A stretch of 64,000 nucleotides of DNA from Antedon mediterranea (Eukaryota; Animalia; Echinodermata), in assembly GCF_964355755.1 (NCBI RefSeq), contig NC_092675.1:27066912-27130911 (forward strand). Direction: 5' to 3'. This document shows positions 1-64,000 of the stretch, in pieces. The notes below the pieces were generated by a model that was not told the origin of the DNA, searched no databases, and saw nothing but the letters and a program-made list of their open reading frames with translations. Every line of letters starts with the position of its first letter. Positions within the stretch are counted from its first letter, which is position 1. Position numbers and translations under genes: made by a program.

Positions 1-3000
1 TTGCTCATCTGTATAGTTTTGTAACCAAACCAACATGTGGCCAATCCGACCACATTTATGCGAGTAGTGAACATATCTTTATGGTCAATTGTATCTAGAT
101 TTCTCATCATATGCATATTCGGTAATGCAGCATCCGTGTGTTTCACATGTATTGCCTAGTGTTTCTAGTCTGGGTGTGTGGGGATTAATGCTCCATTACC
201 ATATGAAAATAAATTTAAAACAATGATACAAATCATAAGACGTTGCTGATGCTTATCTGGGATTATGTTGATTGCAAAGGGCATTATTCCAGAATATATA
301 TCTGAAGAAAACATATAATTATTATTTATCTTTTTCATTTATTCATTTGGTCAAAAACAATTAGAAAATGTATGAGAACCAGATTTCAAGCAATCTATTA
401 GAAATGGGAGTTTAAAACCTTAATTAAAAACAGATCAAAGATTAACATTCGAATACAGTTAGGCCAATTCAAAAATGCATACAATAATAACACGTTTATT
501 TTTCGCGCCGCGGCTCTAGCCAGTTATGTCCCAGGAGGACACATTCATTAATAAGCTGTTTCATAGCGGTAGCTTTAGTATCTAAGACTGACAGTTTTGT
601 GAATTTGGAAACTCGACTATAATTTATAGGTAGCTGCTGGACCCAAAAAACGTCTGGGAGAAGAGAGTCTATATGAAAGCCTTTGCTGATAATACAGTAT
701 TATTGAGATGTAGACGGAAATCTGTAAAATATTGATCAATAAATAATAACTTCGTTTTTGCTGTCAACCAGGCCGGTATTATAATAAGTCACTGTCAAAT
801 AATCATTCGATAATGGTCAAAACTTTATTTTGGCTCTGTCAACATAAAGGGAGGTATTTACAATGACTTTCTTTGACTTTCAATCTAGGCCAATGTTATA
901 ATAATACGCCGTCAGATATTAAATCATTGAAACAGTCCTCGTAAATTTTTTGTTGGTTATCAGATGCCGTGGGGGGTCCAATCAATTATCGTCAGAAGGT
1001 GAACAATCAGTCTACAGCAGATTATTAGGAACGCCTGCTCCATTAATTAATCCAGAAAAAGGTTTGAACATTATCTATTTGTTTATTAGCCTTCTCCTAA
1101 CACAATTATATTTTCTTTAAAAAAAAAGGTTTTATAAGTGGTTTCAACATTTATGATAGTAATGTCACAGTTCTGTGTCTGGACGCAAGTTCATAGACCT
1201 ACTAGTTATATTATTCATATTAACTGATACTTACTCTTCATTTACCGTAAAGTTCAGTTTTAATGAAATATATAATATAAATTGGCTTCGTAACAATTAA
1301 TTAGTTTTGAAAAGGTTAGTTTTTTGGTGATAGGTGAAAATTACATGTAACTTCGTAAACAATTTATTTTTTGTGTATAAAGGCCCAATTACACTATGAC
1401 GATAACGACAGACGATAAATATATAGCATGCATTTTTTTTACATAAACCAAAAGAAATTAGAAAGGTTTTCGTTCTAAAAATAATGTTTTTCAAATTTCA
1501 ATCAAATGACGTCATGATAAATAAAAACAATAAAATCGCTGTATTGTCACGATATTATTGGTCTTACTAATCATGACGTCATTTGATTGGACGTGTGAAA
1601 ATATAATTTTCATCAAAGGAATTGTTTATATTTCTTTTGGTTTATGTATTAAAAATGCACATTTGTCTATTTATCGTCGATCGTTATTGTCCTAGTGTAT
1701 GGGCCTTATGCTGTAAATGTTCAATTAATTGATCATTCCGATTTTATTAGTTTGACTCTTGCACAGTTGCTGTCTAATCGTTGTTGTGTAATATCATTTC
1801 GAACCATATTAAAATCATAAAGAGATTCATATTCCTTAACATGTGGCTGTGCATGGAAGTCTAGTCTACACAAACTCGGCCCCGGGCCTGAAAGTGTTGG
1901 TGAATTCATAATTATACTTAATATTATATATATAAACACAACAGGCATAGAAATAAATTCCAAACCGCCCGGTGATACACTGAAAATTATTTAATTAATT
2001 TTTGAAACGATAAAGATGAGGAAATCTGGGAGTGTTGAAACATTTCAATATTCATTTAAAAAAGTACATTAATTATGGTATTGATCAGTGCCTATAGAGG
2101 CGTAAAAACCCTCGGTCAATATCATGTAAAATGCACTGTGGAAGGGTCATTATTAAGACTGCAAAATTGGGCTTATCAACAAATAAATACTTTCGTTCAA
2201 AATGTAAAATCAAGGCTGAAAAATTGGGCTTATCAACAACAAAATATGTTATTATTAGACGCGATAACATCAAGGATAATCAGTATAATTATTAATATAG
2301 CCACTGTTACTAGTTATTCTACATGCTAAAGTAAATAAAAATCCACTAGAAAACAAGCAAGTCTGAATGTTATGCTTATTAGCCATGTTATGTTTGTTAC
2401 TGTAGGCCTATGATTGTTTGCAATGTCCACATATTATTTCCGTGGGCATATCCATAGTGTATCACTCACAAAAAAGACGTGTGAGGTTCTTTCTTTAAAT
2501 TTTGATGAATGATTTGTGTTACACAAGAGTCAAATGCTCAAGATATTGGCTAACGCCATGGGACCCTTGGCTTATCAATGAATAATAAATATAGTACTAC
2601 TTTCGTTCAATTGAAATCGGAATCTGACCGTTTCATTAAATTGGGTGTGATTAGGCCTAAACATATAATAATTTATTAAAAAGGTACAATAAAAACAAAT
2701 GCATCAGAGGCGTAAAGAACCCACGGTCAATATCATGTAAAATGTATATGGTATAAGCACTGTGGAAGGGGTCATTATTATTAAACTGGAAAATTCGGCT
2801 TATCAACAAATAAATACTTTCGTTTAAAATGTAAAATAAGACTGCAAAATTGGGCTTATCAACAAATAAATACTTTCGTTCAAAATGTAAAATAAGACTG
2901 CACAATTGGGCTTATCAACAAATAAAATACTTTTTTTCAAAATGTAAAATTAAGACTGGAAAATTGGGCTTATAAACAAATAAATACTTTTTTTCAAAAT

Positions 3001-6000
3001 GTAAAATTAAGACTGGAAAATTGGGCTTATAAACAAATAAATACTTCCGTTCAAAATGTAAGAAAACATTTTTTAAATATAATCCTTAAGCTCTGTCTAT
3101 ACTATCAAACTAAATATGATGTGCCCATATTATATAGACATGACGATGTCATATCACTACGATAATCGGGCATATCACTACCATATTTGGGCACATCACA
3201 CTTTTTTTGTTAAACTAGTTGGGACAGTGTAGACACAGAACTATGTGATCGAAACATAAGTCGGAATTGGACTGACGCGATTGATTTAATTGGGTATTTT
3301 TATTAATGTAATGATTCATTAAAAACTATAATACCGATACGCGTTTGGTATTGATCAATGGTGCAAAAAACCCTGAGAAATAATGTTATAACGCGATTTG
3401 GTGATAGCTTAGCAATAATACAACCCATATACTATTATTATAAATACCTATTACAAATCCATTCATATAACTTTTCATCGCGAACCGAAAATGTATAAAT
3501 GTTATTCTACAGACAGTAATTATATATTCAAAAGCCATATTATTATTATTATCAATACCTAAATGCGATAGTAATAACCACATACATTATTCCCAATACA
3601 AATTTGTGCGTTTAATTCTACAGTAGAAAGAAACGACTGTGCTGACAGGCCAATGACATAAATCACAAGTAAAGTCCCAATTGTTCACTTGCGTTTTGAT
3701 TGGCCGACCTATTATATTAGATTAATGAAGACTGTTCTTACAACTGTCCAGTCAAAAAGTTACGCGGCGTTTTTTGTAAGAAATATTTCTTGTTTATTTT
3801 GTAAACTGTTAAAAGTGACGTGAAGTTGGCCAGCAAGAAACGTAACAACAACAATTAAACTGGTTTATTTCCATTGGAAATGTTTAGAATAATTAATTTT
3901 CCATAATACTTGATAGTTTGTTAACATTCTCTTAAGGCAGTAGCGTAGAAGGTACCGTCAATAATTGTTGTTTTAGTTGCAATGAAATTTGCACCACTTT
4001 GTCAGTAAATAATGATTTTGATCACAAACTTTTTTTTAAAGTTCCTTAACATAGAACATTCATAAATAATAGATAAAGCCTACAATATTAAAAATAATGG
4101 TAACAAACACAAACAATACGATAACCTACCTAACAATTTCATAAGAGAGAATTACACATTTTGAAAATATTTATACTAAAATAAATGTTATCCTATATGT
4201 TGCTATCAAACTTTACGCACCTCTATCTACCATCTGTCGCTTTTTCCTTTTCCGTCGAATTAGAAAGAAAGCAATGAGTACAATCAAAATTATAACAACC
4301 AACGGCACACAGATCGCAGCAACTAAGTTAGCACTTGACTTATGTTGTTCAGATGCATGTGGTGGTGATATGTTATTCGTTGATGAAATAGCATAGTCTG
4401 CAGACGTCGATGTTACCAGTGACGTTTTTGTTAATTCTGGTACGAGGGTCGTTGATTGTGACGGTACTGGGCATATATCAGGAGATGCATCTGTAGAAAA
4501 TTTGATCTCATGAAACTTAACAGCAATTTTAATTACAAATGTATGAATTACTATTCAAGAATAGTTACTTAATAAATAATTCAGTTGAATGAAACCAATA
4601 GGTCTCTAAAATTATAAATGTCTATTAATAATAATAATAATAATAATGACGATGACGACGACGACAAATGGGACTTATATAGCGCATTTTGCAAAGCCTC
4701 AATGCGCTTTCAAAAAAAGAAATAAAAAGCGGAAACTAGGAGAAAAAAGGTGATTTTTCAGAGCCTTAAAATAAGCGATTTGAAGTAGCCCGACGGATAG
4801 AGATGAAAATAAACCGTTTCAAAGGGCGACAGAGGCCAAAGAAAAGGAACGAAAACCATAATACTTTGTGGTCGGATTGATGGGAATGAGCAAGTAGAGA
4901 CTCTGAAATAGATTGCAAACATCTCTTAGGAACATGGATGAATAAATTACCGCAGGCCTTAAAAACCAGTTCGAAGCTTACCGTATGTTGTGATGCAATT
5001 CAAATTGGCCTGGGCTACTACCGCAAAGATTTCATAAATGCCACAATTAGAAAACTAATTAAATTATATCAATAAGAGGTTTTAGACTAAAATAGTGGAA
5101 ATTACACTGGACCATCGCCCATCAAACAAAGTACTACGTAGCTCCAAGCTGCCCATTGTATATGTTAATCGCAATTGATAGTCCTAGTTCAATTTCGGTG
5201 CATATCCTGTTTGCATATCACATGTTTTCAATTTATTTTTGGATAATTTTTATTATTTAGGCCTAAATAATGATTTTAATTTGTTATCGTCATAAAAGTA
5301 GTTCAAGGAAAATTATTAGTAAATATATATAATTTAATATAGGGGCCTAAATAATAAGTTTATGCTAAATGTATTACTCTGTCTTTAAATTGTTCGATTG
5401 TGTGGTTAACAAGTACGCGTACGAGTACGCTACTTGAAAGATATCTCTTAATTGTTGTTATTATTTGACAATATCTGGACTTTTATTTGGTGTTGAACTC
5501 ATAGTGATAAACAAGGAACTCATATAAAAGGAAAGTACACTTTTTATTACAGAACCCATTGTTAGATCCAAGTGATTTAGACCTTCAACGCCTAGGCCCA
5601 CGGATAGAAAAAAAGTTGTACCATACGATCTATACAGGGTTAGTTTGGCCCTTTTCATTGCTGGGACCTCAAACGATCGTACCGCGTCTTTTCTGCCTTC
5701 TAATCGGCCAATCAGTGCGAGGCGTCGTTGTGCTAGGCAACAGTACTTTCTATTGTCTTCTTTTGTCCATTGAAATCGTACAAATACCACTGCATAGCGA
5801 AATCGCTAATGCAACAATGCAACACATAGCAATGGCTGACAAACTAATTAAATCTAAGAAAACTAAAAAGAAAAAGGTTTATGCTGTTGCTGTCGGGAAA
5901 CAACCAGGTATCTATTTATCCTGGCTGGAATGCCAAGCAAATACTGATGGCTATCACGGAGCTTTATTCCAATCATTTTTAGTGTTGAAAAAGCCGAAAA

Positions 6001-9000
6001 ATATCTCCGCGAAAATGGGGTGTGCAATGACTTAGAATGTACTGATGCAACTAAAGTCAATGATGCTGAAGTGGAACTACCTTTAGTAAATACAGCTATT
6101 GAAAGTAACAAAATAGATACTGAATGTAATGATACATTACATGACCTGGTTACCACTGATGTAAATGACCTTCAAAACATCCATTCCGCTTGCACTCAAT
6201 CACATTTTGATCACTCATTAGCTTCTCCAAATCTATCTGATTTGCTAAAAGAAAACTTCGAACTCAAAATTAAAATGTCTGAAAATGAAAATAGAGTCCT
6301 GAAAGATAAATTACTAGCTAAAAACAATGATTGTGCTATTTTGGTTGAAGCTGTAAAAGATATTCGATGTGAGCTTAATGAATTTAAAAAAGAGGTTAAA
6401 TCCCTACAAGAAAATAGAAAATTCAAACAGAATATGAATATTAAATTCGAAGCTCTTAAGTCCGATGTAACACAATTGCAGCATACTTTACAACTTTTGC
6501 AGCAAAAAGATAAGGAAGTGACAAAACTACACGATCTACTTATCTCCGCTCATAAAGATGCTGCTAAAGCCAAAGATGAAGCATACGATGCGAAAATAAC
6601 CTAAGTTGCTATTGACACATCTGACTTTATTACTGTGAAGGGGCATAGTGTTACACAACATAAAACCTGTCCCAAACTTGGTCTGCACGATAGATGTTCC
6701 TCTCCTCAAGAACAGTCTATACATCTGACCTCATTGGACCTCCCGAAACAAAATCGGTCTAATGCAGAACCAAATTGTGACAGTAAAGCTATCGATGATT
6801 CTCGGACTTATTCTGAGCAGCTAATTGACACTCTATATAACGCATTGGACACTCTATATAACGCATTGGACACGACTAGCCCTACTAATGATGTAACGAA
6901 GAGTACTGGAAAAGTTGATTCTTATCAACTACAGCTTCATCAATACCGTAATATAAACAAAGTACTAAGCGACACACAAACAATTTCTGATAAAACTGCT
7001 AGTACTCAAGATTACACAATTCCAGCTGACGTTCTGATTATTGGTGATGCAATGATTAAACATCTTCGTCCCCAACGATTAAGTAATTCTACTGAAAAAA
7101 GGGTGATATGCCACACTATGCGTGGTGCAAAAATAGAAGACCTCGCGCATTGTGCCAAGCGTCTTGCAGTAAAACATGGTGTTGAAAGAGTGATTGTTCA
7201 TGTGGGAACTAACAATAGAAATGACAGTTCAGACACTTTGACCTAAAAAACGACATCTCTGTGTGAAACCTTGAAGCCAATAAAGTGCACAGTTTCCTCC
7301 ATCATACACCGACGCAACCAGATGCGATGATGTAGAGAGAGCAAATCACCATATGAAACTCATATGCAAAGAGAATGGCTGGGGATTTATTGATAATACA
7401 AATATTCCATTCATGAAACTATCTTCTGATGGAGTTCATCTTAGCCCACGAGGAACAAGTACTCTGGCGAAGAACATTATTGATCACATAAGTAGTGAGT
7501 CGGCGATGAGTCCACCTCCGTCATCTTTTCTGCTCTCAAATCAGTACCAACCAATTCGTCAGAGAGAATGCGTCAATCATCAACAGGGGACTATAAAAAT
7601 CGGTGCAAGAAAAGATCCACGAAAACCTACCCACAAAAATTAAATTCAAATTCTGCAAATTCGTCACTTATATTTTGTTTGCTAAATGCTCGTTCATTGC
7701 GTAACAAAAGTGATGAATTCACAGACTTTGTTGTTAGTAATGACATTGATATCGTGTCTGTGTCTGAAACATGGCTTCGACCTGATGACAACCTCTCCAT
7801 TGGAAACATAACTCCACTAGGATATTGTTTCAAACATGTTCCTAGATTGGATAAAATCGGTAGAGGGGTTGGAATTTTATTTAAATCTAGTCTAAGTGTT
7901 AATATGAAAAATGATGTTAATGCTTATTCTTCATTTGAATCAATACATTTACAGTTTACATTAAGTTCAAACACAATTTATATTGTATGCATCTTTAGAC
8001 CACCGAGTTTGTCTGTCACCGACTTTCTTAATAAATTTGAAAATATGATTTTTGATTATCTCATTATTCCATCAGAAGTAATTTTTTGTGGTGATTTTAA
8101 TATCCACATTGATAAAAATGAGAATATCGCTGCAAATAAATTTAATCGTCTATTGCAGTCTTTCAATCTTATACAGCATGTAAATGAACCTACGCATGAT
8201 GGTGGTCATTGTCTTGATCTTATTATTACTAGAGATGTTTCTCTGATCTCGGGGATCACTGTAAAACCGGGTATCTCTGATAATTTTCTATTCTTTGTAG
8301 TCTCAACTTCAAGAAACCACCTCTTCCTAAATCGAAAATTAAAATCCGAAATATAAACAGTATTGATACAACAATATTTTCAAATGACATACAAGCTCGG
8401 TTGTCTGATATGCATGATGGTACTTTGCAAGAAAATATTGAAAGATACTGTTCTTTAAGAGAAGTTATGGATAAACATGCACCTTTAAAAACAAAATGTA
8501 TCAAACTAAATTCTTCAAAACCGTGGTATACTGATGAAATTAGATCTGCGAGAAAACTCCGTCGCGTATTTGAGAGAAGATGGATGAAATCAAAAAATAC
8601 CTTAGATAGACAGAAATATTGTCATCAGCGGTGTATTGTTAATGCTTGTTGAAAGTGCTAAGAAACGATATTATTCTGATCTGGTCGAAGATTGCTCAGG
8701 TGATCAGAAGAAGCTGTTTAAAGTTGTAAACAATCTTTTTCACCGTTCTAAATCGTCGGTGCTTCCATTTTCTCACTCAGATGAGTTGCTTGCAGAAAGA
8801 TTTTCCGTATTTTTTAAAAATAAAATTGTTAATATTCGTAAACTTCTTGTTAAAGATAGTGCTGGAAGTTTGTCTCATTACTTTAATAACGACGTATGCT
8901 GTGAAAAGTATAATTGTCCCTCCCTTTGTAAATTTGAACCTGCAAGTGAAAAAGAAATTTCTGAAATTGTCAAAAACTCGCCTGCTAAATTTGGCAGTCT

Positions 9001-12000
9001 TGATCCAGTTCCTACTCTGTTAATTAAGAGAAATGCTGTTGTTTTTGTTCCACTAATTACACGTGTCGTTAATCTGTCTTTGGAAACTGAGGTTTTCCCA
9101 GATTTTTGTAAAATCTCGCACATACGTCCTCAATTAAAGAAATCGGGTCTTGATCCTGAAAAGCTATCCAATTACATACAGACCAGTATCAAATCTGTGT
9201 TTTCTTGGAAAAGTAATTGAAAAAGTGGTATCTAAACGTATACTATCACATGTAAAGGATAATTCTTTACTTGATCCGTTTCAATCAGCGTATAAAGCAC
9301 ATCACAGTACTGAAACTGCACTGCTGCGCGTTAGCAATGATATACTTCGTGCGATGGATGTTGGAAAAGTAACTGCTTTAATTTTACTTGATTTGAGTGC
9401 TGCGTTTGATACGGTAGATCATAGTATTCTGATTGAGAGGTTGCATGCTTCTATTGGTGTTGAGGGATGTGTACTAAGATGGTGTAAATCATACTTGGCG
9501 GACAGACCTCAACAGATTTGTATTAGAGAGGTAATCTCTCAACCTACCACTTTTAATTTCTCTGTTCCGCAAGGATCTGTGTTAGGTCCGCAATTGTTTA
9601 CAATGTATATCCTATTCGGGATATCATTAAGAAATATAATCTTAGCTATCATGTTTACGCTGATGACACTCAGATATATATATCGTTTAAACCTACCATG
9701 ACACAGAGTGAATTATCAATTGATTTGCTTGAAAAATGTATCTCTGAAATTCGTGTCTGTATGGCCAAAAACTTTTTAAAACTTAATGATGATAAGATGA
9801 ATACATTCTATTTGGTTCGCAACAACAATTAGAGAAAATTGCATCTAGGAGGGTTTCCATTGGTAATTTTTGTACTAAAAATACTACACAAGTTAGAAAT
9901 CTTGGTGTAATTCTGGATTCTAATATGACAATGACGGCTTATATTTCTAAAATTACGTCTGCATCGTCATATCATTTAAGAAATATTCGAGGCATCAGAA
10001 AATACTTAAATCGTGCAGCTGCTGAGCAACTTGTACATGCATTTGTTAGTTCGCGTCTCGATATGTGTAACTCCTTGTTATTTGGTCTCCCACAAAAACA
10101 ACTCCACAGGCTTCAGCTGATTCAAAATACAGCGGCACGAGTTGTTAAAAAAACTACCAAGATATGCACACATATCAAATACCTTGGAAACGTTGCATTG
10201 GCTTCCTGTTGGTACCGCATTGTTTTAAAAATATTACTTTAAGTTTTTAAGTCTATTAATGGCATGGCTCCTGAATATATTTCTGACATGCTTAGGCTGT
10301 ATGTTCCCAGACGGAATCTGCGTTCTAGTGATACGCTGCTTCTACATCAACCTAAGTCTCACCACTCATGGGGAGACAGAGCTTTCACCGTTACTGCTCC
10401 TCGTCTATGGAATGCTCTACCGAGCTCTATCAGATTTTGCAAAACTGTTAGAGCTCGGTAAAAAATTATTAAAAACACATTTATTCATTAAGGCATATGG
10501 AAATAATGAGGTTTCTTAAAGTTCTAGAATTTTATAGTATACTTTTTCCTGACCAGCATTATCTTTGGGGTGCCTCTGTCTTGGTTGTTGTCTCTGAACA
10601 CCCAGTCGTCTGTGGCAAGGCAAATGTGTATCCTGCTCCTTTGTTTGGTCACCTAGGTAGGGGTCCGGGACCGCGACAGAACGAGAACGGAGGGGGACCC
10701 TCCAAAGAAATTGCATTTTATTTGTCAGGCATTTGTATGATTTGTTTTTATTTTTTTTTTTATGCGCCTTGAGCACTCTTGAGTGGTATGTGCGCTATAA
10801 AAATCCTGTTATTATTATTATTATTATTATTAAACATTAGCAGCGGGTATTCAAAATATAATCTTAAATCACTGGTCAATCTTTGTAACATTTGTTTGTA
10901 AATTACTGACGTCGGATTCATATGTATGGCAGGCATTCAATATGTAATCGTAGACAATCTTATTTAAAATGTTGCCAAATCATATAATATATAGGCTTAA
11001 CATAAAATTATTAATGACCGGTTTGTTTTGTAATTTGTGTTATTCATTGCTTCGAATAGTGTGTAGTTACTGTAAATACTGGTTGTAACAATTGTTTTTT
11101 CGCGCCGCGGCTCTAGCCAGCTATGTCCCAGGAGGACACATTCATTAATAAGCTGTTTCATAGCGGTAGCTTTAGTATCTAAGGCTGACAGTTTTGTGAA
11201 TTTGGAAACTCGACTATAATTTATAGGTAGCTGCTGGACCCAAAAAACGTCTGGGAGAAGAGAGTCTATATGAAAGCCTTTGCTGATAATACAGTATTAT
11301 TGAGATGTAGACGAAAATCTGTAAAATCTTGATCAATAAATAATAACTTCGTTTTTGCTGTCAACCAGGGCGGTATTATAATAAGTCACTGTCAAATAAT
11401 CATTCGATAATGGTCAAAACTTTATTTTGGCTCTGTCAACATAAAGAGAGGTATTTACAATGACTTTCTTTGACTTTCAATCTAGGCCAATGTTATAATA
11501 ATACGCCGTCAGATATTAAATCATTGAAACAGTCCTCGTAAATTTTTTGTTGGTTATCAGATGCCGTGGGGGGTCCAATCAATTATCGTCAGAAGGTGAA
11601 CAATCAGTCTACAGAAGATTATTAGGAACGCCTGCTCCATTAATTAATCCAGAAAAAGGTTTGAACATTATCTATTTGTTTATTAGCCTTCTCCTAACAC
11701 AATTATATTTTCTTTAAAAAAAAGGTTTTATAAGTGGTTTCAACATTTAGTAATGTCACAGTTCTGTGTCTGGACGCAAGTTCATAGACCTACTAGTTAT
11801 AATTATTCATTTTAACTGATACTTACTCTTCATTTACCGTAAAGTTCAGTTTTAATGAAATATATAATATAAATTGGCTTCGTAACAATTAATTAGTTTT
11901 GAAAAGGTTAGTTTTTTGGTGATAGGTGAAAATGACATGTAACTTCGTAATCAATTTATTTTTTTTGTATAAAGGCCCAATTACACTATGACGATAACGA

Positions 12001-15000
12001 CAGACGATAAATATATATATAGCATGCATTTTTTTTACATAAACCAAAAGAAATTAGAAAGGTTTTCGTTCTAGACCTATAGGATAATCATTTATGCTGT
12101 CTTTGATAAAAATAATGTTTTTCAAATTCCAATCAAATGACGTCATGATAAATAAAAACAATAAAATCGCTGTATTGTCACGATATTATTGGTCTTACTA
12201 ATCATGACGTCATTTGATTGGACGTGTGAAAATATAATTTTCATCAAAGGAATTGTTTATATGTCTTTTGGTTTATGTATTAAAAATGCACATTAATTTG
12301 TCTATTTATCGTCGATCGTTATCGTCCTGGGCCTTATGCTGTAAATGTTCAATTAATTGATCATTCCGATTTTATTAGTTTGACTCTTGCACAGTTGCTG
12401 TCTAATCGTTGTTGTGTAATATCATTTCGAACCATATTAAAATCATAAAGAGATTCATATTCCTTAACATGTGGCTGTGCATGGAAGTCTGGTCTACAAC
12501 TCGGCCCCGGGCCTGAAAGTGTTGGTGAATTCATAATTATACTTAATATTATATATATAAACACAACAGGCATAGAAATAAATTCCAAACCGCCCGGTGA
12601 TACACTGAAAATTATTTAATTAATTTTTGAAACGATAAAGATGAGGAAATCTGGGAGTGTTGAAACATTTCAATATTCATTTAAAAAAGTACATTAATTA
12701 TGGTATTGATCAGTGCCTATAGAGGCGTAAAAACCCTCGGTCAATATCATGTAAAATGCACTGTGGAAGGGTCATTATTAAGACTGCAAAATTGGGCTTA
12801 TCAACAAATAAATACTTTCGTTCAAAATGTAAAATCAAGGCTGAAAAATTGGGCTTATCAACAACAAAATATTTTATTATTAGACGCGATAACATCAAGG
12901 ATAATCAGTATAATTATTAATATAGCCACTGTTACTAGTTTTATTCTACATGCTAAAGTAAATAAAAATCCACTAGAAAACAAGCAAGTCTGAATGTTAT
13001 GCTTATTAGCCATGTTATGTTTGTTACTGTAGGCCTATGATTGTTTGCAATGTCCACATATTATTTCCGTGGGCATATCCATAGTGTATCACTCACAAAA
13101 AAGACGTGTGAGGTTCTTTCTTTAGATTTTGAAGAATGATTTGTGTTACAAGAGTCAAATGCTCAAGATATCGGCTAACGCCATGGGACCCTTGGCTTAT
13201 CAATGAATAATAAATACAGTACTACTTTCGTTCAATTGAAATCGGAATCTGACCGTTTCATTAAATTGGGTGTGATTAGGCCTAAACATATAATAATTTA
13301 TTAAAAAGGTACAATAAAAACAAATGCATCAGAGGCGTAAAGAACCCACGGTCAATATCATGTAAAATGTATATGGTATAAGCACTGTGGAAGGGGTCAT
13401 TATTATTAAACTGGAAAATTCGGCTTATCAACAAATAAATACTTTCGTTTAAAATGTAAAATAAGACTGCAAAATTGGGCTTATCAACAAATAAATACTT
13501 TCGTTCAAAATGTAAAATAAGACTGCACAGTTGGGCTTATCAACAAATAAAATACTTTTTTTCAAAATGTAAAATTAAGACTGGAAAATTGGGCTTATAA
13601 ACAAATAAATACTTTTTTTCAAAATGTAAAATTAAGACTGGAAAATTGGGCTTATAAACAAATAAATACTTCCGTTCAAAATGTAAGAAAACATTTTTTA
13701 AATATAATCCTTAAGCTCTGTCTATACTACCAAACTAAATAAAATATGATGTGCCCATATTATATAGACATGACGATGTCATATCACTACGATAATCGGG
13801 CATATCACTACCATATTTGGGCACATCACACTTTTTTTGTTAAACTAGTTGGGACAGTGTAGACACAGAACTATGTGATCGAAACATAAGTCGGAATTGG
13901 ACTGACGCGATTGATTTAATTGGGTATTTTTATTAATGTAATGATTCATTAAAAACTATAATACCGATACGCGTTTGGTATTGATCAATGGTGCAAAAAA
14001 CCCTGAGAAATAATGTTATAACGCGATTTGGTGATAGCTTAGCAATAATACAACCCATATACTATTATTATAAATACCTATTACAAATCCATTCATATAA
14101 CTTTTCATCGCGAACCGAAAATGTATAAATGTTATTCTACAGACAGTAATTATATATTCAAAAGCCATATTATTATTATTATCAATACCTAAATGCGATA
14201 GTAATAACCACATACATTATTCCCAATACAAATTTGTGCGTTTAATTCTAGAAAGAAACGACTGTGCTGACAGGCCAATGACATAAATCACAAGTAAAGT
14301 CCCAATTGTTCACTTGCGTTTTGATTGGCCGACCTATTATATTAGATTAATGAAGACTGTTCTTACAACTGTCCAGTCAAAAAGTTACGCGGCGTTTTTT
14401 GTAAGAAATATTTCTTGTTTTATCTTTTGAATGTTTTACTTAAATCTATGTCAAAACGTTGTCATACTCACCAGTAGATTCACATATAATGGTGTTTATC
14501 TCCACAGCGTGTGAGCAGTCTATGTTTTCTTTTTTTGCATTATTCCAGATATATCCATTAGCCACATTGATTAGTATGCATTTTTTCTGGCGTAGGCCGT
14601 TGTCATGATGGGCATTAAATTTACTTTTAGTCCCTACGCTAAGAACATGCTCAACGTTATTTGTTAATTGATCGTATTCAGCTTTACTATTTACAACAGT
14701 GATGTTCCCACCAATCACTTCACATTCCCGTTGAGCATCAATACACGATTTTCGGTTCGTGCTCACTGTTATAAATTTATAGCAGTGATTCAACAATGAT
14801 ACCTTTGCACCTGCAAAGTATAAAGAAATTGTACAAATGAGTATATAGTGAATGTAAACATTTGAAAGAAATATCATCTGTAATGTATCACTGTTACATG
14901 ACTAATTTAAAAACTGTGTAATAATAAATATATTATGGACAATTTTGTGTTTAAATGTTTACTTTTTGTATAAGATCCTAGATAGTATTATTCAAAGTCT

Positions 15001-18000
15001 GATTACTATCGCTATTTTTTGCCCATTATTGTATCATTTTAAAATTTGTTTGTCTATATAAAAGTATAAAAATTAATGTGATAAGTGATTTGTTTATTTA
15101 TAACACATTTATCTAATCTTATTTTTATTTTTATTATAAAATATTTGTATCTTTTAATTGGCAATAAATTAATAAACTAGTTACTATTGTAATTATTAAT
15201 TTTACTACAACATTAATTCTACTATAAAATTGTTTTTTTTTTTTATAAAAAGCAATTTGATTTTATAATTTAAAAAAAAAACATTGTAGAATAAAATTAA
15301 TACTTAGGGATTTGGCCTACTAGTATAATTAATACTAATATCAGTTTATTCATTTATTTCTGTAATTCCATAAATAATAAAATATAATTACGGCTTGATA
15401 TGCAGATGTCTTAACCATTAGACCACTGTGGCTTTCATATTTGTAAACATTGCATTATTAGGCCTACATTCCTGACTGTTTTTATTAATAACCTTATTGC
15501 TCTTAATCAGTATCATCAATAATGGAACAAATATGTTAATGAGTATAATAAAGATGATATAAAAAAAACATTAAAAAAAAAATTATATATATAGGCCCTA
15601 TAATAATTTTGTTTATGTTTTTTGTATATCATCTGTATTATGCTAATATTAACATATTTTAAAAAGTCACACTATAATCCTATATTGTGGTGACACAATG
15701 TTTCAACCTGTATCATGCGTTTCTCCTTCCGGATCTTGGTATTTCCACTCTCCATTTTCAGGGTATATCAGGTAGCAATTTTCCACACCTGAACAATCAA
15801 AACCACTATAACACAAACGTATAACATTGTTAGTCTAGCAGCGGTAGACATGTGATGCAGTTTCAACCAATCACGTTCACGCATTTACATAGGCTATGTA
15901 ATACCTAATAATAAAATACAGATTTTAAAACGTGATCGTGATCGTATAAATAAAGCTACTATTCTCTGTTCCATTCCCGGAAACGGAAGACGGCGCCGTG
16001 AAACGAAAAACATGGTTGCTCGCTAATAATGTCCTCAGTCCTTTTCTATTATATATAACTAACATACACATGTAGTAAACTATTATTAAATATTAATAAT
16101 TACGCAAATATTTGATTTGATTTTACTTTATTCAGCTATCAGAGTTACATATATAAAACAAGCGATAATTAAGTTAAAGATAAAAGAATTTAAATTACAA
16201 TACGACATTATGTATTGTAATTTAAATTTGATTGGTTGAATTTAACATGCAATTAGACAAAAATACAATATATAAAGCGTCGTAACCAATTATTTAAAAA
16301 AAGTGAAAATAAAAACAAAGTAACGTGTAGCACAATTAAAACTAGCAAGCAAGAATTAGCCCTTAGTGTCAAAGAAACGTATTTCCATTTGGATCCTGAA
16401 TCATGCCCAACACTATTTTATAATATTGCGTTCCTGCTTAGTTGCGTTTTATTTATGTTGTTTCCGTTTTTTATTTTTTTTACTACTAATATTTCATTAA
16501 ATCTTCAAGTATGAGAGCTACTTACTTACATAATACATACAGATATAGTATAGTAATTTGCATTGGATTTTAAGTAAGGTTTTTTAATTACATCGGCTAC
16601 TATCTATTATAGGCCTATTTTAATGAAAATCTAAAAAGTCACAGAAATTATCAAATGGCGACCTTTATGAGTTAAATCAAGTTTGCTTTAAACTAACTAA
16701 CTTTGGTAGGTTTTGTAGATCACCAAATTACGTAAATAACTAGTTAAAATGTAAGCCAATTATCAAAATGGTTATGAACGAGTTAAAAAGGTTTTATGAA
16801 ACAGAAAAATTTATTTATCATCAGAATTTTGAGGACAGTATTTTTAATAGAAAATGGATAAAATTAGAAGAATTTATAAATCAAATATGAAATGGTTAGA
16901 GAGTAGAATAATTTTTATGAACCTTTATTTAATTTGTTAGATGGATATCTTTGTTGTTTTTGTTTGTTGCTTTTAATTTTAATTTTTTATTTGATTATGT
17001 TTTTCCTTTGTAATGTATTATATGATGAAATAAAAAAAAAATTAAAAAAAAATAAAAAATTACGTAATAACTAGCGTGAAAAGCCTGGCCCCTATAGAGG
17101 GCGTAAATAAAATTAATGTGTAGGCCTAAATAATAATAATACATAATCTGTACATTGTATAGATGATTATTATTTATAATTTAATAAAAATATATGTATA
17201 AGTGCATGGGATTATGTGCGGAAAATGAGTGCGACCATGAATCCATCACTACTAATAATAGTTTCTTTCCAGGATCTATTAGAGCCTTAAATATGATGTA
17301 GACTTTTTTTTGTAATGTTCTTGTTTTTTGAGTTCGTGTTGTGTCCGTTGGATATTGTGCTCCGCCAACAGAGCAAACAGAATTTCTATGTTTTTCCTAA
17401 AACATATGATAATAAATGATACTTTACTTTACTTTACTGTAAAGCGTGAGATCAAACTTAATGTAGACCTAATATATTGTTCTGTTATTTCGGTAAATAA
17501 TCCGTGCTGTGAATTTAACAGATTGGGCATATGAATGTCTTTTGAATTGAAGTGAATTGAACACATTTTTGAACATTTGTTTTATTTAGATATTTAAATA
17601 ATATTTATATTTATTATGGTATCAAATAATTCGATTATGTCTGATCACCATCGCTATTTACTAGGTCAGTACTTTTTTAAACATTTGTCTATTAAATTAT
17701 ACCAATTAATATTTTACTAATAACACTGTCCCAAACATTATCATAATTTTATTATAATTAATATATGAAACAATATTTTGATAATAGAATAAGATTAATA
17801 ATAAACTAAAACATTTAATATAACCATTAATAGTAATATATTTAATAATTAAAAAGATAAAAATATGTTATACGTTCCTCACTGTTTTTTTACTGATGCG
17901 CTTAATAATTATTAAGATCAATGATGGAACAATAATTATGTTAAAATAATAATAATTATAATTATAAGATCAATGTTCTACATGTCTATTGGTGCTACCA

Positions 18001-18231
18001 CAACAGTAAATTCCGGTGTATTTGAAGTATATAGTTAGAGGTTATAGGCCTAGGCCTATGTGATATAAAACAATAGTAGTGGTGCATACCTGTAGGCCTA
18101 AGGAATCACATAATAAAGTGTTACTTTACTTACTTTGGACATGATGGTGCAGCCTCTGTCATTTTCCATTTTAACATGCATAGGCCTATTACTATTGAAA
18201 CACATTTTAGCCATTGTATAACCCTATGCAT
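1..18231 (-). CDS. CTLD-like type I membrane receptor, paralogue A (3' partial; tail exon runs off window start)
   Basis: Exons: 18134-18231 (MHRVIQWLKCVSIVIGLCMLKWKMTEAAPSCP, signal), 15708-15805 (GFDCSGVENCYLIYPENGEWKYQDP), 14472-14810 (CTLD: HCYKF..SCIDAQRECEVIGGNITVVNS..IICEST), 4221-4490 (S/T stalk, TM LVAAICVPLVVIILIVLIAFFLI, RRKRKKR), probable tail-exon acceptor at 9-11. All GT-AG, phases 2,1,1,1. Bases ~30-160 resemble the intron next to F's tail exon (40725-40845). Confidence 0.8.
1379..1709. mobile_element. PIF/Harbinger-like MITE nested in the 3.3 kb element (second copy ~11970-12337)
   Basis: Imperfect terminal inverted repeats AGGCCCAATTACACTATGACGATAACGA / TCGTTATTGTCCTAGTGTATGGGCCT with TAA/TTA ends; internal inverted CAATCAAATGACGTCATGAT / ATCATGACGTCATTTGATTG. 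Confidence 0.55.
2781..3063. repeat. 56-58 bp minisatellite, ~5 units (2 more units at ~2150-2245; duplicated at ~13405-13690)
   Basis: Unit AAAATGTAAAATTAAGACTGGAAAATTGGGCTTATCAACAAATAAATACTTTCGTTC; GGCT anchor at 2797, 2853, 2909, 2967, 3024. Confidence 0.9.
3087..3243. mobile_element. Short palindromic MITE (Harbinger-like); other copies ~13711-13873 and ~21721-21858
   Basis: AGCTCTGTCTATACTATCAAACT ... AGTTGGGACAGTGTAGACACAGAACT; internal inverted TGATGTGCCCA / TGGGCACATCA. Confidence 0.55.
4626..4975 (-). mobile_element. 3' fragment of an L2-type LINE
   Basis: On the minus strand: GCGCATTGAGGC...GCGCTATATAAGTCCC followed by an (ATT)n tail, resembling L2 3' ends. Confidence 0.5.
5818..7643 (+). 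pseudogene. LINE ORF1 remnant: RNase H1 N-terminal (Caulimovirus VI-like) domain + coiled coil + SGNH/GDSL esterase
   Basis: VYAVAVGKQPGIYLSWLECQANTDGYHGALFQSF; coiled-coil-like 6240-6600; LIIGDAMIK, VHVGTNN, GFIDN, SDGVHLSPRG; broken by stops and frameshifts. Confidence 0.75.
7568..10500 (+). pseudogene. LINE ORF2 remnant: APE endonuclease + reverse transcriptase
   Basis: LLNARSL, SVSETW, GDFNIH, CLDLIIT; KPWYTDEI; YRPVSNL, HSTETALL, LDLSAAFDTVDH, VPQGSVLGP, YADDTQIY (~9656); HAFVSSRLDMCNSLL, GDRAFTVTAPRLWNALP; several frameshifts. Confidence 0.92.
11095..14420 (+). mobile_element. Helentron-type non-autonomous element, copy 2
   Basis: Same termini and content as 498-3797, with small indels (e.g. 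~35 bp extra at ~12074-12108); ends ~50 bp from the CTLD exon donor of A. Confidence 0.65.
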
Positions 18232-18269
18232 AGTGACGTTGCATTCACGTTCGATAGGTGTATGGAACA

Positions 18270-18280
18270 ACACGGAAATT
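18270..18280 (+). promoter_or_regulatory. Conserved ETS-like motif (AC[A/C]CGGAAAT) ~40-50 bp upstream of the ATG; equivalents at 23271, 28465, 33982, 43815, 61082
   Basis: Same motif, orientation and spacing in paralogues A, B, C, D, F and H. Confidence 0.45.
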
Positions 18281-19461
18281 ACTGCTTATACCACCAACTC
18301 GAAGCTTTGAAATTATATATAATTATATTTCCGGGGTTTAAGTTCATTTCAGCCCGGGAAGGAGAGAAGTTTAATATTATTGTTGGCTGTTTTTCTGGTG
18401 GTTAGTTCAGGATGTTGTCATATATTTTTGGTAGTTACTGTCTGGATCTGGATACGCCGTTGATATAAATAATGTTGGAACGTACTTGTATCCACTTCTT
18501 ATAATATATTCAACATCTTTATAATATAAATACTAGTTATTAAAAATTCACTACGAAAGCGCCCTCGTTATAATTAGAAACTACAGTTAAGTAACGGTAC
18601 TAACATGGTCAATTGACGATTCCGCACGATTCTATACGAACAAGACTGTGAGACTCAAATCAAACAGGGGAGGAAAACACGCGAATTGTGCATCAGTATT
18701 TGCTGATTATGCGGCACACGTTTTAACTACTGAAGAGTATTTACAAATAGTAATTAAAAAATTCAACCAAGTCGTTTATTGTTTGGCCTCAAAGTAAACA
18801 AAGAAAACTCGTTTTTTCATGTAACGAGAGGTATTAAGAGGGCGTCCCCCCCCCCCCCCGCAAGATTCACGCAGAGTAGAAAGGGAACATTTACGATGGG
18901 TTGAGATTAAATTTTTATATCATACGAAGATGCTCTGTAATAGAGATTTGACTACACGGAATCAAGCTTTACGGACCTTTATCTATTTGTAGTAAAATAC
19001 TATCTATATCTAGTAGCTACACACATAGTATATCGACAGATACAATGCAAACTATCCTGCTTTTATTGTTTTATACAAATAATTGCTTTCATGTTTAAAA
19101 GGACATAATGTCATCGCCACACTTTATTCATAGTAATATAAGTAGTATAAGAAACACAATTTCTGAAATTGAAACACTTCTTTTTTAAAGAATGTTTCGT
19201 AGTTCATTTCTAAGAATGTTTTTAAATCACTATAAAGTTAGTTTAGGCCTAATTGATTAATTATAATTTAGCTTATATACTTTTTTCTAAAAAGCATTAT
19301 ACTTAAAATTACGCAAGACAAAAACAATAGCATAAAGAATATACATCATCAATCTGATTAATAATCAAATGAGCGGCCTATAATATTGATGTTTTTTAAC
19401 AATTACAGATATTTTCTTTAATTTGTTCTTCTTCCGAATAAGTAACTCATTCAGAGGCTTA

Positions 19462-22400
19462 TTATTTGTTACGTTGAAGGCAGTCATAGGTAGAATCTTC
19501 TGGTGACGACATTGTGCTATTTATCGGTATGTCTACGTAAGTGTACATGTTGTCTGTTTGCGATGGAGTATCTGTCTTCAACTTTCCATATTCGTTTTTC
19601 TGAGCTTCTTCATTGGCTGTACTATAAACGTCATCATGTTTTTCATCAATATGTGTACCTATTGTCGACTGCATGTTGGTAGAATCATCATTAGTTCCTG
19701 TTGTGTTTTCATATGGTACGTCTTGGATATGCCCCTCCTTATCCGATTTCACTTCAGCAGCATTTATACAGTTGTAGAGTTCATCACCATTCGAAAGGCC
19801 TTCTGTATTTGCATACGATACGTCACCAATATCTGTTTTGGTACCAGGCGTCATATCCGAGGCATTTAGTGTATCGTAGGTGTCACTGAAATCTTGGTCA
19901 ATACGTTTCTTTTTATTTGGTAAGGCATACAAACCTACCGCCACGTTGTTTGGTTTTGCTGCTGGGGATGACGGTGACATGGCTGCGTCATTTGAAAGTT
20001 CTTCTGTATTTACATACGATACGTCACCAGTAACGTCTGTTTTGGTATCAGGCGTCATATCCGAGGCATTTAGTGTATCGTAGGTGTCACTGAAATCTTG
20101 GTCAATGCGTTCCTTTTTATTTGGTAAGGCATACAAACCTACCGCCACGTTGTTTGCTTTTGCTGCTGATGATGACGGTGACATAGCTGCGTACTTGCAA
20201 GGTGTTTGGGGGTTTGTTGTGTCTGTGTATCGAACAGGATCACTCAGTGTCTCTGCTGGTGCAGCTATCTCTGCATAATCATCAGAGTGTGCCGGAACGT
20301 ATATGTCATTAGAATGTGAATTGCCTATATTAATACAAGGATTGAAATATTCGACAAAAAATTAAAATCTTAGATGATCATATCTTCGTGACATAAAAAT
20401 TTGGCAAAGGAATTTGGAATAGGATTAAAATCAAATAATTGACCATTATATATGTTGAAATGAAAAAGGCATAATGCATTCGAAGGTTCGAAAGGGTTCC
20501 ATCGATTTACGGCAAGTAGCTATTTTTAGTATTAATCTCTACGTACCTTTACCAATACCATGTTTAGTGTCTGAACTCATTCGCCGCTTTTTCTTTTTAC
20601 GTCGAAAGAAAAATAAAACAATGAGTAAAATCATGATTATAACAACCAACGGTACACAAATCACAGCAACTACACCAGCACTTGACTTGTTTTCAGATAT
20701 ATTCGGTTTGGTATCAGATATATTTGGTTTGGTAGTTTGTAACGGCGCCGAGCATATTTCAGTTTTATCTATAGAGAAATTTCTAACATTTATAAAATAA
20801 TTTATAATATATTTTGGTAGGTGTACCCAAGTAATGTGTCAACATGTTTATACTCACCAGTAGATTCACAGATAATGGCGTTTACCATGTCAGTTGTTGA
20901 ACAGTCCTTGTTTTCGCTTGTTATGATATTATTGTTTTCTTCTCCATCATACACATCAACTATTACGCACCCTGTCACGAGGTTCTTCTTCTGTATGTCT
21001 GATTCTACATGAACATTAAATCTACTACTAGACCCTTGTTCAAGAAAACGTAATGCGATGTATGTTAATTGGTTGTATTCCTTAACGCTATTTATGACTT
21101 TAATATTTCCACCAACCATTTCTTCACATTCCCGTTGAGCATCAATACACGATCTGTTTTCATTGCTCACTTGTATATATGCATAGCAGTTAGGGTCGCT
21201 GTATAATGTGTATTCTGCAAACAAAAAGAACAGATAGTAGGCCTTTGGCAACAGTGAATAATAACAATATAATATTTATAACGTGAAGAATTAATTTATG
21301 AACATCCTTAGATCAAGTATTTATTTCTTATGATTTATTAAGATAAACATTTATATTTGTTACACTTTTAATTGAAATACTATTATATTTTGCAAATTTT
21401 AAATTGTTATGCTTTTTTTCTATGTTTCCACTCCCATCTGGATTTGTGTACATCCATCGTCCATTTTCAACGTAATTATATAACAATTGATTAGCTTATT
21501 TTGACATAATACTCTACATACTTGTTGTTACATGCTTGTTTTTATTCGGCACTTTATATGTCCAATTTCCATCTTCAGGGTAAAACAAGTAACATCCTGC
21601 ACCCGAACAACCAAAACCACTATAAAACACAAAATAGAGAATAAAATGATTTATGGATTAATGTATGACTCACTTATGATTACCACTGTTGTTGTTTCAC
21701 TTTCCACAGTAGGCCTATACGTCTACACTACCAAACTTTAAAAACAAAAAACAATGTGATGTGCCCATATATGCGCATGATGACGTCATATCATTACCGT
21801 ATTTGGGCACATCACACTTTTTTGTCAAACTAGTTTGATAGTGTACAGTATAGCTTTAGAATATAAAGTGAAATTAATCAAATCTTCGTTTGGTCTGTTA
21901 TGGTCTATTAGGAGGGACAACAATGTTTTCATTCATGTACGATTTCACATTATGTATCACATCACAACAATCATCAATACTGTTTATCTACAAATTAGAC
22001 AATTAGACGCATATATTTTTTAGTCAAATGAAACAGGATATTAACGATTATTCTCAGAATTGTATTGATACATTCACAGTCGGATTGCAGTGTTTTACTA
22101 CTTGACATATAATTTACAATTGTCTGTCCATATTAATAATAATAATAATAATAACAATAATAACACTAATAATAATAATAATAAGATTTTTATAGCGCAC
22201 ATACCCCTCCAGAGTGCTCAAGGCGCATATTCCCAGAATTTTATTTTTACATTCATTCATAGGCCTTCAATATTCTCAAGCTCTGTCAAAATATGCATCT
22301 ATCGCCATCACGATGTTTACTTACATTGGCAGGTGGACATAGTAGGATTGAACTAAAACTGTTATCGTAAGAGTCTAATCCTCGGAGAACAACCTTTTCA

Positions 22401-23222
22401 GGAAGTCCATGTTTCTAATGCAATCTGTAGTTTGATCGAATTGATCGTTGCATTGCCTATGTCTTGCACACAGACGTATTAACAGTTTTGGCCGACATGA
22501 ATAAAGACTTTACATATTTAGATCAAACGTTAACAGAGTTAACCCGAGTGTAAACAAAGTTTAATTACGAATGTGCGTTTTTGTTTAGTACATTAATTGA
22601 TGGCTTTTTACCATTTTTAATTTTCTTACCCATGATACCAAAAGCAATAATTTAAATTGAAGAATTCTATAATTCTTTGAAATGTAAATTGATCTTATCT
22701 GAATAATAATATTACATTACAATGTACGTAAACATTTCCTAACTTTGTTATAGGTCCACATCATCTTTTTAAATTATTACGTATACAATACATACATTTT
22801 TTGTTATGTCCAATAAAATATATACATTTTTGCAAAACAAAATACTATTAAAATATACATTTGATTATAATAAAATAGCCATATTGACCAAATAACAAGA
22901 GGATTTTTACGAAGCGAGATCTACGAAATGAACTTGTGTATTCTCATTATCTTTGATGCTGTATGTTTCCACCTCTTACGGTTTTCGTAACAATACAAAT
23001 CAATGTACGTGAATACATTCAGTTTTCTACCCTGACTATGCTTATCTTAGAAGTATAGAACAACCAGTTACAGAAAAGGCAAGTAACAATTTATTAAAAT
23101 ACTTACTCAGGACACGGTACAGTCCCTGTCGATTCCTTTAACAGGCATATTACTAAAATAAGAGACTTGTAACTCCCCACTATAAGTGAGGCATATTTCA
23201 GCCATTGTATAGGCCTGTACAT
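19462..23222 (-). CDS. CTLD-like receptor paralogue B, long multi-tyrosine tail (~551 aa)
   Basis: Exons 23107-23222 (MYRPIQWLKYASL..VPCP), 21522-21619, 20858-21214 (CTLD), 20547-20768 (TM GVVAVICVPLVVIIMILLIVLFFF RRKKKKRR), 19462-20324 (YAEI, YALP x2, YDTL x2, YVNT, YANT, YENT, YGKL, YTYV, STYDCL). Frame is open across all GT-AG junctions. Confidence 0.88.
22134..22228 (-). mobile_element. Severely 5'-truncated L2 tail, same family as the 5000-10831 LINE
   Basis: Reverse complement of GCGCCTTGAGCACTCTGGAGGGGTATGTGCGCTATAAAAATC plus (TTA)n; matches 10765-10831. Confidence 0.75.
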
Positions 23223-24551
23223 AATAGCAGCTTTCACGAATCTTGTCGAATCATAAGTGAAATGTAAACGACACGGAAATTATATCCAAACATGAAAGAT
23301 TGAAACTTTTTTATATTGATGTATAGGACCTCTCTGTATATCCGGGTTAAGTGGTTTTAAGTTTCACTTTTCTATTCATAGTATTTTTTTAAAATCCAAC
23401 ACGATCACCTTTATATCTAAAGGTAGCCTAAACAACATGCATCATACTGTATAAACTAAACATTAATATGCATTGTTATTGTCTAATGCAATTATAACGT
23501 TTCCGTATATTCTCCTTTTTTTAATCAAAGTCCTCCATTTGTTTATCCCTGTTTAGATTTTAAACGAATACATCGGCCGTTACCCTTTATAAGTGTACAC
23601 AGAAATGGTTCTTAAAAATTGTAAACAGCTAAACTTGTTTTTATAGAAAAATTGCGATTCAGTTAAAATAGAATATTTTTAGTGTCAAAAGTGGTATAGA
23701 ATCGGGTCTGCATTGAAAGAACCGGCAAAAGTAAAAACATAAATAACTAAATAAAATCTGAATAGCCACAGCCGGGTAAAGATTTTACTGATTCTTAAAG
23801 AAAATGTGGTGTACAGCTAGTTGTTTTTTTTTACAACCGTACAAGTTGTATCATTTTATTTAAAACATTCATTATAGTTAGTAAAAATTTCGATTACATA
23901 CTTGTTATAAATAAAATGTATTAATACATTATTCAGTAGTTATTTTAAATATAGTAAGGAATAATATCATAAAGAATAAGCATAAGGTGTATTCACAAAA
24001 GGTTTACTCATTTCAGAGTGACTTGTTGTGAACTAAATTGTATTAGAATTTTACTGAAACACTACCAACCTTTTACTAACAATGCTGTTTGTAAAACAAT
24101 GAATATCGTATAGCCTATATGAGGGTTGGAATAAAGCAGTATGATAATATCCTAAATAGGCCTATTACCAAGAATGATGGTTCAAAGACTATATAATATT
24201 TTATTAAGAACATATTTAAGGCATTGTATGATCAAGGAATATAATAATATTATTTCTCAATACATAGTAGTAATTCATCAAGTTAAACATTTAAACGTAT
24301 CAACCGATTCTGCTACTCTATATAGCACCCTCTATAATACTCTATAATATAATAATAATAATAAAATATTGCTGATAGTTATACAGATACATACCTATTG
24401 ACAGTATCAGAATCGGGTGAACGTATGAATAGTTTGCCTTATAAGCTAACATTTAGATTACACTAGTAACTGTACTGGAACACTTGCTGATCGGATGAAA
24501 ACTTTTTCCCATCTACTTATTCTATTATATCGATTATAATTATATACAAAA

Positions 24552-27500
24552 CTAATGTTCCACATTGCGCTGAAGTTTGTCATAGGCATTTTCTTCCACA
24601 AGATTCAATGGAAGAGCTGTGTCTACGTAAGCGTACATTCCCTCAGATGGTACCTTCTCTTGCGTATTCAGCTTTCCATACTCGTTTTGTTCGCATACTG
24701 CGATATCTCCTTTCTTGTCACCATTATTCTTTTCACTATGATTGTTTATAGTTGAGTATGGCAATTCATATTCACCATCAGATTTTCCATTGTTACCACC
24801 AGGTTCTACGTTCATGTCTTCGTCATTCAGGGTATCGTAAACGTCGCAATCATCTTTAAAACCTTCTGTGTTTGCGTAAAGTGTGTCGTCAAATCCATTT
24901 TGGAAGTCGCCTGTATTTTTCACCTGTGCTTTTTGTTGCATGTCAGTTGTATTTAGAATATCGTAAACGTCGCCCCCATCTTGTGTGAAAACCGTTGTGT
25001 TTTCATGTGGTGTTCCATCGAAACCTTTGTTGGACTGTAGATGTTGAATGTCCGCGACATTAAGGGCAGTATAGAGAGAATGTGATTCTAAGCTTAAATA
25101 TTTACTTTCAAACCCATCTTCGATTTCTTCATTATGATTGTTCCTACTTGCACTTTGTTTTGCTGATTGCAAATTGTCATCATCTTGTCTCATTTCTCGC
25201 TCCTCTCTTGGTTTTAGTGCATCTTGCACATCACTTGTTGTTGATTGTAGTTGTGTTGTATTCCTGTGTCGTATAGAATATTTTCAACTTCGCATGGATG
25301 TTGATTATCAGATGTAGAATGCTCGTGAATTGTTGCACCATTCGAGTACGAGACATTTTCTGATAAGGATAAAATAATTACTTATTAAATTTTAAATTAA
25401 TAATATAATCAAATATAATAAAAAATATGTTGTACTTGATCTTACTGTGAATAATTAAACGTGGGTGACCAGTCATGTTGGTCACATGAAAAAGATACGT
25501 AATGGATAAAGATAATACCTTTGATTAAAGTAGCTCTACCAAAGTTATAGCTTATTTTAAATATCAGGTAAAGGAAACTGAAATCATAAAGCACTAACGC
25601 CAAATTGGCCTGCCATTCGTTGGCATCAAATAGTAAATTGTGTTTGTTAATATACCAAACTGACAGAAACACATTGATCTATTAATAGAATGAAGTACAT
25701 TAAACACTAAGGAGTTGGATAGCCGAGTGGTTAAGACACTTGACTGTCATACAGATAGACCCAGTCCACTCAGCTGTAAATGAGTACCTGGTTGAAAATA
25801 CTAGGGAGAAAAAAGGCGACGTGGAAAGGAACTGGCCACCCTACCACATAATGCCGAGGCTTAGTATTATGAGCTCCTAACAGCTCATTCCCCTACGTTC
25901 AGAGAACACGGGACTCACCCTTTACATTAAACACTATAAATTATAGTAAAATAATCAATTCAAAGCTATATAGCAATTGTCCTCAAATTAGAGTTTCTGA
26001 CAGAGATGTGAAAAGTATTTTAACTTGGTTTTTATTATCATATCCAACGTTTAGCCTGGCGTCCTGAATTTAGCTCAACTCATAAATTCCACGAAAGTTT
26101 GCTTTAGAATTCTTCTCCTATCACGAACTCATTGTACATGAATTAAAAAATTCACATACCTTGTATGTCTTGATGTTTACTTCTTCTGTATCGGATGCAA
26201 CACGTGAACGTCACAATGACTCCAACAGCAAACACGAGTACAGGAATTCCGACAGTAACAAGTAAATCAGGATCGGTATTAAGATTTTGGTTATCTCCAT
26301 CTGGATACGTAACCTCCGAATAATCAGTAGTCGGTCCAGTGACGCCAATTGGATAGATATTAGATGTTTTAGAAGGTACTTCTGACGTCGGTATCGGGTC
26401 TGATGGTGTAGTAGACATCGACAATGACATCGATGCTGACGTCATGTCTGATGAGGTAGTAGTCATCAACGATGTCAACTGCGTATTCGTTGTATCAGTT
26501 GTTGACACAGTACATATTCCAAGATCTAAATCTGCATTCATTAAAATAGAAAAGAAGTTACGCTTTGTGACGCCATGCATACATTATTCACTGGCATAGC
26601 CATAAACAATTGGAACATTAAGGTACTTTAAGTATTTGTTGAATTTTAAGATGTTAATATACCGGCCACTTTTTCTATTTCTAAAATCTAATAATCAAAT
26701 ATAATTATGTATCAAGGTACAGGTAACAGGTATCATAATTTAAAAAGATCACCTAAAAAGTATAAACATCAACCAAGTATCAAGCAAGCAAATGTAATGT
26801 CTTCTTACCAGATGACTCACAGACCATGGTGTTTATTTCTTCTGTGAAGCAACCCTTGTTTCTAATGTATATATCATTTTGAACCCCCATTCTGTTTTCC
26901 ACTACAACGTTTGCACACCCAGCATATAAGTTCTTTTCCGGATATTCTTTATCGGCATAAACATTGAAGATACTTGTTGATGGATGTCTCAGACGTTTCA
27001 GAATACGGAGAACATTATCTGTCAGCTGATCATACTCGTCTTTGCTATTTATAACAGTGATGTTGCCTCCAACTTGTTCACATTCATGTTGTGTATCAAT
27101 ACATGATTCGTTTCTGTTTGTACTTCTTATGAACATGTAACAGTTAGGATTATCATACACATCCATGTCTAAAGAAAACATATTGATATAGCTATAGTAT
27201 TTAGATAGATACAGTAGATACATAGGTGCCTGGAATACGAAAATTAGATTTGAAGGTATTGTACACAATGAGCGGGAAAGTGTGGATAGCCAATGTTTAT
27301 GAATGGTTTATCTGTTGTTGCCACCGAACAACTCACAATATGTATAGCATCAATTGTTACTTTTGCATACCTCCATTCCGTTCTCGTCCACCTGGTTCTT
27401 TGTACATCCACCTATTATGTTCAGGGTATATCAGGTAGCAATTATTACCTGAACACTCAAAACCTCTATAAAACAACAAAGGGTATTTCTTTTTACTGCT

Positions 27501-28424
27501 GCAGCAATAAGAAGAACTGTTTATTTGATGCAAAAAAACCAACAACAAATATCAGTATATAATTTAAGAATGAATCTGGGTGACTCCCATTAAGAGTAGG
27601 CCTAAGTAATTGCCGCAAACTGCAGTTTTTATTATTATTATATTTTAGATAAATGATTACATAAAAAATAAATAAACACATATGCCTAATAAATAAATAA
27701 AATTTTAGTCTCGGACGGAAAGCATATTAATATATAAGTAACTATTTAAAGCAAAAGATTTTCAACAGGTTATCCACAAATAATGTTTTCCCGCGGAGAA
27801 CTAACCCCTTGTAATGTTACTACTGGTTGACTATCCCCTAAAAAAACTTCTCATTTGGGTCAACCACACCGTACGACAATTACAAGCTAAGATAATTACC
27901 CACACGGCAACTAAATAAGTTAAATTTGATCAAGATCTGCTTAAGATGTTTGTCATGAAGTTGGTTGTCAAAAAAACTTAATTAAAAAAACTAAATTATA
28001 GGGGCGAGTGTGACTCTCTCACATTTGCACACGTCCCTAAATTGATGAAAAATTAAAGATACCGTATTGTTGCAAATATACTATTGGTTAATAGTTTCGG
28101 AGAGGGCCCTACTTACGAAACTATATGGTTTGCCCAAAATGTGTTTAGATTAGGCCTATGAATTAATTTATGTAACCGAAAATGTCATCATCATCGTTAA
28201 CTCCCGTGATTATTATAATTCATTCATTATCTTTTAGGCCTACCATTAAATAAGCCTATTAGTAGACATGCAGAGATATAAAAATACTGCAGTCTCGTCA
28301 TTAAATTTACCTACTAAATATACAGTATTATGAAATATAGACTGACTTACCGAGGACACTGTGCCCCAATGATAAGAAACTGACAAGCTAGGGCTAATAT
28401 AAACACCTTTATTTTGTAGGCCAT
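24552..28424 (-). pseudogene. CTLD-like receptor paralogue C; 5-bp insertion frameshifts the tail exon (truncated ~348 aa product or pseudogene)
   Basis: Exons 28351-28424 (MAYKIKVFILALACQFLIIGAQCP), 27371-27465, 26809-27168, 26160-26531 (TM LLVTVGIPVLVFAVGVIVTFTCCI), 24552-25359. Versus D there is an extra CACAA at ~25251-25255, giving TAA at 25214-25216; the downstream tail ORF 24552-25229 is otherwise open. Confidence 0.8.
25710..25925 (+). mobile_element. tRNA-derived SINE with Nin/Deu-type central domain
   Basis: A-box-like TAGCCGAGTGGTTAAG head, core CCAGTCCACTCAGCTGTAAATGAGTACC, tail GGGACTCACCCTTTACA; B box appears deleted. Confidence 0.6.
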
Positions 28425-29478
28425 ACTTTATTCCGTCCAAGTAGATCACTTACACACACCTTGAACCCGGAAATGTTGTGTAACCTTTTTGAGAAGGCCT
28501 AAATAAACATTGTATTTTCTATGTATTACTTCCACTTTTAATGTTAGAAATAAAGTGTCTTGAATAAATTATAATCAATTAATTTATACTATGTTTTAAA
28601 TTCATTTTTACATCCTATTTGTCTGCTAATCTTGATACAGACCAACGTTTCGCGATATTATATTTATAGGCAGGCCTATAATTATTAGGAAGGAACATTT
28701 TGTGTTACAACAATGCCTTTAAGCTGTTCTTGCGCAAATCCCAGTTGTAGCTCTGGCATTGTGTTTAGTTAACAATTATATTTTATAATAATAATAATAG
28801 AGAGTCATGACGCTCGCAAATGCATGGTTTTATTAGCGGATTAGTACGCATGCCCGGGTTTACAAAACTCTTGTTAAGTAACATTTAAGGTGTTCGATAT
28901 TCACTCAGCTAATTTGTAAGATGTAATTTATATTGTTTATGTAGGCATTGTTATTCTATTTATTTCATTAAGTATCTTTTATAGAGTCTGTGCATTTTAA
29001 TTTGATAATGATATCCGAAAAATAAAGAAATGAATGAAATAATTTATTCCGATGATCTTTAATTATACTATATGATTGTTGCCTTTAAGGAAGTTAATTT
29101 GTATCTCCAGTGAGATCTATCCAGTGATATAATATTATAACTTCGCCATTTTGCATTTGGATTTATATTATCTTAAGAATAAAGAACATATATTTCATCT
29201 AATACAAAAAAACTATCAGTGAAGAAACGAAAGAATCAGGAAAACATTTTTTATTGTTTCTTTTCGCCATTATCTTTTTCATTAAATATTCTATAATATG
29301 TTCTGCAAATCAAAGACATTTGAAAAAAAGAAAGATTTGTATGCTTGTATTTATTTATGTTAGAAAGGAAAAACGTAAATCTATTTTATATTACACAGTG
29401 TGCTGAACTTTCAAAGCAAAGTTAACACCCTTCCCCAACTATTGTTTATCTATTGAGGATTGTTTTTATAATAAATAT

Positions 29479-32400
29479 CTAAAGTGCCATATTGCGCTGA
29501 AGCTTGTCATAGGCATTTTCTTCCACAAGATTCAATGGAAGATCTGTGTCTACGTAAGCGTACATTCCCTCTGATGGTACCTTCTCAGGCGTATTCAGCT
29601 TTCCATACTCGTTTTGTTCGCATACTGCGATATCTCCTTTCCTATCACCATTATTCTTTTCACTATGATTGTTTATAGTTGAGTACGGCAAGTCATATTC
29701 ACCATCAGATTTTCCATTGTTCCCATCAGGCTCTAAGTTCATGTTTTCGGCATTCAGGGTATCGTAAACGTCGCAATCATCTTTAAAACCTTCTGTGTTT
29801 GCGTAAAGTGTTTCGTCAAATCCATTTGGAAAGTCGCCTGCGTTTTTCTCCTGTGCTTCTTGTTGCATGTCTGTGACATTTAGAATATCGTATACTTCGC
29901 CTCCATCTTGGGTGAAAACTGGTGTGTTTACTTGTGATGTTTCAATATCTCTATTCGATTGTAAATGTTGAACGTCCCCGACATCAATGGCATTGTAGAG
30001 TTCGCATTCAACGGAAACTGAACTTCCAAAGTCATCTTCGATATCTTCATTACGATTGTGCCTACTACTTCCACTTTGTGTTGCTGATTGCAAATTGTCT
30101 GAATTATGTTTCATTTCTCGCTCGTCCCTTCGTTTTAATATATCTTTTTGTACATCACTTGTTGCTTGTAGTTGAATTCCAGTATCGTATAGAATATTTT
30201 CAACTACGCATGAATGCTGATTATCTGAATGCTCATGAATTATTGCACCATTAGAGTACGAGACACTTCCTATTGTAAAGATAAAATACTAATTTTAAAA
30301 TAAAATGTTTAATATATTGATAGATACTTTAATATTAGCACTATAACTCAAAAATAAGCCTAAACCACACGACCGGGGATACTCGCGTCATTTGAACTGG
30401 ACTGGCTTTAAATTCGGCTATGTTAGGACAACGACAACTTGTCGCGACAAAAAGAGCTCTTTAGAGACCAATTTCATTATGATGGCCAAATGTGGCGTAA
30501 TTCATGGCTATATTCTGTACAAAAAATCAGGTCGCGGGGGTATCATCATGAATTCACTAATTAGATGATGTCTGTCCAGCAGCATGGTACGGGTAAACCA
30601 ATAGTGTACTATGAAAGCAATACTTAACAACCAGCTTATTTAATAATAAACAAAGTAATTTGATAAAACATTTTTTAACAATAAATTGTGTTATAAGGTA
30701 CCACGTTGGTAGGAATACAGTATCATCTATTTGAAGTGTCTTACATAGAATATGTGATGTTCAATCTGATCAAAGTGGGATTAGTTTAAAATAAAATATG
30801 TAAAAACCCTTAATCATAAATTGCTGTAATAAATTGTCTTTAGAATAGGCAACTCGTTTGGAAATTCGATGGACTTTTGGTGTTTAAAAAATAGATAAAT
30901 TACCAGAATTCACATACCTTCATGTTTACTAAGTTGTTTGTTTTTTCTGTATCGGATGAAACAGCACATGAACGTCACAATGACTACAAAAACTACACAA
31001 AAAAGTAAAGGAATTCCGACTGGAACCAGCAAATTAGGATTAGTATTTTGATTATCACCATCTATATACGTAACCTGCGAATGATCTAAAGTAGTCTGTC
31101 GTGTGACATCAATTGGATAGGTAATATATGCTTTAGAAGGTACTTTTGACGTCGACATCGGGTCTGATGAAGAAGTAGACATCAATGATATCATCGATAC
31201 AGACGTCACTATCAGGTCTGATGGAGTAGTAGTTACCAACGATGCCAACTGCGAATTCGATGTATCAGTTGTTGACACTAGACAAATCCCACGATCTACA
31301 ACTGCATTCATTAAAATAAAAAAACGAGGTGTCCTGTCATTAAGTTCACCTCACAAAAATCTAGGACATGTTCCATAACAGTGGATAACGAAAGATCACG
31401 GCTATCATGATATTTTGTATTTTTCTCCATCTGTTTAAAATTATGGGTGAGATAATTTTGTGTCTAGAAGTATCCAGAACCATGTATGGTTCACAATACA
31501 ATGTTTTAAGACATATTAGGCCTCTTATTCAAACCCAAGAGATATGATTAAAATCAAATTAGAACACTTACGATGCAGATGGTGACAACGAAAACAATAA
31601 TGATACAAAAAGGTACGGTTTTTGTTTTTTTTTGTTTACTTTAGTATTTATAACATTGATATTTTAAAATGGCGGTTATAATCAAAAGCAATAACTTACC
31701 AGAAGACTCGCAAACAATGGTATCTACATTTTCTTCTGTGAAGCATTCCTTGTTTTCAATGTATATATCGTTCCAATTCAAAATTCCGTCATCGACTACA
31801 ATCTTTGCACATCCAACATCTACGTTATTCTTTGGAGAAACCTCGACATAGACGTTGAAAGTACTTTTTGATCCAAATGTTAGAATATGGAGAACGTTGT
31901 TTACCAGATGCTTGTACTCATCTTCGCTATTTATTACAGTCAAGTTGCCACCAATCTGTTCACATTCATCTTTGGTATCAACACACGATTCTTCTCTTTG
32001 TGTAGTTCTTATAAATGTATAGCAGCTGGAATTGCTGTACGCATTTTCATCTACAATTTAAAAAAACTCCGGTGTTGAACAAATGTGAGTAAATTTTATT
32101 AGATAGGAGGAGATGGCGGATGATAGAGATATAGATATTTATTTTTCTCCGTGTTATATTGACACTGTTGATTCGTCTATTTGTTTTTTAATATTTTTAT
32201 ATAGTTTATTTTATATCATTGTTGTTACTTTGGGAGTACGGAACCTGAACTCTTGTTATAGTGATTAGGTTCACTTTTAGGTTCCTGCCTACTCCCTTAG
32301 TTTCTGTGTTTTGTTTGTTTGTAACTGGTTTTTGGCAATAAATAATAATAATAATAATAATAAGCTATCTCTAGGCAATCACACTGTTTTGTTTATTTAA

Positions 32401-33940
32401 TTAATTTTTCAAGTTTTAATCTAGTTTTTGACTGGAACATTTAATCTGTATATGGTTTACTACTGTTTTGTCATATATCTCATTTCCTTCCTTAATAATA
32501 TGACTCGTGGCTGTTTGCACTTCGTATATATTTATTAAAAAAACATGTAATATTGACTTTAATTTACCTGCATCGTGCGTGTCTTCTTCTGGATCTTGGT
32601 ATTTCCAATCTCCATCTTCTGGGTATATCAGGTAGCAATCGGAACCCACACAACCAAATCCACTACAAAACATTAAGACATAATAATAATATTTTGTTGT
32701 AAAAGAACGTCACCTTATTTTAGTTTATATCACAATCCCATGGAGAAATTACTCTGTACGTATAAAACAAATATATGTTTAATACAATATATAAAAATAA
32801 ATAAAACATAAATTGATAGGCATATCAATCACGAATCGGATGTCTAGAAAAGTTCATCAAAATTATCAGACTCCTCCATGATGATATAACAGTTTCAGTC
32901 TTGGTAAATGGTGAATCATTTGAAAACTTCGAAATTAAGAAAGAAGGAAACAAGGATGTGCTCCAGCCTCTTTTCAAATTTTTTTCAGCGGTACTCCTTC
33001 TTGTTAACCAGATGCTATAGAATTCATTGACAACTCTTCTACCTAGGCCCTGAATGCCATGAAGAAGATGACCACCTTAACAGTAAAAGAGCTACAACAT
33101 GCAGATGATAGTCGGGAATACTGAAGACCAACAGCTGCAGGGCAATGAATTATTTCAACTAACATACTCTGATTTTGGACTGAAGCTCAACACCAACAAA
33201 CCGAGATCAAGTGTCAACGGAAACCTGGATTGGATCCAGATGAACACCAACATGCCAGCATCACAATTGATGGACAAACCTTGAATAATGCTGAACATTT
33301 CACGTATCTTGGCAGCTGCCTCTCATCTAAACAGACATGGATGATAAAATACAGAAACGACTGAATGCCGCAACCTGGCATTTTAGGATTCGTTGACATT
33401 CCCACTAGATGATTGGTCAAATCACTTACGTTGCGTTACGTCCTTGCGTTGCGTCGCTAGTGGGAACCAAGCTTTAGTGGTTAGGCCTAATGAAGTTTGT
33501 TACGTCAATTAAACTGTTACATTAGTGGTAGATTTTTGTTATATTAGTGGTTAATGTTACATTAGTGGTTGATTTTTGTTACGTTAGTGGTTAATGTTAC
33601 ATTAGTGGTTGATTGTTACGTTAGTAGGTGATACAGGGCCTCAGGCCTCTGCGTTACGTACGTCACTGGCCAAGGACAAAAGAGTCTTGAAAACAGGGTG
33701 TATGAGATTGTGACGAAGTTTGAACAAAATAGAACGGAACATCGAGATGATTTACAAGAGAAGCCTCGTCAAAACTCAAGCACAACTGAGAGCAAACAGA
33801 TGAATACCTTGCCCTATATCCGTACATGATCATAAAGCATAACCAGCTAAATATACTACACCAACATACGGAGGACATTCTGCCCCTGTGATGATAAGAA
33901 TATGAAATCCTAGGGTTAATATACTGAACACCTCCTGCAT
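29479..33940 (-). CDS. CTLD-like receptor paralogue D, long multi-tyrosine tail (~563 aa)
   Basis: Exons 33870-33940 (MQEVFSILTLGFHILIITGAECP), 32568-32662, 31700-32050, 30918-31301 (TM LLVPVGIPLLFCVVFVVIVTFMCCFI), 29479-30269 (YNAI, YDIL, YANT, YDTL, YDLPYSTI, YGKL, YAYV, YDKL). Frame is open. Confidence 0.88.
32833..33390 (+). mobile_element. Degenerate RTE-clade LINE reverse-transcriptase fragment
   Basis: Fragments IGC.EKFIKIIRLLHDD, KQGC, LQHADD, FGLKLNT, HFTYLGS, scattered across frames. Confidence 0.6.
33516..33627. repeat. Short tandem repeat (TTACATTAGTGGTT... units of 17-22 bp)
   Basis: About six recurrences of TTA(C/T)(A/G)TTAGT(G/A)GT. Confidence 0.75.
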
Positions 33941-34828
33941 TGCTTTTGCCTACTTCATTCTTCTTTACCGACATCTAATGAACCCGGAAATTGTAAGTGA
34001 TGACGTGGTATATCCATGGTAATAAATAACCTTTAGACTCCCCAAACAAAAATGTACGAAATTATATTCTTTACTCCCGTGTAATACAATTCTATATTTA
34101 TTCTGTGACTATACACACCGACGCAGATCCGACATGTCCCCACTATCCACACCCCCCCCCCCCCCCCCACCCCACCCCACATATTTTTAGTGGGAGATTT
34201 CGCCCCCCCCCCCTCACCTTTTAACAGCAAAATCATTGTTGAATCAGTGTTGAATACAGTATCTAAGAAGAATAGATTTTGCGTGTGAATATAACCAGTG
34301 GCGCGCTCACAAAGTGTTTCAATTTGTATACCTCCCCCAACCCCTATTAAAAACGGATCTGCACCGTTGACTATACAAACAAATATCAAGTTACTGCTGT
34401 AAGTATTACTGGTAGTCAAATACTCCTTTGTTCCATTATTACGATAAATCATTTACTTTTTTTATAATATTCGAAGTACAATCTTTAAATCTCAGAATAA
34501 TCTCCTTCCAGGTTCGTTACCAATTAGTTCGTTTATACTTTGTTCGGCGTATTTTTCTAATATAGCCTACCACTAATTTAATTACCTAGTATATTTAATT
34601 TTAAGCCTTATCGTTTATAATACAGTTAAAACTGATTTGTGAACATACAGAAACAAAAATTAATATTAAGGATAAATAGCTAGATATCTTGATTAAATAC
34701 AACAAGCGTGCGTGCATCCAATTTGACAATTTTTGAAAATGTATAGGCCTATCACCAGGGAAGGAATTATTAACATTTTTGATCATCTATAACATTCTTC
34801 CAGTAAGACATAAATATACATTTTGAAA

Positions 34829-37800
34829 TTAGATGACGTCCGTGTAGTAGCTACTTGTATTTTTAGAACCCTGCTGAACGTTTGCCGGTACGACAGTATC
34901 ATCGTACAATTGAACGGCAGTTGGCCTACCACGGTGACTAAGCTGGTACAATTCATTCCGATGTGTATCTTCGACGATTAGTTGACTATCCGTCTGAGAA
35001 TCTGCGAAGATGATCAGAATTGTTCTTAATAAAAAAAAACACAAATTAACTATATTTTGGATAAGGTCTTTCGAATTATATAGATACGTAGGTCACAGGT
35101 GTATAAATAGGAATGAGGTTTTGCAAATGAATTCTAATTTCAAAATAAACAGTTATTATTAAGGAAGTAATATTTCTTACCTCTATTATTCATAATTTTC
35201 GGCTGATTCATCTTATGTCGAACGAAAAAAACACCAATGATTATGATAATGATTATAACAGCAGACGACACACTCATAGCAACCACTAAATTTGATTGTG
35301 ATTTCATAACTAGCGGTTGTGTTGATGACATCATTGTTGTTGATAGTCTGGTGTGAGCTGTTAGAGACACTGGACATATTCCAGGATTTAAATCTAAACA
35401 GAATTAAACATTCTATAAATTTAGAACTCACAGAATAATTCATCTGATTAATTATAAAAACATAACAAATGATAGTTAGAAAAATGTTTTAAACATTAAA
35501 ATACAAAAATGATCTTCTCACTATGTTGACAGTTCATTTTGAAGCATTCGGCAAAATTTGGCATATTGACACAAGAATACCTTTTCACAAAACGCATACA
35601 AAAGTGTGTCTATCGGAATAGAGCACGTATTTTGTTTTTAGTTGGAAGGTATTTTTTTTATTAATTTTATTTATAGGCCTAGGTATTTTAAATGTTTAGA
35701 TACCAATATGAGTAAATAATAAATGATAAGAAACAGGTAATTCCAAAATAATATAAAATAAAACATACATAGAAGGTTATTGAATCTTGGTCTAATTTAG
35801 TATTTCAAGAATCTAATCAAGATTTTAAAAATATTCATAACATATAGAAAATGTCCAATGCATTTAGTACTTTTATTGGTGCCACCTTTTGTTAATTTTC
35901 AGAAATAATTCAATAAAATTAATGATGAATTATTATTTTCGGGGCAAAACAGAACTATTCTATTATCCACGTGAAAATATTAATAATTAGTAAAAGACTG
36001 TGATCGACTTACAGGTAGATTCGCACATAATAGTGTCTACCAAACGAGTTGTTGAACAATTGACATTCTGAATTGATGAACTATCAAATATCAGAGTTCC
36101 ATCGTGAACACCGAGTATTGCGCACCCCTCGTTGATATCCTTCAGTAGATTTGATTGTGCGTGAACATGGAATGTTCTTCTTGTCCCAACGCTAGTAATA
36201 TGTACAATATTGTTTACTAATTGATCGTATTCATCATTGGTATTTATAGTAGTGATGTTGCCGCCAGTCTTTTCACATTCAAGTTGTGCGTCGGTACATG
36301 ACATTTGTTCACTCTCTTGCAGTTCCATAAATTGGTAGCAGTTGGGGGCGTTGTATACGTTGAACCCTACAAAGAAGGTAGGCCTTGATAAATGTTTTAA
36401 TCCTATTTTATACAATCTTTGCGGGATAATTAATCTACATAAGGCAGTGTATGCGTTTGACCATCTCCATGCATTGATCTATAAATTACTGTTTTACCCA
36501 TGTTATTTGTTTGAAGTTGGTTTTTTTTCCGTGCATTCATTATTAGGTTATATGCATGATATGCATATAACCTCTTGATTCTGTCAAAATCTTTATTTAT
36601 TTATTTATTTATTAGGTTATATGCATGATATGCATATAACCTCTTGATTCTGTCAAAATCTTTATTTATTTATTTATTTTTTATTTATTTATTTATTTAT
36701 TCTTTCCTTAGCACTATTTTGTCCGTGCATTATCTTGGCATCAGTTTAATCTAGCTAAGTCAAGTTTTCAGAGTATATTCCTCATGGCCAGGAATCGATG
36801 TGGTTATATTTTCATGATGCGTAATCAAAAATTACGCGGTCTACGCGCGATTTTACGAAATCACGTTTGTAATCATATCTTCACAAGCATGAATCACAAT
36901 TAAACAAAATTTGGTACTCATAAATTTCAGGTCATATTTCATCATATGGCAATAAAATTACGTGCGTAGCGCATATAACGCTTTCGTACGCGCGCTTAAA
37001 ATGTTCAAAATTGTCAAAATTTATTTTCGATGAAATTAGAGTACGTTTCAGGCAATTTTAAGCGTTTAAAAAATTGCCATGAGTGCGCAGATTTTTGCAC
37101 GCGCACTGCGCGTTAAACGTTAATGCGCACTCTTTTTGCCCGATTTCTGTTTTACAATCTTTCTTTAATAATATCATCATATTTGATTCAGGTTTCAACT
37201 CGAAATTGCGTTATACGAGCACGTCAAAAGTGACTGGCTACGCACGTATAAGTTAACAAAATGGTAAAAATATGCTAAATTTTAAAATTAATATATATCG
37301 TCAGAATGCAGGGGAACACCTATTTTTTATTTCATTTTCTTGAAGTGTATGTATTATATGTATGATTTATTATCAAATAAAGAGAACAAAAGTTGATTAA
37401 GTCATCATTAATAGCATATTACATTTAAAAAAAATAATTTCGACAATCCAACAAATTATGACATTTTCTTAGGCCAAAATAACAAACTTATCATTAACTT
37501 TCTTCCTTCAAAAATTCATATATTAAAGTTAAAAGTATGTAGTTTGACAGTGCATCATTTGTATACATTTTAAAGATGTCATCATAGTAAAAAATTATAA
37601 TTCATTTCGGTATGTAATAATCTATTTGCATCAAAGTGGTTACTGCATAGTAAATACACGGAGGAATTTTTCTACAACTTTTAGTCAGTTGTGGTCTGTG
37701 CTCGTGTCTATGGCTTTCAAGGTACCGAGATCGAGTCTCACCTTGGGAAACGAAATAAGATTTTTTTTTTATTATCCGTATTGTTTGTTCAAATTTATTT

Positions 37801-39277
37801 CTTAGTGTATAGATTATACACATGATTTATAATGAAATCTAGATAAAAATTAACTTATGTCTTTATTATTATGTAACAACAAATGTGGTTTATGACATTA
37901 TACGCATATGGATCTTTGATCGGATTGTGATACCGGCTATGGTGTTCGCGTTAGCAAGGTCCTATCATATATTATAAATAATTAAAGATTCTGAGAAAAT
38001 CAATCAATTAATATATCTTTTAAAAATCAATTATCTTTATTTAAATCAATGCATATAACCTATAATTCGTCATAGTGACGAATTAAATCTAGTTTCATTT
38101 GAAAATATAATTATCGTAAAATGCTCTTGTAAAATAATTATTAAATTACATTATGATTATTACTTAATTATATGTATATATTTATTATGATTAGGCCTAT
38201 TGTTTTTATTCATATACCGTACACACTATATTAGAAGAATGGAATTCACACTCTTTTCAACATTACTGCCTTTTTTTTGCACTGTCATGGACATATATAA
38301 ACATTTAATCTCATACCTGTTCTATCAATTTTTCCATCTGATTTTTTGTATTTCCAATTTCCATTTTCTGGGTATATCAGGTAGCAATTCGGACCTGAAC
38401 ACTCAAAACCACTAATAAAATCAAAAGATTAACACTATGTAATGCTAGCTTGTTTCGGGACTTTCGATACCACGTATGCTTTCCTGCGGCAGTTTAATAA
38501 TACATGACAAAATCCCCTAAACAATTCCCGAAATTATTTTATGTAGTTTAAGTTTGGTTTGTTATAAGATTACTGAAAAATAAAATCAACATGAATACTA
38601 TTTATTTTGTTATATTCATACTATATTTCAAAAGTTTAAGTTATTTTATATTTGTTTCCCTTTTTACATAATATCTAGGCCTACAGTATAATAAGAGTTT
38701 GTGCGTTTGTTCCTTATATTAGACATTGGATATCAAAATGACTGGAATTGTACTGGGAAGGTTTAAACTACGCCATCTTAGATCCAATATGGTGGCCAAA
38801 AAAGCATCTGAAATCACCTCCAAATATTGTTTTCCCGGTTTCGGATCGTATATTATTTGAGTAAAAGACAACGCGATTCTCGGTGGTGTATTTAGATTTC
38901 CCCAGTATCAAAACATTCCATAATAATTACAGCATCACATGTGTTTCACATGTATCACCTCGTAGACCATAACCTAAGATATGATACACATGCTAAATTA
39001 CTGAAAACTATTTTCGTATGTAAAGATGACATCACCGAGAATTGAGTGAAAAGCCTGCTTTACGATACACATTCCAACCGTTGCCAACGGTATCCTTCCA
39101 ACAACCAGCAAAACGTTTTTGTTTCTTAGATGATTTACTTTACGAAAATTCAGTACCCCACCAGTACCCACTAAAAACAAATAATAGAAAAATGTCTACT
39201 TACGGAGGACACTGTGCTCCAATTAACACAAGTTGGTAAGAAAAAGCTAAGACAATGTTAATCGACTGCATTATCAT
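34829..39277 (-). CDS. CTLD-like receptor paralogue E, short ITIM-type tail (~302 aa)
   Basis: Exons 39204-39277 (MIMQSINIVLAFSYQLVLIGAQCP), 38317-38411, 36013-36366, 35181-35393 (TM LVVAMSVSSAVIIIIIIIGVFFV), 34829-35001 (ELYQL, QLYDD, SYYTDV). Confidence 0.88.
36540..38094 (+). mobile_element. Helentron-associated non-autonomous element (HINE) in intron 2 of E
   Basis: 5' AGGTTATATGCA-TGATA-TGCATATAACCT hairpin (present twice, ~69 bp apart), (TTTA)n microsatellite, 3' subTIR TGCATATAACCT, stem-loop AATTCGTCA-TAG-TGACGAATT, end CTAGTTT. Confidence 0.75.
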
Positions 39278-40370
39278 ATTTATCGATCTTGTATAAGATC
39301 CTCTAAAAGAGGAAGCGTGTCTATGTCACGTTTGTCGCTAATTGTAGTTTCCGACACCGTTTGAATGTTGTTTTCATGTAGTCGATGATAGGCTATATAT
39401 AAATAAATCTGAATCGTTCGTTCTGATTTAGGTTTCTGCTTATTTTATTTTGTATCTCCATTGAGATCCAGCCACTTTTACCCACAGCATTGTCATTTTT
39501 CAGTAATTTGCCTTGGATTAATAAAATATAAAATAAATACATAAATTAATTGTATTCTTAAATTTTTTTAATTCTATAATTGCTTTCACATTTTTTTAAT
39601 CTATATTGTGTTTTTAGCTCTTGCGTTCAGTTTGGTCGATTCTGTTTTGTCAAGATGTCTGTTCGTCTGATTATCTATTTTTTATTTTTTTTTTAATGCA
39701 TTCTGAATCGATGGAATTACATTTTATTTTGTAAATATTCTATAAAATATAAAAAATAACATTATCTGTTGAAGTTCAAATTTTATTCAAAATTTAAAGT
39801 TCTAAAAAGACATCCTCATTGCTATTAGTACATTATTAGTTATTGTATTCTTATCTGATATTATCTGATATTATCAGAAAGAAAAATATCAAGAATGAAT
39901 TTAAACAAATTTTCGAAACATGATATAAAAGTATGGCATTAATGATTTACTGAAAGGAAAGAATTATAGATTGAATATTTTAGATTAAATGTAACTAATG
40001 GTAAAGCTATGGTAATATTGTTAAATATGTTGATTATTCAGTGTCACAATCTTGCAATATTAAAAATCTGTGGTTACCTTTCATTCTGTGCACAAAGAAA
40101 TCCCCCCCCCCTCCCCCCAGAAAGAGAAACAATCTTGTTTTCAAAACTAAATTTAGCTACATTCAAACCAGCATCACATTTATTTTAAGCTTTAACAAAT
40201 AAATGTATTCACAAAAGAGATGGCCATTATTCCATCCTATTTCACAATATCATTAGATCAGAAAGAGTATTATAAAAAAAATCTTTTTGGTCGGCGTCAG
40301 CAAAAATGTTATAGCGTCAAGACTATTCATGATGACTTACTGTACTAGAAAATAATGTTTAATAATAATT

Positions 40371-43300
40371 TTAATTATTAATGAGTTCAATGTATGAAAT
40401 ATTTGGATCATCAACACATTGCTCAGATTTTGCCGGAACGATAATGTCATGGTACAATGTACTCTGGTCAGTTGATGGAACAGCAGCACCATGCTTCTGC
40501 GAAATTAGCTGGTATAATTCATTCTGGTGTGTATCTTGGTTAAGGGATTTACTGTCAGTCTTCTTAGAGTTTACCGAAGGAACGACAGTATCATGGTACA
40601 ATGTACTCTGGTCAATTGATGGAACAGCAGCACCATGCTTCTGCGAAATTAGCTGGTATAATTCATTCTGGTGTGTATCTTGGTTAAGGGATTTACTGTC
40701 AACCTCAGAATCTACAAAGATAAATCAACATGTGGCCAATTCGGACCACCTTTGTGCGATTAGCTTACATATCGCTGTATCTAGATTTCTCATCATTATG
40801 AATATTCGGTGATACAGCATCACATGTGTTTCACATGTATTGCCTATATTATCCTCCTATCAACCTAATTTTAAATGATCAGACACCACGTCAGTAAGCA
40901 TGCTGTATTACGGTACCAGATATTCCTATGATACTGGGCAAAGAGTGTCGTATGTGGAGATACAGCACTGGTTATCGGGTAATAATTGTGGATTGGACGT
41001 TAAGCTGAAGGTCAATGTGTTAAACATACACTTCAATTCATGTCTTTCAAAACAAAATGGGGAAGACAGCTGGATTGCAGAAAAGCGTTGACATAACCTA
41101 TTCAAAAAGAGGCAATAGTGTCAGTGTCAACAGACAACTAGGCCACTACAAGTGCTGTATTTTGTCTCTAAACGTTACGTACCTCTACTATGATTTCTTC
41201 CTGATGTTTTCAACTTGTTTCGTAGAAAGATTAAGGAACACATAACCACAATAGTAATTATAACAGCAGACGACACAGTTATGATATCAACCACTAGACC
41301 ATGACATTTGTCAAGTTCATACCAGGGAGTTGTTTCAAGCAAATTGTTTGGTGTATTCGTAAATGAATTCGCGTTGCTAACAGTGGCACTAGAAGTCGTT
41401 GTTAGATCCAATCGTGACGTTGTCGTTTCTGTCGTTAATTGGCATATTCCAGGAGTTAACTCTATAATAAAGTTTCGATATTTCAATAATGAGTGATAAG
41501 TAAACATCCAATGTATAAGGTAATAATCTGACAATAGTAAGAAATTGATAATAATCATATGCATTACTAACAAGTTATGATTTATAGGCCAGAGTATGAT
41601 ATTCTCATCAAACGCCATCAATATGTTTTATTTTAATCAATATTGGTATGTTAAATTTAATAGACAGTATGCCTACATACATTGTTTCCTTTTATATATT
41701 ATTTTCATTGACGTAATAATAGCAGCAACAATCCATATTGAGCCTACTCGGTAAATATAATGGATACATTAGCTATTTTCACTTGGTCATAAAAAGTTAA
41801 AGTTATTAGTTTGGTATGCACGTTGTCATACTCACCAGTAGATTCACAGATAATATTGTTTATCCTATCAGTTGTTGAGCAGTTCATGTTTTCACTATTT
41901 ACGGTGTTCGACAAAGTTCCATCATCCACATCGATTATTGCGCATCCCTTCTTTAGCTTTTTCTGGCGTAGTTCTGATTCTACATGGACATTAAACTTAC
42001 TACGAGACCTGACACTAAGAACTTGTAAAATGTTCTCTTTTAATTGATTGTATTCCTCAACGCTATTTATGACAGTGATGTTTCCGCCAACCATTTCACA
42101 TTCACGTTGGGCATCAATACACGATCTTCGTTTATTGCTCACTTTTATAAATGTATAGCAGTTGGGGTGGCTGTATACATGGTCATCTACCAAAGAAAAA
42201 GAGATACTTTATTGTCTGCCAAAAAATTACACTTACAATTAGGCCTACCTAATTAAATAACATTTAAAAGACGTAGCTATTTAATAATACAATTATAATT
42301 GTAATTATTTTAACCGATGTATTAATATTTAAACATCTCAGATGTTTCGGAAGCTTTACATATTGTTAACGGATTTGGCGAATTTTTACGGATTCGACAC
42401 ATTTTTACGGATTTGACGCATTTTTACGGATTTGACGCATTTTGTATTTTCATCACCACGAGATGCATGGTCATCTTTGTTCTGTGACATTTTTTTCAAT
42501 ATTATGTTATTGTTTTCTTTTCATGTAGTGTGTTTGTAATTCAAATTATTCTTCAAAATAGTTTATTTTAGCAATTAGAGTACATTAATTATTTTATAAA
42601 TGAAAACCAATGCGGAACAATAGTTTACAATGACAGTAATAATTATAATAAAGCTTAATATGATGACTGCAAATATAGCACCTGCATCATGCGTATTTCC
42701 GTTTGGATCTTGGTATTTCCATCTTCCATTTTCAGGATAAATCAGGTAGCAATTATTCACACCTGAACAATCAAAACTACTATAAAACAAAAATAAATAA
42801 ATTAAAAAGATTTAATTTAGAACTTCGAGAATGGCCAGTTGTTTCATTTACCTTTGTAAATACAAACACATAGGTCTATAATTATAAATCTGTCTGACGT
42901 AGTTTGTTTATATTATTAGAAGGAACTTGACCAATTGGATACTGTACGTTCATAAACTTTAAAAAACAGAATCATATCAATTAAGTGCTAACAAATTGTT
43001 GCTTTCAATGATTTCTGTTTATAGATTCGTGTTCGTGTGTAGATTCTCGACACTAACTTTTTTTAAATTAGGTTCAACAATCCAAAGTTATCTTATATCA
43101 AGTGTTGTCCATGCTCGGATTCTTTTACCAAACACCGAACGGGCCTAAAATAAAGTTCTTGCAGTAGTAACTTGGTTGTAGCGTCTCTTTTCCATTATTA
43201 TTCTGTTTTCAGTTTTACTTTTATGCTATGATTTGGTATCGATAGCTGTGTTTCGTTTATCCGGTCAATTTCAGTTTTTTAATATATTTTTGAAGATATG

Positions 43301-43778
43301 TCATACACGTTGACCTTTATATTCTTTACATAGGTATACAAATTGTATCGATACACAAACGTAATCATAAAAATGTCAGAAAGAAAATCAACCATTCATT
43401 TTACATTTGAGAATATTAAATGATAGTATGAAGACTTGTTGTTGTCGTACAGAATGTAGACCTATTTACATACATAATACTGTCAATAATGTGCCCTGAT
43501 AGAAAGCTCAATAAACAACGGTGATGTGTTCGTTCCATCGTGTCAACTAGTAGACCTAGACAATACCTATACACATAACTTTTTATTTTTTATTCGAGGG
43601 TTATTCCAAACGAATATTATCTTTTCTAAAATCAACACTATTTCGATCCGCCCATTTGTGTGGGCAAAAGCGTAGCTAATGGCATGATTGATAATACTTA
43701 CGGAGGACATGTTGCACCACTACATCTTGTTAGCATGCATATTACTGAGACACATTTCAGCCATTGTAAGCTATGCAT
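40371..43778 (-). CDS. CTLD-like receptor paralogue F, ITIM/ITSM tail (~381 aa)
   Basis: Exons 43702-43778 (MHSLQWLKCVSVICMLTRCSGATCP), 42682-42779, 41836-42186, 41183-41461, 40371-40711 (ELYQLI x2, TLYHDT/TLYHDI, terminal ISYIEL). Confidence 0.88.
42370..42445. repeat. 18-bp minisatellite (TTTTACGGATTTGACGCA-like) x4
   Basis: Direct tandem units visible in intron 2 of F. Confidence 0.75.
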
Positions 43779-43967
43779 GTTGCTGCTCCCACAACTGTTG
43801 TTATTGATAGAATAACACGGAAATACAACTGTACTTATTATCATAGCACAAACTGAAAGTATTTTCATTTCCTGCGTACGACACTACAACTTTAAACTGA
43901 TACATTTTTTAACAGCCAGTATAACTTATTTTTCTAAAGTCCTTTACGATTTCTTTTTGGTATTTCC

Positions 43968-44380
43968 TTAAGCTTGATTCCCACTAGAGACGCAACGCAA
44001 GGACGTATGCGAAACGCAAGCAAGTTGACCAATGACAACGACAGTTCGAATACTCCATCGGCGGTGATTTGTCAAACCATTTACGTTGCGTTTACGTCCT
44101 TGCGTTGCGCGTCCTAGTAAAAGCTTGGTTCCAACTAGGACGTAACGCAAGAACGTAAACGCAACGCAAGAGTGTTGACCAATGACAAGCGATAGTTCGA
44201 ATACTCCATCGGTGGTGATGTGTCAATCGAAGTTATAGACAGTTAGCAATCACAAGCGAATAAGCCATCGCTTGTGATTGGTCAATTCACTTGCGTTGCG
44301 TTACGTCCTTGCGTTGCGTCGCTAGTGGGAACCACGATTTTAACGTTGCGTTTACGTCCTTGCGTCGCGCGTCCTAGTAA
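43968..44380. mobile_element. Nested or rearranged palindromic MITEs (Harbinger-like TIR AGCTTGGTTCCCACTAG); partial copies ~33399-33475 and ~61120-61250
   Basis: AAGCTTG(A/G)TTCC(C/A)ACTAG...ACGCAACGCAAG starts, inverted ends CTTGCGTTGCGTCGCTAGTGGGAACCA, TTA/TAA context. Confidence 0.6.
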
Positions 44381-45361
44381 ACCAATAAGCATTTATTTCT
44401 AACATTTATGTGTGTTTTCGTACCGTACAAATCCATTGTCTTCTTTAAATCTTAGTTTGAGTTACAAACATTGGTATAAGCCTGTATTCAAATATATTCA
44501 CATTCTATCATTACAAATACCAATATAGCCTATATAATATACATATTAACACAATTTTAATATAATTTTATATTAAAAAATACATATATATAAATCTTTA
44601 TCGTTCTGATTTAGATTTGTGCTTTAAAAAATGTGTATCTCCATTGAGATCCAACCACTACATACCCACAGCATTGTAATTTTTCAGTAATTTGCCTTTG
44701 GAATAACAAGTATAAAATAATATACATGAATTGTTTTTTTTAGTTCCTTTTTTAGATTCTATAATTGCTTTCGTCTTTAAATTATTAAAATCTATATTTT
44801 GAATGTTATAAAGCTCTCATATTCAGTTCTAGCTACAATAATATGATCATGGTGATAATTCTGCTTTGTCAGTATGTTTGTCTGTCGGTTGGTCAGTTGT
44901 CTATTTCTTTATTTTAATGCATTATGAATCGCAAGCAGGCATGTATCGGATTCAATAGTATTTTGTAAGTCGACTGTTATTTTGTTTGATGATTGATCTG
45001 AAAATGCATTTTGTAAAATTATCGGTAACGTTATCGCTTCAAGTTAAACTTTTATTAAAAACAAAACATTAAAAAAAGACATCCTTATTCCTATTGTAAA
45101 TATTGTTAGTTATTATCAGTAGATATCGGTCTACCTAAATATCTAATAATATCAGAAAAAAAAATCTACAATAAATACAAGCAAATTTTTTCGATTACAA
45201 TTTTTGTAATACAGTACAGAGGGAAAATTGTAAATAAAAAAAGCATGTAAAAGAAAAATAAAGCATTATACAACTATGAATTTATTCCAACCATTGATGG
45301 TTTCCTAGCCCTACTACTCCTCATACGATGATAACACATATACGATTCTAAAGTGTAGTTT

Positions 45362-48122
45362 TTAATCAATGACATCCAGGTAGTAACTATTTTGATCAAC
45401 GGGACGTAGCTCCGAGTTTTGGTACAATTGAACGGCGGCAGTGTCGTTGTACAATTGAACAGCGGCAGTATCTGGTTGTGGACATACCTGGTACAATTCG
45501 TTCTGGTATGCGTCTGTCTTTATTGATTTAGGCCTATTGTCAGCCTCAAAATCTACAAAGACAAAATATTAGTAATTATACTACTACCATTATTTACTGG
45601 TAAGTGTTATATTAATACTACTATATTCAGCAACATAACGTACCTCTACCATGCTTTCTTCCTGATGTTTTAAACTTCTTTCGTAGAAAGAGTAAGACAA
45701 CTATAATTACAACAGTAATTATAACAGATGCAGACGAAATTATAATGTAACCCCGTACATCAGTTTGCAACGAATTGGTTGGTGTATCCGTAAATAAATC
45801 AACAACACCAGTAGTGACACCAAGATTGGTTGTTGTAGTTGGTTGTGTTGTTGTTGGTTGTGTTGATGTTGGTGGCTGTGTTGTTGTTGTTGGTGGTGGT
45901 TGTGTTGTTGTTGGTGGTGGTGGTTGTGTTGGTGGTGGTGGTGGTTGTGTTGGTGGTGGTGGTGGTGGTTGTGTTGGTGGTGGTGGTGGTTGCTTTGTTG
46001 CTGGTCGTGGTTTTGGTTCCTTCGGTACCGTCTCCCGGTCTGGCGATGATGGATCTGGAATAAATAAATAAAATATTTAACGCGTAACATATAAAATCAT
46101 CAATGATAAAAGACATTATTATTATTGATCATTCAATAGTTTAATACTTACAATAATCTATCTCAAAATTATTTTATGAAAAAAAATGCAAACAACAATT
46201 GTTTAGTGGGCCTACATACCTTCATGCCCTCCAGGAATACATGGTGCAGCCCTATAAAAACAAAATATAATTAAAATGACAATTTAAAGTGATACATTTA
46301 AATATGCATAACAAGGTGGTGGTATTTGTTGAGTTGTTTAATATTGTGTTATGTGGTCAAAAGACATATTTGTGTAACCACCATGGCATAATAACGTATT
46401 TACCAATCAATATATGCTTCGGTTTCTGATAGGCTGGTCCTCAATATCATCCGATTTGTTTTAAAATCATTCTATTGGACAATACGTTTGTCAGATTAGT
46501 TTCGATTTTAGCAAGCGATTTCTAGAAATATATACGTTGTGGCTTATTCTGTTCGTTGGTTGGTTGGCTATCAATCAGTCCTCAGTCCCAAAAATCCTGT
46601 TTTTTAATTTGTTGTCGATCCTTCATGGAAAACTGAAATTATTTAGAAGCTGTGGAATAACTGCCTGCTATTTTTATAAAGGCAGAAATAGCAAATTCGA
46701 TCAATTATTATACTGTATTTTGAAATTGTAAAAGCAACAATTAATCATTAGGCCTATATGTAATTTTTTTTTTTATATTTAAAATATTGTTAATTTTTTG
46801 TCTGTCAAATATCTATTGAACCCCGTTGAAAACAAGCTGATTTATTTCTATTAGGTGAAATTATTTTGTTTTAAGTAAGATGCTTTGTTTTGATTTGATT
46901 GTTACTCGTGGTACCCGAGTCTAGGACTCTCTCATCTTCTCCTCCACCTGGACACTATTGAGCCAACTTTTCAAGTCCTACTAGTTCTTTACGCGTCGTC
47001 TGACGGCTCTGAAACATGGCATGCATATAGGGCCTACTAGGGTAATAGATGAACAAAGCTAAAGAGAGAAAATGTTCGTACTTCAACCGGATGCAGAATT
47101 ATGACTTCATAAACATGGTACCAATCGAAAAAAAGTGCGATTTATAAAGGACTACTCCTCCCTTATTCGTTGTAGTATTAAGCTGGCATGAATATAGGCC
47201 CACTACAGGGCCATGTCCTCAAACCTATAGAGCCGGATTTTTAAATTTCAAACCGGATGCAGCCATATGACGTCTCGAAGATGGTACCTTGGTACCAAAC
47301 GATTTTCGTCGTAATATAGCCGTTTGGTGTCATTTCAAATGTATTGACTTGAAGAATAAGAATATATACAGTAAAGCCTATTTATGATATTGTGACGTCA
47401 CTTCTGCTCCCGGAAATAGCAAAACAAAAACGTATTTTGGTAGCGAGGTTGTTGATGTGTATGTGACGTTACATCCGGTCTTATGACGTCATTACAACTT
47501 CTTTTGCTGTACCCCGAGTATCGCACATTCGTGTTTTTATTTTCCAATGGCCTCTTCCTATATTTTTATTATTCAATTAAGCTCAATAGAGGTAGGCTTT
47601 TTATTATTATTCAGTTATTGTTTCCTTCTCTCTAGACTACAGGAAAAAATACTAAATGGAATAAGTGCATGCATAATTTGGGCTTTAGCCTTCTTACTCT
47701 CTGATTATTGCTCATTGGAAAGTAAGTCTATTATGATTAATAACCATAAATACGTCTTCTTATTTATTATTGCACTGATCATTCTGTCTATTATTAATTG
47801 TTTGTCAAAATGGACTCAAGTCTTCATAACACTAAATAAAAACTGAATAAAAATGTTACTTAACAAAACATATACAGTACACAATCTATATGCTGTGAAC
47901 GAGGCAGTAATTCATTTCATAATGGAATTACATAAAAGTCTCAGATTAAATTTATTTGATACTGAGACAATAACAGAAATAATACAACAACAAATGATTT
48001 TATTTTAAATGTAGTTGTACTTACCCTAAGCATGGTGGTCTCTGTGTCCTAATTAACGCAAATTGGCAAACAATGATTAGGAAAAATAAAATCAACCGAG
48101 GTACAATTGTTAAGAATTTCAT
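45362..48122 (-). CDS. Paralogue G: CTLD-less membrane protein with Pro/Thr-rich (TQPPPP)n ectodomain and ITIM tail (~243 aa)
   Basis: Exons 48025-48122 (MKFLTIVPRLILFFLIIVCQFALIRTQRPPCL), 46220-46251 (32-bp micro-exon AAPCIPGGHE), 45644-46054 (TKQPPPPTQPPPPP..., TM IIISSASVIITVVIIVVLLFL, RKKFKTSGR), 45362-45552 (ELYQV, QLYND, QLYQN, SYYLDV). Phases 2,1,1; frame is open. Confidence 0.8.
45830..46000. repeat. Coding (CCA/ACA)n low-complexity repeat encoding the Pro/Thr stalk of G
   Basis: GGT/TGT triplet runs on the + strand read as CCA/ACA codons on the - strand. Confidence 0.85.
46899..47540 (+). mobile_element. Probable HINE-type non-autonomous element in intron 1 of G
   Basis: 5' TACTCGTGGTAC(CCGAGT) and inverted 3' GTACCCCGAGTA (11/12 match), followed by a weak hairpin and T-run; internal ~150 bp repeat (AACCGGATGCAG...ATGGTACC twice). 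Confidence 0.5.
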
Positions 48123-49092
48123 TGCAGCAACTACAAGAAATCACAAGCTGATCACAATGTCAGCCCACAGAATCTGTTAGCTACCTTGTTTGGCTCCATC
48201 AGTCTGATTTGCATAATATCAAAAGGAAAATGTTTCCTTCTTCCGCAAAATTATCTAAAATATTATATTTTTTCACGAACAATTGAATTTACAGGAAACA
48301 GCTTTACGTTAATTTTCTGCATTGTGTTTTGTATAAATGGAAATTAATTTAAAAAAAAGTTCAATCAGAATTTCTTTAAAGAATCACAGTATTTACGGTA
48401 TTTGACAGTTTTTTACCTTGGACCATGGTATTAAGTCGGACCTAAATAATGTTTTTAAAAACACCTAATAATTAAGAAAATAACACTATTGTATGGCCTA
48501 CAATGTATCATAAAAATACATTTATGTAAAAATGTGTATTCTTTCACATCAATATGCATATAACACACAACAAGTTTATGTGACATAATTTCAAAGTACA
48601 GCGCTTTTGATAATGGTTTCATAGAGCGCTGTATCAAATGTGTAATGTAATTGTAATTTGTAACACACAATTGTATTTAACCTAAAACCAAATTAGAAGT
48701 ACTTAATGATATAGGATGGTGCAATATGTTGTTTCTTGATACTGTTTTTATTTTATAACTTAATTATATAAGTGATCTACGTAAACACCTTATATGGGCG
48801 ATTTCCGTTCAATGTTCTACATTGTTAAAAAATAGTTAATAATATTATTTGTAAGAATAAAATATGTTCATTGACTAATGATTATATCAAGTTATTCGAA
48901 TTCTGATACAGCATATAGAAGTATGGCGTTAATGATCTAAATCGGAAATAATTTATATGAAAAGAGATTAATGTTAAAAGGAGATTTATGTTTAGATTAC
49001 ATGAATTGATTTTAGGACCATTGGTAATATTTGTTAAATGTTCACACACAGTGTCACAATCTTTGCGATATTTAAAATCGTTAGTTCTTCCT

Positions 49093-50048
49093 TAGTCTGG
49101 GATCCAGACGGAGTTTTTTCTTAATATTAGTAAAAATATAAATATTTTTGCACATATGGCGTTTCATACGTGTATTACTTGAGTTTGGATACTCCGTCTG
49201 GGGAAACACGCAAAAGTCACGTGGTTTGACACCAAGAATTCTTGGTGCATAGATTATCCGGTTGACTAGTTTCAGCTGCATGCGATTGGCTACTCACTCG
49301 TACACTGTTTTAATATTCATGTTTCAGAATTTCAAAGACTCAACAACTAAGAAGGTACGCATGCGCTATGTTACGTTTAGACAATGTGTACTTGGGTACA
49401 TTAATGAAAGTTTCTGAAGGCTAGAAATGATTTTATAACATTTGATGGGATTTTTCCCAAGAAAACTCGTCTTGCTTCTCCGCAAATCAAACATTGAATG
49501 GATCATTTAATATTACGCGGAGATAATTTGATTTAATTCCCACCCAGACCCTGTCCTGTTCTGTGTAGTGGTGTACAACTCCCTGGACTGGTGTAGCCCT
49601 GTCTGTTGTGTGTGAATCCTGTTGTGTGCCGGTGGTGGTATGTAGGCCTACCTTATTGGTGTTTTATTTGGCAGGTCATACGTGCGAGTTGAGTAGGACC
49701 TACGAAGGAGGCCTAGGCTAAGGACTAAACAATTTATAAACAAAACAACTTGGCAACACGATTTCATATTTCAACAGTCTCGATCGTACATTCAGCACTG
49801 TACGTACTCGATCTTTTTCATTTTGAAACAAAATGATCATTGGTTGATTTGAAATCCATATTTACATACCGCCCGCCCCATATAGCCAAATGCGGTATGA
49901 TAACCTACGTCATTCTTATTGGATGTTTGCGGTCTGCAAATCGATTTCTATACGTGTTTCACAAGTCTGTATTTTCAGACAAAAATCGCGGTCGAAATAA
50001 AAACAAATAAATAAAAATAAAAAACAATACAGACTTGGAGCAAGTCTA
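49093..50048. mobile_element. Non-autonomous AcademH-like DNA transposon
   Basis: TAG...CTA termini flanked by an exact 9-bp duplication GTTCTTCCT (49084-49092, 50049-50057); each end has its own internal inverted repeat (CAGACGGAGT/ACTCCGTCTG; CAAGTCTGTATT/AATACAGACTTG). Confidence 0.65.
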
Positions 50049-50145
50049 GTTCTTCCTGTGTAAAAAGAAATTAAAAACATTCCAATATAGTGTTCCAGTT
50101 ATTTTTGTGTATTTCATTGAAACAGGAATTTAATCGGTTACCACC

Positions 50146-50284
50146 TTTTTAGTCGCGTGCAATGCGACTCTACAGCTGACTATGTCGGTCGGTCGGTCAG
50201 TCGGTCGGTCGGTTTGTCAGGTTTGTCGGTAAACACTAACTCAAATTTTAGCACGCGACTGAAGCCAACTATAATGGCCTTGTT
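50146..50284 (+). mobile_element. Miniature HINE/DINE-1-like element (~140 bp)
   Basis: TTTTT-AGTCGCGTGC subTIR with 5' IR, (GTCG)n microsatellite, inverted GCACGCGACT, GCCA..TGGC hairpin, CTTGTT end. Confidence 0.7.
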
Positions 50285-51484
50285 AAGGAAGCCTAGCACT
50301 TTTTACTTTCTTGTGACCACGTGTCTTTCGCTTTACCCTTTTTGTTTAGAAGTTATATTAAACGAGGTATCAAAAACTAAAAAGTACAATTTTTGTTAAA
50401 TCACAATTTATTTAACATCGTTAATTATTATGGTATCTTTCTTATAATCTGAATTGTGTACAATAGGCTTAGCATTACACTCATAATACAGTTGTTATTT
50501 TTCTTTCAAATTTATTTAACCAAAAACTCCATAATAACATATTTATTTTTAAAATACATCATTTTTAGTTTGTGTTTTCAGAAAGGCTATTTTACTTATA
50601 TGCGTAATATTTTAGAAATAGAAGCCAGCGATTTAAGCAGTAATAATTAAAATGTATCTATATTATTAATTGTAAAACAAGAATTTTACTAAAATAATAT
50701 ATATATATAATATATACAGTATCATAATCCTTTTTTTCAATTTAAACTTTTTGAAAACAAAATTTAGCTACATTAAAAACAGCATCACATTTATATTAAG
50801 CTTAGTAACAAATAATTCACAAAAAGAGATGCTATCCTATTTCACATGATTAGATCAGAAAGAGCATATAAAAAGAAATTCGATCGTTTCGATTTTTTTT
50901 GTCGCCTTCAGAAAAAATCCTATAGCGTCAAGACTACTCATGAAAAATGGCGGTAAAATACATGATTAAAATCTTTCTTGTTAAACTATCTTATTTTTGT
51001 TCTTATTTGTGTTCGAGTAGAGAGGCTATAAACTCAGGGGAGGAAATATCCTCCAATTTCACCAAGAAAAAAAGGATGAAATGAAAAAGATGAATGCGAA
51101 GTTTGAAATTTAGATATTTAGAATGATAGCAAGAAATGATATATTTAATGAAAACCGTAAGGTTAGAGTCCATACACTGTGCAAGTCCAAGATGCGATTT
51201 TGGGCTCTGTCCGTATGTGAGACGCTTCATACCTGATGTTATCGTAGTACAACTACTACTTACAATTTGTATTTATAGTATAAAATATTGCAAATATAGA
51301 AAAATATATTGAACAAATACAAATACATACAGATTACATTGAAATATTTACGATATAAAATATTGAAAATATAGAAAAATATATATATTGAACAAATAAC
51401 AATACAGATTATATTGGCATTCCATCAATTATATTGCATCACCAAACACATTAAATGATTCATGAAGCGGGATCTCATATACAC

Positions 51485-51932
51485 TGTCACGAACTCCTCT
51501 TACGTATGTTTCCGAGCGGTTGAAAATACTTTAGGAACTCCCTTGTGACATAAAAGTATACACACAAAATCCACAAAGTTGTAAAATAACTCAAAAACAA
51601 AGCTTTAATTTCAATCAACTTCAACTTTTAACAATCCAGTAAGCACTTTAAACAACAGCTTCACAATGACTTTACAATATAACATCCAACCTCTAATCCA
51701 ACAACCTTACAATAGTTTACATCCCTTTATATACAAGATGCTCCCATCCTTCTAGATCATTCTTTATACTTCTCATTATTACATGATTACAGTTTCTATT
51801 AATAGCACTTCTGGAATGTTCTTGATTGTTCTTATTAATTATACATGGTTTATTAAATCAAAACATCTTATTCTAGAATGTTCATGTAAATACTATGTTA
51901 CTCTATATGTTAGGGAATGGTAATTTATTACA
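51485..51932 (-). repeat. 3' LTR
   Basis: Direct repeat of 57066-57513; adjacent to the polypurine tract. Confidence 0.97.
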
Positions 51933-52159
51933 CTCCCCCCTCTTTCTGAGCTCAAAACTCTTTCTTGGAGTTTTGAGGGGCAAGTATACACGGACGTGGC
52001 AAAATATAACATTTTCGTCCTATAAACCTGTTTAATATATGTATATAAATTCAAACTACATTACGTGAAAACCAAATTCTCATTACAAACAAAATGTAAG
52101 AAACAAGTAACTTATAAACATTAAAACCTATTTTGTCTATTTGTAAAGTAACCCTTGCT

Positions 52160-55100
52160 TTAAGTTAATGGTTTTCGTGACAATCCGTCAGCATTACCAT
52201 TAGAAATACCCCTTCTATGTACAACAGTAAAGCAATAAGGTTGTAAATCAAGACTCCATCTAGTTAGTCTTTTGTTTGTCTCTTTCATTTCAACCAACCA
52301 TTTGAGTGGTTGATGGTCAGTAACTATCTTAAATTTTCTGCCTAGTAGATAATATCGCAGACTTTCGACAGCCCATTTTATAGCTAAACACTCTTTCTCT
52401 ATAGTTGCATAATTCTGTTCTCTTGGGAACATCTTACGACTAAGATACAATACTGGATGGTCAGTACCATCAGGACCTAGTTGACTAAGTACTGCACCTA
52501 ACCCTCGATCTGACGCATCTGTTTGCAGTATAAACTCTGCATTAAAATCTGGGTTTCGTAACACAGGGTCTGAACATAACGCCTGTTTTAACTTTACAAG
52601 TGCATCTTCGCACTCAGGCGTCCATTTGATTTTATCTGGATGTTTTTTCCCCGTCAGATCAGTTAGAGGTGCTGCAATGTCAGCATAATTAGGAATAAAC
52701 TTTCGGTAGTATCCTGTCAGGCCAAGAAAAGATTTAACATCCTTCTTAGTTTTAGGGTTTTCCCATTGTACTACCGCTTCTACCTTAGTCTTTTGAGGAC
52801 GTATCATTCCCTCTCCAACTACATACCCTAAATAATGCACTTTACTATGTGCGAAACTACATTTTGCAGGTTTGACTGTCAGATTAGCTTGCTTGAGGGT
52901 CTGAAAAATGTCCCTAAGATGATGGATATGGCTTTCCCAGTCTGGACTAAATATTACCAGATCATCCATATAAGCTGCTGCATAAGATTCTTTCTTGCGC
53001 AACAGTTGATCCATCATTCTTTGAAACGTTGCAGGAGCCCCATGCAAGCCAAATGGTAAATACTTAAATTGGTACAAACCCATTGGTGTTGAAAAAGCTG
53101 TATATGGTTTTGACCGTTCAGTTAATGGAACCTGCCAGTAACCTTTACATAAATCTAACTTCGTTATAAATTTAGCAGGACCAACCCTGCCTATTATTTC
53201 ATCTATTCGAGGCATTGGATATGCATCAAACTTGCTCAAGCTATTCACTTTTTTGTAATTTACGCAAAAGCGAGCTGTACCGTCCGGCTTTGGTACCATG
53301 ATATAAGGAGAGGACCAGGGACTGTGAGACTCTTCTATTACCCCAAGTTCCAACATAGATTCTATCTCTTCTTTTACTTTGCCTAACTTAGCCTGAGGAA
53401 TTGGATAAGCTCTTAATCTAACTGGGTGTACCCCTAGGTTCATTTCAATATCATGCTTTATTACAGTAGTTTTCCCTGGCTTGTCCTGTAACACTGAGTC
53501 AAATTCAGAAAACACCTCCGCTAAATCTGAAAGCTGAGATTCATCTAGTCCTTCACCAGAATCTAAGGTTAAATTGGAACTAGAAATATTTGACCAAGAA
53601 ATGTCCTTATCCTGACCCTCGTCTTGTCCAGTTACATCATTTATAGCCAGCATAACCTCAATAGTTCTACGATGAAATTGTTTTAAAAGATTTATGTGGT
53701 AGACTTTTGACTTTTTCCGTTTATCATTAGTTTCCACCTCATAGTTTACTGGACCTAGTTTCCTTAAAACCTTGTAAGGACCTTGCCATTTTGCCTCTAA
53801 TGCATCGTTACTAGATGGTAAGAGTAATAGGACTTCATCACCTGGACTAAATTCTCTACAAACAGATTTCTGATCATATTTTTGTTTTTGCCTTGTTTGG
53901 GATAGTTCAATGTTTTCCTGGACTAGATCTTTCATTGAAGTTAATCTATCTCTCATTTTAACAACGTGTGAAACCACACTTTGAGGACCTGTCACCGTGC
54001 CTGTCCACATTTCTTTCATTATATCAAGTGGACCTCGTACCTTCCAACCATACAATAATTCAAATGGAGAGAACCCAGTTGACTCCTGCGGTACCTCCCT
54101 ATAAGCAAATAATAGGTACGGAAGCAATTTATCCCATTCTCGGGGATCATCCTGAACAAATTTTCTAATCATAGCCTTGAGGGTGCCATTAAATCTTTCC
54201 ACTAATCCATCGGTTTGTGGATGGTAGGGAGAAGTAGTCAAGCCCTTAATTGAAAGTAACTTATAAATTTGACTCAACAACTTAGAGGTAAAGTTAGAGC
54301 CTTGATCGGTTAAAATTTCTGTTGGTACCCCTACCCTGGAAAATAATTTAATCAACTCATCCGCTATCTTTGGAGCTTCAATACTTCTCAGTGGGATAGC
54401 CTCCGGATATCGAGTTGCATAATCACATATAACCAAGACATATTTATTTCCTGTCTTACTCCGTGCTAGTGGACCAACAATGTCCATAGCGATTCGGCGG
54501 AATGGTTCACTGATTATTGGCATAGGAATCATCGGGGCCTTCAATTTAGTTTTATACTTTGAAGTTTTCTGACAATTTTCACAAGTGTTGCAATATTCGG
54601 TCACATCCTTTCTAATACCAGGCCAAAAGAATCTCTGCTTTATCCTATCTAATGTCTTTTTCCTACCTAAATGACCTGCCAAAGGAATATCATGTGAGAC
54701 TTTCAATACACTATTACGGCAAGGGTATGGAACTACTAATTGCTCTATTGGTTCTGTCTGGTGTTTAGTGAAAACCTGCCTAAATAAAATTCCATCCTTA
54801 CAGACTATCTTTATAGTGTCATCATCCTTCTGTACTAACATCTGTTCTCGAAGTGAAATTAAAGTTCTATCCTTAACCTGATAATCCTTAATTTTATCTC
54901 TGCCAATATCTAAAATGTCTAATTCACTATCTTGGCTAGATTGAGCTTCCTTTGTTTTTGCAAACTCTTTCCTAACTTTTCGTTTCTCACTTCTGGTTTT
55001 ATGAACTTTTTCCTTGGGAGGGTTGTTACTGAGTAGTTGGCCATCTAAATGTCCAAATTCTTCTTGAAAATTAATCACATCATCTAACTGATGTGAAATA

Positions 55101-56734
55101 ACCCCAGAAGCTTTTTCCGACTTTAATTCGTTTTCCTCTCTTAGTTTTTCTTTTCTAGCATGATCTCTAGTGGCAACAAAACTATGCCTATCATGATTCT
55201 TATCCCTCTTCCCTAATAAGTCTCCAAATTTAGGAAAGTCCCTACCAAGAATTACATCTCTTGGTAAATCGCTGCAAACGCCAACCAACAAATTATGGTC
55301 TTCGTTATTAATCTTAATATTGACGAATGCAGTAGGATAGGCTTGGACATGGTCATGGACGCACCTGCATGTAATTTTAGCTTGCTCCGCGCGATTAATT
55401 TTCTTAGCCGCTACTAAATCAGAATGAACAAGTGTCATATCACATCCAGAGTCTATCAAAATTTCACAATCACACCCTTCAACTAGGCCTCTACAAATGT
55501 AAGGTGTACATGGTTTTGAAACAGTATCTGTCTTTGTCGACAAAAAGCCATCCTTACTTCGACAAAATCGTTCTATGTGGCCTACTTTTTTGCACCGTCT
55601 ACAAACGAGAGGTTGTCTAGCGTCAGATTGTGATTTATGAAAGTTATCAGGGGGATTATTATTACCCTTACTGTCAACTTCAGGAGTGCCTTTCACTGTT
55701 TTCTCCTGGTTGTTTCTATTTTCGTGTTTTCTATTTTGAAACTTTTTCTCAAAATCGATACCTTTTCTAGCTTGAAAATAATTATCTGCTAATTCTGCAG
55801 CATTTAATCCAGAATCTGGTTTATGTTCTTTAACCCAAATTTGTACCCCTGTGGGCATAATATCTATTAATTGCTCTAAAATAACAATTTCAGCTAAATC
55901 ATCTTTGCTTTTATCAGCAGGTCTAGCCCACTTAGTAAATAAATCTTTTAACCTAACATACATTTCTCTATAACTTTCTTCACTTTTCTTTTTAATTGAC
56001 CTAAACCTTTGCCTATATGTCTCTTCAGTTATGTCATACCTTTGTAATATTGCTTTCTTCACTATGTCGTACTGGTTACTTTCTGTCACTGGTAGTGATG
56101 CATAGGCTGCTCTTGCTTTGCCTGTCAAATGAGGTATTAGTTTTACTACCCAGTGTTCTTTTCGCCACTCATAGGTGTTAGCAATTCGTTCAAACGTAGT
56201 GAGATAATTTTCAATATCATCACTATCAGAAAGTTTTGCAATCTGAACTTCCTTCAATCTCATCATGTCTTTTAATCGTTTCTCCTCACTGTCCTTTTGC
56301 TTATCCATTAACGCCATTACTAACGCTTGCTGTTTCTCCATATCTTCCCTACGTAAACGTTCTTGTCTTTCCATATCTTCTTTGCGTAAACGTTCTTGTG
56401 TTTCCATATCTTCTTTGCGTAAACGTTCTTGTTTTTCCATATCTTCTTTGCGTAAACGTTCTTGTTGTTCCATCATCTGCTGCATCATAAGATTCTGTTG
56501 TTGCATTTGCTGCTGCATTTGCTGCTGCATTTGCTGCTGCATTTGCTGCTGCATCAACAACAAAACATCTTTTGAAGATGAGTCAGCCCCTGTAGGGTTA
56601 TGTCCACTGGTTGGTCCAGACTCTTCTGCCTGTTGTTCAGGTTGTACTGATTGAACTGATTCTACATCCGAATCAGTTTCATCGCCACCGCTGTATTCTC
56701 TACCGGATCTTGTTGTTGATTGTTTATCAGCCAT
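52160..56734 (-). CDS. Gag-Pol polyprotein (SCAN-like capsid, CCHC knuckle, protease, integrase, RT, RNase H), 1524 aa
   Basis: YRQRFR..LEQL..WVKEHKP; CRRCKKVGHIERFC; LIDSG; H..LAGH..C..C, IAMDIVGP, TDQGSNF, GLVERFN; LDLCKGYWQ, YMDD; QTDAS, EKECLA, NADGLSR. Uninterrupted ORF. Confidence 0.97.
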   Translation of the reverse strand: MADKQSTTRSGREYSGGDETDSDVESVQSVQPEQQAEESGPTSGHNPTGADSSSKDVLLLMQQQMQQQMQQQMQQQMQQQNLMMQQMMEQQERLRKEDMEKQERLRKEDMETQERLRKEDMERQERLRREDMEKQQALVMALMDKQKDSEEKRLKDMMRLKEVQIAKLSDSDDIENYLTTFERIANTYEWRKEHWVVKLIPHLTGKARAAYASLPVTESNQYDIVKKAILQRYDITEETYRQRFRSIKKKSEESYREMYVRLKDLFTKWARPADKSKDDLAEIVILEQLIDIMPTGVQIWVKEHKPDSGLNAAELADNYFQARKGIDFEKKFQNRKHENRNNQEKTVKGTPEVDSKGNNNPPDNFHKSQSDARQPLVCRRCKKVGHIERFCRSKDGFLSTKTDTVSKPCTPYICRGLVEGCDCEILIDSGCDMTLVHSDLVAAKKINRAEQAKITCRCVHDHVQAYPTAFVNIKINNEDHNLLVGVCSDLPRDVILGRDFPKFGDLLGKRDKNHDRHSFVATRDHARKEKLREENELKSEKASGVISHQLDDVINFQEEFGHLDGQLLSNNPPKEKVHKTRSEKRKVRKEFAKTKEAQSSQDSELDILDIGRDKIKDYQVKDRTLISLREQMLVQKDDDTIKIVCKDGILFRQVFTKHQTEPIEQLVVPYPCRNSVLKVSHDIPLAGHLGRKKTLDRIKQRFFWPGIRKDVTEYCNTCENCQKTSKYKTKLKAPMIPMPIISEPFRRIAMDIVGPLARSKTGNKYVLVICDYATRYPEAIPLRSIEAPKIADELIKLFSRVGVPTEILTDQGSNFTSKLLSQIYKLLSIKGLTTSPYHPQTDGLVERFNGTLKAMIRKFVQDDPREWDKLLPYLLFAYREVPQESTGFSPFELLYGWKVRGPLDIMKEMWTGTVTGPQSVVSHVVKMRDRLTSMKDLVQENIELSQTRQKQKYDQKSVCREFSPGDEVLLLLPSSNDALEAKWQGPYKVLRKLGPVNYEVETNDKRKKSKVYHINLLKQFHRRTIEVMLAINDVTGQDEGQDKDISWSNISSSNLTLDSGEGLDESQLSDLAEVFSEFDSVLQDKPGKTTVIKHDIEMNLGVHPVRLRAYPIPQAKLGKVKEEIESMLELGVIEESHSPWSSPYIMVPKPDGTARFCVNYKKVNSLSKFDAYPMPRIDEIIGRVGPAKFITKLDLCKGYWQVPLTERSKPYTAFSTPMGLYQFKYLPFGLHGAPATFQRMMDQLLRKKESYAAAYMDDLVIFSPDWESHIHHLRDIFQTLKQANLTVKPAKCSFAHSKVHYLGYVVGEGMIRPQKTKVEAVVQWENPKTKKDVKSFLGLTGYYRKFIPNYADIAAPLTDLTGKKHPDKIKWTPECEDALVKLKQALCSDPVLRNPDFNAEFILQTDASDRGLGAVLSQLGPDGTDHPVLYLSRKMFPREQNYATIEKECLAIKWAVESLRYYLLGRKFKIVTDHQPLKWLVEMKETNKRLTRWSLDLQPYCFTVVHRRGISNGNADGLSRKPLT

Positions 56735-57065
56735 ATTTTAAATCTGGATGAGGGTCTTGTTACTAGTTAATCGTAGTTACCGAGACGTTCACAAGTCTAC
56801 TGTTCCAAATAAATAATGTACTGTTCTTAAAACAATGTTTGTGTACTTACGATTAAACAAAACGTAGCACTGCGGCTTCCGTAAAATATCACAGTATCGT
56901 AAGTACCGCTTTCACAAAATATCAATAAAGTACAGTTGATCCTAAACAGCCACCAATCTATGGCAAAATACAGTAGATCAAACTGCTACCACAAAATATC
57001 ACAACCGTAGATAAATACACAGTTAAGTCGAACAGTAGATCGAAATAACCGCTGCCACCAAATTA

Positions 57066-57513
57066 TGTCACGAACTCCTCTTACGTATGTTTCCGAGCGG
57101 TTGAAAATACTTTAGGAACTCCCTTGTGACATAAAAGTATACACACAAAATCCACAAAGTTGTAAAATAACTCAAAAACAAAGCTTTAATTTCAATCAAC
57201 TTCAACTTTTAACAATCCAGTAAGCACTTTAAACAACAGCTTCACAATGACTTTACAATATAACATCCAACCTCTAATCCAACAACCTTACAATAGTTTA
57301 CATCCCTTTATATACAAGATGCTCCTATCCTTCTAGATCATTCTTTATACTTCTCATTATTACATGATTACAGTTTCTATTAATAGCACTTCTGGAATGT
57401 TCTTGATTGTTCTTATTAATTATACATGGTTTATTAAATCAAAACATCTTATTCTAGAATGTTCATGTAAATATTATGTTACTCTATATGTTAGGGAATG
57501 GTAATTTATTACA
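57066..57513 (-). repeat. 5' LTR
   Basis: Direct repeat of 51485-51932; adjacent to the PBS. Confidence 0.97.
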
Positions 57514-57899
57514 ACACATACATTTGAATAATTGTCATCTTAAAAGGTATAACTGATGCCTAAAAACAGAGTTTACGTTAATATACAGGATTTGTGTCCA
57601 TTATGATAAGGTAAGAAAATAAAAAGGAATCAATAAAATAATTAAATTATTACCATCAAGTCTTTTGATAGTTTTAATAGTTTATCTTTTAAATCATTCG
57701 TCCATTTCTTCTGAGCCTTATGTAAATTATGCATAAATTCGTTTGTTAATAAATGCTTTAATTCATAGCAAAATAGTCTCCAAATTATTTTTTATTCCTG
57801 ATTTTGTTTCTTTTCTTTTCTTATTACTAAACACGATTTATAAATGCAAAAAGTAAATATTGAAGTAAGTTCATTTACTGTTTTCGTTTCCGATCCTTT

Positions 57900-58273
57900 A
57901 ACAATATTACGCCATGTTATATCAAACTTTTTCTACAAAACAGTTCGAGATCAAAAACTTAAATACAATCCATATGGGTTTAATCTCATTACATGAAAAT
58001 AACAAATATTTTTCATTTTTAATTTCATTACATCTTTCACATATGTCATATATAGAAAGATTCCAAATTTGTAGCTTACTTTTACACGCAAGAATGTGCG
58101 ATGTAGTAGTTTGAAATTGAATTGCGCAACTTTTGTGATATGTTGCATAGAAAACACCTTGTTCAAAAAGTGTAATTTTGAAATTCTATCTCCCATTTTC
58201 TTTGTGCTATAGGAGTTGATATTACATTTTCCACAAATAAATTATAAAGTAGTTTTGCATTAAGTAAAAGCAA
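57900..58273 (-). mobile_element. Degenerate L1/Tx1-type LINE ORF2 C-terminal fragment
   Basis: KVAQFNFKLLHR, then in another frame ENEKYLLFSCNEIKPIW, resembling the L1 zf-RVT C-terminal region. Confidence 0.45.
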
Positions 58274-61045
58274 AGCAAATTGTTTGGTGAATTCGTAAAT
58301 GAATTCGCGTTGCTAACAGTGGTACTAACATGTGTTGTTAGATCTAATCGTGCCGTTGTTAGATCCAATCGTGGCGTTGTTAGATCCAATCGTGACGTTG
58401 TTAGATCCAATCGTGACGTTGTCATTTCTGTCGTCAATTGGCATATTCCAGGAGTTAACTCTATAATAAAGTTTAGATATTTCAATAATGAGTGATAAGT
58501 CATTCACTTCTTGCTTGGTCGGACAAGTAAACATTTAATGTAAGGTAATAATCTGACAATAGTTGGAAATTGATAATAATCATATGCATTACTACCCAAA
58601 CAAGTTAAGATTTTATAAGCCAGAGTATGATATTCTCATTAAACGCCATCAATATGTTTTATTTTAATCAATCGTGGTATGTTCAGTTTTTTTTAATAGA
58701 CAGTAGGCCTACATATATTGTTTCCTTTTCTATATTATTTTCATGGACGTAATAATAGCAGCAACAATCCATATTAAGCCTACTCGTTCAATATAATAGA
58801 TGCATTAGCTATTTTCACTTGGTCAGAAAAAGTTAACGTTGTTAGTTGGGTATGCATGTAATAATATTGTAAACACGTTGTTAATACTCACCAGTAGATT
58901 CACAGATAATGGTGTTTATCTTATCAGTTGCTGAACAGTCCATGTTTTCACTATTTACGGTATTTGAAAATGTTCCATCATACACATTGATTATTGCGCA
59001 TCCCTTGTTGAGATTTTTCTGGGGTAGTTCTGATTCTACATGGACATTAATTATACTACGAGAATAGATATGAAGAACATCTAAAACGTTATCTATTAAT
59101 TGATCGTATTCATCAACACTATTTATAACAGTAATGTTCCCGCCAATCATTTCGCATTCCCGTTGAACATCAATACACGATCTTTGTTGATTGCTCACTC
59201 TTTTAAATGTATAGCAGTTAGGGTTGCTGTATACGGTTCTAACTGCAAACAAACACAACATTACACTGACAATTAGGCCTACCGAAACATCAAAATGCAA
59301 TAAGTATCGTTAATAATTAATTTAACCGCTATTTAAACTGTTGTCTTATATTCTCAGACTCATGCCCTTAACAATTTTGGCTATTTGACTCGTTTTAACG
59401 GATTTGACTCGTTTTAACTGATTTGACTCGTTTTAATTGATTTGACTCGTTTTAACTGATTTAACTCGTGTTAACTGATTTGACTCGTGTTAACTGATTT
59501 GACTCGTTTATTCTAATTGTATTATCATCACGTATTACATGTTTGTTTCTGTAACTTTCTCTTTTGTATTGTTTCCCTTTTATGTACTGTGTTTTTAGCA
59601 ATTAAAGTACATTAGTTAATCAATAAATAAAGCTTATCACTGTAGCACCTGTATCTTGCGTTCGTCCTTCTGGATCTTGGATTTTCCATCCTCCATTTTC
59701 AGGGTATATCAGGGAGCAATTATTCACATCTGAACAATCAAAACCACTGTAAAACACAAATAAATAAAATTAATGAATAAGAGATTTAATTTCGAACTTT
59801 GCGAATGGCCCGTTGTTTCGTTTATCTTTATAAATACAAATACATAGGTCTATATAAAATCATGTTGTATCTGTTTTAGAAGAAACTCGACCAATAGAAA
59901 CATTCATAAACTTAAAAAAACAGAATCATATATCATATCAATTAATATTAAGTGCTAACTTTCAGTATTTCGTGTTTAAGTTTCAACAATCCAAAGTTAG
60001 CTTGGTCAAGACAGTGGAAATCGGCAAAGGTTCAGGCCACACTTGCTCCATGGTTCTGGTAGTAGATCAAGATCTCGGATATGGTCCAGTGTACACAAAA
60101 TGCTCACGTGCACTTTAAAGTACCTATATCTTTCGAGACGAGTATAGACCCCCTTTTATGGTTCAAACAGCCATTACTTTAAAAGTAGGCCTTCTTGTAA
60201 TCCGTAATAATCAATTTCTTGATTGAACTTACGACGATGAAGATAAATAACTAATATTACGGAAGTTATTGCAGTAACTTAGTTTTAGCGTTTTTTCCAT
60301 TATTATTATGTTTTCTTTATCTTTAAGAATTACTATTACTGTTATTATGAAAAAATGTCAACGAAGAATTCAACCATTCATTTTATGTTTGAGAATATTA
60401 AATGTTAGTATGAAGACTTGTTGTCGTACAGAATGTAGATCTAGATTTACATACATAATACTGTCAATAATGTGCCCTGATGGAAAGCTCAATAAACACG
60501 GTGATGTTCCATCATGTTAACTAGTAGGTCTATACACACCTACAAACACAATTATATATATGTTTTTATTCGACGGTTATTCTAAACGAATATTATCGTT
60601 TGTAAAATCAACACTATTTCGATCCATCTAGGCCTGTTTGTGTGCGTAAAAGAATAGCCAATGGCCAATGGCCAATGTAAATAGGTTGGGTAATCATCAG
60701 GAATAGTCCTGAACAGGGAGATGAGCGCCCCTGCCCACCGATGAGTTTCGGGATCCCTTTGACCCGGAGGGAGGGTCCCTACCAAGGGTTACAGGTCCCA
60801 GGTTTTTAGTTGTTTTTAAAATTAATTAGTGTTCCATGACCTTCTCATCAAAATTAACGTCTCTCATTGTTGTGCTATGTCAACATAATGTCAATGACGG
60901 CGAAATGTCTCCAATAATGGGTATAGCATGCAAACAAGTAATAAGTAAGTAAGTTTGATAATACTTACGGAGGACATGTTGCACCACTCCATGTTATTAA
61001 CATGCATATTACCGAGACACATTTCAGCCATTGTGAGCTGTGCAT
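58222..61045 (-). CDS. Paralogue H: close relative of F lacking TM and tail (putative secreted CTLD protein, ~254 aa, or pseudogene)
   Basis: Exons 60969-61045 (MHSSQWLKCVSVICMLITWSGATCP), 59649-59746, 58892-59242, 58222-58460 (ELTPGICQL, four TT[SPA]RLDL units, FTNSPNNLL, then foreign CFYLMQNYFIIYLWKM*). Confidence 0.7.
59383..59510. repeat. 19-bp minisatellite (ATTTGACTCGTTTTAACTG) x~6.5
   Basis: Direct tandem units in intron 2 of H. Confidence 0.85.
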
Positions 61046-61955
61046 GTTGCTGCTTCCACAACTATCGTTTTTTATAGAATAACACGGAAATTACTACTGT
61101 ACCGTACTTATTATTATAGAGCAAGGACGTATGCGCAATCCAAGCAAGTTGATCAATGGCAACCGACAGTTTGAATACTCCATCGGTGGTGATTTGTCAA
61201 ATAATATACGTTGCGTTTACATCCTTGCGTTGCGCGTCCTGTGGGAACCACGTTTAAGGAAATAACAAAAAACGTCGTAAAGGAAAAAAATGTTATACTG
61301 CAATATACACTACCCTGGCAAATATAACCGAAGTATGCTTGTTTTACATACATGTTCACGGCTTGTTTTTATCTATTTCTTAATTCTCAGTCAATGTATT
61401 TTATTAACCAATAAGCTTTTATTCGATACATTTATGTTTTTTTTCCCATCGTACTAATTCATTGTCTTTTTAAAATCTTGGTTTGAGCTACAAACATGCT
61501 TATTAGTATAACTCTGTGTTCAATTAATAATATTATAATTCTATTATTACACATATCAATATAGCCTACATAATACATATTAACACAATTAAAATAATTT
61601 TTTTTAATAAAAAAAAAATGTATAAACTAATATTTTCCCATTCCCATTTTTGTTAGCCTTTCTCTCTGTCCTATATTACATATCACATTTTTTTCTTAAT
61701 AGAATGTCATGTTTGAAAAGTTTTTGTTAACTGGCAGTTATTTGTAAAACCTACAAATATCTATTTTTTGGTACAAAATAAAAGAAAATATCACAATATT
61801 ATGCTCTTCATCCTTTACTGTAACTCTATATATATATATTCTTTTTTGCAATAAATGTACGTGTTTTGTTGCAAAGAGTTTATTCTCTGTATACCTAGGC
61901 CTATGCATAAGGATATGGCATACAACGAGTAGACCATATTCATAAAAAGTACAGA

Positions 61956-63561
61956 TTACAGTTCTTTCACTATGGCGTATGTAGAAATCACATTGCTTTG
62001 TTTACAGTCGCTTTCTTCTCCTTGTTCCAGTAGTACATGTGATTCACTGTGCCCCGCCGGTTTCTTGACTTTTAACTCATCAAATATTTCTTTTTCGCAT
62101 AAAGGTTTAAATGTTGGCTGGTTATCAGGTATTTCCAACTTAAATGAAAAACATGTACACAAATTTAATAACATATTGTAGGACTACTTGCCGTGGAAAC
62201 AAGGCGTGTAGTTGCAAAAGACTGAGTGGCTTAAGGCCAGGTGGCACATTGACCGGGTGGCACAAGAACAAACATGGGTTCTTCGAGTCGCAGGTCACTC
62301 TCGTACATTAGGCCTACCATCGTAAGTGTAGGCCTTATAAATGAAAGTAAGTTTGTCAACTAATTACCTTAAAGAAATGTGGTTCTGGAAGTGGTTCCAT
62401 GTGACTTTTAAACTTTTTTATCTTCACCCAGCAAACACAGCTTAGTAAGAACACCACTGTGACACAGGCCAGTGTTATAGCATACACATACAACGATACT
62501 GAAAAAGTAAAAGCGTATTGAAATTTAAGGCACTTTCAAAACATCAATGCAAAGAAACAAGATTAGAATTATCGTTTTTAAAAAAGTTGTTATGATAACA
62601 TAACAAATATAGAAAAGAAAATAACTGAAAATATACAAGATTATAACTATCGTTAAAAAATAACCCATCGTTAGATTTGAATTTCACCGAAAAAAAAAAT
62701 TAAGGAACATTATTTGATTGTGATTGTACTATATACCATTGAAATTTAGTAGATTAAAAACACCTTCTTAAAATAATTTGCTTATAGTTGATAAGATAAA
62801 ATCCATTGTTTTTAGAGATGTTTTTCCTTTTATGATGCATTACGTTACTCCTCTTTTTACTAAGTTATCAATATTAACCAACAGGAATGTATTTATTTGG
62901 TTATATAATATTAATGACCGTATAATTGTTGCTAAATTATGGGTTTCAAATACAACGACACACGCTGTATATCATGTTCTCACCTGATTGTGCAATATCT
63001 TCTGATGTTGGAATGACAACAATTGAAGGTTCTGTACTACCAATAGCATTATAGGCTGATATATACGCTGTATAGTTAATGTTTCTTTTTAATCCTGTGT
63101 AAATTACATTTCAAATGATAAGTTTCTCTTAACTCTTTCTCTCTCTCTTTTATACACCATAATAGATATGCTAACATATATTAATAATCATGTGTGGCAA
63201 AGTTTTAGGAGTATTAAGTCGAAATGTATTCTAGATCCTTCTCTACATCATCATTAGCATCAACATTATCATAATAAGAGCTGCTGGGAGCAGGAAGGCT
63301 AGTATACCACCAAACTCACCGTTTTTATTTCACTATCATTCGGGAAATTACCCCATGACGTCCAGTAATTATGAAACTAAATTATACTATATATATATTT
63401 TTTTGTTAGCTCCTTGAATTTTAGAATTACATCTATAACTAACCAGGTATTAGTAATGACGTTTGATTGGCTGGAACCTGGAATTGCTGGGATGCTTCCA
63501 CCGACTCCAGTTGTATGTTATAACCAAGGAGAATTCCTCGACGATTATTCAATGGAAGTTC
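61956..63561 (-). CDS. 3' exons of a gp130/LIFR/Domeless-like type I cytokine receptor (FN3-TM-short tail); 5' part lies beyond the window
   Basis: Exons 63444-63561 (ELPLNNRRGILLGYNIQL..), 62984-63094 (GLKRNINYTAYISAYNAIGS, FN3 strands), 62368-62498 (TM LYVYAITLACVTVVFLLSCVCWV; Box1-like EPLPEP), 61956-62138 (..STYAIVKEL*). Phases 1,1,0 are consistent. Confidence 0.75.
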
Positions 63562-64000
63562 CTAAGTAAAAACAATCAAAATTATGTTTCATTGAATTGA
63601 TAATTTTTTTTGTTAGCACCCATGTCTCGGTACTGTATCTAGATATGTCCATAATCGGGAAAATTCCGTAATACAGTAGTCTTGTGTTTTCCAATGACAA
63701 TGGACAACGTATGTTGAGATACGGCAGTGGGATAGAAAATCCTGCATGTATATGCGAAACATTGTATTATAGCTGCATTGTTGAATACCTGATGCATCCC
63801 TGTGGATGACCTGCAGCAGTATTCACATACAGTAGTAGTACACATCTGTTATAATACATGTAGGAAACGTAATACATTACGGTAGAGAATATATAGAGAA
63901 TGAATAAGAAGAAAAAAAAAGAAGCTAACCATCCATGAAATAAGTACATCTCTCAATGTGTTTTTATTGTATTCAAGCTTCGGTAGCACTGGTACCAAAC

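Follow-up and report, generated by a model that had tools for sequence, protein, structure and literature searches.

The window, that is, the whole stretch of 64,000 nt of the Antedon mediterranea genome analyzed here, carries eight head-to-tail loci (A-H), all on the minus strand, within 61 kb. Gene A (4221..18231) is composed of a signal exon (18231-18134), a mini-exon (15805-15708), an exon for a CTLD (C-type-lectin-like domain; 14810-14472) and a stalk/transmembrane (TM) exon (4490-4221); its tail exon lies outside the left window edge and belongs, according to RefSeq protein P0006, to a short class without ITIM. Gene B (19462..23222; exons 23222-23107, 21619-21522, 21214-20858, 20768-20547, and 20324-19462) has an open frame and a long tail with an internal 68-aa duplication and a terminal motif that fits the ITIM consensus and is hemITAM-like. 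Gene D (29479..33940; exons 33940-33870, 32662-32568, 32050-31700, 31301-30918, and 30269-29479; RefSeq P0004) is likewise open and long-tailed, and gene C (24552..28424; exons 28424-28351, 27465-27371, 27168-26809, 26531-26160, and 25359-24552; RefSeq P0003) lies between the two. Genes E (34829..39271; exons 39271-39204, 38411-38317, 36366-36013, 35393-35181, and 35001-34829) and F (40371..43778; exons 43778-43702, 42779-42682, 42186-41836, 41461-41183, and 40711-40371; RefSeq P0009) are open and end in short-class tails, with an ITIM-like motif at the end of E and, in F, a 48-aa internal duplication and a terminal ITIM consensus. Gene G (45362..48122) has no CTLD; its open frame runs from a signal exon of its own (48122-48025) through a 32-nt exon (46251-46220) and a Pro/Thr-rich, mucin-like stalk with TM (46054-45644) to a short tail (45552-45362). 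Locus H (58222..61045) retains signal (61045-60969), mini- (59746-59649) and CTLD exons (59242-58892) and a stalk exon starting at 58460 that is broken near 58280.

Exon homology is common to all eight loci, and the seven CTLD-bearing ones also have in common intron phases 2-1-1(-1), namely 2-1-1-1 in B-F and 2-1-1 over the modelled extent of A and H. Every modelled intron has GT-AG borders. Profile searches of the window found eight signal exons, the one in G only weakly (E 0.009), seven mini-exons, seven CTLD exons, eight stalk/TM exons, and six tail exons. The RefSeq model of D is identical to the predicted one over its whole length, those of A, C and F agree across the shared length, and all four are annotated as 'uncharacterized'; a RefSeq search with the short tails matched only F and P0002, E and G being without a model. 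A preliminary description of this DNA had proposed eight minus-strand paralogues with one exon scheme, visibly divergent ectodomains and a CTLD-less member, and all of this is borne out, the CTLD exons of the window being 39-74% identical in pairs. The predicted junctions were also sought in transcripts: one contig of X5, a run taken as RNA by guess and used for its joints, not for its coverage, contains two junctions of D as predicted, with the mini-exon as a loose end, and for E an X5 contig match begins at the tail acceptor 35001. Beyond the window, as judged from RefSeq proteins, eight further loci lie on the same 31.7-Mb contig.

Open frames are found in six of the eight loci, C and H being damaged. 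In C, a 5-nt insertion near 25255 cuts short a D-like long tail, which is otherwise 86% identical to that of D and, read in a different frame, stays open down to the same stop. An assembly slip is ruled out because a contig of the X1 DNA run spans the site with 0 gaps, and the truncated tail, formerly listed as an output variant, is thus a frameshift rather than a designed form. In the stalk exon of H, likeness to F ends near 58280 and gives way to an unrelated broken ORF (57514..58280, minus strand), which by motif likeness we take to be the 3′ end of a non-LTR retrotransposon and which has no Pfam match under E 0.1. A gypsy-type LTR retrotransposon (51485..57513, minus strand; ORF 56737-52160), with LTRs differing at 2 of 448 positions and a 4-bp target duplication, separates H from an F-like 3′UTR remnant (50749..50943, minus strand; 75% identity across 212 nt), where H likely used to end. 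Profile searches found no TM half and no tail of H in the window. H is therefore likely a transposon-broken pseudogene, and its earlier reading as a TM-less form is abandoned, as is that of a secreted decoy. Several transposon insertions were seen within the array.

The mini-exon and the large exon together encode the ectodomain, by prediction a single remodelled CTLD. The CTLD exon of F was modelled by AlphaFold with a pLDDT of 84.5; every listed Foldseek row was a CTLD (best E 2e-4), and nearly all rows of a VIA fold search were CTLDs (Z 8.9, rmsd 3.0, 93 aligned). Residues 28-180 of A aligned with whole CTLDs (Z 8.2, rmsd 4.3, 107 aligned). The two helices and beta core of the fold are thus present in the predicted models, with middling scores (structural TM about 0.5; Z 8-9), and Ig or other folds were absent among the rows listed. 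Atlas features reached 0.92 to Lectin_C clusters. The Cys/Trp mini-exon had been regarded as its own module; alone it gave no usable family in Atlas, and the predicted model places it inside the CTLD as its N-terminal part. Ten Cys occupy matching places in six of six ectodomains checked, and C29, C81, C102, and C113, at the alpha1/last-strand and loop positions expected of a CTLD, are invariant in all seven window CTLD exons (an observation on residues, the disulfides being presumed); the loop Cys is missing in some distant family members. Pfam Lectin_C matched one of the seven window exons (E), at E 0.008 and under the cut-off, and was absent among the 25 Pfam families shown for 26 proteins; matches to TMEM154, RIFIN and the like were dropped as generic to stalk and TM. 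The head, remodelled by a predicted beta-meander insert and a short loop region, is thus missed by Pfam. Ca2+-dependent C-type lectins carry EPN or QPD plus WND. EPN/QPD and WIGL were found in none of six ectodomains, and the one WND, in D, has non-canonical spacing, so that a Ca-dependent lectin is rejected; because EPN/QPD are missing and the loop region is short, the heads would rather bind protein or other non-Ca-dependent surface ligands. The predicted topology is type I, with an N-terminal signal and a C-terminal tail, and the stalks are mucin-like (S/T/P 36-48%). CD93/thrombomodulin (group XIV) and CD302, which share type I topology with a stalk, rank among the best matches both by sequence and by fold. 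However, these matches are weak and by sequence cover the generic N-terminal half, the crinoid proteins have no Sushi or EGF domains, and there is no sign of orthology.

The tails fall into two classes, long ones with multiple YxxL/YxN motifs and short ones with an ITIM-like motif at the end. Tail exons contain 17 (B), 12 (D), 4 (E), 5 (F), and 6 (G) Tyr, in keeping with the ten or more first reported for B and D. Long tails have 6-7 YxxL/I, 2-3 YxN and a C-terminal acidic YxxL, and Yxx[LIV] exceeds shuffled sequences in seven of seven (p 0.015 or less). YxxL/V motifs double as sorting signals. The supposed ITIM contrast between the classes is not clear-cut: the termini of E (SYYTDV), F (ISYIEL), and G (SYYLDV) fit the consensus, but so do the long tails of B (STYDCL), P0019, and P0010, while the short-tailed A and P0005 have none. 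Moreover, when the tails of B, E, F, and G are shuffled, one match arises by chance in 19-28% of cases, and with I/L/V required at -2 (PMC12582321), F alone fits. No window tail has an ITAM, the spacing of which occurs in three Anneissia proteins only. Canonical hemITAM ([DE][DE][DE]xYxxL) was found in 0 of 33 proteins; B, D, P0019, P0010, P0008, and P0007 have two of its three acidic residues in their C-terminal motif. A charged TM residue is present in 0 of 30 credible TM helices, so classical activating members, as once suggested, are not seen.

In a profile search, 23 of 60 matches span the domain (one spans half), and all 23 come from Antedon or Anneissia. The family comprises at least 17 loci in Antedon and about 18 in Anneissia, and a search with a 26-protein alignment added no members. 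The ectodomain tree consists of species-specific groups (one of nine Antedon rows, support 95/91) and one 1:1 orthologue pair (99/98) with YxxP-rich tails, and both tail classes align between the two crinoid species. Monophyly of the long-tail members is rejected on the CTLD tree (15 rows, p-AU 1.4e-5), and tail class needs six label changes there against a shuffled mean of 5.1. Since tail classes are not grouped on the ectodomain tree, the modules have been reshuffled. Identity of P0005 (short) to P0019/P0010 (long) is 91% in the TM region, 67-68% for the CTLD and below 20% for the tail; conversely, the tails of A and P0005 are 96% identical and their CTLDs 54%. C and D tails differ at 92 of 439 positions in the 5′ part and 19 of 349 in the 3′ part (0 of 1000 permutations as extreme), the pattern expected from conversion. 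Judged from these sequences, tails appear to have been swapped between copies. The analysis therefore supports a lineage-specific type I CTLD-fold family with two Tyr-tail classes, shaped by birth-and-death and module swapping.

Selection on the heads proved less simple than the proposed diversification. Site models on 142 codons favoured positive selection (M8 vs M8a, p 4e-8), but the signal was lost when columns near gaps were left out (91 codons, p 0.14), when only the CTLD exon was analysed (p 1) and when C and H were excluded (p 0.5), and positive selection was dropped as not robust. Omega is 0.52 overall and 0.36-0.52 in the CTLD core, indicating purifying selection there, and under M1a about half of the codons fit omega 1. 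This last figure, together with the two damaged loci, the transposon insertions and the near-neutral ratio among the D differences given below, would suit a largely neutral, decaying tandem array with a few functional receptors, redundant copies that drift with little constraint, and tail contrasts as accidents of duplication. We consider this unlikely, since the CTLD core is constrained, the ten Cys persist, two species retain both tail classes along with the Tyr motifs, most frames are open and D is spliced.

Allelic variation was compared at one of the eight loci, with one second allele. This allele differs from D at 12 of 353 CTLD (3.4%), 9 of 385 stalk (2.3%), 7 of 490 tail (1.4%), and 7 of 316 intron positions (2.2%; a piece of the intron), and the head is therefore no clear hotspot. 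Non-synonymous changes make up 20 of the 25 listed differences (5 synonymous). An allorecognition complex in which polymorphic heads read self alleles, as in Hydractinia Alr or Botryllus FF/FcoR, might draw on this preponderance, on the combination, known from FcoR, of clustered genes, type I receptors and reshuffled Tyr tails, and on allograft rejection by holothurians (PMC13673367). Nevertheless, 20 to 5 is about the neutral ratio (sites 939 to 273), and the non-synonymous excess is highest in stalk and tail, the CTLD having 6 to 3 (9 listed of 12). Nor is there an Ig fold, and crinoids are solitary and are not known to fuse naturally. Allorecognition-grade ectodomain polymorphism is not supported by this second D allele; an allorecognition role is unsupported and seems very improbable.

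Receptor clusters with contrasting Tyr motifs have been described from vertebrates, Botryllus, and Hydractinia, where the scaffold is mostly Ig or, as in the NK complex, a type II lectin. The present family resembles paired receptors, which include vertebrate NK-complex CTLD receptors (Ly49, NKR-P1, CD94/NKG2), KIR, LILR, and PILR (PMC3533184), in its gene cluster (eight loci in 61 kb, eight more on the contig), in related ectodomains with different tails (P0005 vs P0019/P0010; AU test) and in a CTLD fold that, like that of group V, lacks sugar motifs. It differs in that activating paired receptors have a short tail with a charged TM residue, absent from all 30 TM helices, or an ITAM, absent from the window tails, whereas the long tails of the crinoid proteins themselves bear numerous Tyr motifs, and in that the type II topology of group V is replaced by an N-terminal signal and a C-terminal tail. 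The fester co-receptors (FcoR) of Botryllus schlosseri (PMC12582321) are similar in being type I receptors that are diverse and lie in a cluster, with motifs of the ITIM, hemITAM-like and YxxI/L/V kinds, with disagreement between ectodomain and tail trees through intergenic recombination, and with birth-and-death alongside framework genes. However, FcoR have Ig-like and Sushi domains, FF gene partners and genetic support for allorecognition, whereas the crinoid family has one CTLD-fold head and no partner gene was seen. Hydractinia Alr1/Alr2 (bioRxiv 10.1101/2022.03.25.485889) are likewise tandem type I genes with single-exon Tyr tails, open to ambiguous ITAM/ITIM readings, and adjoining pseudogenes. 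They differ in their Ig ectodomains, very high allelic polymorphism and homophilic allele-specific binding; the Ig-like ectodomain of Alr and FF/FcoR is not found in the crinoid head, a predicted CTLD. Oyster CgCLec-HTM and CgCLec-TM1, compared by description only, are also invertebrate transmembrane C-type lectins with a Tyr tail, signalling through Syk (review PMC13027682). They are described there as single receptors with an LPS-binding CRD and hemITAM; the crinoid family, by contrast, is large, its head is degenerate, its tails form two classes and its motifs are no more than hemITAM-like.

Birth-and-death turnover and module swapping are the genomic pattern of immune receptor clusters. 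The earlier proposal of a paired immune or allorecognition analogue survives as a clustered CTLD family with contrasting tails, but its soluble, designed truncated, and classical activating forms and its allorecognition role are not supported. We put at about even the chance that this apparently undescribed crinoid CTLD-headed family works like clustered immune tyrosine-motif receptors. A possible but less probable explanation is a non-immune family for adhesion, sensing or uptake (podial particle or chemical sensing, gamete contact, regeneration), in which Tyr motifs serve general SH2 signalling or endocytosis and expansion reflects ligand diversity outside immunity. The mucin-like stalks, the missing ITAM and adaptor-binding TM residue, the fragile selection signal and the conserved orthologue pair with YxxP-rich tails are all compatible with it, as is the presence of crinoid CTLD proteins in the skeleton, although those lectins are not described as Tyr-tailed receptors in the passages of PMC7351957 on them. 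Species-specific turnover, pseudogenes, and head-tail reshuffling, with their parallel in FcoR, speak against it. Such turnover and reshuffling are more typical of immune clusters.

A literature search found no receptor cluster with contrasting tyrosine motifs described in crinoids, and a 2026 review of sea-cucumber immunity does not mention ITAM, ITIM or Syk. If the immune-type reading is true, the design would have arisen independently once more, on a remodelled type I CTLD, in crinoids, a class of echinoderms with barely studied immunity, and the heads and tails offer concrete material for tests. A more ambitious and rather doubtful version would be an NK-complex-like system evolved by crinoids themselves, whose long activating tails (hemITAM-like/Grb2) and short inhibitory ones (ITIM) are reshuffled among diversifying heads, and in which G acts as a head-less mucin modulator; echinoderm immune cells would thereby gain a balanced read-out of self and non-self, convergent with vertebrate paired receptors and Botryllus FcoR. 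In the immune-type reading itself, fast-diverging remodelled CTLD heads would be coupled to one of two old Tyr-rich tails, and the array would act as sensors signalling via SH2-domain proteins. Clustering might lead to tail phosphorylation by Src-type kinases; long tails would then dock Syk-, Grb2- and other SH2 proteins to drive a response, and for short tails, which end in an ITIM-like motif, recruitment of phosphatases that damp it would be more likely. Unequal crossing-over and conversion may keep re-pairing heads with outputs, and C, H, and perhaps the shortened tail of A would be by-products of this turnover.

The repeated receptor array of the preliminary description is real. Window self-comparison and six-frame reading reveal that a set of exons recurs along the minus strand, and splicing by coordinates yields eight loci (A-H) with GT-AG introns, the full set comprising signal, mini- (95-98 nt), large (339-360 nt), stalk/TM and tail exons with intron phases 2-1-1-1. 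Exon profiles match eight signal exons (seven clearly, one weakly), seven mini-exons, seven large exons, eight stalk/TM exons and six tail exons in the window, and the models of A, C, D and F agree with 'uncharacterized protein' entries of Antedon mediterranea in RefSeq, which marks the window as feather-star DNA. Transcription of D and the splicing of its model are borne out, since one 837-nt contig of the presumed RNA run X5 skips both 31301-31700 and 30268-30917, which have CT..AC ends, and its loose end is the D mini-exon; junction support from this contig concerns D alone. In P0018, a RefSeq isoform of D (33974-33663, minus strand), the first exon is read in a different frame and from a different donor, and the resulting N-terminus has no clear signal peptide. 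A partial mini-exon remnant lies just downstream of the B mini-exon (21475-21434, minus strand; E 2e-4).

The head is predicted to be a remodelled CTLD. Pfam gives a sub-threshold match to one of seven CTLD exons (E 0.008), profile search gives weak matches to CLEC4C, CD93 and CD302 that cover the N-terminal half, and fold searches with predicted head models return CTLDs throughout, with middling scores. AlphaFold confidence is 84.5 for the F exon and 84-98 per block for residues 31-180 of A. Because residues 28-180 of the full A model align with whole CTLDs, the mini-exon would supply the N-terminal strands, with a three-strand insert ahead of helix 1. None of the six heads checked contains WIGL, EPN or QPD, and all six share ten recurrent Cys. 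The predicted domain is likely Ca-independent.

The long and short tail classes are each alignable across Antedon and Anneissia. Long tails carry a conserved series of Tyr motifs (Yxx[LIV] enriched in 7/7), and short tails have a Tyr-hydrophobic motif at the C-terminus. A CTLD tree restricted to 15 core rows with a complete tail, long or short, leaves out C, G, H and the distant members and rejects a long-tail clade (p-AU 1.4e-5). Pairwise head/tail mosaics (P0005 versus P0019/P0010; A versus P0005, with tails 96% and CTLDs 54% identical), together with a tract resembling gene conversion in the 3′ half of the tails of C and D, point to exon-level recombination among family members. A 3.3-kb segment occurs twice in gene A, in different introns (499-3795 and 11096-14420; 97% identical), and may be the footprint of a crossover through which the head of A acquired the TM and tail of a neighbour. 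The third intron of A also contains a frameshifted LINE with endonuclease and RT pieces (about 5500-10300, plus strand), preceded by an ORF with an RNase H1 N-terminal (Cauli_VI) domain (E 2e-14). In-frame internal duplications add Tyr motifs in B (204 nt; 19788-20192) and F (144 nt; 40435-40701), and the tail of Anneissia P0033 comprises about four long repeats in which YxxL pairs stand at ITAM spacing.

Frames are open in A, B, D, E, F and G (the tail of A lies outside the window), with C and H damaged; neutral decay of the array as a whole is improbable. The supposed truncated-tail variant C carries a 5-nt insertion near 25255, beyond which its tail is 86% identical to that of D and open to the same stop, and a contig of DNA run X1 spans the site in a gap-free match; the most fitting reading of C is a recent allele that has lost its tail, or a young pseudogene. 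H, once described as a TM-less form, is interrupted by transposons: it resembles F up to about 58280 and continues into a broken ORF, presumably a non-LTR retrotransposon end, and then a gypsy LTR retrotransposon (51485-57513, minus strand), with an F-like UTR remnant on the far side. Its TM half and tail are absent from the window, and nothing indicates a secreted product. The gypsy element, with a 1525-aa ORF (SCAN, protease, RT, RNase H and integrase domains), LTRs identical at 446 of 448 positions and a 4-bp target duplication, is very recent and intact-looking. G is intact without a CTLD, consisting of a signal exon, a 32-nt exon, a Pro/Thr-rich stalk, an F-like TM and a short tail; no RefSeq model was found for it.

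Classical activating members are not supported: the window tails contain no ITAM, none of 33 proteins has a canonical hemITAM and none of 30 TM helices a charged residue. ITIM consensus also occurs on long tails (B, P0019, P0010), is lacking on short-tailed A and has a chance rate of 19-28% per tail, and the activating/inhibitory reading is weakened on all these grounds. On general motif biology, ligand binding would cluster the receptors, Src-type kinases would phosphorylate the tails, and long tails would then dock Syk/Grb2-type proteins and short tails phosphatases. Anatomy, the two tail classes, reshuffling, turnover and D splicing are established, while the fold is predicted. There is an even chance that the array encodes immune-type sensing receptors; non-immune signalling or uptake receptors are a possible, less probable reading. 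The core idea of a receptor system is plausible and gains from module reshuffling, but no such support extends to a soluble form, a truncated form, activating members or allorecognition.

Pairwise CTLD dN/dS ranges from 0.2 to 1.2. Codon models, an assumption of which recombination violates, give an overall omega of 0.52 and, on 142 codons, a strong positively selected class that is lost in each of four more stringent subsets (p 0.14, 1, 0.09, 0.5); its signal comes from loops rich in indels, and either true selection or an alignment effect may account for it. The version of D seen in X5, an allele or an unassembled paralogue, shows 20 non-synonymous and 5 silent changes among 25 classified differences in three exons (three further CTLD differences lie outside the 25). 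In this one form the differences are near the neutral ratio and not concentrated in the head, and an allorecognition complex is very unlikely.

A 7-sequence profile searched against 1.84 billion representatives gave 60 matches, of which 23 span the domain (one by half only), all from Antedon or Anneissia; three looked up among the other 37 are CTLD proteins of a generic kind from nematodes or fish. By this search and two word-based ones, the family appears absent from other echinoderms. The family has about 18 loci in Anneissia and at least 17 in Antedon, 16 of the latter on one 31.7-Mb contig provided that the window lies there, which four RefSeq matches indicate. The nearest working likenesses are the Botryllus FcoR (PMC12582321) and Hydractinia Alr (bioRxiv 10.1101/2022.03.25.485889) clusters and vertebrate paired receptors (PMC3533184); the crinoid family belongs to none of them, because it lacks an Ig fold, is not type II and has no charged TM (further comparison literature: PMC514892, PMC13027682, PMC7351957, PMC8278520, PMC13673367). 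No literature was found on crinoid transmembrane CTLD proteins with tyrosine, nor any description of the family, which supplements (e.g., the gene-family tables of PMC7351957) and subscription papers could mention. The family is real and apparently undescribed, with a new scaffold for a known receptor design. In a tree of 32 heads, with bootstrap not fully settled, each species has expansions of its own, and one orthologue pair is conserved. Anneissia P0001, a RefSeq model with two CTLD-stalk-TM-tail units in a single chain, is likely two tandem genes fused by annotation. P0028 (Antedon) and P0025 (Anneissia), encoded outside the window, are 1:1 orthologues whose very long tails abound in YxxP (8 and 12 copies); they may represent a conserved framework gene and a third kind of output.

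Follow-up and report, generated by a model that had tools for sequence, protein, structure and literature searches.

The window, a 64,000-nucleotide stretch of Antedon mediterranea DNA, contains a tandem expansion of related genes, all of which lie on the minus strand. One of them, gene F, consists of five exons (43778-40371) with GT-AG sites at all introns, and a GT-AG model yields a spliced product of 381 amino acids:

43702..43778, minus strand: exon 1, encoding a predicted signal peptide together with the first cysteine, C24 (C0-like), followed by a phase-2 intron (splice model)
42682..42779, minus strand: exon 2, N-terminal module with C30 and C36, a predicted three-strand insert (splice model and alignment of seven exon-2 copies)
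41836..42186, minus strand: exon 3, compact CTLD core with C68, C81, C88, C140, C161 and C172, long loop deleted
41183..41461, minus strand: exon 4, stalk Cys182, S/T-rich stalk and predicted transmembrane helix (splice model; residues 87-179 of P0002 are identical)
40371..40711, minus strand: exon 5, cytoplasmic tail containing an internal repeat of 144 bp, five Tyr and one ITIM-consensus motif close to the C-terminus

The order of these parts (signal-like start, Cys-rich ectodomain, S/T-rich stalk, hydrophobic helix and tail) predicts a type-I membrane protein. The end position of exon 1 is matched in six paralogs. P0002, an uncharacterised A. mediterranea protein of 292 amino acids, is identical to exons 3-5 and is the public NCBI model of gene F. 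Its first residue is an internal Met of helix 1, and exons 1-2 are left out; the N-terminal module is missing because the model start falls within exon 3. Models of the paralogs P0004, P0005, P0006 and P0011 contain the module. P0003, P0007 and P0016 look mis-started in the same way as P0002, and P0001 and P0014 look like fusions of neighbouring genes.

The exon 2-3 joint of gene F (42682 to 42186) is seen as a CT..AC joint in contigs of a sequencing run guessed to be RNA, at a likeness of 90-93% that makes a close paralog or allele a possible source. All four introns of paralog D are seen as CT..AC joints at the predicted sites, again in contigs guessed to be RNA.

Paralogs and relatives

Seven genes in the window (A-F and H) use common exon phases, and all ten ectodomain cysteines that the earlier note had counted in F and its relatives are present in each of the seven as modelled. 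The other members of the array are as follows:

58273..61045, minus strand: paralog H, ectodomain 75% identical, similarity stopping in exon 4 before any transmembrane helix is reached
45362..46076, minus strand: paralog fragment G, with a Pro/Thr-rich stalk, transmembrane segment and Tyr tail
34832..39204, minus strand: paralog E, traced from the end of exon 1 to the final match in the tail, with approximate limits on both sides; exon 4-5 joint seen in contigs
29482..33940, minus strand: paralog D, complete; NCBI model P0011, 563 aa
24558..28351, minus strand: paralog C, traced from the end of exon 1 to the final match in the tail, where the alignment breaks near 25255
19465..23107, minus strand: paralog B, from exon-1 end to last tail match
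4222..18231, minus strand: paralog A, NCBI model P0006

No CTLD exon was found adjoining fragment G, and in the exon 4 region of paralog H (58273-58460) likeness to the family ends without a transmembrane helix being reached. H and G may be two broken copies, or else a single gene that spans a retrotransposon. In paralog C the tail aligns to that of D in two pieces, and the NCBI model of this paralog ends early, which suggests truncation. The last exon of paralog A was not found within the 64-kb window. Divergence has been fast. The window ectodomains are mutually 42-75% identical, with dN/dS values of 0.28-1.31 that exceed 1 in two of 21 pairs. In-frame internal repeats have enlarged the tail exons of F (144 bp, 40435-40701) and B (204 bp, 19788-20192), duplicating Tyr motifs, and the tail of P0027 is likewise repeated.

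Word-indexed protein searches found 10 and 15 proteins, and HMMER, run against all 1.84 billion representatives, returned 70 matches at E<=0.001. The family comprises 32 full-domain cluster representatives, some of them partial gene models, from A. mediterranea (13) and Anneissia japonica (19). Its crinoid-only distribution refers to the databases searched, and few crinoid genomes are public. Most of the 45 non-family matches align at the CY-helix 1-helix 2 stretch only; of the five that were looked up, three are multi-CTLD proteins from nematodes or fish and two are unnamed. A homolog search confined to proteins of 1352-3860 residues gave no match.

A tree of 31 ectodomains, from which P0001, P0014, P0021, P0002 and P0007 were left out, with three models replaced by window genes, contains two one-to-one Antedon/Anneissia pairs (100/100 and 100/98) plus species-specific clades. 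The family is therefore older than the split between the two species, and its expansion continued afterwards. Gene F falls in a seven-member Antedon clade (95/95).

Divergent lineage-specific CTLD arrays are common in invertebrates. Such families are to be expected because there is hardly any overlap between the CTLD families of invertebrates and those of vertebrates (PMC514892, available text). Among the mostly open-access titles and abstract openings searched, no paper described the crinoid family, though gene tables of crinoid genomes could list it.

Fold, basal module and cysteines

AlphaFold models of paralogs, with pLDDT above 90, return the C-type lectin fold in Foldseek and VIA structural comparisons, in agreement with the CTLD proposed in the earlier note. 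The predicted structure includes two helices, a beta1/beta5 sheet and a beta2-beta3-beta4 sheet. The Pfam profile does not recover what the structure prediction supports: the best paralog scores 17.3 bits against PF00059 (Lectin_C), below the gathering cutoff of 22.6 bits, three of 30 members match at E<=0.1 (best 0.01), and exon 3 of gene F gives no match to this profile. Since the family lies below the Pfam threshold and all 32 representatives are named 'uncharacterized', counts of crinoid lectin and immune genes likely miss it. The beta1-alpha1-alpha2 region matches canonical CTLDs with an HH probability of 97.8%. A single-sequence PDB search weakly matched the N-terminal half alone, with DC-SIGN as the best match (E 0.059), and the top Foldseek rows are sugar-binding CRDs. 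A SET-domain match (4ldg, E 0.004) is short and absent among the structural rows listed, and was taken as chance.

The main point missed in the earlier note is that the long loop is deleted. From the beta2 motif to C2 there are 4-16 residues in the family (median 12, n=29) compared to 27-46 (median 36) in 29 canonical domains, which were picked by regular expression from the 45 non-family matches. A paralog model has the same short beta2-beta3 loop, between strands E107-114 and E127-135. The family is a compact CTLD because of this deletion; compact CTLDs are those with a very short beta2-beta3 loop, and the only ones listed are Link modules and bacterial intimin/invasin (PMC6468738 and PMC9630629, available text). 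Pfam scans of eight exons and 13 ectodomains contain no Xlink (PF00193) match at E<=10, and Link modules, invasin and intimin are absent among the best 50 VIA rows listed. In gene F the short loop is Lys/Arg-rich. The beta3-beta4 hairpin is longer than in canonical CTLDs, and the C2-C3 gap is 20 rather than 14.

The motifs of Ca2+ site 2 are missing, as had been noted for EPN/QPD, which occurs in none of the 30 aligned ectodomains. W-N-D is present in three of these but out of register with C3. W[ILV]G is also found in 0/30, so that the reported loss of WIGL stands; its described replacement, F[NH]V[HY][VA], applies to five of seven window genes (A has FNAHH and H has INVHV). The helix-1 Trp position is Cys in 25 of 30 members. 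Other motifs read from gene F are exact there but approximate elsewhere, with DAQ in four of seven genes (DTQ in C, DTK in D and DVQ in H), and exon 3, which was said to restart with NCY, actually opens about eight residues ahead of it. Residues of a possible second Ca2+ site were overlooked when the domain was described as free of such motifs. Structural site 4 is formed by Ser/Glu in the alpha1-alpha2 loop and at the start of alpha2, a Glu at the end of beta5 and a Tyr at the start of beta1 (PMC6468738, available text). In the sequence, residues at these positions are largely kept in the family (N/D in 27/30, S in 20/30, E in 26/30 and the beta5 E in 28/30, with the beta1 Tyr conserved).

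Exons 1-2 encode a module whose strands in a paralog model are E23-29, E32-36 and E42-49. Compared with 34 canonical long-form starts, the module aligns over 24 columns, from C-P to Trp, with an HH probability of 58.6% and a score of 20.2. This score was reached by none of 50 full shuffles (maximum 12.95) or of 100 shuffles that kept the regex-imposed columns (maximum 18.0), and the resemblance to a long-form CTLD start pointed out previously is thus upheld. The first and third Cys show a spacing of 10-13 in 18 of 20 family members; for 29 of the 34 canonical starts the value is 10. Together, the spacing and a likeness beyond chance make it likely that the module derives from a CTLD start, either through duplication of an exon or as what is left of an upstream domain. 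A literal copy of the family's own exon-3 start, as 'duplicated N-terminal strand module' would imply, is only weakly reflected, in 12 columns with a probability of 1.6% and a score of 13.2 (best of 20 shuffles, 12.7).

Adding the module lengthens structural alignments with long-form CTLDs by about 9-14 residues, back to the first residues of 4uxm, 1jzn, 3als, 2bpd and 4iop, in a comparison of alignment ranges only between models of two different paralogs. The module is therefore predicted to start at the N/C pole, where the roughly 30-residue insert proposed earlier is now located, and about 30 residues have no counterpart. The idea that the module substitutes for the deleted long loop at the top of the domain was rejected because the beginning of the module lines up with the C0 region of this pole; the C-terminal half, which gives no match (probability 0.5%), also opposes it. 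For a GYF or WW-like origin, the sole match among 13 ectodomains is to GYF with an E of 0.17, and no usable Atlas match was found.

The cysteines of the mature gene F ectodomain are at residues 24, 30, 36, 68, 81, 88, 140, 161, 172 and 182. Those of C1 (helix 1) and C4 (beta5) are present in every row spanning them. Equivalents of C30, C36, C88 and C172 are invariant in the 25 rows scored, and C140 is nearly so. C161 (C3) is absent in nine of 31 rows, at three to four places on the tree, and in every one of these the stalk Cys is missing too, while C140 (C2) and C81 are kept. This co-loss suggests that the usual C2-C3 bond, for which gene F has both cysteines, is rewired into the pairs C161-C182 (stalk) and C81 (helix)-C140. 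Two patterns count against such pairings: three rows lose the stalk Cys but not C161, and two lose C68 together with C81.

Ligands, signalling and comparison with known receptors

In 27 of 30 members the domain is followed by a predicted transmembrane helix. The tails contain 274 Tyr in 4742 residues and are enriched in YxxL/I/V (91 versus 40±5.6 expected) and Y[DE] (75 versus 43±5.8), levels reached in 0 of 1000 shuffles, although the tails are related and repetitive and so do not provide an independent test. The ITIM consensus, with which gene F ends, is not enriched in the tails (11 versus 9.3 expected).

These features are best explained, with a probability of roughly 0.55, if the genes encode single-pass receptors of a tandem family that combine a loop-less C-type lectin fold with a basal three-strand module, recognise a protein-type ligand by means other than Ca2+-sugar chemistry, and signal by phosphorylation of tail Tyr residues. 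The long loop that grips Ca2+ and sugar is absent, and another kind of ligand is therefore likely. A protein-type ligand would be met by the exposed beta2-beta3-beta4 sheet of the compact domain with its lengthened, variable beta3-beta4 hairpin. The module, presumably a remnant of a second CTLD start, may stiffen the N/C pole and, with the extra disulfides, brace the base of the domain, which a probably O-glycosylated stalk would lift from the membrane. Ligand clustering could then lead to Src-type phosphorylation of the tail and recruitment of SH2 proteins, in the service of self/non-self or pathogen recognition.

A more ambitious and tentative version of this reading is that crinoids independently evolved a compact CTLD by deleting the loop, grafting a refolded second-start remnant at the base and rewiring disulfides, and then expanded it as a tyrosine-signalling self/non-self repertoire, with CD44-like architecture in NK-like use. 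The family would then be a separate animal origin of compact CTLDs, beyond Link modules and bacterial adhesins (PMC6468738 and PMC9630629, available text). It would also show how the CTLD fold can be re-stabilised without its long loop, and it offers candidate recognition receptors in crinoids, the earliest-branching living class of echinoderms.

The architecture of the receptors is closer to that of CD44 and LYVE-1 than to that of NK receptors. CD44 and LYVE-1 have the type-I topology predicted for the crinoid proteins, whereas group V receptors are type II, with the CTLD at the C-terminus. The crinoid genes instead have an N-terminal signal-like exon and place the transmembrane helix and a YxxL/I/V-rich tail C-terminal to the domain, unlike the NK-type receptors with which the earlier note compared their ligand binding. 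In addition, NK-type group V CTLDs (NKp65, KLRG1, CLEC-2 and dectin-1) retain the long loop region that the crinoid receptors lack (PMC7618208, available text).

The extended Link module of CD44 and LYVE-1 is likewise a compact CTLD, with extra strands and a disulfide at the N/C pole and an S/T-rich tract after the domain (PMC6468738 and PMC11926218, available text). The crinoid family differs from it in its lack of an Xlink match, acidic ectodomain, ten cysteines and tails with many Tyr motifs. Moreover, its C2 lies after beta2, 52 residues past C1, whereas in Link modules C2 follows C1 by about 23 residues. The resemblance is likely convergent. Link domains also occur in invertebrate chordates.

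Long-form canonical CTLDs (PLA2R/mannose-receptor CTLDs, BDCA-2 and DC-SIGN) share the beta1-alpha1-alpha2 region, the C1 and C4 positions and a CP-start with C0-C0'-like spacing, and they are the best structural matches. The crinoid domain departs from them in the deleted loop, the lack of WIGL and EPN/QPD, the helix-1 Cys for Trp, the longer beta3-beta4 hairpin and the insert of about 30 residues. The bacterial proteins invasin and intimin bind protein ligands. Their long loop is also missing or replaced (PMC6468738, available text), but their architecture differs, no sequence similarity was found and they are absent among the structural matches listed.

The label 'non-carbohydrate-binding' used in the earlier note is too strong, since dectin-1 and Link modules do not need site 2 to bind glycans (PMC7618208 and PMC6468738, available text). 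A Ca2+-independent receptor for a polysaccharide such as a glycosaminoglycan, beta-glucan or mucus glycan, convergent with CD44/LYVE-1 or with dectin-1, which takes beta-glucan, would fit the parallel build described above and the basic short loop of gene F. It is an unlikely alternative. LYVE-1 binds through a basic cleft (PMC11926218, available text), whereas each of the seven window ectodomains has an acidic net charge (-4 to -23) and the charge of the upper lobe ranges between -7 and +4 among members. The missing Xlink match also speaks against it, and fast divergence would suit varied ligands more than one conserved polymer.

Somewhat less probable are adhesion or developmental receptors that bind protein ligands between cells, in the matrix, on gametes or in skeleton-forming tissue, with no immune role. 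Two deep subfamilies with one-to-one Antedon/Anneissia pairs, dN/dS values mostly below 1 and the unenriched ITIMs are what such functions would predict, but the lineage-specific tandem expansions, truncated copies and low identity between neighbours are more typical of recognition receptors. A classical Ca2+-dependent lectin with degenerate motifs is highly improbable, for despite the CTLD fold, the sugar-binding CRDs at the top of the Foldseek rows and the occasional W-N-D, the loop that would bear EPN/QPD is absent.

Several repeats accompany the array. A 3.3-kb segment is present in two copies of about 98% identity, 499-3795 and 11096-14420, one inside the third intron (10 kb) of paralog A, the other after its exon 4. 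Directly upstream of gene F is a high-copy repeat with inverted arms (43960-44340) that has very high contig depth in two runs. Between paralog H and fragment G lies an LTR retrotransposon (51485-57513, minus strand), which we take to be of the Ty3/Gypsy type from the motifs in its ORF. It carries an uninterrupted Gag-Pol reading frame of 1525 amino acids (56737-52160), and it must have inserted very recently, since its 448-bp terminal repeats are 99.6% identical.

Follow-up and report, generated by a model that had tools for sequence, protein, structure and literature searches.

The locus considered here raises the question of what becomes of a lectin-type receptor gene once its lectin domain is gone. 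It lies in a 64,000-nt stretch of Antedon mediterranea DNA (the window; AT-rich animal DNA with zero N) and carries the label G given to it in the initial annotation, which also named the paralogues E, F and H; the labels A, B, C, D and E0 were added in this study. G can be assembled on the minus strand from four exons (98 + 32 + 411 + 191 nt), all bounded by AG/GT and with intron phases 2, 1 and 1, to give 243 amino acids and a stop codon. As read from the sequence, its anatomy is that of a predicted type I membrane protein encoded by four in-frame exons, and the exon and junction anatomy proposed initially is borne out as a predicted model with canonical sites. The features are as follows (CTLD, C-type lectin-like domain; TM, transmembrane).

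48025..48122, minus strand: G exon 1, with the ATG, a hydrophobic predicted signal peptide and Cys31; its 3' end is in phase 2 and its nearest relative is the signal exon of E
46220..46251, minus strand: G exon 2 (micro-exon), 32 bp, phase 2 to 1, with Cys37; likely a vestige of family exon 2 (CTLD N-terminus)
45644..46054, minus strand: G exon 3, stalk, TM and juxtamembrane region, phase 1 to 1, without the stalk Cys
45362..45552, minus strand: G exon 4, encoding the stop codon and the cytoplasmic tail, in which there are six Tyr, two YxN motifs and one ITIM-like motif
45828..45992, minus strand: CCA/ACA/CAA repeat of G, 55 codons (27 Pro, 19 Thr, 8 Gln, 1 Ser), with Pro runs of 5, 6, 5, 4, 3 and 2
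45684..45746, minus strand: predicted TM helix of G, aa 147-167, uncharged, then RKKFK; hydropathy peak 3.1
45371..45388, minus strand: terminal ITIM-like motif of G, SYYLDV; counterparts are ISYIEL in F, SYYTDV in E and SSYIEI in P0003
45281..45286, minus strand: candidate polyadenylation signal AATAAA, 75 nt 3' of the G stop

Splice sites were scored with a matrix trained on the other paralogues (26 donors, 22 acceptors). The donors of G score 8.4-11.2 and its acceptors 6.4-10.0, against family medians of 8.6 and 7.7, respectively. Between exons 1 and 3 there are 1642 AG..GT pairs, of which 36 are open and in phase. The micro-exon ranks first among these 36, with a pair score of 16.5 compared with 1.9 for the runner-up pair using other sites; its donor is the top GT of the 99 in this interval, and a pair of equal score was found at 0 of 115,635 other positions tested. 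From the phase 2 end of exon 1, the TM-bearing frame is reached only via the micro-exon. The frame of exon 3 is a stop-to-stop ORF (46076-45627) with zero Met codons, and therefore an ATG-based ORF track would miss it, in agreement with the earlier remark that the repeat frame had been overlooked by the ORF track.

The relatives of G are receptors with a folded ectodomain, for which a neighbouring gene serves as the reference.

40371..43778, minus strand: F, complete five-exon family member; its match to P0002 is 100%

The five exons of F comprise a signal exon (phase 0 to 2), a 98-nt exon 2 (2 to 1), a 351-nt domain exon (1 to 1), a stalk-TM exon (1 to 1) and a tail exon, and the same plan is seen in the RefSeq protein P0016. 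Seven CTLD exons lie in tandem on the minus strand within the window. The lectin-like exon of F matched, among 67 candidates, crinoid proteins only: six of Antedon mediterranea and four of Anneissia japonica, all 'uncharacterized'. The family records (RefSeq 'uncharacterized' P0001-P0010 and P0016-P0024) come from these two species; the main blocks of P0002 and P0006 are 100% identical to the window, and 18 of the 18 family records retrieved retain the CTLD, all of them having been retrieved via a CTLD query or its clusters. Among the titles and abstract starts listed in a literature search this crinoid family was absent; supplements of genome papers could list the cluster. One of the records, P0001 of Anneissia japonica, is a 609-aa model with two successive CTLD-stalk-TM units, which is either a fused prediction or a real tandem receptor, and its tail holds repeats resembling the 'LYxDT' motif of G.

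Pfam recognizes the family domain weakly (Lectin_C, E 0.016, in 1 of 7 exons), and ESM features gave 0.91 for the family, with Lectin_C in 28 of 30 hits. An AlphaFold model of P0006, built from a 14-row alignment, has pLDDT of 78-93 per 10-residue block across residues 31-180; its best Foldseek match is to BDCA-2 (E 4.5e-4), and VIA-align superimposes it on the mannose receptor CRD4 with Z 8.8 and rmsd 3.9 over 107 aligned residues, nearly all of the 50 rows being CTLDs. By its fold, the sibling ectodomain is in this model a CTLD that extends over residues 28 to 180, approximately. As the structural alignments begin at about residues 28-31, at a CPxGF motif spanning exons 1 and 2, exon 2 is part of the CTLD.

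This CTLD body is what G lacks. No CTLD remnant was detected between 42253 and 58855 by protein HMM and nhmmer searches, which recovered 7 of 7 real CTLD exons; the interval covers both introns of G and the space between G and H, and the earlier claim that G has no CTLD exon is upheld. Intron 2 of G measures 165 nt, against 351 nt for the CTLD exon of the family. The piece missing from G is, from the comparison of exon plans, the symmetric phase 1-1 CTLD exon, the loss of which keeps the reading frame because of that symmetry. In 7 of 7 other paralogues the stalk exon carries a Cys at its beginning; G has none there, as would be expected if the partner of this Cys had been located in the lost part of the CTLD. 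A match between intron 2 of G and intron 2 of F (E 2.5e-5) was rejected, its score of 67.5 standing against 71.5 at the 99th percentile of 2530 AT-rich background windows.

The micro-exon was initially thought to have replaced the ligand-binding domain, and this claim has to be revised, since the micro-exon shares the phases (2 to 1) and the Cys register of family exon 2, where the CTLD fold of the family begins. The two Cys stand at -2 and +4 around the codon split by intron 1, the same in G as in 7 of 7 paralogues (C-x5-C). On the other hand, the DNA of the micro-exon is not significantly similar to that of family exon 2 (at best 12 of 1000 shuffles, among seven comparisons), and in a direct alignment the family exon-1 Cys falls on Arg28 of G, with Cys31 lying within a 9-nt extension. 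Its acceptor scores as exon-2 type (8.2 versus at most 2.8), but the classifier used gave the right answer in just 10 of 22 leave-one-out tests. Position, phase and Cys register, and not sequence identity, which has diverged past significance, are therefore the grounds for deducing descent from exon 2; the micro-exon is most likely a shrunken CTLD N-terminus. Exon 2 would have shrunk from 95-98 to 32 nt with its phases and C-x5-C register retained, and the two N-terminal Cys of G may form a loop or join dimers.

The stalk of G was altered in a different manner. The repeat makes up residues 65-119, that is 55 of about 117 ectodomain residues, and tandem arrays span 45827-46012. All 27 of its Pro codons are CCA and 162 of its 165 bases are C or A, which is a signature of slippage, and the proposed origin of G by exon loss and microsatellite-type expansion agrees with this composition and with the absent CTLD exon. 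The ectodomain had been described as two Cys plus (TQPPPP)n; the two Cys are there, but the repeat is not uniform and grades from Pro-rich to Thr-rich. Ser and Thr account for 31% of the G stalk versus 30-39% across six paralogue stalks, whereas proline accounts for 34% versus 6-11% in the siblings. Judged by these stalk compositions, the Thr-rich stalk is inherited and proline alone is new in G, so that the mucin-like Ser/Thr content is ancestral. Likeness to extensins is a resemblance only: plant extensins are defined by Ser-Pro4 repeats, and in G the Pro runs come after Gln, with 1 Ser in 55 repeat residues. The mucin criteria of Pajic et al. (PMC9417175) are exonic repeats with a Pro/Thr/Ser-rich domain, a Thr+Ser content of the peptide above 20% and a share of predicted O-glycosylation sites above 4%. 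G has the exonic repeat and a Pro/Thr/Ser-rich domain (P, T or S at 47 of the 55 repeat positions); its Thr+Ser content is below the 20% bar for the whole protein (18.5% of 243 aa) and above it for the ectodomain alone (31 of 117, 26%).

Behind the stalk, the family features return. The TM and juxtamembrane region is 79.5% identical to that of F over 122 nt of DNA (tblastn E 1e-12 within the window), and the tail matches those of E (E 5e-7) and F (E 6e-5); the F-like stalk end, TM and juxtamembrane region and the E/F-like tail of the earlier description are thus both confirmed. The tail contains six Tyr, one terminal ITIM-like motif, two YxN and no ITAM. SYYLDV, of the S type, is the single match in G to the ITIM-like consensus [ILVS]xYxx[IVL], which was taken from a report on Hydractinia Alr genes (10.1101/2022.03.04.482883). 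In 20,000 shuffles of the tail such a motif appeared by chance in the last 12 residues in 1.7% of cases and anywhere in the tail in 17%. It is common to G, E, F and P0003, and absent from the tails of P0004, P0005, P0006 and P0008. The wording 'inhibitory co-receptor' goes too far on the basis of one S-type motif in a tail that also has two YxN; inhibition is our best guess for the predicted role of G. The tails of paralogues C, D and E0 (19462-20324, 24552-25359 and 29479-30269, minus strand) are acidic, long (about 270-290 aa) and rich in Tyr motifs, and form a class distinct from the short tails of E, F and G.

G belongs to the crinoid family of type I CTLD receptors by its signal exon, by the exon 2 phases and C-x5-C, and by its TM, juxtamembrane region and Tyr tail, and it holds a tandem position among them. 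It differs from them in having no CTLD body, no stalk Cys, an exon 2 of 32 nt and a stalk with 34% Pro. Exon 1 is similar to that of E (z 7.2, 0 of 300 shuffles) and of D (z 4.6), with no similarity to the F/H type, in line with the claim that the phase-2 signal exon of the family was retained; G is E-like at its 5' end and F-like in the TM. Within the CTLD-bearing family, G joins F and P0003 (support 88/89; the placement of G itself is not starred, and its branch measures 0.75) in a tree built after trimming most of the G repeat and without paralogues C, D, E0 and H. Since G nests within a CTLD-bearing family, the loss of the CTLD is most likely derived.

The history suggested by these comparisons would be a tandem duplication, in-frame loss of the symmetric CTLD exon, loss of the stalk Cys and slippage of CCA/ACA/CAA triplets. 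We regard G as a derived, domain-less paralogue that is probably functional. How it might function is a separate problem. To the reading that this CTLD-less paralogue with a polyproline/Thr stalk is a predicted ligand-independent membrane scaffold, with a phosphotyrosine tail for the recruitment of SH2 proteins and an extended stalk as spacer, we would give an even chance. The stalk Thr would be O-glycosylated and the stalk would form a polyproline-II rod, in which the 55-aa repeat, with a rise of 0.31 nm per residue, would extend over about 17 nm. Phosphorylation of the tail would take place in cis or on co-clustering with lectin-bearing siblings. YxN is a Grb2 site, and these motifs would recruit Grb2-type adaptors, and the terminal ITIM-like motif a phosphatase of the SHP type. 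The assignment of YxN to Grb2 agrees with the SIT sites quoted in PMC2193021. Such predicted SH2 recruitment would most likely damp the signalling of siblings.

The surroundings of G include its neighbour H.

58222..61045, minus strand: H, F-like, with signal exon, exon 2 and CTLD kept; the stalk exon loses homology at about 58273 and then stops, with no TM and no tail

The stalk exon of H breaks after a 21-bp unit repeated 4.2 times, and H could yield a secreted CTLD. Pieces of F-type 3' flank occur upstream of G (50983-50749 and 49086-48886), and the piece that follows them in this flank lies downstream of G (45189-44581), which fits repeated tandem duplication, the pair H-G resembling F-E. 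Between G and H lies a young Gypsy-type LTR retrotransposon (51485-57513, minus strand) with 448-bp LTRs that differ at 2 sites, a 4-bp target duplication and an intact 1525-aa ORF; by contig depth it is multi-copy. A joint 51342>57522 was rejected as an empty allele of this element, since its X2 depth of 6659, compared with about 150 for single-haplotype contigs, suggests that the host repeat has further copies. Repeats of high copy number with inverted arms, probably non-autonomous DNA elements, occur at 46940-47500 (intron 1 of G) and 43970-44380 (upstream of F). Elsewhere in the array, P0006 joins 18231-14473 and 4490-4221 (minus strand) as one gene over a gap of about 10 kb, so that two apparent paralogues may be one gene; within the gap are a broken LINE-like element (about 5900-10500, plus strand) and one of the two copies of a duplication (499-3795 versus 11096-14420; 3.3 kb, 97%). 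Internal duplications of 204 bp and 144 bp are found in paralogues C and F, respectively. Exon 2 of C (about 21520-21430, minus strand) has no GT at the tested position, and a second partial exon-2-like stretch lies at 21474-21430. Upstream of H, at about 63600-61970 (minus strand), lies what looks like a TM gene of another kind, which has a hydrophobic exon near 62500-62370 and an ITIM-like tail end, STYAIV.

Could G be a decaying or silent by-product of birth and death in such an array, in which the CTLD was lost, constraint was relaxed and frame-keeping triplet slippage enlarged the repeat? We consider this unlikely, although with a chance that deserves attention. Constraint on G appears weak, as dN/dS to F is about 0.8 (dN 0.31, dS 0.40; 87 codons in an uncertain alignment), and its branch is long; the comparison with E gave dN 0.49 and a saturated dS of 2.3 (78 codons, 6 of them mis-positioned exon-1 codons). 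The open frame of G could partly reflect selection on its CTLD-bearing ancestor, and the neighbouring H is broken. Against decay, the start, the six splice sites, the signal, the TM and the terminal Tyr motif are all intact, and the micro-exon donor is the strongest GT of its interval. Frame, start and splice sites all survived in 99, 20 and 0 of 5000 simulated neutral copies at 0.10, 0.15 and 0.20 substitutions per site, that is in at most 2%, in a simulation of substitutions only, without indels. Weak constraint and a kept frame are compatible if G changes rapidly under a requirement to remain translatable, or if its release from constraint is recent.

Decay would also be favoured by the depth of G in one sample. 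In S2, G is found on long single contigs with zero differences and an X2 depth of 149-151, against 245-275 for contigs 39691-40111, 42748-43493 and two from elsewhere. The X5 depth was 21-23 for G versus 31-52, and the less clean X3 depth 9-16 versus 9 and 25. No second allele at least 80% alike over exon 4 or the micro-exon was present in the S2 contigs, which, together with the depth of about half, indicates that in this sample G is likely on one haplotype only. G is therefore likely hemizygous in S2 and dispensable on one haplotype; the deeper contigs could be two-copy paralogues. On the other hand, S1 (X1, of low depth and partial cover) also contains G, and no coding change is listed in its covered parts, the read comparison skipping the repeat at 45829-46003. 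The differences listed for S1 are two intronic 1-nt deletions and one intronic substitution; a further change, not itemized, falls in a piece that crosses the acceptor of exon 3. Contigs of X1, flagged 'RNA?', span exon-intron borders unspliced with no joint over G, and are uninformative on splicing.

A missing protein record could likewise speak for decay. No G protein was found at E <=10 among 20 candidates of 239-2000 aa or among 150 candidates of 110-2000 aa, and of 5 weak matches among 1.84 billion representatives, the 4 inspected were unrelated repeat-rich proteins. However, of the seven CTLD loci in the window just two match a retrieved protein record, and with five of them unmatched, the lack of one for G weighs little.

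Apart from the scaffold reading preferred here, a more elaborate one sees in G a lectin immune receptor in mid-conversion to a polyproline protein, with a two-Cys stub and a PRiMA-like docking rod built by a CCA microsatellite, which would be a presence/absence variant that tunes signalling, or anchors it, in crinoid self/non-self recognition; it appears doubtful to us. Taken by itself, the idea that the polyproline is a new binding surface, anchoring a secreted partner as PRiMA anchors cholinesterase tetramers, is quite improbable. The order of signal, two Cys, runs of 5-6 Pro and TM, and the fact that proline is the sole compositional novelty of G, are reminiscent of PRiMA and ColQ, in which Cys lie upstream of a proline-rich tract, in PRiMA on a TM protein; PMC8518539 describes how PRiMA is laid out and how BChE promiscuously takes up polyproline peptides. 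PRiMA has four Cys upstream, according to the same text, but G has two in its predicted mature ectodomain, and these stand 28 residues ahead of the first Pro run. In addition, Thr-Gln interrupts the Pro runs of G, the pure CCA codons are what slippage would be expected to leave, the Tyr-rich tail is that of a lectin receptor, from which G descends, and no PRiMA-like relative was among the 5 matches.

A shade less probable still is that exons 3 and 4 of G supply stalk, TM and tail to the signal and CTLD exons of H, giving a lectin on a long polyproline stalk. The join would be in frame (375 aa) and H has no TM of its own. We keep this as a minor alternative since the RefSeq model P0006 connects CTLD and stalk exons that lie about 10 kb apart in the same window. 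However, the intron would have to be 12,837 nt long, passing over the intact stalk acceptor of H and through the Gypsy element, which lies on the same strand and has polyA-like signals in its LTR. G also possesses a signal exon and a connecting micro-exon with strong sites, and no protein of 239-2000 aa containing the TM region of G was found. Least probable of all is a frame switch by the 32-nt exon, with inclusion giving the membrane polyproline form and skipping a secreted 117-aa Thr/Asn-rich glycopeptide: skipping does open a 117-aa frame with 10 N-glycan sequons, but all frames are open in a repeat with 162 of 165 bases C or A, so that such a frame is expected by chance, and its stop lies 155 nt before the last junction, which by the 50-nt rule for transcript decay makes the skipped form a likely decay target.

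As a predicted scaffold, G may be compared with several known systems. CD43/leukosialin-type sialomucins of vertebrates have an extended O-glycosylated stalk, a TM and a signalling tail with no folded ectodomain; they are not known to be related to G by descent, and G differs in its polyproline-rich rod and Tyr-based tail. The adaptors SIT, LAT and TRIM resemble G in having no ligand-binding fold, an extracellular Cys and non-ITAM Tyr motifs including ITIM and YxN types (PMC2193021); this is likeness of plan, and common ancestry is not implied. SIT has an 18-aa ectodomain with one Cys and 136 aa inside, by the same source, and G, with about 117 residues outside and 76 inside, does not combine a short ectodomain with a longer Tyr tail. 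Lineage-specific gain of exonic Pro/Thr repeats within existing genes was described as mucinization by Pajic et al. 2022, and G likewise gained such a repeat in an existing gene (PMC9417175). The cases in that text are secreted mammalian proteins without TM that gained Thr/Ser on a Pro-rich precursor, whereas G is a TM receptor paralogue in which Pro was gained on a Ser/Thr-rich stalk and a folded domain was lost. G resembles SIT, PRiMA and mucinized genes without having their defining features. At the level of the array, Hydractinia Alr offers, among the systems compared, what seems the nearest analogue: tandem single-pass receptors of an invertebrate, one exon per module, ITIM tails and many broken or altered copies (10.1101/2022.03.04.482883). 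Alr proteins, by the same text, have Ig and Fn3 domains, ITAMs and a proven role in allorecognition, whereas G has no ITAM and a role that is predicted from sequence. By descent G is a member of the crinoid family, and in its mode of action it would be most like a mucin-type membrane spacer with an adaptor tail.

Receptor arrays are known to lose domains and to expand repeats; the combination of CTLD loss with polyproline gain was not met among the titles and abstract starts listed in our search. If G is not expressed, it is an instance of ordinary array decay. If it is expressed, it would represent a new kind of surface protein made cheaply in two steps, as a symmetric exon was lost and triplets slipped, while both sibling states still adjoin it in the array, and repeat-driven mucin-like gain would reach beyond secreted mammalian proteins to an invertebrate membrane receptor. 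The fast-evolving crinoid CTLD cluster as a whole, with its Tyr tails and likely haplotype-level variation in gene content, is a candidate immune or recognition locus.
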